NCBI RefSeq assembly: GCF_004010195.1
Contig: NC_057718.1
Coordinates: 48,024,507-48,088,506 of the forward strand
Length of the DNA: 64,000 nt
Origin: Chiloscyllium plagiosum
Taxonomy: Eukaryota
Reading direction: 5' to 3'
Each line of letters opens with the position of its first letter. Positions within the stretch are counted from its first letter, which is position 1. Shown here piece by piece: positions 1 through 64,000 of the stretch. Position numbers and translations under genes: made by a program. The notes below the pieces were generated by a model, which searched no databases, had not been told where the DNA came from, and saw only the letters and a list, made by a program, of their open reading frames with translations.

Positions 1-2061
1 GCACAGAAAAGGAAATAACGCCATGACAGAAAATATTAAATCGATTATACTTTGTGTTCACAGAGACATCCAGAAAAGTGATTGTATTTCCAGCATTACT
101 GAGAAAGGAGTAGAGTCTGAAACTCAACCTTAGTTAGTAAAGGGAAACAAGGCATCAGGCCAAGTTGAACTTCCTACAAGTGATCCATGAAACTGGTCAT
201 GAGCACAGCACTATTATTGGGAAATTGTTAGAAATGGGAGCAGTTCCTTAATGATTGGAAAGTAGATAAAAGATAAAATGAATAGTTTTTTTTGAAAAGT
301 ACAAGGGCAATCCAGGAAAGCAAAGATCGAGGGAGCCTGACATTTGTTGTGGGCTTGCTCTGGAACAGATACTTAAGGAGGCACTAATCAAATATCTAAA
401 TAAGCACAGTAAGGAAATCAAGAGTCAGTATGGAATTCCAGGAAATAAGACATGACAATTTATGTCATGTTTGATTCAAAGCATAACTGTTTCTCTTTTC
501 ACTCATGTTGCCTGGGAATTATGAGAGTGTGATCATGCTTAACAAACTTGCAAGTCCTTAGGACTTGCTGATAATAGAAATTCCATGGCTGTGACACAGT
601 CCTCCAGTTGAACCACTTCAACTCTGAGTACTAGTAGCTTCTATTACTGTCAGACCTTCACTCCGATTAGGGCTGACATGTAAATGACAGTCCAAGTCAA
701 TACAACTTCCATTACATTCTGTTAATCTTTTGATGTTATTTGTAATTTTCTTCAGGCTTATTTTTTAAATAAATAGATTCTGTTCAAGCTCACAGGTGCT
801 CTGTGAAAAGGACAAGAAATTATGGGTTCAACTTCATTAGTTTCACCAATCATGGTTAATAAAAGGCACCATTAACGTGGGAGACAAACAGGAAGTGCAC
901 ATATATTTATTAGGCCATCATGGAATATTGCCATCCAGCACTCACACAGCAATGCCATGGAAACAGAGTGGAATGCTGACCCCAGCAGTAGGTTACTGTG
1001 CAAGAACAAAATCTGAGAAATCCTGAATAGGACAAATTGTAGCAAATCTGCACAAGACCACATCAAAATGTTCACAATTAACAACTTAACTACATATTAC
1101 TACATAATGCCAATTACTATTGCAATTATACATTGCTTGTAATTTAGAAGTCTACACTGCAACAACCCCCCCCCCCCCCCCGCCCCCTACAAATAACACG
1201 ACTAAAACATGGTGGTGTAATGTAGGATCACATCCAGCAAACAATAGCTACTTACTGGATTAGTTCAACATCAAGTCACAGTATGTTCAAAGATATGTAA
1301 AATAGTGCTCAGATACTTCATGTCCAAAGTGGCTCGGTATGAACAGGGAACATTTCTCCAATAATGCATACTGACAATATATCTCAATTAAAATAATAAC
1401 ATTCAAATGTCTTTTTAAAAAACATTAAGCTGCTCTCAGCCTTGTTCTCTGAAATACAGACACACTGTTCTTACTTCAAAATTCTCTCTTTTTTTTCCCC
1501 CCTTACATCCTATTCCAATCAAATTGCTGGTATGTGTCCAAAGTCTAATGGCCTATGAAATGGTCACTAGTAAGTTGTCAGGAGACTCAGAGCAACTTGC
1601 CGGTCTTTGGAAATGTGCCTAGTCTCATTAATTGCTTGTATTCAATGCTTTTAAACCAACAATAATTTCCTAGGCCTAAGATGTTTCATAGCGACGCAAG
1701 TGAAAAGAAGGGGAGATTGAACTAAAGGTTAGGTAGGAGGGGTAGACAAAAATTCAGTCAAATAAGTGCATGGAAATTAAACATACACAAGAAACTTACG
1801 GCTACTGGAGACCAATCAATAGCTCCAAGACATCACTCCAAAGATATTTTTAAGGTAGACTTTTTCGAATCAAGAAACGTCGAACAATTACCACTGCAAC
1901 ACTAGACCTCCTAAAATATCACTAACTCTGGAATCCAGGCCTTCTATTCGTGAGGTAGGACTCTAAACTGCAGCGTAAGCCTCCCTGACCTTGCCTTGAT
2001 CATAAGGTTAGAGGCGGTATTTTCTGATGACTGCAGAATGTTCAATTCCTCAAATGAGGCA

Positions 2062-2200
2062 GAGTAGAGAATGCGGTGCTAGAGAAGCACAGCAGGTTAG
2101 ACAGCATCCGAGGAGAGCAGGAGAAACGATGTCTCGGGCATATGCCCTTCAACAGGAATCAGGGCTCTGATCTCCAGTATCTGCAGTCCTCACTTCCTCC
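2062..2200. mobile_element. Short Penelope-terminus-derived (family A) insertion, degenerate
   Basis: gtgctagagaagcacagcaggttagacagcatccgaggag...tctccagtatctgcagtcctcac, with flanking aaatgaggcag/aaatgaagcag as an approximate TSD. Confidence 0.6.
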
Positions 2201-3664
2201 TAAATGAAGCAGTCAAGCTGCTAAATAATTAGCATTTTCTCTTCTCTCCTGTAGTACAAATTGTTACAATAGTTTGAAATTTAGCACTCGAATTTATCTT
2301 GATGAATACAAAGTGAAAAGCTTCAGCAACATATCCATCTTTTCAGCAGTATTCAAAATCTGTACTGTCAAGTGTCTAATAATTCAATTTCTGCAAATGA
2401 TGTCACTAAAGGGCAAAAATCTAGAAGCAGTTAGGACCAAGGATAGATCCCCAAAGAATTTTGGAGGAGACAATGTGCACTGAGGAAAAAAAAACTACTG
2501 GCAGAAACATTCTGTTCACGTAAAATTGGAACCAATCTGTCATTGCTTAGCCTCTTTCTGCTATGGGAGGGATGAAATCTGATTGCAAGGATTTCAACAG
2601 AAGGTCGAGGGAGAAATAAGCATTGATCAGGTCACAACACGATCAAGCCTTGTGCTGAGATGGGTGAAGGAAGGAAGGAAGGTGGAAACACGGCAGTAGC
2701 GTGAAAGAACAGAAGAGTAAGAAGTTGAGGTAGATGATGGAGGTCTTGAAAGAAAAAGAGTATCAATTACTTTGTTGGGACATCAGCAATCTAGAGAGAA
2801 CACAGCCAAAGGAGCATAAGATGGGCCTCTAGAATGGCATCATTTTGCTAGAGTGTAGATGGGTGGAAGATGAGCATTCAAAACTAGGGAGATGGGAATT
2901 AGTTTGATGGGTAAGAGGATGGTAGAGGTAGGAGCAGCTTTTAAAAGATGGTCTCACTGTACTTTGGTGACAAAGAAAATCAGGTGTTTCACAGACTTTG
3001 AAGCTCTTCAATATCTTTCATTTCCATTGCATTAATGATGTATATAATATCCCCACATACATTCTTTACTAAATACTGATATTTGTTAAGTGTATCTATT
3101 TAATGTCGTTAGATATTTTACTTCAGCATCCAATGGGTTGCTGGGCAAATCATTTGAATCACAGCTCTCAGCATAATATAATGTCATTAAATATTTTGAG
3201 TAAATTTAGCACCAACTCGCTTCCATTAGGGAGCTGGCAGGTCATGCAGGATCTTCCCACAAATACATTGTCTTATATTATGTCTTGTATGAGGGTAGAA
3301 ATCCTGATTTAAGACACTTGCCAAAGGAGAGCTGCATCATAGAGTACAATGAAAAGAAAACACAGATGAGGGTAAAATCGTTCAACAAGACATCGAGGAC
3401 AGGAATTCTCAGTAGTGTACTATCCCACAGAATTCTGTATTTTTTAATCTCATCACCAATTCTAACAACAGCATGAACATCAACAACTTGTAGAGTTTTT
3501 TTTAAACACACTAAAAGATCCAATAAATGCACAAAACAATTCTAGTGAGGAATAGTGGGTTACAGAAGATGAATGAATGTGATCAAAAATGTACATTTTG
3601 AATGGATGTTTTATACTTGTGCTGATTTTATTCCTTAATAAAAGTATATTCAATAATTCTAAAA

Positions 3665-4290
3665 AAAACTTTCATTTATGTTTTTCAAGACCATCAGATA
3701 TTTCAAAGTCCTTTACAGCAAACTAATTACAGTCAGCCAATTTACATACAGCAAGCTTCCACAAACATCACTGTGATAATGATCACAATGTGATGTTGGA
3801 GATGCTTAAATATCATCCAGAATGCTATGAAAAACTCAAATAAAAACAAAATACTGCAGCTGCTGGAGATCTGAAATAATAACAGGAAATGCTGGAGAAC
3901 TCCACAGGTTAGCATCTGTGGAGAGCGAAACAGAGTTAATGTTGAGGCCCTTGACTATTTTGAGTTAGGAATCAATATTAATTCTGTTTCTCTCTCCACA
4001 GATGCTCTCAGATGTGCTTAATTTCTCCAAAACTTTTTGTTTTATACCAGGGATAACTCCCCAGCTCTTCTTCAAAATAGTTTCAAGAGATTGTTACATT
4101 TGATTCAGTAGGAAGATGAGAAATGGACTTAACATTCCAGCTGAAAGACAGCTCCTCCAATAGCAGAGCACTCAGTCGGTACTCCATGGGAGTGTTAGAT
4201 CTGATTTTTTGGCTCAAACTCTACTTTGGGATTTGATCCCAAAAATTTGTGACTGGAGGTAAAAACGTTTGAGCCAATCTGACACCATCA
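3665..4290 (-). mobile_element. SacSINE1/Deu-type SINE interrupted by a palindromic element (~3835-4045)
   Basis: Reverse complement resembles the recalled DeuSINE body and tail; the internal inverted repeat reads gcatctgtggagag..aaacagagttaat / attaattctgtttctctctccacagatgc. Confidence 0.6.
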
Positions 4291-4762
4291 AGCCACAAGG
4301 AAAGTTATTGGATGTAAACTAGTGCTAGTTAGCACCAAATATTAGCAAGTATAGGTTTCCTCTTTGAAACATGCCTTTTTACAAAAAAACTTTCTTTTAA
4401 AAAAAAATGAAAATCACAAGTTTTTCTATTCATTCAGGAACCTAAATAGCATTTAATACTATCTACAAAGAAGAACAAATAAAAATCATTTTAAAAGTGC
4501 CATAGGACAAGACTTGTATAAATATTATTACTGTACAATTATAAGTGAGACACTGAAATTGTTGGACCAGGTTACCGACCAACATTAATCACAACAGAAT
4601 ATCTATGGATCAAGTGCTCGAGAAACAAAGAAAAACCACATTGATGATAGCTTATTGATTGCTAAAATAAGATTAACACATACATGCAAGTACTATAACA
4701 TAGTAAATTGTACTTCATTTGGCAATATGAAAATCTATAATCAACTCCTCTTAAATTCTTAC

Positions 4763-5000
4763 CTGTATAGCCTGCTGTCCAACCCCATGAAGACACCATA
4801 GCCAGCAGCCATTTGAACATTATTCCTTCAATGTGCCAGAACAGCTTACTATCAATCAATTTCAATGGCTGAAGAACTATGAGATACAAAACATAAGATG
4901 GAATCGCAACCAGGTTGTTGACAACCATAAAAAGAAATCGGATTGTGCCTTTCACGAAAACCCAGCTACCATGCTGTATTTCCTTTCTGTTCATTGCCAT
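4763..5000 (-). CDS. LPGAT1: LPGAT1 (lysophosphatidylglycerol acyltransferase 1) first coding exon, 238 nt; the gene continues beyond the left edge of the window
   Basis: Translation MAMNRKEIQHGSWVFVKGTIRFLFMVVNNLVAIPSYVLYLIVLQPLKLIDSKLFWHIEGIMFKWLLAMVSSWGWTAGYT matches the recalled LPGAT1 N-terminus (FMVVNNLVAIPSY...FWYIEGIM.KWLL.MV.SWGW.AGYT). Acceptor tttctgcag puts the exon start at 5014. Phase-1 donor G|GTAAG follows 4763. Confidence 0.93.
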
Positions 5001-5971
5001 GCCTCGACTGAGCCCTGCAGAAACAATGATAGATTATTGCACAAAATGAAAAAAAAAAAGAGGGAAAAATAAACACTAAGATTAACACATACATGCAAGT
5101 ACTATAACATAGTAAATTGTACTTCATTTGGCAAACATGTTGCGATTAATGTTTGTTCTACGTAATGACATAAAAGTGATATAGTTATTTCTTGTCATCA
5201 CTTAATTGGTACTGAAGAAGTCCTAAATGTGTTATAACCTTGCAGATCATTGTTCAAAAATACTGGTGACAGGGAGCTAAAGGAACACAAAGAAAAGTAT
5301 TGGTATCTGAATCTTATGATAGTATTCAGCATTGAAAGGTCATACTATGAAGTAGAACTCAGCAACTGCACAGCTTGCAATGAAGCTTGAGAAATGTCTA
5401 GGGAGCAAATCAGCTATTGCCCAAAGGGCAGTAGCTGTCAAGGTCATTGTGTATAAGTAAACCAAGTGCAAAATGTAACTAATGAAATGAACTGTACAAA
5501 ACTGAATCAGTCACAAGTTGGACACGTTTATCATGAAAACCTATATAAAAAGTGTGGTAGTGGACAAAATTCAGCTATACTAAATCTGCAGTTGTTATGT
5601 TCCATTTCTGGAGGAGGATTTGCAGCTGAATACTCTGAATTGTAGACCTGCTGCCAGGAATAAGCTTTCCAACTTCAACGAAACAATTATTTTGAGCACA
5701 AGTGCAAGCATTTGCTTTTTTCAAAACACTTTTTAAAATTACAAAATCCTTAAAATTACATTATCTGAACACTTTTTAAACTGACACTGCACTAGATTAT
5801 ACCTCCCTCAGTGGAGAACCTAAACACATCTGGAGTCTCTTACTTGAGCCACTGCATACTCACGCCAGGTTGAGATCTGATTGGAGACATCTTGAGCAAG
5901 ACAGCAGAATTATTAAGAGTGTAACTGTGCTACTAATCTACATTATTTACAATTAACTTTAAAAAGCTGTA

Positions 5972-7675
5972 GGACAAAGTGAGGACTGCAGATGCTGGAG
6001 ATCAGAGCTGAAAATGTGTTGCTGGAAAAGCGCAGGTCAGGCAGCATCCAAGGAACAGGAGAATCGACGTTTTGGGCATAAGCCCTTCTTCAGGATTGAG
6101 GAAAGTGTGTCCAGCAGGCTAAGATAAAAGATAGGGAGGAGGGACTTGAGGGAGGGGCGTTGGAAATGCAATAGGTGGAAGGAGGTCGAGGTGAGGGTGA
6201 TTGGCTGGAATTGGTTGGGGGCGGAGAGGTCAGGAAGAATATTGCAGGTTAGGAAGGCGGTGCTGAGTTCGAGGGATTTGACTGAGACAAGGTGGGGGAG
6301 GGGTAATTAGTAAACTGGAGAAATCTGAGTTCATCCCTTGTNNNNNNNNNNNNNNNNNNNNNNNNNNNNNNNNNNNNNNNNNNNNNNNNNNNNNNNNNNN
6401 NNNNNNNNNNNNNNNNNNNNNNNNNNNNNNNNNNNNNNNNNNNNNNNNNNNNNNNNNNNNNNNNNNNNNNNNNNNNNNNNNNNNNNNNNNNNNNNNNNNN
6501 NNNNNNNNNNNNNNNNNNNNNNNNNNNNNNNNNNNNNNNNNNNNNNNNNNNNNNNNNNNNNNNNNNNNNNNNNNNNNNNNNNNNNNNNNNNNNNNNNNNN
6601 NNNNNNNNNNNNNNNNNNNNNNNNNNNNNNNNNNNNNNNNNNNNNNNNNNNNNNNNNNNNNNNNNNNNNNNNNNNNNNNNNNNNNNNNNNNNNNNNNNNN
6701 NNNNNNNNNNNNNNNNNNNNNNNNNNNNNNNNNNNNNNNNNNNNNNNNNNNNNNNNNNNNNNNNNNNNNNNNNNNNNNNNNNNNNNNNNNNNNNNNNNNN
6801 NNNNNNNNNNNNNNNNNNNNNNNNNNNNNNNNNNNNNNNNNNNNNNNNNNNNNNNNNNNNNNNNNNNNNNNNNNNNNNNNNNNNNNNNNNNNNNNNNNNN
6901 NNNNNNNNNNNNNNNNNNNNNNNNNNNNNNNNNNNNNNNNNNNNNNNNNNNNNNNNNNNNNNNNNNNNNNNNNNNNNNNNNNNNNNNNNNNNNNNNNNNN
7001 NNNNNNNNNNNNNNNNNNNNNNNNNNNNNNNNNNNNNNNNNNNNNNNNNNNNNNNNNNNNNNNNNNNNNNNNNNNNNNNNNNNNNNNNNNNNNNNNNNNN
7101 NNNNNNNNNNNNNNNNNNNNNNNNNNNNNNNNNNNNNNNNNNNNNNNNNNNNNNNNNNNNNNNNNNNNNNNNNNNNNNNNNNNNNNNNNNNNNNNNNNNN
7201 NNNNNNNNNNNNNNNNNNNNNNNNNNNNNNNNNNNNNNNNNNNNNNNNNNNNNNNNNNNNNNNNNNNNNNNNNNNNNNNNNNNNNNNNNNNNNNNNNNNN
7301 NNNNCGCCTCATCTTCCGCCTAGGGACCCTCCAACCACAAGGGATGAACTCAGATTTCTCCAGTTTCCTCATTTCCCCTCCCCCCACCTTGTCTCAGTCA
7401 AATCCCTCGAACTCAGCACCGCCTTCCTAACCTGCAATCTTCTTCCTGACCTCTCCATCCCCACCCCACTCCGGCCTATCACCCTCACCTTGACTTCCTT
7501 CCACCTATCGCATTTCCAACACCCCTCCCCCCAAGTCCCTCCTCCCTATCTTTTATCTTAGCCTGCTGGGGACACTTTCCTCATTCCTGAAGAAGGGCTT
7601 ATGCCCAAAACGTCGATTCTCCTGTTCCTTGGATGCTGCCTGACCTACTGCGCTTTTCCAGCAACACATTTTCAG
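5972..7675. mobile_element. Penelope family A element with inverted arms spanning an assembly gap
   Basis: ~6003-6341 is the near-perfect reverse complement of ~7335-7675. 15-bp TSD CTTTAAAAAGCTGTA at 5957-5971 and 7676-7690. Confidence 0.85.
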
Positions 7676-9159
7676 CTTTAAAAAGCTGTATCCTACATTT
7701 GAGAGCACAACACAGTACATATAAAAAACTGAAGTGCAATCATGAAGCCACTATTATTTGTACTAATTTGGTCCAAAAGCCAAAGTTGTTTCAAAATTGC
7801 AATCACAAAAGCAATTTTATATTGGGAAGCTTTGCTAGAAAGAAAATGATTAAGTTATAAACATACAAATACCTCAAAGTTAACCCTTCTTTACTGAACA
7901 AATCTGAAATGTGGAAATTGTATTTGTCTTCGCCATTCACTATACATTTACCTTAACAAAGCTAGCATTGATCTCTCATAGCGCTACACCAAAGAAATTC
8001 AGGGAAATTTGGACTAAGGATTCAATTAACATTTTCGTACGATAAGAACAAAAATTGAAAGAAAATGAAAAGAAAACCTCAACATATTCAACAGAAAAAA
8101 AGTGTCAAATGTCAACTTTGAAAACTGCATTTCAACAGGCATTTCGAACGAGACTATCAGCAGGATGACACTCAATTATTGTACACCCACTTGCGTCATT
8201 TTACATCAACTTCCTTTAATCGGTTTAACAAAAATAAACAATGACTTTGGATTCTAAAAAGGCAAAATTAAAAACTAGTCCCAGACAAAGTTTACGATTC
8301 TAGGCTAAATGCAGATTATCCACATTTGGGAATCCTACGCAATCAATCCTGTAGAATACTTGCGTGAAAGGTACACTTTATCTTGCTTAACATCTCGTCC
8401 TGATCGTTCATTTACTCTGATCACGACTGTCAAAAGGCAGATGACTTAGTTTTCCTGTTGCTTGAATAACGTCTAATATATTTGCTTATGACTTCCACAC
8501 CCGCGATTTGGGGGGGGGGGGGGGAAGAAACGAAACAATCGAACAGAACTAAAATATCCGAACCCTTTCCCAAACAGAAGTAACAAACACAGTCTTACCT
8601 ATGCTGTTTGTGGCCCAGTGTGTAGAAACGGATATAAGACCAAAATGAAGAGAACAACGAGAGAACACTGGACGGTTACTATAGTGGCAGCTGAGAGGTC
8701 ATGGACTGATCGGCTGGGCGGTTACTCAAAGATATGTCGGGGATGAGCATCAGCTGCCTGAAGCCACTGGGCCAAGAATAAGCTTGCTTCCTTACTGATC
8801 TGACAAAAATACAAATAAAACAATCGGTATTTGATACCGTTCACGACATCGGCACTTGACCAGTGATAGTGCTAACCCAGCCCTTACTTGGTGCCATGCT
8901 CGTATAGGAAGGAGACTTTAAACCTATGATATTCACTTTCAAGCCAATCAACTACAACATTAGATGTTGTCTCCTTCCTCAACCGCCCGCCTTTATTAAA
9001 AAATACAAGTAATCTCCCGATCTTAATCCTCCCTGTCCCTTCGTGTAAAGATATAAACTGCTTAGTTGGTTTCTCGATACAAACCAACAAGCAGAATTAA
9101 ACCCTCTGGAAAGAGAAAAAAAGGACCTGGCTGTTTTAGTGTCGAGAGGATTGTAGCCC

Positions 9160-9540
9160 CGTCCTCTCTGAAGCAAACCTCGACCATGAAGGAGAAGTAA
9201 GCAGCCCGGCTGAACAACTGACACATATACTGTCGCTCTCACATGGCTCCAGGCGCTCGCTGCAGCAGGCTCGCGGCTCAGCGCGGGGCGGGGCCGGGTG
9301 CTGCGCATTCACCGCGCGCCCTTCCACAACCCGGGAGCCCGGTACATTCCGCTCCGACAACCTTCTTGTCTCCCCATTTACAATCTCCGGCCTTCACGTA
9401 AACCGGCCCCGGACCGCGCCCACCCCCTCCCACGTACGTACGAACGACGCACCGCGCCGGTGACGCGCTGCCGAACAATGGAAGAGAACGCGGGAGCAAA
9501 GCGAGCGGTGCCGGGCTCTTTCTAAAACCCTAACGAATGC
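9160..9540 (-). promoter_or_regulatory. CpG-island promoter / probable non-coding first exon of LPGAT1
   Basis: Sharp CpG/GC-rich patch in an AT-rich background, with GC box GGGGCGGGGC at 9285-9294, ~4.3 kb upstream of the LPGAT1 coding exon. Candidate minus-strand donors lie near 8598 (AG|GTAAGA) and 8886. Confidence 0.65.
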
Positions 9541-9774
9541 TGCTAGCACTCCAGCTAAAATATAATCACTGACATCAGTATCCTGGATACCAGCTGCTGG
9601 AAATCAGACAGCGCTCGTGGGTCCGATTTTAACTCAGCGTAAGTTTTACTGAGTTAAAAGCGGGTTCAGTGTTTCGGGTCAATTACCTTCAAATAGAAGT
9701 GGAAGGGGGGATAGACGGAAATGTCACCGCACAAACGGAGCCATGATCCTGTTCGTGCCAGCCAAAGGCTATTA

Positions 9775-10075
9775 GTCATAGAGTCGTACAGCACGGAAAC
9801 AAATCCTTTGGTTCCACTCGTCCATGCCGACCAAGTTTCCCAAACTAAATCAGTTCCATTTGGCCACTATCCCTCTAAACCTTTCCAGTTTGTGTACCTG
9901 TCCAAATAACTTTTAAATGTTTTGGCTATATCTGCATCTACCACTTCCTCAGGCAGTTCATTTCACACACGAACCACCCTCTTTGTGAAAGATTTGTCCC
10001 TCAGGACCCCTTTAAATCTTTCCCCCTCACCTTAAACAAATGGCCCCTAATTTTGAACTCTGCCACCCCCCTACC
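9775..10075 (-). mobile_element. CR1 (HER1-type) LINE 3' end
   Basis: Reverse complement of the CR1 tail (gtcatagagtcgtacagcacggaaac...), repeated many times in this window. Confidence 0.75.
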
Positions 10076-10899
10076 AAACCTCAAAATGCATCTCAGACTA
10101 AGTGTGAAAAGAAACAGTAAAGGCTCAGACCATTACCATCCAATCCTCACTAGCTGCAGATTGTCGCATGTTGCAATGTTTAAAACAAGGAAGGAAATAA
10201 TAGACCAAATAACAACAATAGTAATTGTACCTGTCTCTACCACTTGGTCCTGAAAAAGGGTTACACTTGAAACGTTGACTTCTCCACCTCCTGATGCTGC
10301 CTGGGTTGCTGTGTTTTTCCAGCCTCCTGCATGTCTACCTTGGGTTCCAGAATCTGCAGTTTTTATTGTCTCTACCAGTTCCTCTGGCAGCTTGTTCCAT
10401 ATAGCAAATGCTCCATCCTCTGTCCTGGAAGACACAGAGTTCATATCGAAGTAATGTTAAGCTTGCTTGTTTCTATCTCCATTGTCCACCATCCTCTTGG
10501 TAAAAATAATCCCCTCCATCCCTTCTGCAATTACTTTAAATCTATGCCCTTGATTACTGCGCTCTCTTTTAAGAGAAATAGCTCCTTCATAATTTCATAC
10601 ACCCTTCATCTTCAAACTTCTAAATCATATTATACTTATGTGTGAGGTTGATTTAGGCCCGCTCTGCAATTCTGGTTCATGACTGATCATCTACTTCAAT
10701 GGCATCTTCCCACACTATCCCCATTTCTTATGTCCTTAGTATCTAGGAATCTGTCAAGGTTTCTGTCAAATATATCAACAGTCTTCCGGGTTATAGAAAA
10801 GGCTGAGCCACTGGATGTTGAAAAGACTATGGGCTCAGGCAACATTTTCAGCAATAATTCTACAGACATGTGCTCCAGAACTTGCTGTGCCCCTAGCCA

Positions 10900-12180
10900 A
10901 GTTGTTCCAGTATCCGGTTGTAAGTTTACTCCTGGAGGTACATTTTCAGACGTTTCATCACCATGCTAGGTAACATCATCTGTGAGCCTCCAGTAAAGAG
11001 CTGGTTTTCTGTCCCACTTTTTATTAACGTGTCTTGGTCTCTTAAGGTGGGTGTTGTGATTTCTGGTTCTTTTTCTCAGAGCTTGGTAAATGGGATCCAA
11101 ATCGATGTGTTTATTGATGGTGTTCCGGTTTGAATGCCAGGCCTCTAGGAATTCCCATGCATATCTCTTTTTAGCCTGACCTAGGATGGATGTGTTGACC
11201 CAGTTGAAGTGGTGTCTTCTTTGTGTGTATATAAGGATATTAGTGATAGTGGGTAGTTAAGTATTTGGTCTGTGTGTTGTGAAGAGAGAATTGAGATGGA
11301 TGATAAATGTTGACGAAACCAGCGATGACCAGATCACACACAGACTAGAAACTTAACTACGGAAGCAATCATCCCAATACCCACAAATGGAGCTGCATCA
11401 GGCCACAATACGCTGCAGCACCCATGAATTACGAGCAGCAGAAGAAAAATACCTATACAGCGTACGGGTACCCCATAAACACAGTCCATCGATTTCTAAA
11501 CAACAAAACCAAACAAGCAAACACAACATGCCCAGAAACTCTAGTCACATTACTATACATCAAAGACATCTCTGAAGTGACTAGCAGACATAATCTGACC
11601 CCTTAGCATCATGACAGCCCACAAACCTACCAACACACTTAAACAAAAGCTGATGAACCTAAAGGACCCTATACCCATAACCAGCAAAACGAATGTCATT
11701 TACAAAATACCATGAAAGGACTGCAAGAAACACTACATCAGACAGACAGGCAGAAAACTAGCACCAGGATACAAACACTAACTGGCCACTAAAAGACATG
11801 ACCCACTATCACTAGTATCCTAACATGCAGGAGAAGAAGGACACCACTTTGACTGGGACAACACATCGATCCTAGGACAGGGCAAACAGCGACACGCACG
11901 GGAATTCCAAGAGGCTTGGCATTCAAATTGGAACTCTATCAATAAACACTTAGATTTGGACCCCATTTACCAACCTCTGAGAAAAAGAAACAGAAATTAT
12001 ATCAGCCATCTTAAGAGACCAAGACACATAAATAGCAAATGAGACAGAACACCAGTGCTTCACCAGAGGTTCACTGATGATGTTACCTAGCATGGTGACG
12101 AAACGTCTGAAAACAAACCTTGCAGCTTATAGAGCAAACTTACAAACTGACTGTCAACCTGAGCTATACATCTTCTCAAA
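10900..12180 (+). mobile_element. Penelope-like element fragment (family B): inverted terminal copy (10900-11255) followed by a degenerate GIY-YIG 3' end and pLTR
   Basis: NVIYKIP..KDCKKHYI remnant at ~11690-11740. 10915-11250 is the reverse complement of ~11800-12150. Hammerhead motif at 12070. Confidence 0.8.
12070..12111 (+). ncRNA. Minimal hammerhead ribozyme motif (Penelope family B)
   Basis: TTCA-CTGATGA-T-GTTACC(TAGCAT)GGTGAC-GAAA-C-GTC-TGAA. Intact core, 6-bp stem II, stem I TTCA/TGAA, GUC triplet. Confidence 0.8.
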
Positions 12181-12199
12181 GATTCTTCCAGTATAGCTA

Positions 12200-13705
12200 T
12201 AATATTGGTATTCACCCAGAAATATGGAAAATTGCCCAGGTATGTCCTGTGCACAAAATGTAAGATAAACCTACACCAATTTCCAGTTGTTCAGTCTTAA
12301 CATCAATTTTCAGCAAAGTGAGAATCAATTGATTAGAGTCAATTCTAGGACAAAGGAAGGTGATTGTATGTCCTGTGCACAAAATGTAAGATAAACCTAC
12401 ACCAATTTCCAGTTGTTCAGTCTTAACATCAATTTTCAGCAAAGTGATGGAAAAGTTATCAACAGTACTATCATGTAGCACTTCCTCAGCACTAACCTAC
12501 TCCATGCTGCTCAGTTTGGGTTCTGCCAGGACACTCCATTCCATATTTCATTATAACCTTTCCACACAGACAAAAAGCTGAATTTCCCAGAGTTGAACTA
12601 AGAGTGACTGCTCTTGACATAAAGGCAGCTTTTGACCATGTATGGAATCAAGAAACCATAGCAAAATTGGAATCAGTGAGAATCAATTGATTAGAGTCAA
12701 TTCTAGGACAAAGGAAGGTGATTGTGGCTTTGGAAGTCTATTAGTTCAGTCCCAGGACATTGCTGCAAGAGTTCCTCAGGGAAGTGTTATCGGCCCAATC
12801 ATCTTCGGCCAAATTGTCAAGCAGCTTCCTTCCATTATAAGATCAGAAGTGTGGATATTTACTGATGATTGCGCATTACTATTCATAGTTCCTCATCAGA
12901 CACTGAAGCAACTTATGCTCATGTGCAACAAGACCTAGACAATATCCAGGTTTGGTTTGATAAATGGCAAGCAAAATTCATGTCACACAAGTGCCAGCAA
13001 TGACTCTCCAAAGAGGGAGAATCTAACTTTTGCCATATATATTTAATAGCATTACCATTGCTGAATCCCCCATTATCAATATTCTGGGGATTACCATTGA
13101 CTAGAAAATTAACTAGATCAGCCATATAGACTGTCCACAAGAGAGGGATAGAGGCTTGGAATTCTGTTCCATGTAACTCACTCTCTGCCCACCATCTACA
13201 ATTCAGGAATATGTTGGAATATTCTTTACTTGACTGAAAACTCAATAATACTCAAGAATCTCAACACTATCCAAGACAAAGTGAATACTTGATTGGCACT
13301 TTATTCACCATTTTCCCCATTCACTCCCATGCACAGTGCAGCAGTGTGTATCATCTATAAGATGTATTGCAGTAATTCACCAAGACTCGTCTGACAGTGT
13401 CTCTCAAACAAATTACCTCTGTCACCTCAAATGGCAAGGGCTACTGATGCAGTAGAGTACGACCACCTGAAAGATTCCCAGCAAGCCACACACCATTCGG
13501 TTTAGGAACTGTATCAGTGTTCCTTCGCTGTTGCTGGATCAATATCCAAGGCATCCTTCCCTAAATAGCAGTGCAAATGTACATATACTCCAAAGACTAT
13601 TAAAGTTCAAGAAGGTAGCTCCTCACCATTTTATGAAGAGAGAATTGAGATGGATAATAAATGCTGCCTAAACTAGCGATGACGAAATCCCATAAATTAA
13701 TTTTG
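12200..13705 (+). mobile_element. CR1/L2-clade LINE, 3' part of ORF2 (RT) and tail, degenerate
   Basis: VPQGSVIGP and FTDD RT motifs (ORF 12642-12938); tail ttcaagaaggtagctcctcacc. Confidence 0.75.
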
Positions 13706-13929
13706 AAAATGCCTTCAATAGAAATGAGGGTAAGGTGCTGACATATGCCGCTCCATAGTGCATTATGTAAGCACTTGTGAGCTAAACCTACAGATTTAGC
13801 CACTCCAGGCAAGTTCAAACATTACGGTAATTAGTAATCAGAATCAAAATTATGTGCTGAATGTAGACCTTCAAGCAAGCAGGCTTTATTAATTTGTTTG
13901 TGATTTATTTTCACCCATTGGAAAAAACC

Positions 13930-14380
13930 CTCTAAATCTAGGCTGATGCATCAAATGTACGGTTAGATGTACCCTACAAGGCCCTTCAGATGGAGACAAA
14001 AGATTCCCAAAGCACTATTTCAAGCTAAAGAGTAGGCAGGCTCTCCAAGTGATATACAAGCAGAAAATGCAAGAAATGTTCAACAGGTTCGTCAGCATCT
14101 GTGGAAAGAAAGAGAGTTAATGTTTTAAATTGATTACCTTTTCTTATCAGCCCTAATCTCTTACACTGTTCTAGCCAACGTTAATTTCATGACTAACATG
14201 TTCAAAACAGATTATCTGGTCTTTAGTTTATTATTCTTCGTGAGAACTTGCTGAGTGCAAATTAGCTGATATTTTAACACTTGAGGACAGAGGCTGCAAT
14301 TCACGATTACTATTTTGTTCTGTAAAGGATTTTAGAATGTCCAGTGGTTGTGAAAATAAAATTGCAAATCCTTCTTCTTC
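13930..14380 (+). mobile_element. SacSINE1/Deu-type SINE, degenerate
   Basis: aaatctaggctga...aaaacagattatctggtc...ttgctgagtgcaaattagctg...ctgtaaag matches the recalled Deu SINE body. Confidence 0.55.
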
Positions 14381-14799
14381 AGTCAGCATTAATCATGTAT
14401 CATTGATATTTTGCACTTACCTTAGAAGTTTAGGTTCCTATAACTGAGGATCTTTGTGACTTTAGAGCCCAGCTTTAAAGCTGTAAAGTTCAGAGAAGCA
14501 GAATACTTGTGATAAGGTAAAGAGAGATACTGAGGGTGAATTGAACTTTAAAACTAAGTTATCTAATTGTAAAACATTGCACTGATAAAGAATAGAAAAT
14601 GATAACATTCCAATTCCCTTCATAACCAATAGTAAACCAACAATTCATTGTTGGTCTATGAGTAACTTGTATTCCTGATAGCCTATCTGTAATTTGTAAT
14701 AATGTTACCTGTTGGTACATATTTTGAAAAATACAGAAAAAAATCTCCCTATACTCACAAGATGAAGTCTGTCTGTCCAGACATTATTAGTTTTTTTTG

Positions 14800-15440
14800 T
14801 CAGGTGTGACTCACTTGTCTTGGAATCAGAAAATTTTGTGCTCAAGTCTCAGTTACAGAGTTGAGCACAAAAGTATAGACTAACACTCCAGTTCTATACT
14901 GAGGAAGAATTGCCTTTCAGATAAGACATTAAAACACCTTTGCAGGTGGGGATAAAAAATTCCATTACATTATTTGAGGGAAAAGTGTGGGAGTTCTCTT
15001 TGATTTGCATGGTAATATTATACTCACGCCATTAAAATAAATTATTTGCCATTGCTTTAGTCATAAATGTTTTAGTCAGTCCAAAGGTGTGCAGGTTAGA
15101 TGGAATGGTCATACTGAAATTGTCCGTAGTGCTCACGGATGCATCGGCTAGTTCGATCAACCATGGTAAATGTGGGGTGACAGAATACGATAGGGGACTG
15201 GGTCTGGGGGGGGCGCTGTAGACTTGTAGGGCTGGTGCAGACTCAATGGGCTGAATGGCTTCTTTCTGCACTGTAGAGGTTCTATGATTCTACTGTTTGT
15301 GAACTTGTTGCTTGTAACTTGACTGCCTTGTTTCTTAAATGACAATGATGATTACACTTCACAAGTCCTTTAAAGATTTTAAATTAATTCTTTGGGACAC
15401 CTTACATTCTGAAAAATACAATAATTGTCAGTCTTATTTT
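14800..15440 (+). mobile_element. SacSINE1/Deu-type SINE with a nested HE1 SINE 3' part (~15075-15292)
   Basis: tRNA-like head ttggaatcagaa..tcaagtc and gcctttcagataagacattaaa; the insert begins cagtccaaaggtgtgcaggttag. Confidence 0.6.
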
Positions 15441-16740
15441 TCTCTCTAACATTTGTACGCCAGTTCCTGAGCTCAGATTTAATAAGTTGGAGTTTTCATA
15501 GCATGTTAAAAAGTACAGCACAAGAGGATCTCAAATGTTGCCTCCTTTTCCTATGGATCATTTAGTTCTCCATTTCAAATAATTAGCCCACTCCTATATA
15601 AGCAATGTTTTAACATTTACCTCAATGGCAACTTGTGACATGTCTAATAGTCTAATAGTCTTCACATCAAGAACATTTCCCTTCCTCTGTAGTTCTTTCA
15701 ATCTCAATTCTCACTATCATTGAAAATCATCTTTCACTATTTACTCATCATAATCTTGCTCTCACATTTTTATTTTTTGCCCTTATCTCTTTGAACCTTT
15801 TCTGGTGAAGGAAGTAGTGGTAAGAGCAAAATCATTTTCATGCAGAGAGTGGGACCTGGAGGTTACTGCCCAAGGAAATGGGGATTAAGAATGATTTCAA
15901 AGCATTTGAGCAAAATAACCTTACAGGGACAGAGTGGGAAAATAGAACTGGTTAGATTTCTGTACATACAAAGGGACAAATAGGCTCATTGGCCCACTTG
16001 TGTTCTGTACTGGTTCTACTATTGCTTCCACCTCTGAAATAGATGCTGGCCTGTGCCTACCTGATCCCCTGGTCACCCTTTCTTGCTCTCCCCATTCCCA
16101 TTTGACTGCCTGTACTGTGCAGTTCCTCACTTGATTGGTTCTGGCACAACCAGCCCTGTCTTTTGAGACCAATAGGGATGGTATGACATCACTGAGATGA
16201 AGGCTTCTGTGTAGCAGCACCTGTTGATGTCAAAGATCTAAGGATGGGAGTTGCTGTTCTATGAGAAATTTAAAGAATATGGAGCTACTGGGCTGCAAGC
16301 AACGATATCTGGAAAGATTGGAACACCTATAATTGCTGGACCTTAAAAACAAGCAAGTGACTCAAAAACAACAAGACATAGTAAAGCTAAATACTGTACT
16401 ACTTACACAATTCAAAAACATTATTTTTTTAATGGGCCTTGTTAACAGGTGCAGAAGAATGGGAAGGGTATATGCAAAACACTTTGTGTTCAATTACATA
16501 TGCATTTGTTTCTTCTCCTGCTATCTTCTATAGCAAAGTTTGGAAAATGTTTGGCAACAGTTGACCCAGAGGGGTTGTTGAGGTGATGCACAGGATCTGG
16601 GTAATAAAAGTAAACATTTTTTCAAACTGTAATTGTTTAAAAAAAAAGTATTGTAAGCAAGAAAAAGAAGTTTTCACAGGGGTTCCTAATTTAATTATGC
16701 ACTTGCCAAAACAAATCCGTAATGAGGCCCAGGCATGAAG

Positions 16741-17530
16741 TACCATCTATAATCGTGTAAAAGTCAAAATTTTTAGACATTTTTTAAGGTTAAGTTTATG
16801 GACTATTACATGGATGCTACTTTTGAGGAGCTGAAATTCAGGCTTTAGTCCAAAATACTGTATGATTAGCAGAAGCCTTCCTTTTGCCGATTTCTGATAA
16901 CTAACTGGTGAAACTCTTATCTAGTTCAGCAGGCAGCTTTTGTGCAATCTTGGTCCTCTGCTGAAATACTAAGTCATGCCTTCTCATGAACCTTGTGCAC
17001 CATCCAGCATTTGCCTTAAAATCTGAAATTCCATCCTTCTTTGATTTGGTTCGTGCGTGGATTCAGGTAGCTTCACGATTAACACATTTTCCAGTTTGAT
17101 CATTTTCACGTACCCGCTCAACAACTTTTTTCTCCAATTGTGCCACTTGCTAGGTTTACCTCTGTTAGAACACTTTTGTTTTAGCATTGTCTGAAGTTGG
17201 CTCGATATCTTTCTCTAGTCTCTCACAAGTTTCTCAGAAACACAAAAAAGGGAGGTTGTCACCTGACTCTGACCTGATGCGTCTTAAACTTTCATGCCAA
17301 ATTGGTGTGAATTGTACATCAAAACATATAGTAGCATGAAAAAAAATTAATTTCCTCACCATAACATTTATGTACAAGATAATACCTTGACTCACAAATG
17401 TTGATCTGTTATCTGTGAAGAACTAGGGTTGACTTTTACACAAGATATATGGAAAATTCCAGATTTTTTTGGCCAAAAATAGGGGGTCGACTTTTACGTG
17501 AGATCGACTGTTACTCTAGGATATATGGTA
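16741..17530 (-). mobile_element. Internally deleted pogo-superfamily DNA transposon with a POGK-like transposase N-terminal remnant
   Basis: Imperfect TIRs TACCATCTATAATCGTGTAAAAGTC / TACCATATATCCTAGAGTAACAGTC with TA ends. Minus-strand translation across a stop and a frameshift: FCVSEKLVRD*RK...ISDFKANAGWCTRFMRRHDLVFQQRTKIAQKLPAELDK (Brinker-like plus CENP-B-type HTH). Confidence 0.8.
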
Positions 17531-18039
17531 ATCAAATATGGATATATATTTCAAAGTATTAAATAATTACATCCAAACAAATGAAAAAAAGACAGAAACT
17601 TCCTCAGTAAAGGTTATTTTAGCTACCTTTATGTATGCTTGCACACCAACTGTGGCATCATCTTCTTCGGCAAAGGACTAGGAAACAGCAGATAATAGTT
17701 CTGTTGGTTACACCTAGATAGACATTATTTTAATCTCTGAATTCTATGCATTCTCGGATGCATTTCCTCTAACACAAGACAGCAAATTATATTCCAAGGC
17801 TTGTAAATGTTGTACTTATTTACATAATTAGGACATCAAACCAATTAGTTTACACTAGAGGATAGAAATTGGTTTAAGCCTGTTTTCAGGTAAAGAATGG
17901 CCATTGTATTTGGAATGCACACTCAATTGCATGGATCCAAATAAGAATCTTGATTAGTTAAATTAAAGTGGTTTGTCAGTGTTATTATTTATTGGCAGTT
18001 CGCCTAAGGACAGGGTATAGGGAGATAATAATAGATCAC

Positions 18040-18620
18040 TATGCGTATTCTATTTAAAGGTGGTGCTCTGAGCAGACTGTCAATGTTGTTTGGCAGAATG
18101 CCTGATCACCAGAACTTTCTGACAACCACCAAGACAAATCTTGGCTGGTGATGAGAAGGGCACTACCTGTCAGATCTTTCATGCACATCCAGACTCTCTC
18201 GGGCACTGAATGCTGCCCTTGAAGCAGCTGCAGGGGATTGGGGGTGGGTGGATGCAAACATTTGCACACTTCCTCCTGGAGTGTGCCTTTGCAAAGATCA
18301 TTTGGAGAGAATGCAGTGGTTTTTGTCAAGGTTCATCCTGAGTAGTTCCATGACACAGGACATTGCTCTACTGTCTTTTCTGGTTGGCACAGCAAGACAA
18401 ACAATGACTGCACCTGGAGGACTATCAAATCATTGAAAGGTGCTCATTTGTGTGCCTGAAACTTGCTGACCTCAAACAAGTTTTGTGGACTGGCACATTC
18501 CAAGATCCATGGGCTGAGGGAAGCACTAAAACTTGGGAAGTTGCCACCATTGTGCCATGGGGAAAGACCACCGACTAAGGTCTTTCTGCCAATGTAAAAT
18601 GAAAGGTCCTTTCAGTTCCT
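18040..18620 (+). mobile_element. Tx1/L1-clade LINE 3' fragment, degenerate
   Basis: tggctggtgatgagaagggcactacctgtcagatctttc (WLVMRRALPVRSF) followed by a Cys/His-rich zinc-finger-like stretch. Confidence 0.5.
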
Positions 18621-18954
18621 AGACCCCTTAGAGTCATAGAGTTATATAGCACTGAAACAGGCCCTTCAGCCTGACTTGTCCATGCTGACCAAGTTTCTGA
18701 AACTGAACTCGTCCAATTTGCCTGCGTTTGTCCCATTTCCCTCTAAACCTTTCCTATCCATTTCTAAATGCCTTTTAAATGTTGTAATTGTACTTGCTTC
18801 TACCAAATGTATATAAACATCTTTCCTGCATGAGTTAAAAACACCTTTTTTATTTGCAATTGCACAGTAGCGCAGGGATATCAAATTTCTGTATCATTTG
18901 TGTCTCTGTATTTCTCTCTGCAAAAACTGTATGGAATGAATTAAGAACCGAGAA

Positions 18955-19862
18955 TGTACAAGGTACAATTAGTACGTTTGCTGATGGCACTAAAATAGGA
19001 GGTATCATGGACAGTGAGGAAGGTTATCAGAAATTGCAGCAGGACCTTGACCTGCTGGAGAAGTGGGTTGAGAAATGGCACATGGAGTTTATTGTAGAAA
19101 AGTGTGAAGTCTTGCATTTTGGAAAGTCAAATCAAGGTAGGAGTGTCGTGGAAGAGAGGGATCTTAGACTTCAAGTTCACAGTTCTCTGAAAGTGGAGTC
19201 ACAGGTAGACAGGACAGTGAAGAAGGCTTTTGGTACACTGGCCTTCAGTCAGGGCACTAAGTAAAGAAGTTGGGAAGTTATGTTGCAGTTATACAGGACA
19301 TTGGTGAGGTCGCACTTGGAGGAGTGTCTTTAATTTTGGTTACTTTGTTATAGGAAGGATGTTATTAAACTGGAAAGCGGGCAGAAGAAATTTACAAGGA
19401 TGTTGCCTGGACTCAATGATCTGACTTATAGGGAGAGGTGAGACAAGCTACGTCTTTTTTCTTTAGAGTGTAGGAGACTGAGGGGTGGGACCTTATAGAG
19501 GTGTATAATATCATGAAAGGCATGATAGGGTGAATGCACTCAGTCTTTTTCTCAGGGCTGGGGAATTGAGGACTTGAGGGCATTAGTTTAAGGTTAAAGG
19601 GGAAAGAATAAAAGAGATCCTGAAGGGCAATGTTTTTACACAGAGAGTGGTACACATATGGAATGAGGTACCAGTGGAAGTTGTTGAGGTGGGTATAGTA
19701 ACATTTAAAAGGCATGTGGACAAATACTTGGAAAGTAAAGGATTAGAAGGATATCGGCCAAGTGCAGAGAAATGGGGTTAGTGTGGGTGGACATTTTGGT
19801 CGGCATGGACCGGTTTAGGCCAAAGGGCCTGTCTCCTTGCTGTAGCACTCTATGATTCTATT
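18955..19862 (+). mobile_element. CR1 LINE 3' part (RT C-terminus and tail); an inverted CR1 tail precedes it at 18630-18800
   Basis: FADGTKIGG...LQQDLD..KW.MEF..EKCEVLHFG; ends in ctctatgattcta. Confidence 0.85.
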
Positions 19863-19949
19863 ATTCTAACCCTTCATAATTGATTACAGTTTTTTTTATG
19901 AATGAAGTATATTTTTGCAAGAAAAGAAATAAAAAGACAGTCTGCAACT

Positions 19950-22900
19950 TTTAAAGAGGAGGTAACGTTTGACTGCAGACAACTATTATCTGAAGACTGC
20001 TGACAATGAAGGAGTGAGTTATGGGCATCATTAATCTTTTCTCCCAACATTTTGTGGCTGTTCTGTCCTGACATTCTTCTGGCTTGTCAGGTGTTGAGAG
20101 GTGATTTGTACTTGACACATTTTGGTAATACCCCTTTCCTCAGGCATTCATGTAGGAAATACAGTTGTTCGCGGGTGGCACTCAGTCGGATGGCGTTGGT
20201 TCCCCATCTTTGAGCTTGTTTGAGCGTATTGCGCCCATAGATGTTTGTGATTTTTGAGAAGATCTGTAGCTCAGGTTGAGGTTCAGATTGTAAGTTTGCT
20301 CGCTGAGCTGGTAGGTTTGTTCTCAGATGTTTTGTCACAATGGTAGGTAACATCATCAATGAGTCTCTGGTGAAGTGCTGGTGTTAAGTCCCACTTTCTA
20401 TTTATTTGTCTTGGTCTGTTAAGGTGGATGGTATCATTTTCAGTGATATCAAATCACCTTCAACGACAAGACCTACAAACAAATCAACGGGACACCCATG
20501 GAATCTCCAATATGAATATTCTTAGCAGAAACAGTAATGCAGAGACTCGAATGTACAGCCCTCCCAATGATCCAACCCAAGCTTTCAGTCTGCTATGTGG
20601 GTGGCACCTGTGTCATCACTAAACGGAACAAATTAGAGCAATTCTACAATATCATCAACAACATCTTTACTGGCATAAATTTCATCAATGAGGAAGAGAC
20701 CAACAACAGACGCCCCTTCCTAGATGTCACAGTGGAATGAACAGTCAATGGAGAACTACAGACCAGCATCTACAGGAAAGCAACACACACACAACAGATA
20801 CTCAACTACAGGAGCAATCATCCCAACACCCACGAACGGAGCTGCATCAGGACATTATTTAAATGGGCCACAACACATTGCAGCACCCAGGAAGTATGAG
20901 CTGCAGAAGAACAGTGGGTACTCGATATACACAGTCTGCCGATGAACCTAAAGGACCCTATAGCAACAACCAGCAAAACAAATGTCATTTACAAAATACC
21001 GTGCAAGGACTGCAACAAGCATTATATTGGAAAGATAAGCAGGAAACTAGCCACCTGGATACACGAGCACCAACTAACCACCAACAGACATGACCAACTA
21101 TCACTAGTATCCTCACATACAGACGAACAAGGACAACATATCCATCTAGGACAAGCTAAACAGAGACACACATGGGAATTTCGAGAGGCCTGGCATTCAT
21201 ATCAGAACTCCATCAATAAACACATCGATTTGAACCCCATTTACCAACCTCTGAGAAAAAGAACTGGAAATGATATCATCCACCTAAAATGGGAAACCAA
21301 TGCTATCCGACTGAGCGCCACCCACGAACAATTGTATTTCCTACATAAATGCCTCAGGAAGCAGGTATTACCAAAATGTGACAAATACAAACCACCTTTC
21401 AACTTCCCACAAGCCAGAAGAATATCAGAACAGACCGGACACAGAACGTTGCGAGAAATGATTAACAATACCCACAACTGACTCCACGGGAAATTTTGCG
21501 CCAAAAGACTTTGTACATCTACACGACTGACCAGGAATGGACAAGCACGTTAGAACGCGCCATCAGCATCAAACAACAACAGACCAAGGCAAAGAAAAAA
21601 CTATCCCTACAAGAAAAGCTGGACAAGCTCGCACAAAAGAACAAGACAGACAATTCAGAAGCTTGGATTAAGAACCCGTTGAATTGACCACGAACAAACA
21701 TGGAGAATGCCGTCCTAGTAAGAGGGATGAACTACAACTACAGAGACATGGACAAAAAGGACTTCCTAGCAGCATTGGAATCAGCCCTAGAAGACAATGG
21801 ACTCAAGAAAGAAACCCAGCACACCATCAGACAGCAGCACCAACACTAAGCAGGAAGAAAGAAGAGAACACCCTCAACACACAGGAAAGGTAAGCCCTAA
21901 AAGGACTCAGAAAAGACAGAAATATTGTAATCCTACCTGCAGACCGTAATCCTAAACAGAACACAATACATTGAAAAGCTGAACCCACTGCTCACAGATA
22001 CCAACACCTACCAACAGATGGCGATGGAGCCGACTCCACAGCTAGAAAACTGTATCATAGCATAACCGAAGAAACTCCAGACATCAGGTAAAATTAACAA
22101 AACAGATCTCCAAAGAAAGAAACCTGAAGGATCCAACATACCCTGCTTCTATGGATTACCTAAGATGCACAAACCAAGGGCCCCCCTCAGACTCATTGCC
22201 TCACCCCCTGGCACACCGACATACAAACTAGCAAAAGAAATTCACCATAAACAGAAATACCTTGTAGAAGACTCATGCCACTCAACCCATTCACCCAAGA
22301 ATTGTTGAACGTCATCAAAGATACCAAGATAGAAGAGGACAAAGGCATGGTCTCCTTCGATGTATTGGTTCTATTCACATCAATTAACATCAGCCTGGCC
22401 AAAAAAACACTGACCTCACTACTAGATGAACCAAGGACACAAACACCAGACAGCACCAACTGCATCAACCAGGACAGAATCCTCAAGCTAGTAGATCTGT
22501 GCCTCACTACCCACTTGATCTTCAACGACAAGACCTACAAACAAAACAACAGGATACCCATGGAATCACCAATATCAAGATTCTTAGCAGAAGCAGTCAT
22601 GCAGGGACTCGAACGAACAGCCCTACCCATGATCCACAACCCAAGCTTTCAGTCTGCTATGTGGCTGACACCTTTGTCATCATGAAATGGAACAAATTAG
22701 AGGAAACCTACAATGTCATCAATAGCATCCTTACTGGCATAAATTTCACCAAAAAGGAAGAGAACAACAACAGACTCCCTTTCCTAGATGCCACAGTGGA
22801 ACGAACAGTCATTTGAGAAATACAGACCAACGTGTATAGGAAAGCAACACACTTAGACCAGATACTCAACTATAAGAGCAATCATCCCAACCCCCACAAA

Positions 22901-25900
22901 CTGAGCTGCATCAGGACATTATTTAAATGGGCCACAATACATTGCAGCACCCAGGAACTGTGAGCAGCAGAAGAAAAATACTTACACAGCATATTCAAGA
23001 ACAGCAGGTACCCGATAAATGGAGTCCGCCAATTCTTAAACAACGTACTCAAACAAGAAGACACAACATGCCCAGAGACTCTTGCCACACTTCAATCCTA
23101 TCTGGTCTAGTAGCCTGTATCTCAGTATTCTCCTCGACAACATTGTCTTTTTCTAGTGCGAATACTGATGAAAAATATTCATTTAGTACTTCTCCTATCT
23201 CCTTGGACTCCATACACAACTTCCCACTACTGTCCTTGATTGGCCCTAATGTTACTCTAGTCATTCTTTTATTCATGATATACCTATAGAAAGCTTTAGG
23301 GATTTCCTTGATCCTATCTGCCAATGACTTCTCATGTCCCCTCCTGGCTCTTCTTAGCTCTATCTTTAGGTCCTTCCTGGTTAACTTGAAACTCTCAAGT
23401 GCCCTAACTGAGCCTTCAACTCTCATCCTACCATAAACCTTCTTCTTTCTCTTGACAATAGATTCAACTTTTTTAGTCAACCACGGCTCCCTCTCTCGAC
23501 CACTTCCTCCCTGCCTGACAGGTACGTACTTATCAAGGACACACAGTAGCTGTTCTGTGAATAAGCTCTACATTTCAATTGCGCCATCCACTGCAGTTTC
23601 CTTCCCTATCCAATGCATTCTAAATCTTGCCTAATCGCATCATAATTGCCTTTTCCCCAGCTATAAATCTTGCCCTTGGTATATACCTATCCCTTGCCAT
23701 CACTAAAGTAAACATAACCGAATTGTGGTCATTATCACCAAAGTGCTCACCTACCTCCGAATCTAACACCTGGCCGGGTTCATGACCCAGTATCAAATCT
23801 ATTGCAGCCTCACCCCTTGTTAGCCTGTCTACATACTGTGTCATGAAATCCTCCTGCACATATTGGACAAAAACTGACCCATCTAAAGTACTGTAACTAT
23901 AGTATTTCCAGTCAATATTTGGAAAGTTAAAGTCCCCCCATAACAACTACCCTGTTACTCTCCCTCCTATCCAGAAACATCTTTGCTATCCTTTCCAATA
24001 TATCTCTGGAACTATTCGGAGGTCTATAGAAAACTCCCAACAGGATGATCTCTCCTTTCCTATTTCTAACCTCAGCCCATTCTACCTCATAGACGAGTCC
24101 TCAAATGTCCTTTCTGCCACCGTAATACTGTCCTTAATTTACAATGCCACACCTCCCCCTCTTTTACTGAAACATCTAAATCCTGGAACCTGCAACAATC
24201 ATTTCCTCTCTATCCGTGTCTCTGGAATGGCCACAACATCACGGTCCCAGGTAACGGCCCATGTTGCCAGTTCACCCACCTTATTTCGGATGCTCCTGGC
24301 GTTGAAGTAGACACTTCAAACCTCCTTCTTGCTTACGGCGAACTCTTACGACCTTGAAACCTTATTTCTGACCTCAATATTCTCAACCTCCTAAACATTG
24401 GAATTGCAATTTAGGTTCCCATCCCCTTGCTGAATTAGTTTAAACCCTCTCGAAGAGCGTTAGCAAATTTCCCTCCCAGGATATTGGTATCCCTCTGGTT
24501 CAGGTGTAGATCATCCTGTTTGTAGAGGTCCCACCTACCACAGAATGTTCCCCAATTATCCAGGTATCCAAAACTCTCCCTTCTGCACCATCCCTGTAGC
24601 CATGTCTTCAACTGATCTTTCTCCCTATTCCTCGCATCTTGGGTAACAAACCAGAGATAAACAACTCTGATTATTCTAGCTCTAGGCTTCCACCCTAGTT
24701 CCCTGAATTTCTGTCTTAAGTCCCCATCCCTTTTCCTATCTATGTCGTTAGTGCCTATGTGGACCACGACTTGGGGCTGTTCCCCCTCTCCTTAAATGCC
24801 CTGAAAACATGATCCGAGACATCACGGACCCTGACACCTGGGAGGCAACATACCAACCATGAGTGTCTCTCGTTCCCACAGAACCTCCTATCTGACCCCC
24901 TAATTATGGAGTCCCCAATGACTAATGCTGTGTTCCTCTCCTCCCTTTCATTCTGAACAACAGGGACAGACTCTGTGCCAGAGATCTGTACCTCATGGCT
25001 TACCCATGGTAAGTTGCTCCCCGCCCCCCCCAAACAGGATTCAAAAAGGTACACTTGTTATTGAGGAGAACGGTCACACGGGGTCCCTGCACAGTTGCCT
25101 TTCTGTCCCTGACTGTAACCCAACTGCCTTTTTCTTGTACCTAGGGTGTGACTACTTCCCTGCAACTCCTCTCTGTAACTCCCTCCACCTCCTGAATGAT
25201 CTGGAGTTCATCCAGCTCCAGTTCCAGTTTCCTAACACGGTTTTTGAGGAGCTGGAGTTGGGTGCACTTCCAGCAAATGAAGTCAGCAGGGAACTAGTGG
25301 TGACCCTTACCGCCCATATTCTGTAGGAGGAACATTCAACTGCCCTAACCTCCATTCCCACTATTCTAAATTCCCAAAGAGAGTATTGAAAAATAAAGAA
25401 AAGAAAAAGTCACCTTACCAATCCGATGCACAGAACTCTTTTTTTTTGGTTAGAGGAGGATGGGTGGGAGACACCACCGAAATAGTATTTTGGGTAACGC
25501 AACAGCCCAAATGTATTACTTCGCTTACTCAGCAGTCCCATGTCCGCTCCTGCTCAGTGTGCACTCTGCCTATTCACGAGTTAACTTTTTAAAGCAGTCA
25601 CTTCCTGGCAGTCCCCTGGTTGTCACTCCCACTCTTCCTGCTGCTAAACAAAAATGGATGGCCCCGATACAAAGAAGGACACCACTTTGACTGGGACATC
25701 ATATCCATCCTAAGACAGGGTAAACAGAGACATACACAGGATTTCCGAAAGGCCTGGCATTCAAATTGGAACTCCATCAATAAATGCATTGATTTGGGCC
25801 CCCTTTACCAATCTCTGAGAAAAAGACCCGGAAATGTTATCACCCACCTTAAGACACATAAATAGAAAGCAGGACAGAACACCAGTGCTTCACCGCAGGC

Positions 25901-26012
25901 TCACGGATGATGTTACAAAGCATGGTGATGAAATGTCTGAGAACAAGCCTACCAGCTCAGCGAGCAAACTTACAACCTGAACCTCAACCGAGCTACAAAT
26001 CTTCTCAAAAAT
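19950..26012 (+). mobile_element. Tandem, partly inverted Penelope-like element (family B) with RT and GIY-YIG remnants, interrupted by a CR1
   Basis: VIYKIPCKDCNKHYIGK (GIY-YIG), MVSFDV..LFTSI, PMESPIS and YVADTF RT motifs; inverted segment ~20060-20440; pLTR tail 25670-26012. Confidence 0.85.
23091..25650 (-). mobile_element. CR1 LINE 5' portion: ORF1 (SGNH esterase) and ORF2 endonuclease; 3' end missing
   Basis: VIGDSIIRG and VHIGTNDI (esterase blocks); GDFNFPNIDW and GDNDHNSV (APE domain); KAFYRYI linker. Confidence 0.85.
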
Positions 26013-26619
26013 GGGTGAGAGTCATTGAGCGGACAGGGTACATGCAAGAGTGAATTTAGTGAAATATATTTGCAGTGGCAGAGTTAAAGTAGTGGCTTTG
26101 AGTGTTTGGGAGCCGAAAGAAAATGGTGGCATTTACCCTTCTGGAGCTCAGAAAATCATTTACCTTCTTGCACTGCTGTGTTCAATTTAACTAGGTTATA
26201 ACACTAGTTAAACATCCCTGCTGACTGTGTCTCACAGTATAACCTCCTTTGATGGTCTAAAGGATAAAGAAGTGCCCTTCTCTTCATCACTCCATCCACC
26301 AGCACCTCAACGTCCTTGTGTGCAAAGTGGGTAATTAACTTGTCTTCATGTGTCATGTCTTTGGGGATCACTTTGCAGGACTACAGAATTAGAGACAGTT
26401 CCTGGCTTGCAACATATGATGTGGTGTACAGCTGGGGTATAAGTAGTGTGAACTCCACCTCTCCCACTGTGCAATTTAATAAGAAGGTCCCCCAGAATCC
26501 ATAATTAATGAGTAAGGAGAGGAAGATTCCCAAGAAAAGGTGCCCTAGGCCAAGCTGAGCAGGTGCCATGAATCCCATTTGACAAAACACTTTAAATGAA
26601 AATAGGAAAATTCCACCAA

Positions 26620-29600
26620 ATGTGTTTCAGGAAGATGCTTCTGAATATCTCTAAGTTTACTGGGAATGGATAGATGATTGCCTTACTAATTGAGAACAGA
26701 GTCTGAATAAATGGATAATTTTCAGGTGGCAAAATATATATCGAGTGTTGCTGCCCCCTTGACTATTACAACTTATGTTAATCATTTGGACAAGAATTTT
26801 ATTGTAGCAGAAACTGCTGACGAAATAGATGGGTAGGAAAATAAGTAAGTAAAAGAAAATAAGATCCTGGAGCAAGTGAGGTTGAGGGGTGATCTTATAG
26901 AGATTTATAAAGTAATGACGGGCATAGATAAGGTGAATAGCAAATGTCTTTTCCTTAAGGTAGGGGAGTTCATAATTAGAGGGCATATTTTTAAGGTAAG
27001 AGGAGAAAGATTTAAAACGGAACTGAGGGGCAACTTTTTCACACAGAGGGTGGTTCATATGTGGAATGAACTGCCAGAAGAAATGGTACATGCAGGTACA
27101 GTTACAGCATTTCCAAGACATGGATATGTATATGAAAGGTTTAGAGAGGTATCGGCCAAATACAGGCAAATGGGACTACTTTAGTTTGGGAAACTTGGTC
27201 AGCATGGACGAGTTGGACTAAAGGGTATGTTTCCATGTTCCATGACTCTATGATAAGTGAGCAAGGAGACAAACATACAGATAATTATAGGTCAGTTAGC
27301 TCAACATCTGTTATTGGAAAAATATTAGTCTATTATAAAGGATATAAAATCAGAATATTTAGGAGTACATAATATGATTAATCAGAGTCGCCATAGCTTC
27401 ACGAAGAGAATGTCATGCCTGACAAATTAATTAGAATTCTTTCAGGAGGCAATGAGAATCATAGATAAAAGGGAAGAACCAGATGTAATATATTTGGATT
27501 TTCAGAAGGTATTTGATAAAGTACCACACATTAGGCTTTTTAATAAATTAAGAGCCCCTGGATTTGGAGGTAGTATATTAGCATGGATAGATTATTGGCT
27601 TATTGATAGACATTTGTGATAAGGAGGGGCATTTGCAGGATGGTAATTTGTAACTAATGGAGTGTCACAGTTACTAGATATTTTATAATATCTACTAAGG
27701 AATTGGATGAGAAAAGTGAATGTACTATATCCAAGTTTGAGGATGATACAAAAATTGGTTGAAAGGTAAATGGGAAGAATGGCACAAAGTCTGAAGGAAA
27801 CTGTTTCACTTTTATGTTTCTTTGCAGCCTTTGTTTAGTTTCTTAAAAGGACTGTTACAATTTTTTTTTGTTTATGGTTGATAAGGCACTGGGTGTGTGT
27901 ATCAGTTTGTGCGTGTTTGAGTGTGTGACAGAGATTGGAGGGTCCCCTCGGCCTGCCCAAACTGGCGATCAGCAGGTCCAGAAAGAGGCTTCCAGTACCT
28001 GTCTGGCTCCTTCTTCTGTGTTTATGTCCTTTGGTTGTCCATCAAGAGGGAGCATGTGGTGTCCACTGGCATGGTAGAGGCCTTTACAGACCAGTAGGCA
28101 ACGAGGCGGTAGAGTATATTATCACCCTGATAATGATATTTTGATTTGGTCTTGATAAGATTCTATTTGTGTTTTGTAAGTTTCCTTTGACTGATTAGCT
28201 TGTTTTTGTTATAGTACCCCACCAGGACCTTGTTTAAGTTGTTTTAAAAGAGTAGACTGGTTATACAATGGACAAAGATTTGGCAATTTGAGGAGCCAAA
28301 TATTATTTAAATAAAAAAGATTGCAGAAAACTACAGCACAGAGAGATTTAAAGTCATAGAGCTTCACAACATGGAAACAGACCCTTCAGTCCAAATAGCC
28401 CACACCAATCATGTTCCCAAACTAAACTAGTGCCACCTGCCTGCGTTGGCCCACATCCCTTCAAACTTTTCCTATTCATGAACTTATCCAAATGTCTTTT
28501 AAATTTTGTAACTGTACCAGCATCCCACTTTCACTGACAGTTCATTCCACATATGAACCACTCTGTGTGAAAAAGATACCCCATGTCCTTTTTAAACCTT
28601 TCTCCTCTCACCTTGAAAATAGGCTTCCCAGTTTTGAACTCCCCCACCCTACAGAAAAGATCACGGTCATTCACAAGTCCTTTTACACAAATCACAAAAA
28701 GCTAGCATGCAAGGGAATGCGGAAGACAAATGAAATGTTGGTCTTTATTTCAAAGAGAATGGAGTATTTTGAAAGTAGAGTCACAGGTAGATAGAATATG
28801 AAGAGGGTGTTTGGTATGCTTTCCTTTATAGGTGGTGGGGGGTCATGTTGTGGCTGTACAGGACATTGGTTAGGCCACTTTTTGGAATATTGCATGCAAT
28901 TCTGGTCTCCTTCCTATCGGAAGAATGTTGTGAAACTTGAAAGGGTTCAGAAACGATTTACAAAGATGTTGCCAAGGTTGAAGGATTTGCGCCATCGGGA
29001 GAGGCTGAATAGGTTGGGGCTGTTTTCCCTAGAGTGTCAGAGGCTGAGGGGTGACCTTATAGTGGTTTATAAAATCATGAGGGGCATGGATAGGATAAAT
29101 AGACAAGGTCTTTTCCCTGGGGTGGAGATACCAGAACTAGAGCGCATAGGTTTAGGGTGAGAGGGGAAAGATATAAAAGGGACCTAAGGGACAACTTTTT
29201 CTCACAGAAGTTGGTGCATGTATGGAATGAGCTGCCAGAGGAAGTGATGGAAGCTTGTACAATCACAGATTTAAAAGGCATCTGAATGGGTATATGAATA
29301 GAGGGATATGGGCCAAGTGCTGGCAAATGGGACTAGATAAGGTTAGGATAATCTGGTCGGCATGGACGAGTTGGACCAAAGGGTCTGTTTCTGTGCTCTC
29401 CATCTCTATGATTCTGTAAAATAGAGAGGTCTTGCTGAAACTATACAAGACACTAGTCATACCACAGCTGGAATATTGTAATTGGTTTTGGTCCCATTAT
29501 CAAAGGAAAGCGATAGTGGCATTAGAGGCAGTAGAGAATGTTCAGTAGGTTAATCCTGGATATGGCGGCCCTTAATTATGAAGAATGGTTGAGTAGGGAT
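26620..29600. mobile_element. Cluster of nested CR1 fragments in both orientations
   Basis: RLRGDLIEIYK, YLDFQKVFDKVPH and LERVQKRFTKMLP motifs; CR1 tails at ~27250, 28355 (minus) and 29410. Confidence 0.75.
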
Positions 29601-29894
29601 TGTACTTTGGCAGGAGGAATAGCAATGCAAAACTGCAGTAAAGAGGGATCAGGTTCTCCTTGAACTTGATTGCAAAAGGTTCGTGTGCAATTTGAATGTA
29701 AATCTTATCTTGAAATTTGGGATTGTTAGAAGTTGCCCAAGTCCTATAGTTAATTACATCTCAATGCCATTTTCAGAATTTGACTTTCTGTTAATGTTTG
29801 TTATTTTCCAGAACAATAGTAGAAAATAATGTTGCTACCTTCCATGCCAAGTTTTGACAGATATTGTACAGAACATGGAAATATCCAAGTTTAG

Positions 29895-30160
29895 GTGGCA
29901 CGTTGGCCCAGTGGTAAGCATTGTTGCCTCATAGTGCCAGAGACCCAGGTTCAATTCCCGCCTCAGGCGACTGACATTCTCCCCATGTCTGCGTGGGTTT
30001 CTCTGGGTGTTCCGATTTCTTCCCACAGTCCAAAAATGTGCAGGTTAGGTGAATTCGCCATGCAAAGTTGCCTGTCGTGTTAGGTGAAGGGATGAAATGT
30101 AGGGGAATGGGTCTGGGTGGGTTGCACTTCGGCAGGTCGGTGTGGACTTGTTGGGCTGAA
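29895..30160 (+). mobile_element. HE1-type tRNA-derived SINE
   Basis: ggtggcacgttggcccagtggtaagc...ccaggttcaattcccgcctc (A and B boxes) and the HE1 body. Confidence 0.85.
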
Positions 30161-30286
30161 GTATCACCTAACTATTCGAGATTGCCCAGGTTATGCTTTT
30201 TGTTTGTTATGTAAATTGCGAAACAGTTAAACTGTCAAGACATCTATTATGTCAAGTCTGGGAGAGGTTGGGCAAGAAGGAACTTG

Positions 30287-32645
30287 CGAGGAGAACGTGA
30301 GGACTGCAGATGCTGGAGATCAGAGCTGAAAATGTGTAGCTTGAAAAGCGCAGCAGGTCAGGCAGCATCCAAGGAACAGGAGAATCGACGTTTCGGGCAT
30401 GAGCCCTTCTTCAGGAATGAGGAAAGTGTGTCCAGCAGGCTAAGATAAAAGGTAGGGAGGAGGGACTTGGGGGAGGGGTGTTGGAAATGCGACAGGTGGA
30501 AGGAGGTTAAGGTGGGGTTCTGTCTTGGTGGCGATTGGAGGGGAGGGGCTCAAGGGCGGAGGAGCGGGAAGTGGAGGAGATGCGGTGGAGAGCATTGTCA
30601 ATCACGTCTGAGGGGAAATTGCGGTCTTTGAAGGAGGCCAACTGGGTTGTACGGTATTGGAACTGGTCCTCCGGGGAGCAGATGCGGCGGAGACGAAGGA
30701 TTTGTGAATATGGGATGGCGTTTTTACAGGGGGCAGGATGGGAGGAGGTGTAGTCTAGGTAGCTGTGGGAGTCGGTCAGTTTATAGTAAATATCAGTGTT
30801 GATTCGGTCGCCCGAGATAGAAATGGAGAGGTCTAGGGAGGAGTCTGAGACGGACCAGGTAAATTTGAGGTCGGGGTGGAAGGTGTTGGTAAAGTGGATG
30901 AACTGTTCAACCTCCTCGTGGGAACACGAGGCAGCGCCGATACGGTCATCGATGTAGCGGAGGAAAAGGTGGGGGGTGGTGCCAGTGTGGCTGCGGAAGA
31001 TGCACTGTTCCACATATCCTACGAAGAGGCAGGCATAGCTGGGGCCCATGCGGGTGCCCATGGCTACTCCTTTGGTTTGGAGGAATTGGGAGGATTGGAA
31101 GGAGAAGTTGTTCAGGGTGAGGACCAGTTCAGTCGGTCGAAGGAGGGTGTCAGTGGAAGGGTACTGGTTGGTACAGCTGGAAAGGAAGAAACGGAGGGCT
31201 TTGAGTCCTTTGGGGGATGGAGGTGTACAGGGACTGGATGTCCATGGTGAAGATAAGGTGTTGGGGACCGGGGAAGCGAAAATCATGGAGGAGTTGGAGG
31301 GCGTGGGTGGTGTCCCGAACATAGGTGGGGAGTTCTTGGACTAAGGGGGACAGGACCGTGTCGAGGTATGCAGAGATGAGTNNNNNNNNNNNNNNNNNNN
31401 NNNNNNNNNNNNNNNNNNNNNNNNNNNNNNNNNNNNNNNNNNNNNNNNNNNNNNNNNNNNNNNNNNNNNNNNNNNNNNNNNNNNNNNNNNNNNNNNNNNN
31501 NNNNNNNNNNNNNNNNNNNNNNNNNNNNNNNNNNNNNNNNNNNNNNNNNNNNNNNNNNNNNNNNNNNNNNNNNNNNNNNNNNNNNNNNNNNNNNNNNNNN
31601 NNNNNNNNNNNNNNNNNNNNNNNNNNNNNNNNNNNNNNNNNNNNNNNNNNNNNNNNNNNNNNNNNNNNNNNNNNNNNNNNNNNNNNNNNNNNNNNNNNNN
31701 NNNNNNNNNNNNNNNNNNNNNNNNNNNNNNNNNNNNNNNNNNNNNNNNNNNNNNNNNNNNNNNNNNNNNNNNNNNNNNNNNNNNNNNNNNNNNNNNNNNN
31801 NNNNNNNNNNNNNNNNNNNNNNNNNNNNNNNNNNNNNNNNNNNNNNNNNNNNNNNNNNNNNNNNNNNNNNNNNNNNNNNNNNNNNNNNNNNNNNNNNNNN
31901 NNNNNNNNNNNNNNNNNNNNNNNNNNNNNNNNNNNNNNNNNNNNNNNGGCGGCCTGTCTCCCCAATATAGAGGAGGCCACATCGGGTGCAGCGGATGCAA
32001 TAGATGATGTGTGTGGAGTTGCAGGTGAATTTGTGGCGGATATGGAAGTATCCCTTGGGGCCTTGGAGGGAAGTAAGGGGGGAGGTGTGGCCGCAAGTTT
32101 TGCATTTCTTGCGGTTGCAAGGGAAGGTGACAGGAGTGGAGGTTGGGTTGGTGGACCTGACGAGGGAGTCACGGAGGGAGTGGTCTTTTCGGAACGCTGA
32201 TATGGGAGGGGAGGGAAATATATCCCTTGTGGTGGGGTCCATTTGGAGGTGGCGGAAATGACGGCGGATGATACACTGTACATGGAGGTTGGTGGGGTGG
32301 TAGGTGAGGACCAGTGGGATTCTGTCCTGGTGGAGGTTGGAGGGGCAGGGCTCAAGGGCGGAGGAGCAGGAAGTGGAAGAGATGCGGTGGAGGGCATCGT
32401 CGACCACCTTGGATGCTGCCTGACCTGCTGCGCTTTTCCAGCAACACATTTTCAGCTCTAATCTCCAGCATCTGCAGTCCTCACGTTCTCCTCGAAGATT
32501 ATTACCACGCCTCCCTTGTCTGCCGGTTTGATGGAGGTTGGGGTTGGAATGGTGGGAGTGGAGGGCTGCATGTTCCGAGGGTGAGAGGTTGGAGCGGGTG
32601 AGGGGGTGGAGAGGTTGAGGCAGTTGGTGAGAGGGGTGGAGCTTC
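30287..32645 (-). mobile_element. Penelope-like element (family A), RT and GIY-YIG, tandem/partial, spanning a gap
   Basis: GVAMGTRMGPSYACLF and RYIDD (RT); HIIYCIRCTRCGLLYIGETGR (GIY-YIG); terminal repeat with hammerhead at 30383; inverted terminal piece 32410-32495. Confidence 0.9.
30383..30418 (-). ncRNA. Minimal hammerhead ribozyme motif (Penelope family A)
   Basis: Reverse complement ATTC-CTGAAGA-A-GGGC(TCAT)GCCC-GAAA-C-GTC-GATT; core intact. Confidence 0.75.
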
Positions 32646-32859
32646 AACATACATTCTGGGTTATTTTGTATCAAATAACTATACAACCAAAAAGATTAAT
32701 GCCGGTAATTAATAGCCCCTTGTTTTACACTTTTTAAGAGTTACTTGTTATTTTGAAGTTTTTTGACACTTAAATTTCTCATTTCTAATAAATTCCAGTA
32801 TTTTCCCAGAAATACAGTGACATTCTAATTCCATTTGGCTTGGACGCTGAAAGAAGTCT

Positions 32860-33303
32860 TACTTTAGAAATTGGATCGCCTTTGTCTCTAACAACAAACT
32901 ATAGACAAAACAAATTCGCAAACATCATAGTATGAAAATCCAGAACGAACGCTAATCGCGTTTAAATTTCGCGCGCTGCCCCCGCGCTCCAGCCGCTGCC
33001 AAGGCAACTATTTGTTATTCGCAAGAGCCAACCAAAGGACGGGACACCGAGGCTGACTAACCAATCGGAATGGAGCTGAGGAAGCCAGTTGGGGGGGGGG
33101 GGGGAAGGCCCACGCGCTTTCGTCGGTTGAGCGCGGCTTCAACGAGAACTGGCCATAGCACCCGACCCCACTCCCACGATCCCCTAATCGGTCTCTCTCC
33201 CCGACAACTCGCACATATATATCGAGCCAGGGAAGTGGATGTGTCAGAGGCAGAGTCCCCTCAACTCCATCTCGGACATCGATGCTCGCCTCGCGTTGAA
33301 AAA
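32860..33303 (+). promoter_or_regulatory. NEK2: NEK2 CpG promoter / 5' UTR with cell-cycle elements
   Basis: CpG-rich. CHR-like TTTAAA at 32961-32966 abuts E2F consensus TTTCGCGC at 32967-32974. CCAAT at 33061-33065 and ATTGG at 32870-32874. Confidence 0.7.
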
Positions 33304-33399
33304 ATGCCTTCCCGCCTAGAAGATTATGAGCTGCTGGAGAGCATCGGCTCCGGTTCTTATGGCAGATGTCAGAAGATCAGACGGAACTCGGACGGAAAG
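33304..33399 (+). CDS. NEK2: NEK2 coding exon 1 (96 nt)
   Basis: MPSRLEDYELLESIGSGSYGRCQKIRRNSDGK contains the kinase glycine-rich loop. Donor AAG|GTGAGC. Confidence 0.96.
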
Positions 33400-33649
33400 G
33401 TGAGCTCCCATCTAAACAATGCCCCTGGGCATTTTAACTGGGTTTTCCCACCTCACTGGCAAGAGCTGTTTTGTGTCTTAAGGAAATTTGAAAACACTAG
33501 CTAGGATGATTTCAATTTACAATTTCGACTCAGAGCGGCAGAAAAGCTAACTGCCGATTCTGACCTCCCTTCCCCCTCAACCCCAATTCCTGGAGGTTTC
33601 ATCACATGATCTTCTCTCCGATCGCAACCTATTCCCAGATGTAGTTAAA

Positions 33650-34400
33650 GACACCTAATTTCACCGTTGGACTTTCGTTACCTTAACACACACATTTATT
33701 GTATCTGTTGCTCCAGATGTGGTCTCCTCTACATTGTGGAGACAGGACCTGTACTTGCAGAAGGCTTCAGAGAACAACACCCCCCACCTATGGCCTGACC
33801 ACTTTAACTCCCTCAGGCGGAAGTGGGTACTGCAGATGCTGGGGATTAGAGTCAAGGTTAGAGTGGTGCTGGAAAAGCACAGCAGATCAGGCAGCATCCG
33901 AGGAGCAGGAAAACTGAAAACGTTGATTTTCCTGCTCCTCGGATGCTGCCTGACCTGCTGTGTTTTTTCCAGCACCACACTATCTTCACTTTAACATCCC
34001 CAATGACATGCAGGTTTTGGGCCTCCTCCGTTGCCCAACCCTTAACATCCAACACCACATCTTCCACCTTGGGACCCTCCAACCACTTGGGATCAATGTG
34101 GATCTCAGATCAAACCTTTCAGCTTGGCACCACCCTCTTGACCTCTCCTACCTGTCCATCTTCCTTCCCACCTATTTACTCTACCCTCCTCTCTGACCTA
34201 TCACCTTCACCTCCCATCTTCATTTGCCTATCACATTCTCAGCCCTCTTTCCTCCACAGCCCCCCCCCCCCTCTGATTTATCTCTCAGCCCCCTTGGCCC
34301 ACAAGCCGCATTCCTAATGAAGAGTTTATGTTCGAAACATCAATTCTGCTGCTCCTTGGATGCTGCCTGACTGTGCTTTTCTAGCACCACAGACTCAACG
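33650..34400. mobile_element. Degenerate Penelope 3' fragment with an embedded family A hairpin (~33820-33985)
   Basis: tgtatctgttgctccagatgtggtctcctctacattg (GIY-YIG remnant); inverted repeat agtggtgctggaaaagcacagcag / ctgctgtgttttttccagcaccacact. Confidence 0.7.
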
Positions 34401-35529
34401 TGGAAGCAGAAATTGTCATTTAGCTGAGTCTGCTCTGCCATGCAACGCCATTATGACTAATCTGATAATCCTTGACTCCATTTTCCTACCTTTTTCATAT
34501 AATTTTTGATTACTTAACCAATTAAAAATCTATCTCGGCCTTGCATATGCTTAATGAGCCACTGCAAAATCCCTCTGTGGTGAAGAATTCACAGATTCAC
34601 CTCCCTCTGACAAAATTTCTCATTATCTGAAATGGGTAACCCCTTACTTTGACATCATATCTGGCTGTGGACTCTCCCACAAGGGGAAGTCATATCTCTA
34701 TATAGCCCTCACTGTAAATCTTGTATTTTTCAATCAAGTGTCTTCGTTAGAATCATAGAAATGTATAGAATGGAAACAGACCCTTCAGTCCAATTTGTCC
34801 ATGCTGACCAAATATTCTAAATTAAATCTAGTCCCATTTACCAGCATTTGGTCATATCCCTCTAAACTTTTCCTTATCAAATATCCTGGAAGTCCAAATA
34901 TTCTACATCTACAGGATCCCCATGATCCAGATTTCTTATATCTTCAAAGAACTCCAGTAAATCAGTAAACTAAATTTACCCTTCATAAAACAATGCTGAC
35001 TCCAAATGTCCTGTTGTTACTTTCTTAATAATTGTTCCCAATGACAGGCCAAAAATTACATGATGGGGTTATAGTCCAACAGTTTGTTTGAAAGCACAAC
35101 CTTTCGGAGCTCCCTCCTTAGTAACTGATATGCAGTTTTCTGCTTTCTGCCTCCCTTCCTTTTCTTGAAAAAAGTGTGTTATATTTGCATTTTTCCACTT
35201 CGCTGGAAACCTTTCTGCATCCAGGGAATTTTGGAATATTCTAGCCTACAGATTCACTACCTTTGTACTTTTTTTAAGACCATAGGATGTAACGCATCAG
35301 ATCCAAGGATTTGCCTGCCTTCAGTAGCTTTGCAATGATGTTGTTCTAAGTTACTATCTTTCTATAACTTTCATTACCTGTCAGAAGCTTATTTTCCCTC
35401 GTCAGCCATTGTTTCTGTGGTTGCTAAGTTGAAATGTTTAAAGGTGCACGATTTAGAAGGATGATAGTGGCCTGATAGATCATAAATCATACAGAAGGAT
35501 TTAACAAGGCTGAATGGTAATCTGATAGA

Positions 35530-35890
35530 GGTTTATAAAATCATGAAAGGCATGGATAGAGTAAATAGACAAGGTATTTTCCCTGGTGTGGGTGAGTCCA
35601 GACCGAGAGGGCATAGGTTCAAGGTGAGAGGGTAAAAATATAAAAGAGACCCAAGGAGCAACTTTTTCATGCAGAGGGTGGTGCGTCTATGGAATGAGCT
35701 GCCAGCAGAAGTGGTGAAGGCTGGTACAATTGCAACATTTAAAAGGCATCTGGATGGGTATATGAATAGGAAGGGTATGGAGGGATATGGGCTGGGTGCT
35801 AGCAAGTGAGACGAGATTAGGTTGGGATATCTGGTTGGCATGGATGAGTTGAACTGAAGAGTACATTTCCGTGCTGTACATCTCAATGTC
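35530..35890 (+). mobile_element. CR1 LINE 3' end
   Basis: gaggtttataaaatcatga...ggcaactttttcatgcagagggtggtg...gtgctgtacatctc. Confidence 0.8.
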
Positions 35891-36585
35891 TCTTAGCAGC
35901 ACTGAGCATCTTTTCTCAAGTTACCTGTTCTTAAGATTATTAAGAGGTTTGATAGGGTAAATGCAGAGATGCTTCCATTTCTGGGGTAAGACCGAAATTG
36001 TTACTAATAAGTCTAGTAATAAATTGGCAAGTTTCTTTTTTGTTTGATTAAAATGCAGAAAGTGCACAAATGCATTGTGATAAGTGGATACCATGGGAAA
36101 GTCAGATAAACACCTGAGGGAGATAGAAATAAAAGGATGTGATGATGGGCTTCATTGAAGTAGTTTATGAATAATGTTCCCTCTAAGCGGTAAATGCGCA
36201 CAGCTGCTCTGAAAGTCCATGCATGGTGATAGTGTGCTAAGACCTCTGAGGTCCATGAGGAAGAAAATAAAATAATCGAGACTGCTGAATATGAGGTTGC
36301 TTGTAAAGCAAGATGTTTGGCAACATGACATACTTTTTCTTTAAAAAAAAAAGGATGCTTGAGAAACTCATGAATTCTGGCATCTATGTTTCAAATCCAT
36401 TGACTCTTTTGGAATGGAAGTGAGGTGGAAAATTGTGTGTTTTACTATGTTGTTAAGTGGAAAGCAACAAGAAGATCAGAAGAGCAGGTCAGCAAAATAT
36501 TAAGGGAGATTGTGAGATTAAAGGCATCGTGGAACAAGATAAAGAACGTAGCACAGTTTTAGAGAAGACAAGCTATAGATTAGAG

Positions 36586-37628
36586 TACAGGTGATCTCCA
36601 ATTTACAAATATCTGATTTATGAATGCTCATACTTACAAACTTATACACTGATATAATTTTAAATAACAGACATGCACATTTCCTGTACTTTTGCCTTCC
36701 TGCTTTGTATTGTCCTGCCTTGCGCTCCAATTTACAAACTGACCTGCAAGTGGACTCAAGAATGGAATCTACAGAAGAACCTCAATTATCCAAATGAGAT
36801 GGGCGGGCACAATTTCATTTGGATAATTGTTTATTTGTTTAATCGATTCAATGCCTCTCCTCTGGGGCTCAGTTTTCTGTTAAGTCTGCTCCCTGTTCAG
36901 GAGTCTAGGCAGTAGCACACTGCATGAGTCCCCAACCCCGTCGGTCCCCAGCCCGCCCCTAACCCTGTCCAACACCGCCACCCCCAACCTGGTCCAACAT
37001 TGCCCCCAACACCATCTCACGCCCGCCCCAATCCCATCCAACACTGCCCCCCAAACGCCACGCCCTGCCTGCCCTCAAATCCTGTTCAACTCCACCGCCC
37101 AATCCTGTCCATCACCGCCCGCCCCCATGCCCCCACTGTGCTCTCCTCCCCCTGCGGGGCATCCAGACTGGACGCCAACAGTAAAACTGCTGCTGCCTTC
37201 CTGGGGTAAGTCTCCAAATAGCACCCATGTGCGCATACACACAACTTTATACTGCAACTTTTTGAAAGTTCCCCCTCTGCCCTGTACAGAACAATGTTAG
37301 AAAGAATATCTGGGCAAAGGGGGTTTCGGGTTCACCCCTGTGTAGAACTCCAGAGAAAGTGTGGAGAAAGGAAGAGAGGGCGGGAGGTCAGTCATTTGGT
37401 GACAGTGCCTGGGCTCCCATTGATATCCAGGACTGTTCTCAGCAGCTTTTCACTAAGCCGAGATTGTTTTTAATCATTGTAAACAAAAGGTGTGATCAGT
37501 GTTGGAAATACCTCTTTGATGTAATGTTTCTATCGGGACCTCAATCTCCTTCGGATAATCCGATATTCGGATAATTGATTTTTGGATAATCGAGGTTTCT
37601 CTGTATTCATAACCCACGGCTGCCTGTA
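36586..37628. mobile_element. Nested Tigger/pogo-like MITEs: outer 36586-37628, inner 36770-37605
   Basis: Inner TIRs TACAGAAGAACCTCAATTATCCAAA / TTTGGATAATCGAGGTTTCTCTGTA. Outer ends TACAGGTGATCTCC / CACGGCTGCCTGTA. TA at all ends. Confidence 0.75.
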
Positions 37629-38049
37629 GGTATTAATAACAGAATGAAGTTGGACCGTGACTGAAAACGAAGTTTTCTTCTAAAGGCATCCCAAGATCGT
37701 AGTTAAAGGAGTACTTAACACTCTAAAAAAATACTTTGGCTTCCCAAATGAATCCACGTGGTTCATATCTGCTCCTACCAGATATCATCTGCACACTTTG
37801 GATTACAGACACCTACATTGCCAAAATCACATGAGTAGATAAAGCTGATTTATATGCGAAACTGCCTTCTGAAACCATGGAAATTTCATGCCCACAATTC
37901 CAGCATGTGGAGGGTGAATTCTGATTTTATCAGGAATTTGGTGAGGGGAATTTGTATAACAGGAGAGCTTGGAATAACTGAATCATATGAAGAATGAGAG
38001 GTCAATGAGGAGAGGTTTGCAGTTATTAAATCTGTAAATGCATCCAATA

Positions 38050-39880
38050 TGGTGAGGTAGAGAAAAAATATGGAGTACTGGACACAAACTGCAGGTCTGG
38101 CAGCATCTGTAGAGAAAAAGCCATGTGAATATTTCAAGTCCAGTGATCATTTGTCAGAACTGAAGGAAGCTGGGAAAGGGTAGTATTTATGCTGATGACA
38201 GGTTGGGGGATGGAAGGGCTGGAGGGAATAAATAGATAATGCAGTTGAGATAGGGTGGACAGAATGGTGGACAGAGAGATAGCTGATGATAAGCCAAGGA
38301 GCGATAAGTGCAAACAAGAAGTCTGAACATTTGATAATGGATTGTCTGTTCAGCGGCTTGTTCAGTGAGGATTTGGGTGTGGGAGAAGGGTAACCTACAT
38401 GGAGGAGGATGATCATGTTCTGAAATTTTAAATCTTAATGTTGAGCCCTGAAGATCATAAGTTGCATAGGTGGAAGATGAAGTGTTGTTTTCCAGCTTGC
38501 ATTGAGCCTTGCTGGAGCACTGCAGCAGACCTGAGACAAATATGTTGACGTGGGAACCTGGTGAGTTGTAGTGGAGGACAGCTGGAAGCTTGGGGTTATT
38601 TCTATGGACCAGATGTAGGTGTTCAAGAAAACAGTCATCCAATCTGCTTTTTGTCTCCCCAGTTTTAAAGGAGACCACATTGTGAGCAGCTAATTCAGTA
38701 TAATAGATTGAATGAGGTGCAGATAAATTGCTGCTTCACCTGGATGGTATGTGCAGGTTATTGCATAGTGAGGAGTTAAATGGGCATGTATTATACCTTC
38801 TGTGATTGCATGGGAAAGTGCTGGGGGATATTTTGGGAGTGGAGGAGGTGTGGACTAAGGTGGCCAAAAAGAATGGTCCTTGAAGAATGCTGACAAAGGA
38901 GAGGAATGTGTGTCTGGTGGTGGCATCTCTCTTAAGGTGGTGGAAATTGTTTGTACACTTTGGAAGGAGCATCAGGAATGCAGAGTACTGGGCTAATGGT
39001 AAGATTCTGGGCAGGGTAGACGAGCGGAGAGATCTCCGTGTCCACGTACATAGATCCATGACAGTTGCCACCCAGGTTGATAGGGTTGTTAAGAAGGCAT
39101 ACGGTGTGTTAGCTTTTATTGGTGGAGGGACTGAGTTTCAGAGCCACGAGGTCATATTGCGGCTATACAAAACTCTGGTACGGCTGCACTTGAAGTATTG
39201 CGTACTGTTCTGGTCATCACGTTATAGGAAGGATGTAGAAGCTTTGGAAAGGATTCTGAGGCGATTTACTAGGATGTTGCCTGGTATGGAGAGAAGGTAT
39301 TATGAGGAAAGGCTGATCAACTTGAGGCTGTTTTTATTAGAGAGAAGAAGGTTGAAAGGTGATTTAATTGAAACGTATAAGATAATCAAACGGTTAGATA
39401 GGGTAGACGGTGAGAGCCTTTTTCCTCGGGTGGTGATGGCTAGCACGATGGGATGTAGCTTTAAATTGAGGGGTGATAGATATAGGATGGATGTCAGAGG
39501 TTTCTTTACTCAGTAGTAGCAGTGTGGAACGTCCTGCTTGCAACAGCAGTAGACTCACCAACTTTAAGGACATTTAAATGGTCATTGGATAAAGATATGG
39601 ATGAAAATGGAATAGTGTAGGATCGATAGGTTTCAGATTGGTTCCATAGTCTGTGCAACATCCAGGGCTGAAGGGTTTGTACTGCACTTTCATGTTCTAT
39701 ATTCTGTGGAGGTTAGTGGGATAGAAAATGAGCACCAGGGCACCCTATCGTTGTGGGAAGGGCTGAGGGCAGAAGTGCAGGAAATGGGTCAGATATGGTT
39801 GAAGGCCCTATCAACGTCAGTGGCGGGGAACTCTTGGTTGAGAAAAGGTGGATATTTCTGAGGCCCCTCCATGGAAGTTT
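38050..39880 (-). mobile_element. Old Penelope-like 3' fragment interrupted by a CR1
   Basis: GETKSRLDDCFLEHL (GIY-YIG C-terminal part) and TFPCNHRRYNTCP. Confidence 0.65.
38945..39705 (+). mobile_element. CR1 LINE 3' part
   Basis: ORF 38887-39516: LYKTLVRLHLKYC..FWS..RKDVEALERI.RRFTRMLPG; ends in ttctatattct. Confidence 0.85.
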
Positions 39881-40609
39881 AGAGGCCAAAAAACTGCAGA
39901 TGCTGGAATCCAAGGTAGACAAACAGGAGGCTGGAAAAACACAGCAAGCCAGGCAGCATCAGGAAGTGGAGAAGTCAACATTTCGGGTGCAACTCTACTT
40001 CAGGACTCTTCTGTTTTTTTATATGCCTAAATATAGTAAGGTTTTCAGAAACATTTCTGACTACTCATTAATCATTGGCAGTCAAGAGCAGGCACAGTCA
40101 CAGGAAGGTTATTTTAACAATACAGATTGGCTTTGGGCAACAGAACCTCAGCTTCTTATAAGGGGTAATGGACTTGGAAAAGAAAATTACTCCTCAAAGG
40201 GAGATGGATCTGTGGAATTCACTACCCCAGAGTTGGATGCTAGATCGTGGAGTAAACTGGAGGTTGCGGTTAGCAATAAGTTGAACCTGGCTTGCTGTGT
40301 TCTTTGAGCCATCTGCTTGTCTACCTCCATGGAAGGTGGCATTATCAGAACAGATGAGATGGAGAAACTGGGAGAATGTGTTGCAGAGTATTTATAGGAA
40401 GTGTGGTGTGAGGATATATGTCAAGGTAACTGGGAGTTGATGTGTTTTTAATGAAAATTGGTGACTAACTTTTATCTCTAGAAATGAAACCAAATGGAAA
40501 AGGAAGGGAATAGTCAGAAATGGAGCAGGTGAAGGTGACAACAGGATGGAATTGCAAGCAAAATTGATAAACTCTTCCATTTTTTAATGAGATAGGTTGG
40601 TTTTTATAA

Positions 40610-40853
40610 TGAGTGTGGTGCTGGAAAAGCACAGCAGGTCAGGCAGCATCTGAGGAGCAGGAAAATCGATGTTTTGGGAAAAAGCCCTTCATCAGGAATA
40701 AGGCTTGTGAGTCAGGGCAGCCTTATTCCTGATGAAGGGCTTTTGCCCGAAACATTGATTTTTCTGCTCCTCGGTTGCTGCCTGACCTGCTATGCTTTTC
40801 CAGCACCACATTCTCGACTCTAATCTTGAGCATCTGCAGTCCTCACTTTCGCC
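40610..40853. mobile_element. Palindromic family A element with two hammerhead-like cores
   Basis: Arms 40612-40705 and 40719-40811 are reverse complements; CTGATGA-AGGGC-TTTT-GCCC-GAAA at 40729-40752. Confidence 0.8.
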
Positions 40854-41119
40854 TAAGTTTCTAATAATGTTAATCTAGTATTTAACAGTACTACTGTTCT
40901 TTGTATAATTAATTGTCAAGTTTCTTATTTATTGTATTTACCTATTTTTCTTGTATTATACTTACTTTTTGTATTTTAAATAAACGCAGAGATTCTTTTG
41001 CCCTGAAACACCTGTCTACTGCCTCTTCATTTCACATTCCCTAAATAAGACATGTCTAGAACCAGGAAACTGAGTATTTTAACCATTTAAAAGTCAGGAA
41101 ATAACTGATTGCAAACCAG

Positions 41120-41790
41120 AATCCTACACAAGTCTCTAAAGGTAGCAGTACAAGTAGATAGGGCTGTAAAGAAAGTAAATGGAATGCTCTTCTTCACTGA
41201 CAGAATAATAGAATATAAAAGTAGGGACATAATAATGAAACTGCTGAGGCCAAAGATGGAGTATTGTGTGCAGTTCTGGTTGCCTCATTGCAGGACGGAT
41301 GTAGTTGTTCTGGAAGAGTGCAAATAAAATTTACTAGAATGTTGCCAGGTCTGGAGAATCGTAGTTACAAGGAAAGATTGGAGAGATTGGGTTTTTTCCT
41401 TGAACAGAGTAGATTGAGGTAACACAAAATTGTGAGGAATAGAGAAAAGAGTAGACAGGTGGAAGCTGTTTCCTTTGACAGAGTTAAAAAAAATACCAGG
41501 GGTCATACATTCAAGCTAAATGGCAGAAGGATTAGAGTGGACATGAATAAAGTTTTTTTTACACAGAGGGTGGTAGGCGTCTGAAATTTGCTACCTAGGT
41601 TGGCAGTGGATGAAGAAACCCTAAACTCTTCTTTAAAAAAGTACCTGGATATGCACCTTAAGTGCTGCAAGCTTCAGGGTTATGGGACATGTGCAGGATG
41701 GTGGGATTAAAAAGGGCATCTGAGTGTCTTTGGGTCAGCATGGACAAGATGAGCTGAATGCCCCCCTTCTCTGCTTTATCATTTCCATGG
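41120..41790 (+). mobile_element. CR1 LINE 3' part
   Basis: QVDRAVKKVNGML...EYCVQFWLPH motifs and tail. Confidence 0.75.
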
Positions 41791-41971
41791 TTTTATAATT
41801 GATGCACACAGACTTGTGGTGTCTATATCTCACTGCTAAATCACTAATTAAAGATCAACGCTTTATTTGTTCCCAAAGTTGCCCGTTCGTACACATTTGC
41901 ACTGCAACCCAAAGTAACATGTTCATTATAAAACCCAGGAGAAAGTGAGGACTGCAGATGCTGGACATCAG

Positions 41972-42007
41972 AGTCGACGTTTCAGGCAAAAGCCCTTCAT
42001 CAGGAAT
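41972..42007 (-). ncRNA. Minimal hammerhead ribozyme motif (family A)
   Basis: Reverse complement ATTC-CTGATGA-A-GGGC(TTTT)GCCT-GAAA-C-GTC-GACT. Confidence 0.65.
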
Positions 42008-42217
42008 GGGCTGTGAGCCGAGTAAGTGGAGAGATAAATGGGAGGGGTTGGGGCTGGCGTGAAGGTAGCACAGAGTGTGATAGATAGGTAGATGGAGGTG
42101 GGGGTGATGGTGATAGATCAGAGAGGAGGGTGGAGTGGATAGGTGGGAAGGTAGATGGATGAGTAGGAGAGGTCATGAAATGGAAGGTTGAAATTGGGAA
42201 CTTACCCTAGTGACACT

Positions 42218-42533
42218 GGGCAGCACGGTGGCAAGTGGTTAGCACTGCTGCCTCACAGTGCCAGAGACCTGGGTTCAATTCCCGCCTCAGACGACTGTCT
42301 GTGTGGAGTTTGCACATTCTCCCTGTGTCTGCGTGGATTTCCTCCGGGTGCTCAGGTTTCCTCTCACAGTCCAAAAATGTGCAGGTTAGGTGAATTGGCC
42401 ATGCTAAATTGCCCGTAGTGTTAGGTGAAGGGGTAAATGTAGGGGACTAAGTCTGGGTGGGTTGCTCTTCGGAGAGTCGGTGTGGACTTGTTGGGCCGAA
42501 GGGCCTGTTTCCACACTGTAAGTAATCTAATCT
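42218..42533 (+). mobile_element. HE1-type tRNA-derived SINE, full length
   Basis: gggcagcacggtggcaagtggttagcactgctgcctcacagtgccagagacctgggttcaattccc...ccacactgtaagtaatctaatcta. Confidence 0.9.
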
Positions 42534-44193
42534 AAAACAATTTCAATTAGAGTCATTAATCAGAATTCCTACCCTGGGTCCCAATGCAATGTCACCACCC
42601 TTCTTTCCCCTCCCTGCAAGCTTGGTCAGAACGTAGGAGTCTTGGGAGTTTATGCTCACCACTCAAACGCGTTTTTGAAGTGCGCCCGCTTACTGAGGTT
42701 TTTGCCATTGGTTCTTCTGGTTCATAACAGGTCTGTGTCTGGTAGCTCTCGTTCATAGAAGTTCTGGTTGGCCTCCCTTTCTCAGATGTATTTGTTCTGA
42801 TGAGCCCCTTCGTTTGGCCTCCCTGTTCTTGGTTCTCAATTTGGCCTCTGGTTTCTCGTTCCAAAACTGCTTGTTGGGAGTGGGAGTCTGTGGGGAAACT
42901 TTTTGTGCAAAAGCTTGTTTTCGAAAAATACTCTCTTCTCAGGTGAGATTTGAGACCTCCCCTCAAATCAGTACTTTTCTTTAAGCTCTTGATGTTCTTT
43001 TCTGCAGTTAATTAGCATTCCGATGGTTAGAGTATGTGTGTGAATGGGTTTTGATTCAGGCTGAATGTCCAAAATTCCTGTAGGCCCCATACTGTGCATC
43101 ATGTACGTAGCCCGATGTGTAAAATCTGTCTCAAGGGGATCATTAATTTCAGTTAACGGTCCTTGTAGAGAGGAACTGTAAATTATATTTCCAGGCTGAA
43201 CAACGATTCCAGACTGACATGTTTTCTGTGAGTTATGTTTGCATATTTTCAACAGAACTCAGGGTTTTCTAAAGTTTTGAAGAGCTCAGTTTTGTCCACT
43301 ATTTTCGCTGTTGGGGACTTTTGCTCAACCTTACGTTTGCACACTAAGATCTCTCACTCCACCTACACCTCTCAGATTCTTGTTTATTGTATACTCTCTT
43401 TTAATATTTGACATCCTTAAATGTGTTACCTCCCACTTATCAGAGTTGAACTCTATCTGCGACTTTCCTACCCACTCCACTAATCCATCTCTATTATTTT
43501 GGAGCTCACGACTAACCTCTACACATGGCCAATCTTTGTGTCGTCAGTAAATTTCCCAATAGTGTGTCTCCCCACCTCCCAGCATTCAAGTCCAAATCAT
43601 TATTGTATAAAACAAACAGCAAGGGTCTCAACACCAAGCCCTGTGGAATATCACCATAAGTAGTCACCATAAGTTCGGTATCAGCTTAAATTTTTGAAAT
43701 TTAGTACAAGGTGCCTTTGAATTGATAACTTATGTTCGAGTCTCACATGACAGATTGGTCAAATAGTAAAATCCCATGACATATAGGGTAATTTGTTGAA
43801 TTATATCCAAAATTGGCTTAGTAACAGAAAACAAAGGGTAATGGTCAATGGGTGCCCCTGCAAATGGAAAGCTGATACAGAACTTATGGTGACGACTTGT
43901 AAATAGTACAACACCAGGTCATTGTCCAACAGATTTATTTGGTACTTGCAATAAACTTGTTAGACTATAACCTGATGTTGTGTGACTTTTGACTTTGTTC
44001 ACCCCAGTCCAACACCAGCACCTCTACATCATACATGTAAATATGCACTTTTAACATACAGGAACATCTCTTGAATAACCCGATTGTTGATAGAATCTTC
44101 AAATTTCAACTTTAAAACTGTATGTTTGATCCTATGTTTGTAACCCAAATTACTGCCATCTGTCTTAATGGGTATTTTCACTAACATTTGCAG

Positions 44194-44411
44194 GTTCTGG
44201 TCTGGAAAGAAATGGATTATGGATCCATGTCTGAGGCAGAGAAACAGATGCTTGTCTCAGAGGTGAACTTACTTCGTGAACTTAAACATCCAAATATTGT
44301 TCGATATTATGATCGTATTATTGACAGAACAAATACAACATTATACATAGTAATGGAGTTCTGTGAAGGAGGTGATTTGGCCAGCCTGATTAACAAGTGT
44401 ATTCGAGAAAG
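44194..44411 (+). CDS. NEK2: NEK2 coding exon 2 (218 nt)
   Basis: VLVWKEMDYGSMSEAEKQMLVSEVNLLRELKHPNIVRYYDRIIDRTNTTLYIVMEFCEGGDL. Branch-like CTAAC, acceptor tttgcag, donor AG|GTAAC. Confidence 0.97.
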
Positions 44412-45297
44412 GTAACATCTGTTTATAATGGGAGAATATTATTTGAATATGCTATTTTTGAAAATAGTATAGGATTCCATGTTATCAATACTTTCTTGTT
44501 TGAATCTTGAATTTTTATGATGAAATTACATGATGCAAAATATTGCATCATGTGGTCTGGGTTTTTAATTTTCATTGAACAAAAACACAAGTTGTCCATT
44601 GTCTTTTTTTTTCAGAAAAATACATCATGTCATTATTGTATTTTTCTAAACTATTCAGTATATGAGTTGTTAGTTACTGAAGGATCCAAGGATACTTGGT
44701 CCTGTTTAATCATGCAGTCGATGTTTGATAAAGTAACTTATTTAATTCAGTTTGTGTTTTTGAATTTAGTGAGCAATTAGAGACTGCATGTGAAATTGTA
44801 GCAAAACAGAATGACCCATCATCAGGCAGGCAATGGCAGGACAAAAATAAAATAGTAAGAATAAAGTATTGTAACATCCTCAGATATATTGCTTCTCAGA
44901 TGTTAAATACTTATGATGACAACAGTTAATATGCCGCAGGTGGTAATGAAGATATACGGAGTCCCCGATTTGCAAACATCTGACTTGCGAAAGCTCGTCC
45001 CTTATGAACCTGATCCAAAATGAGGATGTAATTTGAAAGGCCCAAAATGCAAACATTTCCTGCACTAACGAATAGCTGCTTTACATTGTCTTACATTGTG
45101 TTGCGACTTGCCTGCTTGCAACCTGAGGACTGCCTGTAACCCTTATTGAATGTTGTTTAGCTTCAAAGATGCATATTTTGTGTTAACATCTCTTAACCAT
45201 AGAAATTTTATGGAATTCTTCATTAGGTCGTGTTTCTTATTGAATACTTTTAGGAATATTGTTCCTTTTTTAAAAAAAACGTTAATTTGTCTTTCAG

Positions 45298-45538
45298 GCG
45301 ATATTTAGAGGAAGACTTTGCCCTGCGTGTCCTTGCTCAGACAGCTTTGGCCTTACGAGAATGTCACAGACGTAGTGAAAGTGGTCGCACAGTGCTACAC
45401 AGAGATCTCAAACCAGCAAATGTTTTTCTTGACGCGCAACATAATGTCAAATTAGGTGATTTTGGCTTGGCTAGAATTTTGCAACATGATACTAGTTTTG
45501 CCAAAACATTTGTTGGCACTCCATATTACATGTCTCCA
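45298..45538 (+). CDS. NEK2: NEK2 coding exon 3 (241 nt)
   Basis: Contains HRDLKPAN, DFG and GTPYYMSP. Acceptor ctttcag, donor CCA|GTGAGT. Confidence 0.97.
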
Positions 45539-46627
45539 GTGAGTATACACTTTCCATACAATATTTGAAAGTGCACACAACATCAATGTTAAATCCCCTA
45601 TTCCCATCCTCCTTCTTCCCCTGCCCACAGAGGTGTAAAGAGCTGGACAAATAAGATTGTATTGGCAGATCACGAGTCGCAGCCAATAGGTTAGCAAGGT
45701 GAAACTGTTAAGTGTTGCCTGAAAGTTTTGGAGTGGTGGGATTAGTGTGTGGCAGAGAGTGATGATCACTCTGGTTCTATGAAATTAAATGGCTTTCCTG
45801 TTCTGTTATACCAGCTGTGGCCCCAGTCTGCTGCAAGGGAGTTGGGGTTGCCATGCTCCAGAACCACCCCCATCCTTTTTATTCACTTGTGGGACATAGG
45901 CATTGTTGGTGGCCAGCATTTATTGCCTATTCTTAGTTGGCCTTGAGAAGGTCAAGAAGCTGCGTTCTTGAACTGCTGCAGTCCATGTGCTGTAGGTTAT
46001 TGGGTGGAATGTCTCTGTTATGCCCTGACAGATTTTGGAGATGGTGCCAGTCTCTCAGTTGAATGCTGTCTGGTGGTGGCTCCTGCATTGCCAGAAGCAA
46101 ATGGCAGCTCCAGCAAGTGGTGTGAACCTGGTGGGCAGTGTGGGAAAAACTGAAACTTGGAAGTCTTGCAACAACCACAAGTTGGAGAGACAGAGGACTT
46201 TGTACCAAAATGGCATCATTGGATCAGGTCATTGTTTAGTGATCCAATGCTGAAAAAAATCTCAGGATGCTCAATGAGATTTAAGACCCCAAAACATTTC
46301 ACAACATTAAGCTGAGATTTACCCTTGAGTCAAGGCTAAGAAAAATGTTCAGGATTTATTTAAATCCTCACAAACTTGGTCTGTTTGTTAAGAGTTTGTG
46401 CTTTCACCACATTCTGTCCAGGAAGAATAGAGACTGTCTCTCTCCATCTCTAACTTCCATTCCTCCCTCAGGTTGAACCAGGTTGCAGGGCTCAGAACAC
46501 AGTGACGTTGAAATGTTATCCAACTTCATTAAAGTAACTACCTACTTTGGGTAAATAAAGGATTGCAATTATGATATGACTAACCATGTACGTTTCCATT
46601 AATCATTTTGCATGATTTAATTTGCAG

Positions 46628-46710
46628 GAACAAATTAATCACATGTCCTATAATGAGAAATCTGATATATGGTCCTTAGGATGTCTGCTGTATGAACTTT
46701 GTGCACTTTC
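46628..46710 (+). CDS. NEK2: NEK2 coding exon 4 (83 nt)
   Basis: [27 protein letters not shown]. Acceptor tttgcag, donor TC|GTAAGT. Confidence 0.96.
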
Positions 46711-47344
46711 GTAAGTACCGTACTAAGGCTATTCTAATCACAGCATCTTCTGCTCTGATTGTGAGCTTGCATTTTATGACTTAATGCATTTTTTTTGCTT
46801 TCTCCCTCTAACTTTTGGTATAAGTGGATGGTTTTCATTAAGGGTATGTTTTGTGCAGACAGATTCTCTTAAAGCTTTGCAAAGTCAAAGACTCGTGGTG
46901 TAACCCACATGTTTGAAATTCTAGAAATGAATTGAAGTACAACTCTATTTCAGGCAATTTTTAAGCACACTGTCAGTTGTTGGAGTGGTTGTTTGGATAT
47001 ATTGAAAATTCTGGAAATCTGAGTAATCAGGAAAAAAATTGGCGGATTCCATTCATCAGACATTCATAGTACAAGTTGTTGCTTTATTCGTGCTTATATC
47101 ATTGTAAAGATCTAAATGATTGGAGGAACGGGCAGCAGAAGTTCTAGTGTTGTCTGCATTCATTTTCTCGAGTTGTTTGATCTATTGCTTTATGATTCTT
47201 TTGTTGAAGAAGGTGGAGGTGTAAGAGGATATAGCCACATTTTATTTTCTATGGGATGTGTTCTGCCGCTCAATATCCTTGTCAATGTTTCTTTTAAAGA
47301 TGGTGAAGAAAGGATGCCCTGTATCATCAATAAGGATTGGATTG

Positions 47345-49420
47345 GACAAAATTAAAAATCAGACAACACCAGGTTATAGTCCAACAGATTTATTTGGAGA
47401 CATTCTCAAGATAGCTTTTAACGATAGGTGCCATCTCAGCTCAGATAATGCAGTGAAGGTGTGAGGTTAAAGTCGGTCTGTGTCCCAATGTTAGGTCAAA
47501 CTGATTCTATTTCTAAAGTGGGGTTTATAGAATTTTACATGGATTTATGCAGTTTTTGAGCAAAATAAAATGTAATTCTGCAAGTACAAATTCGCCCCAC
47601 AAACTTGTGTGTGTGTATATGCAGGGGAGACCGAGTGAGTGTGTGCATGTGTGGGGGTGAGTGTCTGTGAATGTGTGTTTGGGTATAAGTGTGTGAGAAG
47701 GTGCATGTGTTGGTGTGAGTGTGGGGGGTGTATGTTTGAGCGAATGAGAGAGAGCTTCTGTATAGAGAGGGTCTGCATGGGTGAGTGGGTCTGTAGGAGA
47801 GAGTGTGGGCGTGTGTGCCTCTGTGCCCGCATGCATGAGAGTGTATAGTGTAGTGGGGTCACCTGTAGTGCAACATGAACCTAATGTCCCAGTTGAGGCC
47901 ATCCCCATTGGTACCGAACATGGCTATCAGCCACTTGCATTGTTGCCTGTCCCATAGTCCGCCTTGGAGGAATGTCCCGGACTGCTGAAGTGTTCCTCGA
48001 CTGGGACAGAACATTCCTGGCTGGTGATTGTTGTGCAGTGTCCATTCATCTGTTGCTGCAGCCTCTGCTCTGTCTTGCCAATGTACCGTGCCTCTGGGCA
48101 TTCTTGCCTGCAGCGTGTGAGGTAGACAATGTTGGCTGAGTCACATGAGTACTTGCCGCATACTTGGTGGGTTGTGTCCCCACGTGTAATGGTGGCATCC
48201 GTGTCAACACTGTGACACGTCTTGCAGCATCTACCGTGACTGGGTTGCATGGTGTTGTTCTGAGGCAAACCTGTTAGCTCTGAACAATGATCTGTTTGAG
48301 GTTTGGTGATTGTTTAAAGGCAAGAAGTGGAGGTGTGGAGAAGGTCTTGGTGAGGTGCTCATCCTCATCAATAATGTGTTGCAAGCTGCAAAGTAGTTTT
48401 TCAGCTCCTGGAAAGTGCTTGACAACAAAGGGTACCATATCTGTTGCAGCTCATGTCTGTCTCCTGAGGAGGTCATTACGGTTTCTTGCTTTGGCATGTC
48501 AGAACTGGTGGTACTTGCAAGTGTCTGTCACGTTCCTCCTCATCTGAACAGATCCTGTGAATGCATAGTGTTTCTCCATAGAGGATAGCAGTTTTATTAT
48601 ATTTAGGGTGGAAGCGAGACAAATGTAGCATAGTGAGGTTATCTGTGTATTTACAGTAGAGTGAGGTGCACATCCCTGATGGCGATGCATATGTCCAAGA
48701 ATGAGACAGATACTGGAGAGTAGTCCATGGTGAGTTTGATGTTGGGATGAAACTCATTCATGTCCCTGTGTAGTTGTTTCAGTGACTCTTCGCCATGGGT
48801 CCCGAGGAGGAAAATGTCGTCAATATATCTGATGTATAGTGTTGGTTAGAGGTCCTGCATAGAGAAGAAGTCTTGTTCGAATCTGTGCATGAAAATTTTG
48901 GCATATTGGGGTGCACATTTGGTCCCCATGTCTGGATGAAGAACTGGTTGCCAAAGGTGAAAACGTTGTGGTTGAGGATGAAGCGGATGAGTTGTAGGAC
49001 ATTGTTTGGAGATTGGCAGTTGTCGGTATTGAGTACTGAGGCTGTTGCCATGAGGCCATAATTGTGGAATGCTGAAACATCCATTGTGATGAAGAATGTT
49101 CCAGGTTCAACTGGTCCGTAGGTGCTGAGTTTCTGTATGAAATCTGTAGTGTCGTGACAGAAACTGGGGGTCCTCTGTACAATAAGTTTCAACATCTCTT
49201 CGATATAACTCACACAGGGTCCCGTTGCCTGGTATGATGGAACGTTGGCTTTGTGTATCTTCGGAAGATAGCAGAAGTCGCCTACGTGAGAAATACATGG
49301 GAGAGGATGCGTAGGGAACTCTGAAGGACTGAATCAAAAGTCTTGATCAATGTTTTTAGTTCATGGATGTGCTCTTTGGTTGTAGCGGCTGGTCATTGCC
49401 TGGAGTGTTCCTGGTTCTTT
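47345..49420 (-). mobile_element. Penelope-like element (family C), degenerate RT and GIY-YIG, in NEK2 intron 4
   Basis: IVYLTRCRQECPEARYIGKT (GIY-YIG); FITMDVSA and LIRFILNHNVFTF (RT); (TG)-rich 3' region 47605-47850. The terminus acaacaccaggttatagtccaacag is shared with the 56.8 kb hairpin. Confidence 0.85.
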
Positions 49421-52400
49421 TGGATTGGGAGCGGTCATTTTAACTTCTTTTGTCAATTGAAAAACTAACTTGACAACTGCTTTCACATCCCCTGCCCTGT
49501 TTTCTCCCATCTATTTATAATTTTGTTTTAGTGTTTTAAGGGCATATGAAGAGGGTCATGTGATCTGTTCTGATTTGTGCCTGACAGCACATTGGTGGCT
49601 TAGATGTTAAAGGTGGGGGACACCGGGTTGTTTTATTGGGATGGAAGTGTAAGATGTTCACAACTTTGGATAATGACTTTGGCATCTATGATTAGTGCAG
49701 TATTAAGTCTTAACAGAAAACTTAGAAATGTCATGTTTGTTGCTTTAAATCTGTGTTTATTTAATTTCCAGATAGAATGGAGTTGGAGGGTTTAAGGGGT
49801 GGCTAACTAACATTTCTAGCTTGATACAAGGTGCTGTGATTTACATTGCCACAAAGATGGGCTTTAAAGGGGGAAAAGACCATAACAAATCATTGTAATG
49901 TTGGGTTACGTCGTTTTTTTTTAAGCTATTCTTAGCCCAACAACCAGGTTCAGCCTGAAAGAGAAATGAAGGTAAGAGATAGAGAGACAGACAGTCTCTA
50001 TTCTTCCCACACAGAATATAGTGGAAGCACACACTCTGATTGAAGAGATACAAATGCTGAAAATTTTGCCTAGCTTAGCCTTGATTCAAGAGTAACTCAG
50101 CTTAAAAGGAGACAAGGTGCTGGACACTGAGGATGATTTTTGACAGGCCACAAGAGAGTTGACAGTGTAAATTACAACAGTGTTGAGGGGAATTTTATAG
50201 TTTGGATCCAAGTTGCAGTTGAAATAATGGTTAGTCATTGTCGCTTTTAGGTTATGGTAAAAAGCTTAAAACTTGAAATCTTGCTCTTAGTCAGTTACAT
50301 GAACTTTGAATTTGTTTTTAAAAGTCATTGATCTCTCCAAGGATGGTAACCCTTTATGTTACAAATCATTTCATTCAGTTTTTTTTTAATTCAACTGATT
50401 CTTATTTTGGATTTTGATGTTTTGAGTCTGAAACATGGTTTATTATACCCTCCTTAGTTTTGCATAGAAATGTCATTTGATAATTTGCAGCTTTTTAAGT
50501 CATCAAAAATGATTGACAATTCTGAAGTGTTCTAGAACATTTAAGTCTTAACTGAGCTAAGATGGGTAGCATTTTTTAAAATAATAAACATTTGTTTGGT
50601 ATGCTGTTGTGTTTACCTAATAATAATAATAACCGCTCAATTCAGGTGTAATTAATCAAACTAGCATAAAAGATTTGGAAATTTTAAACCTAAAACCAGC
50701 AGTATAGAAAAGATTTATCCCATGCAGTAATCTGTAAAAAAAAATTGAGTGGCCAAGAACTATTTCAGGTAAAAAGGCAAGTGGGACTAGATTGGGTTGG
50801 GATATCTGGTCGGCATGGACAGGTTGGACCAAAGGGTCTGTATCCATGCTGTACATCTCTATGACTCCATAACTTTATTTCTTAAAGTATATTAGACAAT
50901 AATTAACTAACAACTAAATACAAGTTCTTACTCTAAGCTTTTTTTTAACCTTCCTTTCTATAATATTAGTCCGATAAAACTCCCGATTACGATTTACAAA
51001 TCAAAACGTCTTGTCTCAAAATCAGGCAGCTTGCTTTCTTCTTGGTATTTCAGTCTTTTCTTCTTCTTAGGAATCCTGCTTCATACGTTATTGATCGATA
51101 AAGGAACCTTTTAAGAGCGCTATTTCCTGGGCAGTGTGCAGAAGTCGTAGGCTTGGCAATTCTCCTCTCAACTGTTCAATTTTCCCCAGTCTTATACACC
51201 CCCCCCAAAAGCATCGGAATGTATCATTTGCTTTTACGGTTGTCAGTATACTAAATTCAAATTGGATTGGAGTTTGGTATTTTTTCGGGGTATAATTTAA
51301 ACTGATTGGCCTAATTCAAATCTGTTTTGTCACTTCCAGGCAACCAGCTAATCAAGTTGTTCCACCAAATGTTACTTTTTTTTTCAGAACACTTGGTTCT
51401 CTCAGGTAGTTCTGCTGGTTTTAACTCTCTTAAAGGGACAGTACACCCACATCTTCATAACAACTCAATCATTTAATAGGTACCCATAAAAGGTATCACA
51501 CCTCCAGGTCAAAAATGCTCATTTCAGTTGACTGAGTCAGTTTGGAAGATTTTTGAAGTGTGTTAATTTTCTTAGACTTGCATGAATAGACAGATTTAAA
51601 AATTATTTTATATCAAAGAATATAACTCTGGAAGAAACTGATTGGTGCATACCAATGAAAGCAGTGAAAGTATCAGGATACTTTTTTATGGGCATTTTTC
51701 ATGTGATTTTAAAATCAAATTATTTTACAGGTGGTGGATAGAATATTATTATAACATACTAATTTATGGTAATAAATTCATTTTTAGCTGTATCTGGGAA
51801 CCATTATAATGGAAAGAAACAATTGCATTCCATCACCCTGCTCATTTGTGGCCATTCAGAGATGATTTATGTTTGTTATTATGCAAAACAAATTTAAACA
51901 GAAACTGTACTGCCATCTAATCAATGCATTTTTCTACACATTTTTCTTGTGCCAAAGGGGAAACTATCCTATTATGCATTCTAACTGTGCTACTGATGCA
52001 AACTGGTGTTGTAAATGTTAGTATAATGACATCTAGTGACCATTCTACAGTACTGAAGACAAAACAGATCATTTGGATTGTAGTTTAAATCTTTGTAAAA
52101 CAGTTCTTCAGATTGCACTGATAAATAAATAATTTTGAAAGTGAAAAGCCTTGACATCGATTGAATTACAATGTGTCAAGCTTTTTTTTTGTTCTAATTC
52201 ACTAGTGGGATGTGGTTTTTGCTGCCTGAGCCAGAGTTTATCACCTTTCCCTCGTTCTCTTCGAAGATAGAGGTGAGCTGCCTTCTTGAGCCACTGCAGT
52301 CCATGTGATGTAGTAGACCTCCATACTATTAGGGAAATCTGGGATTTTGACCAAATACCATTGAAGGCATGGCGATACATTTTCTAAGACAGGATGGTGA

Positions 52401-52621
52401 GTGGCTTGGAGGGACTTGCAAGTAATGGTGTTGCCATTATCCTTCCAGATGCACGCGGTTGTGGGTTTGGAAGGTGTTGTCTAAGGAGCTTTAGTGTTAT
52501 CTGATGACATTCTGCTGATACCACATCCAGATTGAGCTTTGCTATTGGTCAGACTAATCATGTTTTGTCATTAAAACTGTGTTTGATTACCTGACTCAAT
52601 TTTGAATTTTATATTTTAAAG

Positions 52622-52748
52622 CCCACCTTTCACTGCATATAATCAGAAGGACTTAGCAGAAAAAATAAGAGAGGGCAAGTTCAGACGAATTCCTTATCGC
52701 TATTCTGATGAACTAAATGATCTGCTTGGCAAGATGTTAAACCTTAAG
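52622..52748 (+). CDS. NEK2: NEK2 coding exon 5 (127 nt)
   Basis: PPFTAYNQKDLAEKIREGKFRRIPYRYSDELNDLLGKMLNLK. AAG-type acceptor (ttttaaag), donor AAG|GTCAGT; frame consistent with both neighbours. Confidence 0.94.
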
Positions 52749-52924
52749 GTCAGTATCAGGTTTTTGTTTTGTCAGATGTAAATTTTTTTTTACTCTTTTA
52801 AATGTCTTAATTCCTTTTCCATCTTCTGTTATTCACTCTCCTGTATTGCCCACAAAACCATCCCTGCATCAAGAAAAAATGTGAAGCCTAAATTATATGT
52901 TAGTTGTAGAAGATTGCTAGCTAT

Positions 52925-53860
52925 ATAGAAGCTAGGAGTAGGAGGAGGCCATTTGGCCCTTCAAGCCTGCTCTGCCATTCATCATGATCATGACTGATTG
53001 TAGAACTTAGTAGCCTAATCCTGCTTTCTCCCCATAACCTTTGATCCCATTTGCCCCAAGTGCTATATCTAGCTGTGTCTTGAATACAGTCAATGTTTTG
53101 GAATCAACTACTTCCTGTGGAAATGAATTTCAGAGTCTCACCACTCTTTGGGTGAAGAAGTGTCTCCTCATCTCCATTCTAAATTTTCAGTCTGTGACCC
53201 CTGGTTCTGGACGCACCCACTATTGGGAACATCCTCCCTGCAAGTACCCTGTCTCGTCCTGTTAGAATTTTATAAGTCTCTATGACATTCCCCCTCACTC
53301 ATCTGAACTCTAGTGAAAACAATCCTAACCTAGTCAATCTCTCCTCATACATCAATCCTGCCATGTTCGGAATCAGCCTGGTAAACCTTCGCTGCACTCC
53401 CTTGAAAGCAAGAGCATCCTTCCTCAGAAAAGGAGACCAAAACTGTACATAATATTCTCGGATAGAAATTATGGTGAATCCTTGATACGTTCTGGTTAGG
53501 TTGGAGCCACAGATTCTCCTTGGAGCAAAGGAGTTTGGGAATAGATTTGATACCAGTGGACAAGATTCTGATGGGTTTTAAATAAGGTGGATAGAGACAA
53601 ACAATTCCCATTAGCTGATAATATAAAGATTAGAAAACACAGATACAAGGTTTTTTGCAAAGATGCAAGAGAATGTAAGGAAGAATTATTTTTATGCAAT
53701 GAGTGGGAATGTAATCTATAAATTGAAAGCAAAATTGGATGGGCACTTGAAGGAAAAAGAATATGTGAATAGAACCAGGCAATGGGTTGATTTGATTGCT
53801 CCATTGAGGGCAAGCATAGACTCAGTGGACTGAATTAACTTCTTTTGTGCCATAATGGCT
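52925..53860. mobile_element. Two CR1-like 3' fragments (minus 52925-53460, plus 53460-53860)
   Basis: ggagtaggaggaggccatttggcccttcaagcctgctctgccattc tail and degenerate RT C-terminal sequence. Confidence 0.65.
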
Positions 53861-54687
53861 CCGTGAGTGCTTAGTAAAATCACTCTTTGTATTTATCCCA
53901 ATATTGGATCTAATATTTTGCTTCCTAGTTGTTACAAGAAATTTTTGTGACTGTGTTAATACCAGTTGATTAATTGATAGGACCATCAGCTGTATATTTT
54001 CAGAAATGTGCTGATTATTCACTTTGATATTCTGTTTTAGTATGACCAGTCACTCTTTCAAGTCACTCCTTTCAGTTGTGAATGCATTTTATATTGTCCA
54101 ATATCTATTAAACAATAGTGTGAATTGAAGATGCTAACACAGAATATTTGTTCCCTTTTTTTGGCTTCATTTGTTAGTAACTGTAAGCGCATGATGGCAT
54201 CGGCAATTCATACTACTATTTTAACTGATGTTGGGCAAGAAAAGCTGTACAATCAGTAGCAAGGGAGATGGAGTTGCATTTGACTGGTGACATGTAATCA
54301 CATAATTTGAAGCTGCTATGTATGCAGTGCATAACTTGCAAATTTGAAACAGATGGTCATGTTACTGATAGCTTGATAACATTACAGTAGTGAAAACATC
54401 TACTTAATAGAAAATAATGTAATGGTTTTGCAGCAAGACAAATTTTCTTTTGTCTATCTCTAGCCTCACTGTGGGTATTTAGAGTCAACTATATAGCAGG
54501 GGGTTGGAATTGCCAAATAGTTTCTTCACTGAATATGATTTTTTTTTGTTTAAACAAAAAATCAGTTTTCATATTTGTCATCATTTGGTGCTAGTCAGTA
54601 AATTACCAGACCTGTCAATTCCATTCCTGATTTAAACTGGTTGAATTTGAACTCTTGAGTTGCTAATATAGTGAACTGGTCATAATC

Positions 54688-54960
54688 CTAGAATCCCAAC
54701 AGTGTGGAAGAAGGCCATCCAGCTCATCAAGTCCACTGACCCTCCAAAGAGCATCCCATCCAGACCCACCCCCTACCCTTTCTCTGTAACCCTGCATTTT
54801 CTATGGTCAATCCACCTAACCTGCACATCCTTAGACTGTGAGAGGAAACCCTTACAGACACTGGGAGAATATACAAAAGCCATAGACAATCGCCCGAGGG
54901 TGGAATTGAAACCAGGGCCTTGGCACTGTAAGGCAGCAGTGCTAACCAGCATGCTACCCA
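54688..54960 (-). mobile_element. HE1-type SINE
   Basis: Reverse complement gggtagcatgctggttagcactgctgccttacagtgccaaggccctggtttcaattcc. Confidence 0.8.
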
Positions 54961-55297
54961 ATATTGAGGGATCTTGAGTTCTGAACTAAACAAAAGTCAA
55001 GTGACATTGATGCATTTCTCGGTTTTATTCAAGAAAGAAAGCTTAATTAGATAAACCAATTTTTAAGGAATATGATGAATGCTATTTATAAAATGGAACT
55101 CTGCATTGTTCCTATTGACTTGTGCCTTTATTGGTTTCTACTCATTCTTGGGCCACCTAATATGTGAACAATTGATGATGTACAGAGATCTAAGTGAAGT
55201 GAAATTCTTTCTGGGGAGAGGGAGCAGGGGAAGACACACACAATCATTGCTCATTTTTACGTAATTGATATATAGTGTATTATTTTAAAATGATTAG

Positions 55298-55520
55298 GAT
55301 TATCTAAGGCCTTCTGTGGATGAGCTAATGCAGCATACCTTAATTGCTGATTTGGTGGCTGAAGAGCAACGAAAAATGTCAGCTGAAAGAAGAGGGAGAA
55401 GATCTTTGGAGAATGAACATCTCCAGGACCGTGACCCAATGATGACTGAGCTGAAACTTAAAGAAGAACAGCTTCAGAACAGGGAGAAGGCCTTAAAAAA
55501 GAGAGAAGAGTTCCTTGAAC
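55298..55520 (+). CDS. NEK2: NEK2 coding exon 6 (223 nt)
   Basis: DYLRPSVDELMQHTLIADLVAEEQR...ELKLKEEQLQNREKALKKREEFLE covers the end of the kinase domain and the leucine zipper. Acceptor attag, donor C|GTAATT. Confidence 0.94.
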
Positions 55521-55872
55521 GTAATTATGTTTGCTTGATTTATTTTAGTTATGGTATATTGAAATGGAATTAAAGTCTATGTTCATATTGCATCTTAGAT
55601 AGGTTTGGGATCTGGCTCTTAGCATTATTGAATCCACAGCAAAATAAAGCAAGTTTATCTTAGGTTTTATTTCTTTTGGTTTTCTTCCTCTATTTGATGA
55701 TATGGGGTTGTGAAATAGCCAACAGTTGGTTGAAAGTGCACTTTCATATAAATGACTTACTCGGGTTGGTTATAAGAAAATGGTTTTATGATGTTTCTTT
55801 TATTGGAGGTAAGATGTGAATAAAGACGCTTCACTTTCAAACAATTCCATGTTTTATACATACTTTTTCCTA

Positions 55873-56295
55873 GCAAGGTTTGAGAAGATTTGTAGCTTAG
55901 GTTGAGGTTCTGGATGTAGGTTTGCTCGCTGAGCTAGAAGGTTCATTTCCAGATGTTTCGTTACCCTACTAGGTAACATCTTTAGTGGGCCTCAGGCGAA
56001 ACACTGCTGATAAATCCTGCTTTCTATTTATATGTTTGGGTTTCTTTGGGTTGGTGAAGTCATTGCCTGTGGTGAATTCACTTCTGGTTCTTTTGCTCAC
56101 CCCCTGAGAAAAAGAACTGGAAGTGATTTCACCACAGGAAATGACATCACCAGTCCAAAGAAACCCAAACATATAAATAGAAAGCAGGACTTATAAGCAC
56201 TGCTTCACCTGAGGCCCACTGAAGATGTTGCCATGTAGGGTGATGAAACGTCTGGAAATGAACCTTCCAGCTCAGCGAACAAACGTACATCCAGA
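55873..56295. mobile_element. Palindromic family B (Penelope pLTR) element
   Basis: ~55910-56090 is the reverse complement of ~56110-56294; hammerhead cores at ~55945-55990 (degenerate) and 56219. Confidence 0.8.
56216..56255 (+). ncRNA. Minimal hammerhead ribozyme motif (family B), sense in NEK2 intron 6
   Basis: CCA-CTGAAGA-T-GTTGCC(ATGTAG)GGTGAT-GAAA-C-GTC-TGG; stem I CCA/TGG. Confidence 0.7.
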
Positions 56296-56666
56296 TACAT
56301 TTTCCTATTACCTCAGCAGCAGCAGGTTCAAACTGATCAAGTTCTGCCTATTGTGATTATATAATGTGTTTTTTCTGTCATAAGATCTGAGTTCCATTCA
56401 GTTGTGTGATTGGAAGAGGAAGCATTGGTGCAATTGTCATTCGTGAGCATTACTTTCACAGTAATTGTCATTTATAGACTCAAGACCTTTGAACTTGCCT
56501 TCATGTTGGATCTCTGCAGAACTTCATGGGCAACAGCTTTTCACAATCTTTTCACAGTTAACTATTTTGTATACAAAAAGTAGATTTTAGATGTGTTAAA
56601 TAGTAAAATGTGTGTGGAAATTGTACTTGGTACTGTTACCAATGCTTTTTACTTATTTTTCTTCAG

Positions 56667-56721
56667 AACGTGAGCAAGAGCTTTGCATTCGAGAGAGACT
56701 GGCAGAAGAAAAGTTTTCTAG
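56667..56721 (+). CDS. NEK2: NEK2 coding exon 7 (55 nt)
   Basis: QREQELCIRERLAEEKFSR (human, recalled: QKEQELCVRERLAEDKLAR). Strong polypyrimidine/cag acceptor, donor AG|GTAAC. Confidence 0.92.
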
Positions 56722-56755
56722 GTAACATCCAACTTAGTGTTTGCCTTTGAATGGA

Positions 56756-56978
56756 TGATTTGGAGATGCCGGTGTTGGACTGGGGTGTACAAAGTTAAAA
56801 ATCACACAACACCAGGTTATAGTCCAACAGGTTTAATTGGAAGCACACTAGCTTTCGGAGCGACGCTCCTTCATCAGGTGATTGACAATCACCTGATGAA
56901 GAAGCGTTGCTCCGAAAGCTAGTGTGCTTCCAATTAAACCTGTTGGACGATAACCTGGTGTTGTGTGATTTTTAACCT
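56756..56978. mobile_element. Palindromic family C element with a 10-bp TSD
   Basis: Arms 56795-56884 and 56886-56976 are reverse complements. TSD TTTGAATGGA at 56746-56755 and 56979-56988. Confidence 0.85.
56845..56924. ncRNA. Back-to-back hammerhead motifs (family C) on both strands
   Basis: Minus strand: CAC-CTGATGA-A-GGAGC(GTC)GCTCC-GAAA-G-CTA-GTG, perfectly paired. Plus strand (56890-56924): same motif with one stem II mismatch. Confidence 0.78.
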
Positions 56979-59332
56979 TTTGAATGGAGGAGTTGAGGCA
57001 GCGACTTGTACAATAAAATTTAATTTCAATTCTGTCTATCCAACATGAAAAACCACCCTTGAAAAACTTGAAGTGCTTTTATCTTCCTGGAATTACACTA
57101 ACAACTACAGAGGGCGGGGGAATTTCATTTCCGTTGAGATAATCAATTGTAGTATAGTCAGTAAATTTCCATGTTTAAAATAAATTTTCTCAGGTGCATT
57201 ACTTCAATACACAGGTATGGTGGGCAAAACTGTCCTGAAAATTTCAAATTGCCCTAGGCAATGCACCGTCACTGGATGACAACTAATGGGGGAAAATGTC
57301 GTCTCTGTGAGTAGAAGGAAACCTGACAAGCTGCTCCTAAAATCACAGGCATGTTCTCTCCTGCACTTGCTGTTTAATACTTTGTTGCAAGTTTATCCAA
57401 AACAAACACTGGAGTGAAGCATCCTGTGAATACCCCCATGGGGATAACTTATTAGTATTATTGCTAAACAATTCAGGATCTGGATAATGTTCTGGGGATT
57501 TGGGTTTGAATCCCACCATGGTAACTGGTGGAATTTGAATTTGAATTAATCTGGATTTAAAAATCTAACGATGACCATGAAACTGTTAGCTAATTGTCAG
57601 GAAAAACCTATCTGGTTCACTGTCTCACCAGACCTTACCTGGTCTGGCCTACTTCCAGACTCAGTAATATAGTTGACTCTCAACTGTCCTCTGGTCAGTT
57701 AGGAATGGGGCAATGAATGCTGGCTTAGCCAGCAACAACCACATCCACTGAATGAATTAAAAAAATGAATGGTGGGGTAGCAAGCAGTTGTGTAAGTGAC
57801 AGAGTGGCCAGGAAGGTGACATGTCTTTTGTCTCGGGTTGGGATAGACACTGGCGGTTCACTGGGACTTGTATTGAGTTTTTTTGTTAAGTCATGGATAA
57901 AATGGGGAGGAGCGATGACAGCTGAAGGGTGTGTAGAGCAAGAAGGGAGTTGCAGTATTGTGGGGGGAGAAGGAGACTACATATGAGGGAGAACTGATTT
58001 TAAACTTGTCACAACAGCTAACTGGGATCCAAAACATTCACTGAAGTAATTAATTCCTTGCAAATAAATGTGTAATTTCCTGATTATGGTTGTGTACGTT
58101 TAGTAGCTACAATACTTGGAAAACATGTAATGGACCCAATTGTAACTAACAGGGTATTAATTACAACATTTAAATATGTGAGATTGAAATGTGAGGGGCA
58201 GTTTAAAAAAAATGTAATAACTGCCTGGTTAAAATGTTCCAGCTTTATGAATATATTCAGAATACATTAGCTTTAACCTCACTAAGCTATGGAAGGTGTT
58301 TTTGAGGTGATGCATTTTGTTTTACAAGTGTGTCAGTAATAATTTGAAAATCAACTTTTTTGCTGACTTCGACCTGTTATCTTTACCAATTTAACTACTG
58401 TAGTATCTGGGGAATTAATGTTTTCATTGTATGTTGTGACAATTTAATGGAGAGTTGATTAATTTTGGGGATATTGATGAATCCTTTTAACTGAGTGCAA
58501 ATGCCCCATATGTCAACATAAATACAGAAAGTATTGTTACTAAAAGACTACATTACCTAATAAGTGAATTAATAAGAATTAAATAGTAGTTACAATATCC
58601 ATGAAATGACCTCAAAATAAAAAAGAAACCCCCAAGAAACTGTTGTCATGACTGAAATTTAATGCATGTGGATCAAGATGGTGATCTATAGATATCGTGA
58701 TACTTTATATTTAACCTCTCAAGGGTTCTAATTATGGAGTGCTTATGCTATTGAAATTTGCTATCTGAAATTTCACCAATCACCTTAAACCCATGTCCTT
58801 CTATTCTCATTCTGTCTGTTAGATCTGTTTAGATCCCTCAATTTTGAATACTTCTATCAAATTTCCTCTCAACCTTCTCTTCTATAAATTATTGTGGATT
58901 AGGTCCATAATGTAGCACACTGTGCTATATATCCCAACAAAGAAACTAGAGTCTTTATTGCATTAGTTATCTTCTTCATATAGATTTGTATGTTAGAATT
59001 ATTTATATATATTTTGAAATAAAACTAAAGCTATTTATTTAAAAGAAATGAGTTTTGCATTTATGAAATAGGAAGTATTTTTTAAAAGAAATTGTGTAAT
59101 TTGGGATTGAAACTGAACTCCACACTAACAGCAATTGGTTCTCACTAATGAGTAGTGTTTCTTTTCTTCTACTACTCTTGCTTTTTCCTGAACCTTAAAA
59201 TTGCATCCTCTGTGTCATGATTGTTTTATTAAGTAATATTTCTGTTTTAAGTCTTTGAGGTTTTTTATCAAGAGTTCCTATTCATTTACTAATGCTCAAG
59301 TAAAAAATGTAATTTTTATGATCTGTGAACAG

Positions 59333-59406
59333 GGCAGAGAGCATATTAAAGAACTATACCTTGATGAAGGAAAAGCAAATACTGAAGACAGCAGTTCTTC
59401 GATTAG
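59333..59406 (+). CDS. NEK2: NEK2 coding exon 8 (74 nt)
   Basis: RAESILKNYTLMKEKQILKTAVLRL (human, recalled: RAENLLKNYSLLKERK). Acceptor aacag, donor G|GTATGT; phases fit exons 7 and 9. Confidence 0.9.
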
Positions 59407-60371
59407 GTATGTGGTATTGTGAATGGCACTTGGCATTCCCTTCTGGCTAGAATTTGATACATATGAATCTGATATTCTTATAGTTTTCAATTAAATATCT
59501 GAATTTGCAACATTTTTATCTTGGTTTTATATATTTTAAATATATATAGATCATAAGTATTTTTACTTTCCATGATCTGCTGACTAAATTTATTGACATA
59601 GGGAAGAATTGTGCGTATGCACTCGACTTGCACTGTGTCCACTGGCATGCATGTAGTTTCTCCCACCGCTGGTGTCATTGGTTTGCTTTTCTGGTTGATA
59701 TCAATACTGGTTTGTGGGAGCAGTATCTACCACTGGCCTGAGCTCCAACCACCTTCTTTCCTTGTTCTGCAGCCACTCCAGAACCTCCTACCTTCATCAA
59801 CCCTCTCCTACAGTCGCAACAGCAGACAGATACAGAAGAAACTGCTGTCTATATTGCCCCATCACATAATCCCAGCAAGCATGCAGCAGGGTTTAAATAT
59901 AGAACTGCAGTTCACATCCATTTAAATTCTCAAAATTCTTGGTAATTTCCATTAGATTACAAAGTGCTATTTTCTGGAAAATTATTGTCACATCTTGGAA
60001 TGGTTATGCCCAGATATGTCACACTCTCAAGTATTAATTACCTAATTAATTTGTTTAAGTTATAACCACGTTTATTTTAAAGGGAAGTGATTTGTTTTTT
60101 TCCTCTTGAAGAAGAGGATATTGAACTGTTTGCAATTTCCAATTGAAGATATTTTTGCAGTTTCTCAGTTGGCCTGTGTCACCTTTTTTGAAATGTCTTT
60201 GGCAGTGAGATCAAAGTTAGGGAGTGCACGAACTGCGGTTGCAGCATCATCAAACCTTTGTTGTAACTGGTGGACTTGTTCCAGGCAGTTTAAAACTGCC
60301 ACATGAATGTCTACTTCAGATTTTAAATGATTTATTTCTTCAGATTTGTTGGGTGTTCTGGTAGAAAATCA

Positions 60372-60590
60372 GTTCTCCCTGTGTCTGTATGGGTTTTCTC
60401 CGGGTGCTCCGGTTTCCTCCCACAGTCCAAAGATGTGCAGGTTAGGTGAATTGGCCGTGCTAAATTGCCCATAATGCTAGGTGCATTAGTCAGAGGGAAA
60501 TGGGTCTGGGTGGGTTAATCTTTGGAGGGTGGGTGTGGACTGGATGGGAAAGGGTTGTTTCCCCACTGTAGGGAATCTAATCTAACATAA
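60372..60590 (+). mobile_element. HE1-type SINE, 5' truncated
   Basis: ttctccctgtgtctgtatgggttttctccgggtgctccggtttcctcccacagtccaaagatgtgcagg...aatctaatcta. Confidence 0.85.
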
Positions 60591-61857
60591 TCTAAAATTG
60601 TTGAACAAATTAAAAAAGGCAGCATATGAGAAATCTCAGTTGATAAATAATGGAACTCTATAGCTTCAAGGTTATAGTTTTGAGCATGGGTTAAGCAATA
60701 GATTTTTTTAAATGTTTCATGAAATAAAAACATTTTTAATTTTACCAACTCGTTAAGAGATCACAACTTAAATGTGTTGCAGTCTTGATCTGGATTTTTA
60801 GCAAATTTTAAGACAATTTTCTTTTAAATGGCTTTTTTACTTAGTTATCTATTTTTAAATTTAATTCCGCTTCACTCTTGCTTCTTGCAATGATGTCACA
60901 TTATTTCTTATTTTATCTTTAAAGTTTTTGGGAACCAATTACCTAATCCATAAAGGATGGCTGTTACTATGATGTCACTGACCCATTTACATATGAGAAG
61001 TTCTCCCCCTAACGTTGCAGCATCAATGAATGCAGTTAACCGAATCAAATAAACCTTCTGTTTGACCCATCGTAATCCATATTTTTGTTTGTACTTTTGC
61101 TGATTATGCTGCTATGATTTTAATATTTTTTTAAAAGCAGAAACATGATTTATGTTCATGGGTTGCTTGATAGTGTGAATGAAAATAAACAGTAAGCTTT
61201 GATGAGAAACTGATCATATTGCTTGTGTAAGGAGCAATATGTGTTGAAATCAAAATTAACTTCACAAGTAACACATTTTAAGATTGCTCAGGTAATTTGC
61301 TCACAGGTGGAATAAACTTTTTTTAATATTACAAGGAAATTAATTACAACACACTTGTAGACATCTTTATTACAGATATAGGCATGTGATTAGGTCCTCA
61401 GAAGTGAGGATTACATCTTGAAAGTGAACTTTTGGAGTAGATTCCAATTTACTGCATTACTTGCCCAAACAAGATTTTTACCCAAATTTTAAGCAACGCT
61501 GCCTGGCTGAAAGTGGTCAGATGAGCAGGCACCTTGGGATGGGAGCAGGATACTGTTTTCAATATATAGATTTAGTTGAATAATGTCATCCGGACCTGAC
61601 CTGCAATTTTGATTGAATGTCTCTACAGGGGAGCTATCTGAACCATGACAGGGTGGTTGCAGTGGGATATTTTTCCATCCAGTAGCATTCTCCTTCTGTG
61701 CAAAACATTAAAATGGTTGATCCCTTTCGGGGAAAAAAAAAAGAGTTGAAACATTTGTGTTAACAAACCTCTTGTACATTGTTATTTAAAATTTGGGATT
61801 CATAATCTGTAGAATATGCATTAAACTGATTTCTTTTCAAATTTCCCATTCTGCTAG

Positions 61858-62087
61858 ATGATTATGTAGACACAGAATCCTCTCCAGGGAAGAAGAAAGT
61901 TCATTTTGCCGGAGAGAGTAAAGAAAACATTCACTTTAAGGAAAGTGATGCAACAAAGCGCCTATGTAAACCAAAAAATTTGGATCTGAAGAAAAGATTG
62001 CAAGCTGCTAATCTCCGAGCCAGAGCATTATGTGAATTGGAAAAAAATTACCAACTAAAGAGCCGACAACTTTTGGGCATGCGCTGA
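61858..62087 (+). CDS. NEK2: NEK2 terminal coding exon 9 (NEK2A-type C-terminus)
   Basis: DDYVDTESSPGKKKVHFAGESKEN...LKKRLQAANLRARALCELEKNYQLKSRQLLGMR*: PP1-binding KVHF, KEN box and APC/C MR tail. Spliced CDS is 1347 nt, 448 aa. Confidence 0.96.
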
Positions 62088-62365
62088 TTTGTCTGTAATG
62101 AACATATTTTTAAAAGAAAATATATTTGATATAATAGAAAAGCTGTGATTTATAGAATGGTAGTCTATCACAAATTTGACTGTCTCTTACTGTGTACATC
62201 AGATACTCAATTTAGTCTCAACTTTTGCTTCCACACTGAAATGGAAAGAAACATTCAAAAGAGCACCCACTTTCTCTTCACACCATGATTCACCTTGTTT
62301 TCTAACGTGCTGCTGCCCCATCGAGGTTCCCAACGCGGCAAGTCACACACCATCTTTCCTATTCC

Positions 62366-62555
62366 GAGTCAAAAAAGTGTGGCAGTGGAAAAAGCACAGC
62401 AGGTCAGGCAGCAGCTGAGGACCAAGAGAGTCGGTGTTTTGGGTATGACCCTTCAACAGTCCTGATCCTTGGAGGCTGCCTGACCTGCTGTGCTTTTTCC
62501 TGTGCCACACTTTATCAAGTGACTCTCCAGCATCTGCAGGCTTACTAAGTCCTAC
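62366..62555. mobile_element. Palindromic family A element in the presumed NEK2 3' UTR
   Basis: aaagtgtggcagtggaaaaagcacagcaggtcaggcagc / gctgcctgacctgctgtgctttttcctgtgccacacttt, flanked by ctttcctattcc and cttccctattcc. Confidence 0.75.
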
Positions 62556-64000
62556 CTTCCCTATTCCATTAACTTTTCTTCATACTTTCAAACTTTGCTG
62601 TGGACATGTTACAGCATATACATGCTGGTATGGCCTCTTAAAATGTACCATTTCCTGACTTTATTGTTACATATTTATTTCTGTTATAACTTTTGTTGAC
62701 CCAGTGCTACCATTTTTGCATATGAGATTAGATTTGTTGTAAAGTATTTTCAAAACACTCCAGTTTGGAGTAAGCAGCTTCATATTAAAATTTATATTCA
62801 ATTTATTGCCATTCTATGTTTAAGTATTTTCTCAAAAGTACATTTGTGTTTCTGCACTACTATATTTGTATAATTTATGGAGGTAACTCAATTTGGGGGC
62901 AGTAAACTTGGCAGTATTAATCAAGCTGTCCAGTGTATACCACTACATTCCTTTCCGGAAAAAGAAAATTACACAGGGTGTATAACAAATGGCCAATTGC
63001 ATACCACCAGTTTTGTCCTCATTTAAGTGGATTTTATTTGGATATAATGAAAAGCTGTTTGCTAACTTTTTATTCTTTGTAGCCATACAGATGTAAATTT
63101 ATCTTGTTTGTGAAAGTCTACAGTTGATTAAAATCAATATTTTTAAGCTACTACACTTTGAAGTCAAATTTTGTATATGCAAATGCACTTTTCAGATCAA
63201 TTTCCACACTTTAATATCTCAATGCCAATTTTAACTGCTATTTGAATACTTAAAACATTCATGAGCACGTTTTGATGAACTCTTGTGCAAATCAATGGGG
63301 TACTCCTTAACCTCCTTGATACATACCCATCAAGCTTAAACTGACAAAGGTTTGAAGTTCTGGTCAAAAGGTGTTTTGTTTTTCCTTTGCTCGTTACAAT
63401 CTTGTTCAAGCTCAAGAAAATGTTCTTTTTTGGATTTTTTTTTAGTAAACCTTGGCAGAATTCAGGAAGTATTTCAACTTTCTAAATACTCTTTTCATCA
63501 CCTTGCACTGGCTATATCTCATTATTAGCACAGGTTTAATGGTTTTAGTGTAATCTAAGATTTAGTGAGTTCCAGCTGCTGATATCAATTCTTCCTAGTG
63601 ATTATACCAATACTAGGGCCATAGCATATATCTCATTACCCTGTGAAACCTTTAAAGATTTTGGAACGTGTATAGAATTAACAATTAGATTTACACAATG
63701 CCAATTCGATTCATACAGTACCTGTGGATTTTTTTTATTTGTTCCTTTGCAGTTGTCTGGTATTAAATGTTCAGTACTTCAAATGGATTTATACCAGATG
63801 TTAGTTATGTTGGCGTTGAAAGTGTCAGAAGCTTACACGAGCTGTAGTAATATCTGCCAGCAACTATTGTTGATTCTGGAAGAGAGATTAAAAATTTAAA
63901 TGAAACAGAAGAAGCACCTTCCATGTGAAGTGTATCTGGTTGTTAACAAAAGAGTAAGATGCAATCTTCCCCTCACTGTAGGTGGCGAGAAGGGGAAATA

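Follow-up and report, generated by a model that had tools for sequence, protein, structure and literature searches.

Copies of hammerhead-bearing Penelope-like elements in Chiloscyllium plagiosum probably begin at the RNA start and not at the predicted ribozyme cut

Introduction

Minimal hammerhead ribozymes with a palindromic helix III have already been published for Penelope-like elements (PLEs), including the Poseidon and Neptune elements of fish; their dimeric cleavage is a published hypothesis, and their activity in vitro is weak (Cervera & de la Pena 2014, PMC4209133). Purified Anolis PLE protein cuts and extends both strands, starts reverse transcription (RT) at two internal sites, and uses uncut RNA, and the hammerhead of the Anolis PLE cuts only with protein (PMC11167929). 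The role of the PLE hammerhead is still termed unclear (PMC8557442).

Here we analyze such motifs in a 64,000-nucleotide stretch of the Chiloscyllium plagiosum genome (hereafter, the window) and in copies sampled from that genome. In themselves, such motifs are nothing unusual in fish-type genomes, and their kind has already been described. Like the PLE hammerheads of PMC4209133, they have no helix III loop, a palindromic 15.1–16.1 tetramer, an extra base before stem II, and G10.1–C11.1, and they form several divergent families in one genome, mostly solo or as opposite-strand pairs. Unlike those of Schistosoma, which have helices of 7–8 and 4–5 bp (PMC4209133), the family that we call A has shorter helices. 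In PMC4209133 we noted neither an AGCU/CUA variant such as our family C nor a mapping of 5′ ends against the cut.

As interpreted below, the insertions would resemble those of Anolis Poseidon PAc (Frangieh et al. 2024, PMC11167929) in having two internal RT start sites that bound a 'tail', extension of both strands, an uncut RNA template, and a ribozyme near the ORF start. The PAc ORF, however, starts inside the ribozyme, whereas the family C ATG lies at +93, at the long start site, and we noted in PMC11167929 neither the strict long-plus-short pairing nor the 5′ step that we report. With endonuclease-bearing PLEs (Arkhipova 2013, PMC3846280; Craig 2021, PMC8557442; Schostak 2008, PMC2377424) our elements share an inverted 5′-truncated copy, target-site duplications, an optional tail of 30–40 nt at one end, and a TATA plus Inr-like motif in the terminal repeat (pLTR); we noted there no pLTR with a poly(A) site in use within it, as in family C. 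Non-LTR retrozymes (Li et al. 2026, bioRxiv 10.64898/2026.07.22.740005) are likewise non-coding, hammerhead-bearing, and pLTR-related, but they are by the definition given there direct tandem arrays, whereas the pieces here are solo or inverted. The genome is a very large natural record of PLE insertion ends, and this record points to exact, testable positions for RNA starts, poly(A) sites, and RT starts.

Results

A strict motif scan of the 64-kb window found six CUGANGA-N-stem II-GAAA cores (12074+, 30414−, 40729+, 42003−, 56219+, and 56877−), all where a preliminary description of this DNA had placed hammerhead motifs (it gave minus-strand copies by their low coordinate, and we give the core positions 30414−, 42003−, and 56877−). 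Requiring a stem II of at least 4 bp left five motifs, whereas 100 dinucleotide shuffles averaged 0.21 and never gave more than 3. BLAST searches of the window with the seven best units as queries then yielded 16 copies that retain most of the motif (8 A, 6 B, and 2 C), among them every decayed A and B copy previously named. The whole consensus, which more than a dozen motifs had been said to fit, is satisfied by 5 of the 16 (30414−, 42003−, 12074+, 56219+, and 56877−): 40729+, put forward as a fitting A motif, reads ACAU/AUU with a non-palindromic tetramer, and 56893+, its counterpart in C, has a stem II broken at pair 2.

Table 1. Hammerhead motifs, element copies, and head-to-head insertions in the window.
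Family	Feature	Position	Strand
A	Copy, decayed	2104..2163	-
A	Copy, GAAA to AAAA; inverted partner of 7572-7636 across N gap	6044..6109	-
A	Copy, GAAA to AAAA; inverted partner of 6044-6109	7572..7636	+
A	Broken PLE: RT fragments (YIDD), CxxxxCxxC linker, start of GIY-YIG-like domain (by eye)	30287..32695	-
A	Hammerhead, intact; stem II GGGC/GCCC, ACGU, GUC; predicted cut 30387/30386	30383..30418	-
A	Head-to-head fragment, junction close to cut	33812..34002	.
A	Copy, decayed	34306..34363	+
A	Hammerhead, decayed; left arm of head-to-head insertion 40611-40860	40666..40699	-
A	Hammerhead, decayed (ACAU/AUU); right arm of head-to-head insertion 40611-40860	40725..40760	+
A	Hammerhead, intact save G-U as first stem II pair	41972..42007	-
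A	Head-to-head fragment, decayed	62366..62555	.
B	Copy, decayed; inverted partner of 12074 element	10936..10998	-
B	Hammerhead, intact; stem II 6 bp, stem I 4 bp; predicted cut after 12107	12070..12111	+
B	Copy, decayed; continues into family B ORF start (20240-20011)	20306..20375	-
B	Broken, partly tandem element; RT fragments 22251-22816, GIY-YIG-like fragment 20900-21290	20458..26012	+
B	Copy, decayed; at 3′ end of element 20458-26012	25885..25957	+
B	Copy, decayed; left arm of palindrome 55879-56295	55932..56004	-
B	Hammerhead, intact with G-U pairs; right arm of palindrome 55879-56295	56215..56256	+
C	Head-to-head fragment without core; arms begin ~+3 and ~+9 past cut	43908..44036	.
C	Remnant of C-related element, 44-73% aa to C ORF pieces; 3′ repeat without hammerhead	47334..49416	-
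C	Head-to-head insertion: long arm 56751-56884, short arm 56885-56978	56751..56979	.
C	Hammerhead, intact; GGAGC/GCUCC, AGCU, CUA; predicted cut 56849/56848	56845..56881	-
C	Hammerhead, stem II broken at pair 2	56889..56925	+

The motifs have the core (CUGANGA ... GAA-A) and the N-U-H triplet of minimal type-I PLE hammerheads. Fully intact hammerheads made up 33/104 (A), 3/18 (B), and 6/23 (C) of the sampled copies, and the first stem II pair, after one extra base, was G-C in 83/104, 11/18, and 14/23, respectively, with the remainder mostly G-U. As had been proposed, helix III positions are palindromic and form no stable helix in a monomer, the commonest tetramer being ACGU in A (53/104) and B (11/18) and AGCU in C (14/23); the non-ACGU tetramers of A and B are mostly CpG-type transitions. 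The pairing described for stem I was borne out in B (3–4 bp) and C (3 bp), but in A, for which no stem I had been listed, only 2 bp precede a mismatch and one further pair (C-G, U-A, mismatch, A-U). The helices had also been called covarying, which was mostly a comparison between families whose sequences are unrelated. Two-sided changes within families are few and confined to pair 3 of B stem I (U-A 10, C-G 3, and G-C 3 among 18 copies) and pair 2 of A stem II (G-C 94 and A-U 5 among 104), both being plain, tree-unaware counts over neutrally decaying copies. The covariance-model check suggested at that stage, run on the window with Rfam, gave 23 matches at E≤5, none of them to a hammerhead family; the motifs here lack helix III. 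The output was sub-threshold only, mostly miRNA models matching the palindromes.

Judged from their sequences, the window motifs are minimal type-I hammerheads, predicted to be catalytic, inside the pLTRs of three PLE lineages. That the lineages are distinct, as first suggested, is supported by RT identities of 36% over 162 aa (A versus C) and 23% over 96 aa (B versus C) and by terminal repeats with no common DNA match beyond 13 nt. Pfam RVT_1 matched C at E 1.4e-8 and A only at E 0.045; the Pfam profile search gave no GIY-YIG match, and that domain was recognized by eye. In the translations RT is followed by a C-terminal GIY-YIG within one ORF, which was broken in all copies encountered, and a Cys linker between the two is visible in A and C, with none in the GIY-YIG-like fragment of the B element at 20458–26012. 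Motifs read by eye suggest that A and C are of Neptune/Nematis type and B of Poseidon type. The B element is interrupted at ~23100–25600 by LINE-like sequence on the opposite strand (by eye), and the A element at 30287–32695 contains an N gap (31382–31947) and an inverted end piece (32407–32494).

The pLTR lies on both sides of the ORF in C (upstream of the ATG in locus L143 and downstream of a GIY-YIG fragment in L031–L055) and in B (window 20011–20439 and 25669–26012); for A we found the 3′ copy only. Relative to the predicted cut, the C repeat has a TATA at −66, an initiator-like A at −36, the hammerhead, AAUAAA/AUUAAA at about +11 to +17, a poly(A) site at +29/+32, a GU-rich tract, and the ORF start codon at +93, such that in long C copies (e.g., L143) the TATA box stands 30 nt before A(−36); where C has its TATA box, family A offers no more than a weak TTTATC. 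Most copies are dead end pieces of 60–140 nt, and single head-to-head insertions account for roughly half of those in A and two thirds of those in C. Close pairs within the window are likewise inverted, so dimerization in cis is impossible, and one transcript contains one sense copy in a long hairpin. No array of two or more direct tandem units, each with a hammerhead, occurs in the window. In the C insertion at 56751–56979 the junction falls at the predicted start site, and the flanks share a 10-nt word, a probable target-site duplication.

We mapped copy ends against the predicted cut in 80 stretches of 10 kb drawn at random from the genome (771,210 called bases), which contained 168 A, 21 B, and 54 C fragments, or very roughly 7e5, 9e4, and 2e5 genome-wide. 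In A, 59 of 156 5′ ends fell in −33..−24, versus 14 in the preceding 40 nt (binomial p 1e-28), and in C, 16 of 53 fell in −38..−29, versus 3 (p 3e-9). At the cut itself (0..+2) the random sample had no pile-up, with two A ends (~2.8 expected from the local mean) and no C ends, and the cut was spanned by 114/156 A and 39/53 C copies. Abutting pairs accounted for 35/59 A and 12/16 C copies in the step, which solo copies showed too (24 A and 4 C). Hidden subfamily divergence was rejected as the source of the step in view of the many abutting pairs and of the solo upstream flanks, none of which were mutually alike (A 0/24, C 0/4). The A step coincides with ATT. Family B departs from the A/C pattern, its 5′ ends lying mostly at −131..−94 or further and 2/19 copies being paired.

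C copies that start at −36 had an extra G at −37, a position occupied by C in the element, in 4/4 random cases and in 3/3 distinct non-palindromic cases from targeted loci. Including three C-bearing starts at −37 gave 7/10 overall (p 0.001), or 4/6 in the random sample alone (p 0.02); in family A the extra G was not significant (4/12, p 0.41). The flank may have supplied the G in one C case.

A long arm was combined with a short one in 33/36 A and 17/17 C pairs (50% expected), and the flanks shared a word of at least 6 nt in 28/39 A and 15/18 C pairs, compared with 8% and 10% of controls. Long copies end at +60 or +95. Partner arms were mutually closest copies in 2/24 A and 0/15 C pairs, which leaves the choice between one and two templates undecided.

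RNA run X20 comes from a relative, with 2789 of 3683 placed reads <95% alike. Among its reads, 384 had poly(A) loose ends at +29 and 498 at +32. Depth dropped from 1275 to 522 over this site, where 0/135 genomic copies have A-rich sequence; a poly(A) hexamer was present in 34/41 random copies. Beyond the site depth held near 520, which other copies may supply. X20 had no flagged pile-up of begins or ends and no cap-adapter ends among the loose ends listed; poly(A)-captured reads cannot contain the 30-nt 3′ product of cleavage. In family C, the GT at the cut is a weak splice donor and +71 offers a good acceptor; for X20 the listing contained no splice joint. Many X20 reads probably derive from host transcripts that terminate in a copy.

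Discussion

Copies of these elements probably begin where the element RNA starts, just before the motif, and not at its cut. The best explanation, which we consider reasonably probable, is that the short copies arose as cDNAs that were primed from both ends of the target DNA and ran off the end of capped, uncut RNA. The RNA would start at −36 in C and about −31 in A. The RT-endonuclease would make a staggered cut, prime both target ends at about +60 and +95 of the 5′ repeat, copy through the uncut ribozyme, and run off the capped end, at times adding a cap-copied G, and the two cDNAs would then be joined head to head. The insertion-end record says that linear cut RNA is seldom the template. 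In master elements, as the literature suggests, the 5′ and 3′ repeats each contribute a sense ribozyme, and these two could pair via the palindrome and cut, probably with the help of protein, which would remove cap and poly(A).

Because polyadenylation of C at +29/+32 leaves a linear mRNA without the +60/+95 RT starts at its 3′ end, long copies need a circle, read-through, or a template jump. The circle, proposed in PMC4209133, would imply efficient cutting in vivo, with the cut RNA at once ligated to a unit circle and RT crossing the joint to leave no end at +1. We regard this as possible, if on balance doubtful: read-through of the poly(A) site, beyond which X20 depth stays at ~520, accounts equally for the long copies, and in PMC11167929 RNA-seq revealed no ends at the cut. 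Long copies made from circles would be compatible with short copies made from uncut RNA.

A retroviral LTR is laid out as U3-R-U5, with a promoter, a start-to-poly(A) region, and a downstream RT start that gives strong-stop DNA. The C repeat resembles this layout by analogy, not by membership, as the PLEs here appear target-primed with a GIY-YIG endonuclease, and we saw no tRNA primer site or integrase. A bolder and rather unlikely reading is that the pLTR acts as a true U3-R-U5 LTR in which the hammerhead is R and the several hundred thousand hairpin stubs are inserted 'strong-stop' cDNAs. Transcription would then run from the first bases of the ribozyme, poly(A) would follow ~30 nt past the cut, and RT would have two start sites close to the 5′ end, each serving one target strand. 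Full-length copies would need a jump from 5′ to 3′ repeat or a ribozyme-made circle, for either of which the palindromic dimer would keep both RNA ends together, and in C splicing from the donor at the cut to the acceptor at +71 would leave the 5′ repeat without its poly(A) signal and without the 3′ strand of the ribozyme.

The 5′ step might instead arise at the DNA stage, by fold-back self-priming of the cDNA or by endonuclease trimming at ATT/AAT beside the ribozyme, in which case it would be no marker of the RNA start. For head-to-head PLE palindromes, self-priming with an antisense template has been put forward (PMC3846280), whereas our data favour both-end priming on sense RNA. The A step sits on ATT, the motif at which the Anolis PLE endonuclease cuts (PMC11167929). 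A near-perfect junction also recurs in C (window 56885, L016, L019, and L028). Its loop of 1 nt is, however, too tight for cDNA fold-back, and it would fit two cDNAs annealing by the cap-copied C with one central mismatch. The 30-nt TATA spacing and the extra G in C, together with the step in solo copies, also speak against a DNA-stage origin, which we judge to be quite unlikely.

We find it similarly improbable that the motif is retained for a non-catalytic role (protein binding, RNA pairing, or overlap with promoter or poly(A) signals) and rarely or never cuts. The predicted cut site shows no genomic trace, stem I of A has 2 bp, and the C triplet, CUA, is slower than GUC. Activity in vitro was weak for such motifs (PMC4209133), but core mutants of the Anolis element lose protein-assisted cleavage (PMC11167929), and three lineages in which the surrounding sequence is unrelated have all retained the catalytic core, the A15-U16 pair, and a non-G at position 17. 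That the short palindromes are a separate self-copying non-autonomous family (MITE or retrozyme), as very high copy number and hairpin shape might suggest, is very improbable given junctions and arm lengths that vary between copies, arms collinear with the ends of ORF-bearing elements, and a window without a hammerhead-bearing tandem array.

C copies also bring poly(A) signals and long hairpins, which may affect host transcripts; the C insertion at 56751–56979 has a fold of −170 kcal/mol (z −23.7).

Hammerhead motifs and their decay

A strict motif scan of the window recovered six cores with a stem II (12074+, 30414-, 40729+, 42003-, 56219+ and 56877-), of which five had a stem II of at least 4 bp, against a mean of 0.21 and a maximum of 3 over 100 shuffles. 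BLAST found 16 copies in the window with most of the motif (eight A, six B and two C). Five of these 16 carried the whole consensus, so that the set of intact motifs in the preliminary description stood in part: at 40729+ the palindrome is lost, and at 56893+ stem II is broken. Stem I of family A comprises two pairs, a mismatch and one further pair only. None of the 23 Rfam matches at E ≤ 5 in the window was to a hammerhead, and the Rfam miRNA matches, which fell below gathering scores and arise from palindromes, were set aside. All of the sequence features tested fit minimal hammerheads of Penelope-like elements (PLEs), of which we consider the motifs probable members. The random sample also contained another subfamily related to A that carries a hammerhead, in which stem II is longer and the tetramer differs (loci L094 (-) near 9861, L114, L121 and L126).

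Among sampled copies, 33 of 104 A, 3 of 18 B and 6 of 23 C were fully intact; in these samples the core, the first stem II pair and the palindromic helix III tetramer were the family norm, and decay was of the CpG type. Changes on both sides of a helix were limited to the third pair of stem I in family B (U-A 10, C-G 3, G-C 3) and the second pair of stem II in family A (G-C 94, A-U 5). The covariation originally proposed thus retains these few within-family changes and is otherwise mainly a comparison between unrelated families.

Carrier elements

The host genome of the window spans 3.56 Gb, and walking through it recovered the ORF parts of family C: a GIY-YIG-like end at locus L055 and, at L137, a reverse transcriptase (RT) with linker that Pfam matched to RVT_1 (E 1.4e-8). 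Pfam detected no GIY-YIG domain in nine broken ORF pieces. At locus L143 the order is repeat, tail (the segment between the two 3' end classes) and ATG, the last at +93 relative to the predicted ribozyme cut. Among three copies sampled ahead of the family C ORF, a single one retained a whole 5' repeat, beginning well upstream of -36, and inversions had shortened the other two. Because RT identity is 36% between A and C and 23% between B and C, and because the repeats have no common match beyond 13 nt, we conclude that there are three lineages, as first proposed. By the Cys-linker rule for naming PLE clades, as given in excerpts of PMC8557442, and with motifs read by eye, A and C would be of the Neptune/Nematis type and B of the Poseidon type.

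Carrier elements and other features of the window
Feature	Position	Strand	Remarks
Family A carrier, broken ORF	30507-32695	-	YIDD, CxxxxCxxC linker, start of GIY-YIG-like domain; hammerhead at 3' end of ORF
Family B carrier, GIY-YIG-like fragments	20900-21290, 11653-12015		Upstream of hammerhead; no linker seen
Family C head-to-head unit	56751-56979		ORF absent; 10-nt common flank
Family C, possible intron	56848-56778	-	Also at L143:304-375
Family A-like subfamily	39880-40006, 10247-10374		Copies 87.5% alike; altered core and stem II; absent from preliminary description
N gaps	6342-7304, 31382-31947		Each lies within a family A element whose ends are inverted
Exact short duplications	12240-12725		82 and 51 nt, 100%; directly after family B copy; possibly assembly or tandem artefact
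Open frame	33061-33504	+	G+C-rich stretch; PLE fragments within 1 kb on both sides
CR1/L2-type LINE 3' ends (many, by eye)	9768-10069, 18627-19861, 26878-29415, 34747-35897, 50775-50870		Several in inverted pairs
Palindrome	3911-4006		96 nt, 78% self-complementary; unlinked to A-C; Rfam miRNA matches sub-threshold

Most copies begin upstream of the cut

To map copy ends we sampled 80 arbitrary 10-kb stretches (771,210 called bases), aligned copies against a panel of long copies from several subfamilies, and, before counting, removed rows affected by a low score, N or a locus edge (12 in A, 2 in B and 1 in C). The 5' ends of families A and C piled up in a step upstream of the cut: 59 of 156 A copies started at -33 to -24, compared with 14 in the preceding 40 nt, and 16 of 53 C copies at -38 to -29, compared with 3. 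Most copies (114 of 156 A, 39 of 53 C) spanned the cut. A pile-up at the cut itself, as a footprint of cleavage in vivo, was rejected, with starts at 0 to +2 in only 2 of 156 A and 0 of 53 C copies. The flanks of solo copies were mutually unrelated (0 of 24 A and 0 of 4 C alike). Family B deviates, its 5' ends lying mostly at -131 to -94 or further, with 2 of 19 copies paired.

In long C copies A(-36) has an initiator-like context, and a TATA box lies 30 nt upstream of it. In family C, every copy starting at -36 had a G instead of the element's C (4/4 random and 3/3 distinct targeted copies); with -37 starts included, an extra G was present in 7 of 10 (p 0.001), one of which may owe its G to its flank. 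In family A the extra G showed no significant excess (4/12).

Head-to-head units arise from single insertions

Abutting inverted pairs held 85 of the 156 A and 36 of the 53 C copies in the random stretches. The 3' ends fell into two classes, near +60 and near +95, and among pairs with both arms classifiable a long arm was joined to a short one in 33 of 36 A pairs (p 1e-7) and 17 of 17 C pairs (p 8e-6), a test that leaves aside seven A pairs and one C pair with one unclassifiable arm. The locally duplicated pair at L129 is counted twice. The outer flanks had a common word of at least 6 nt in 28 of 39 A and 15 of 18 C pairs, compared with 8% and 10% in controls. This mixing of arms, together with the common flanking words, indicates that each pair is one insertion. 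Arm-versus-arm identity fits either one or two templates.

At random loci the common flanking words were often 12–17 nt in A and mostly 6–9 nt in C, suggesting endonucleases with different stagger. The family C unit in the window folds into one long hairpin, and a ribozyme dimer in cis is therefore impossible there. Four separate insertions (window 56875-56895, L016, L019 and L028) have one and the same near-perfect palindrome at the junction, with one unpaired central base.

A poly(A) site downstream of the ribozyme is used

Of 41 random copies, 34 had AAUAAA or AUUAAA ahead of the poly(A) site, and A-rich sequence followed the site in 0 of 135 genomic copies. We aligned a single-cell poly(A) library from a relative (run X20, about 2% read), of which 3683 reads fell on L029:1078-1640, most of them less than 95% alike and possibly from host RNAs ending in a copy. 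Loose poly(A) ends occurred at +29 (384 reads) and +32 (498 reads), and sense depth was about 1300–1400 across the cut and 522 after the poly(A) site. These reads show that the poly(A) site is used and that uncut RNA is present, in a library that cannot hold a 30-nt cleavage product. No pile-up of beginnings or ends was flagged over the aligned region. Two apparent signals were discarded: 202 loose ends at L029:1539 reflect a 2-nt indel of a subfamily and not a cut end, and a rise in depth from 584 to 1169 at L029:1496-1514 is explained equally by truncated copies inside host RNAs. Run X21 gave no aligned reads and was counted neither way, and contigs X1 and X3, whose RNA origin is no more than a guess, did not enter the expression evidence.

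In family C a GT lies exactly at the predicted cut, followed by a branch-point, a pyrimidine tract and, 22 nt ahead of the ATG, a CAG at about +71, which makes possible a 71-nt intron that would contain the poly(A) signal and have a weak donor. The +1/+71 joint was absent among the 15 joints listed of 46 in X20, a poly(A) library being a poor test.

A model for insertion

We propose that the RNA would start at the 5' step, that the element's protein would prime each end of the target, using two sites in the 5' repeat, that the RT would copy through the uncut ribozyme and run off the cap, and that the two cDNAs would then join head to head; the recurring palindromic junction would follow from annealing of two cDNAs by the C copied from the cap. 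With poly(A) added at +30, a linear mRNA lacks the RT start sites at its 3' end, and long copies therefore have to arise by read-through, from a circle or through a template jump. It seems rather unlikely that the terminal repeat (pLTR) works like a U3-R-U5 LTR with the hammerhead as R.

The priming steps of our model agree with the purified Anolis element, for which excerpts of PMC11167929 describe extension of both strands, two internal start sites and uncut RNA. Retrozymes differ, having direct tandem units, of which there are none in the window. Hammerhead cleavage itself enters as a hypothesis from the literature: excerpts of PMC4209133 and PMC6765202 describe PLE hammerheads as cleaving weakly as dimers, and those of PMC11167929 describe cleavage of the Anolis hammerhead as protein-assisted. 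Earlier papers already describe TATA/Inr motifs within pLTRs, as well as tails and inverted 5' copies (excerpts of PMC3846280, PMC8557442 and PMC2377424). None of the papers listed in our literature search was on the 5' step, the cap-derived G, the strict pairing of long with short arms or the use of a poly(A) site in pLTRs; the supplements of PMC4209133 and PMC11167929 could contain relevant data.

Other features of the window

The end of the G+C-rich open frame on the forward strand looks to us like the first coding exon of what is presumably a NIMA-type kinase (NEK2-like).
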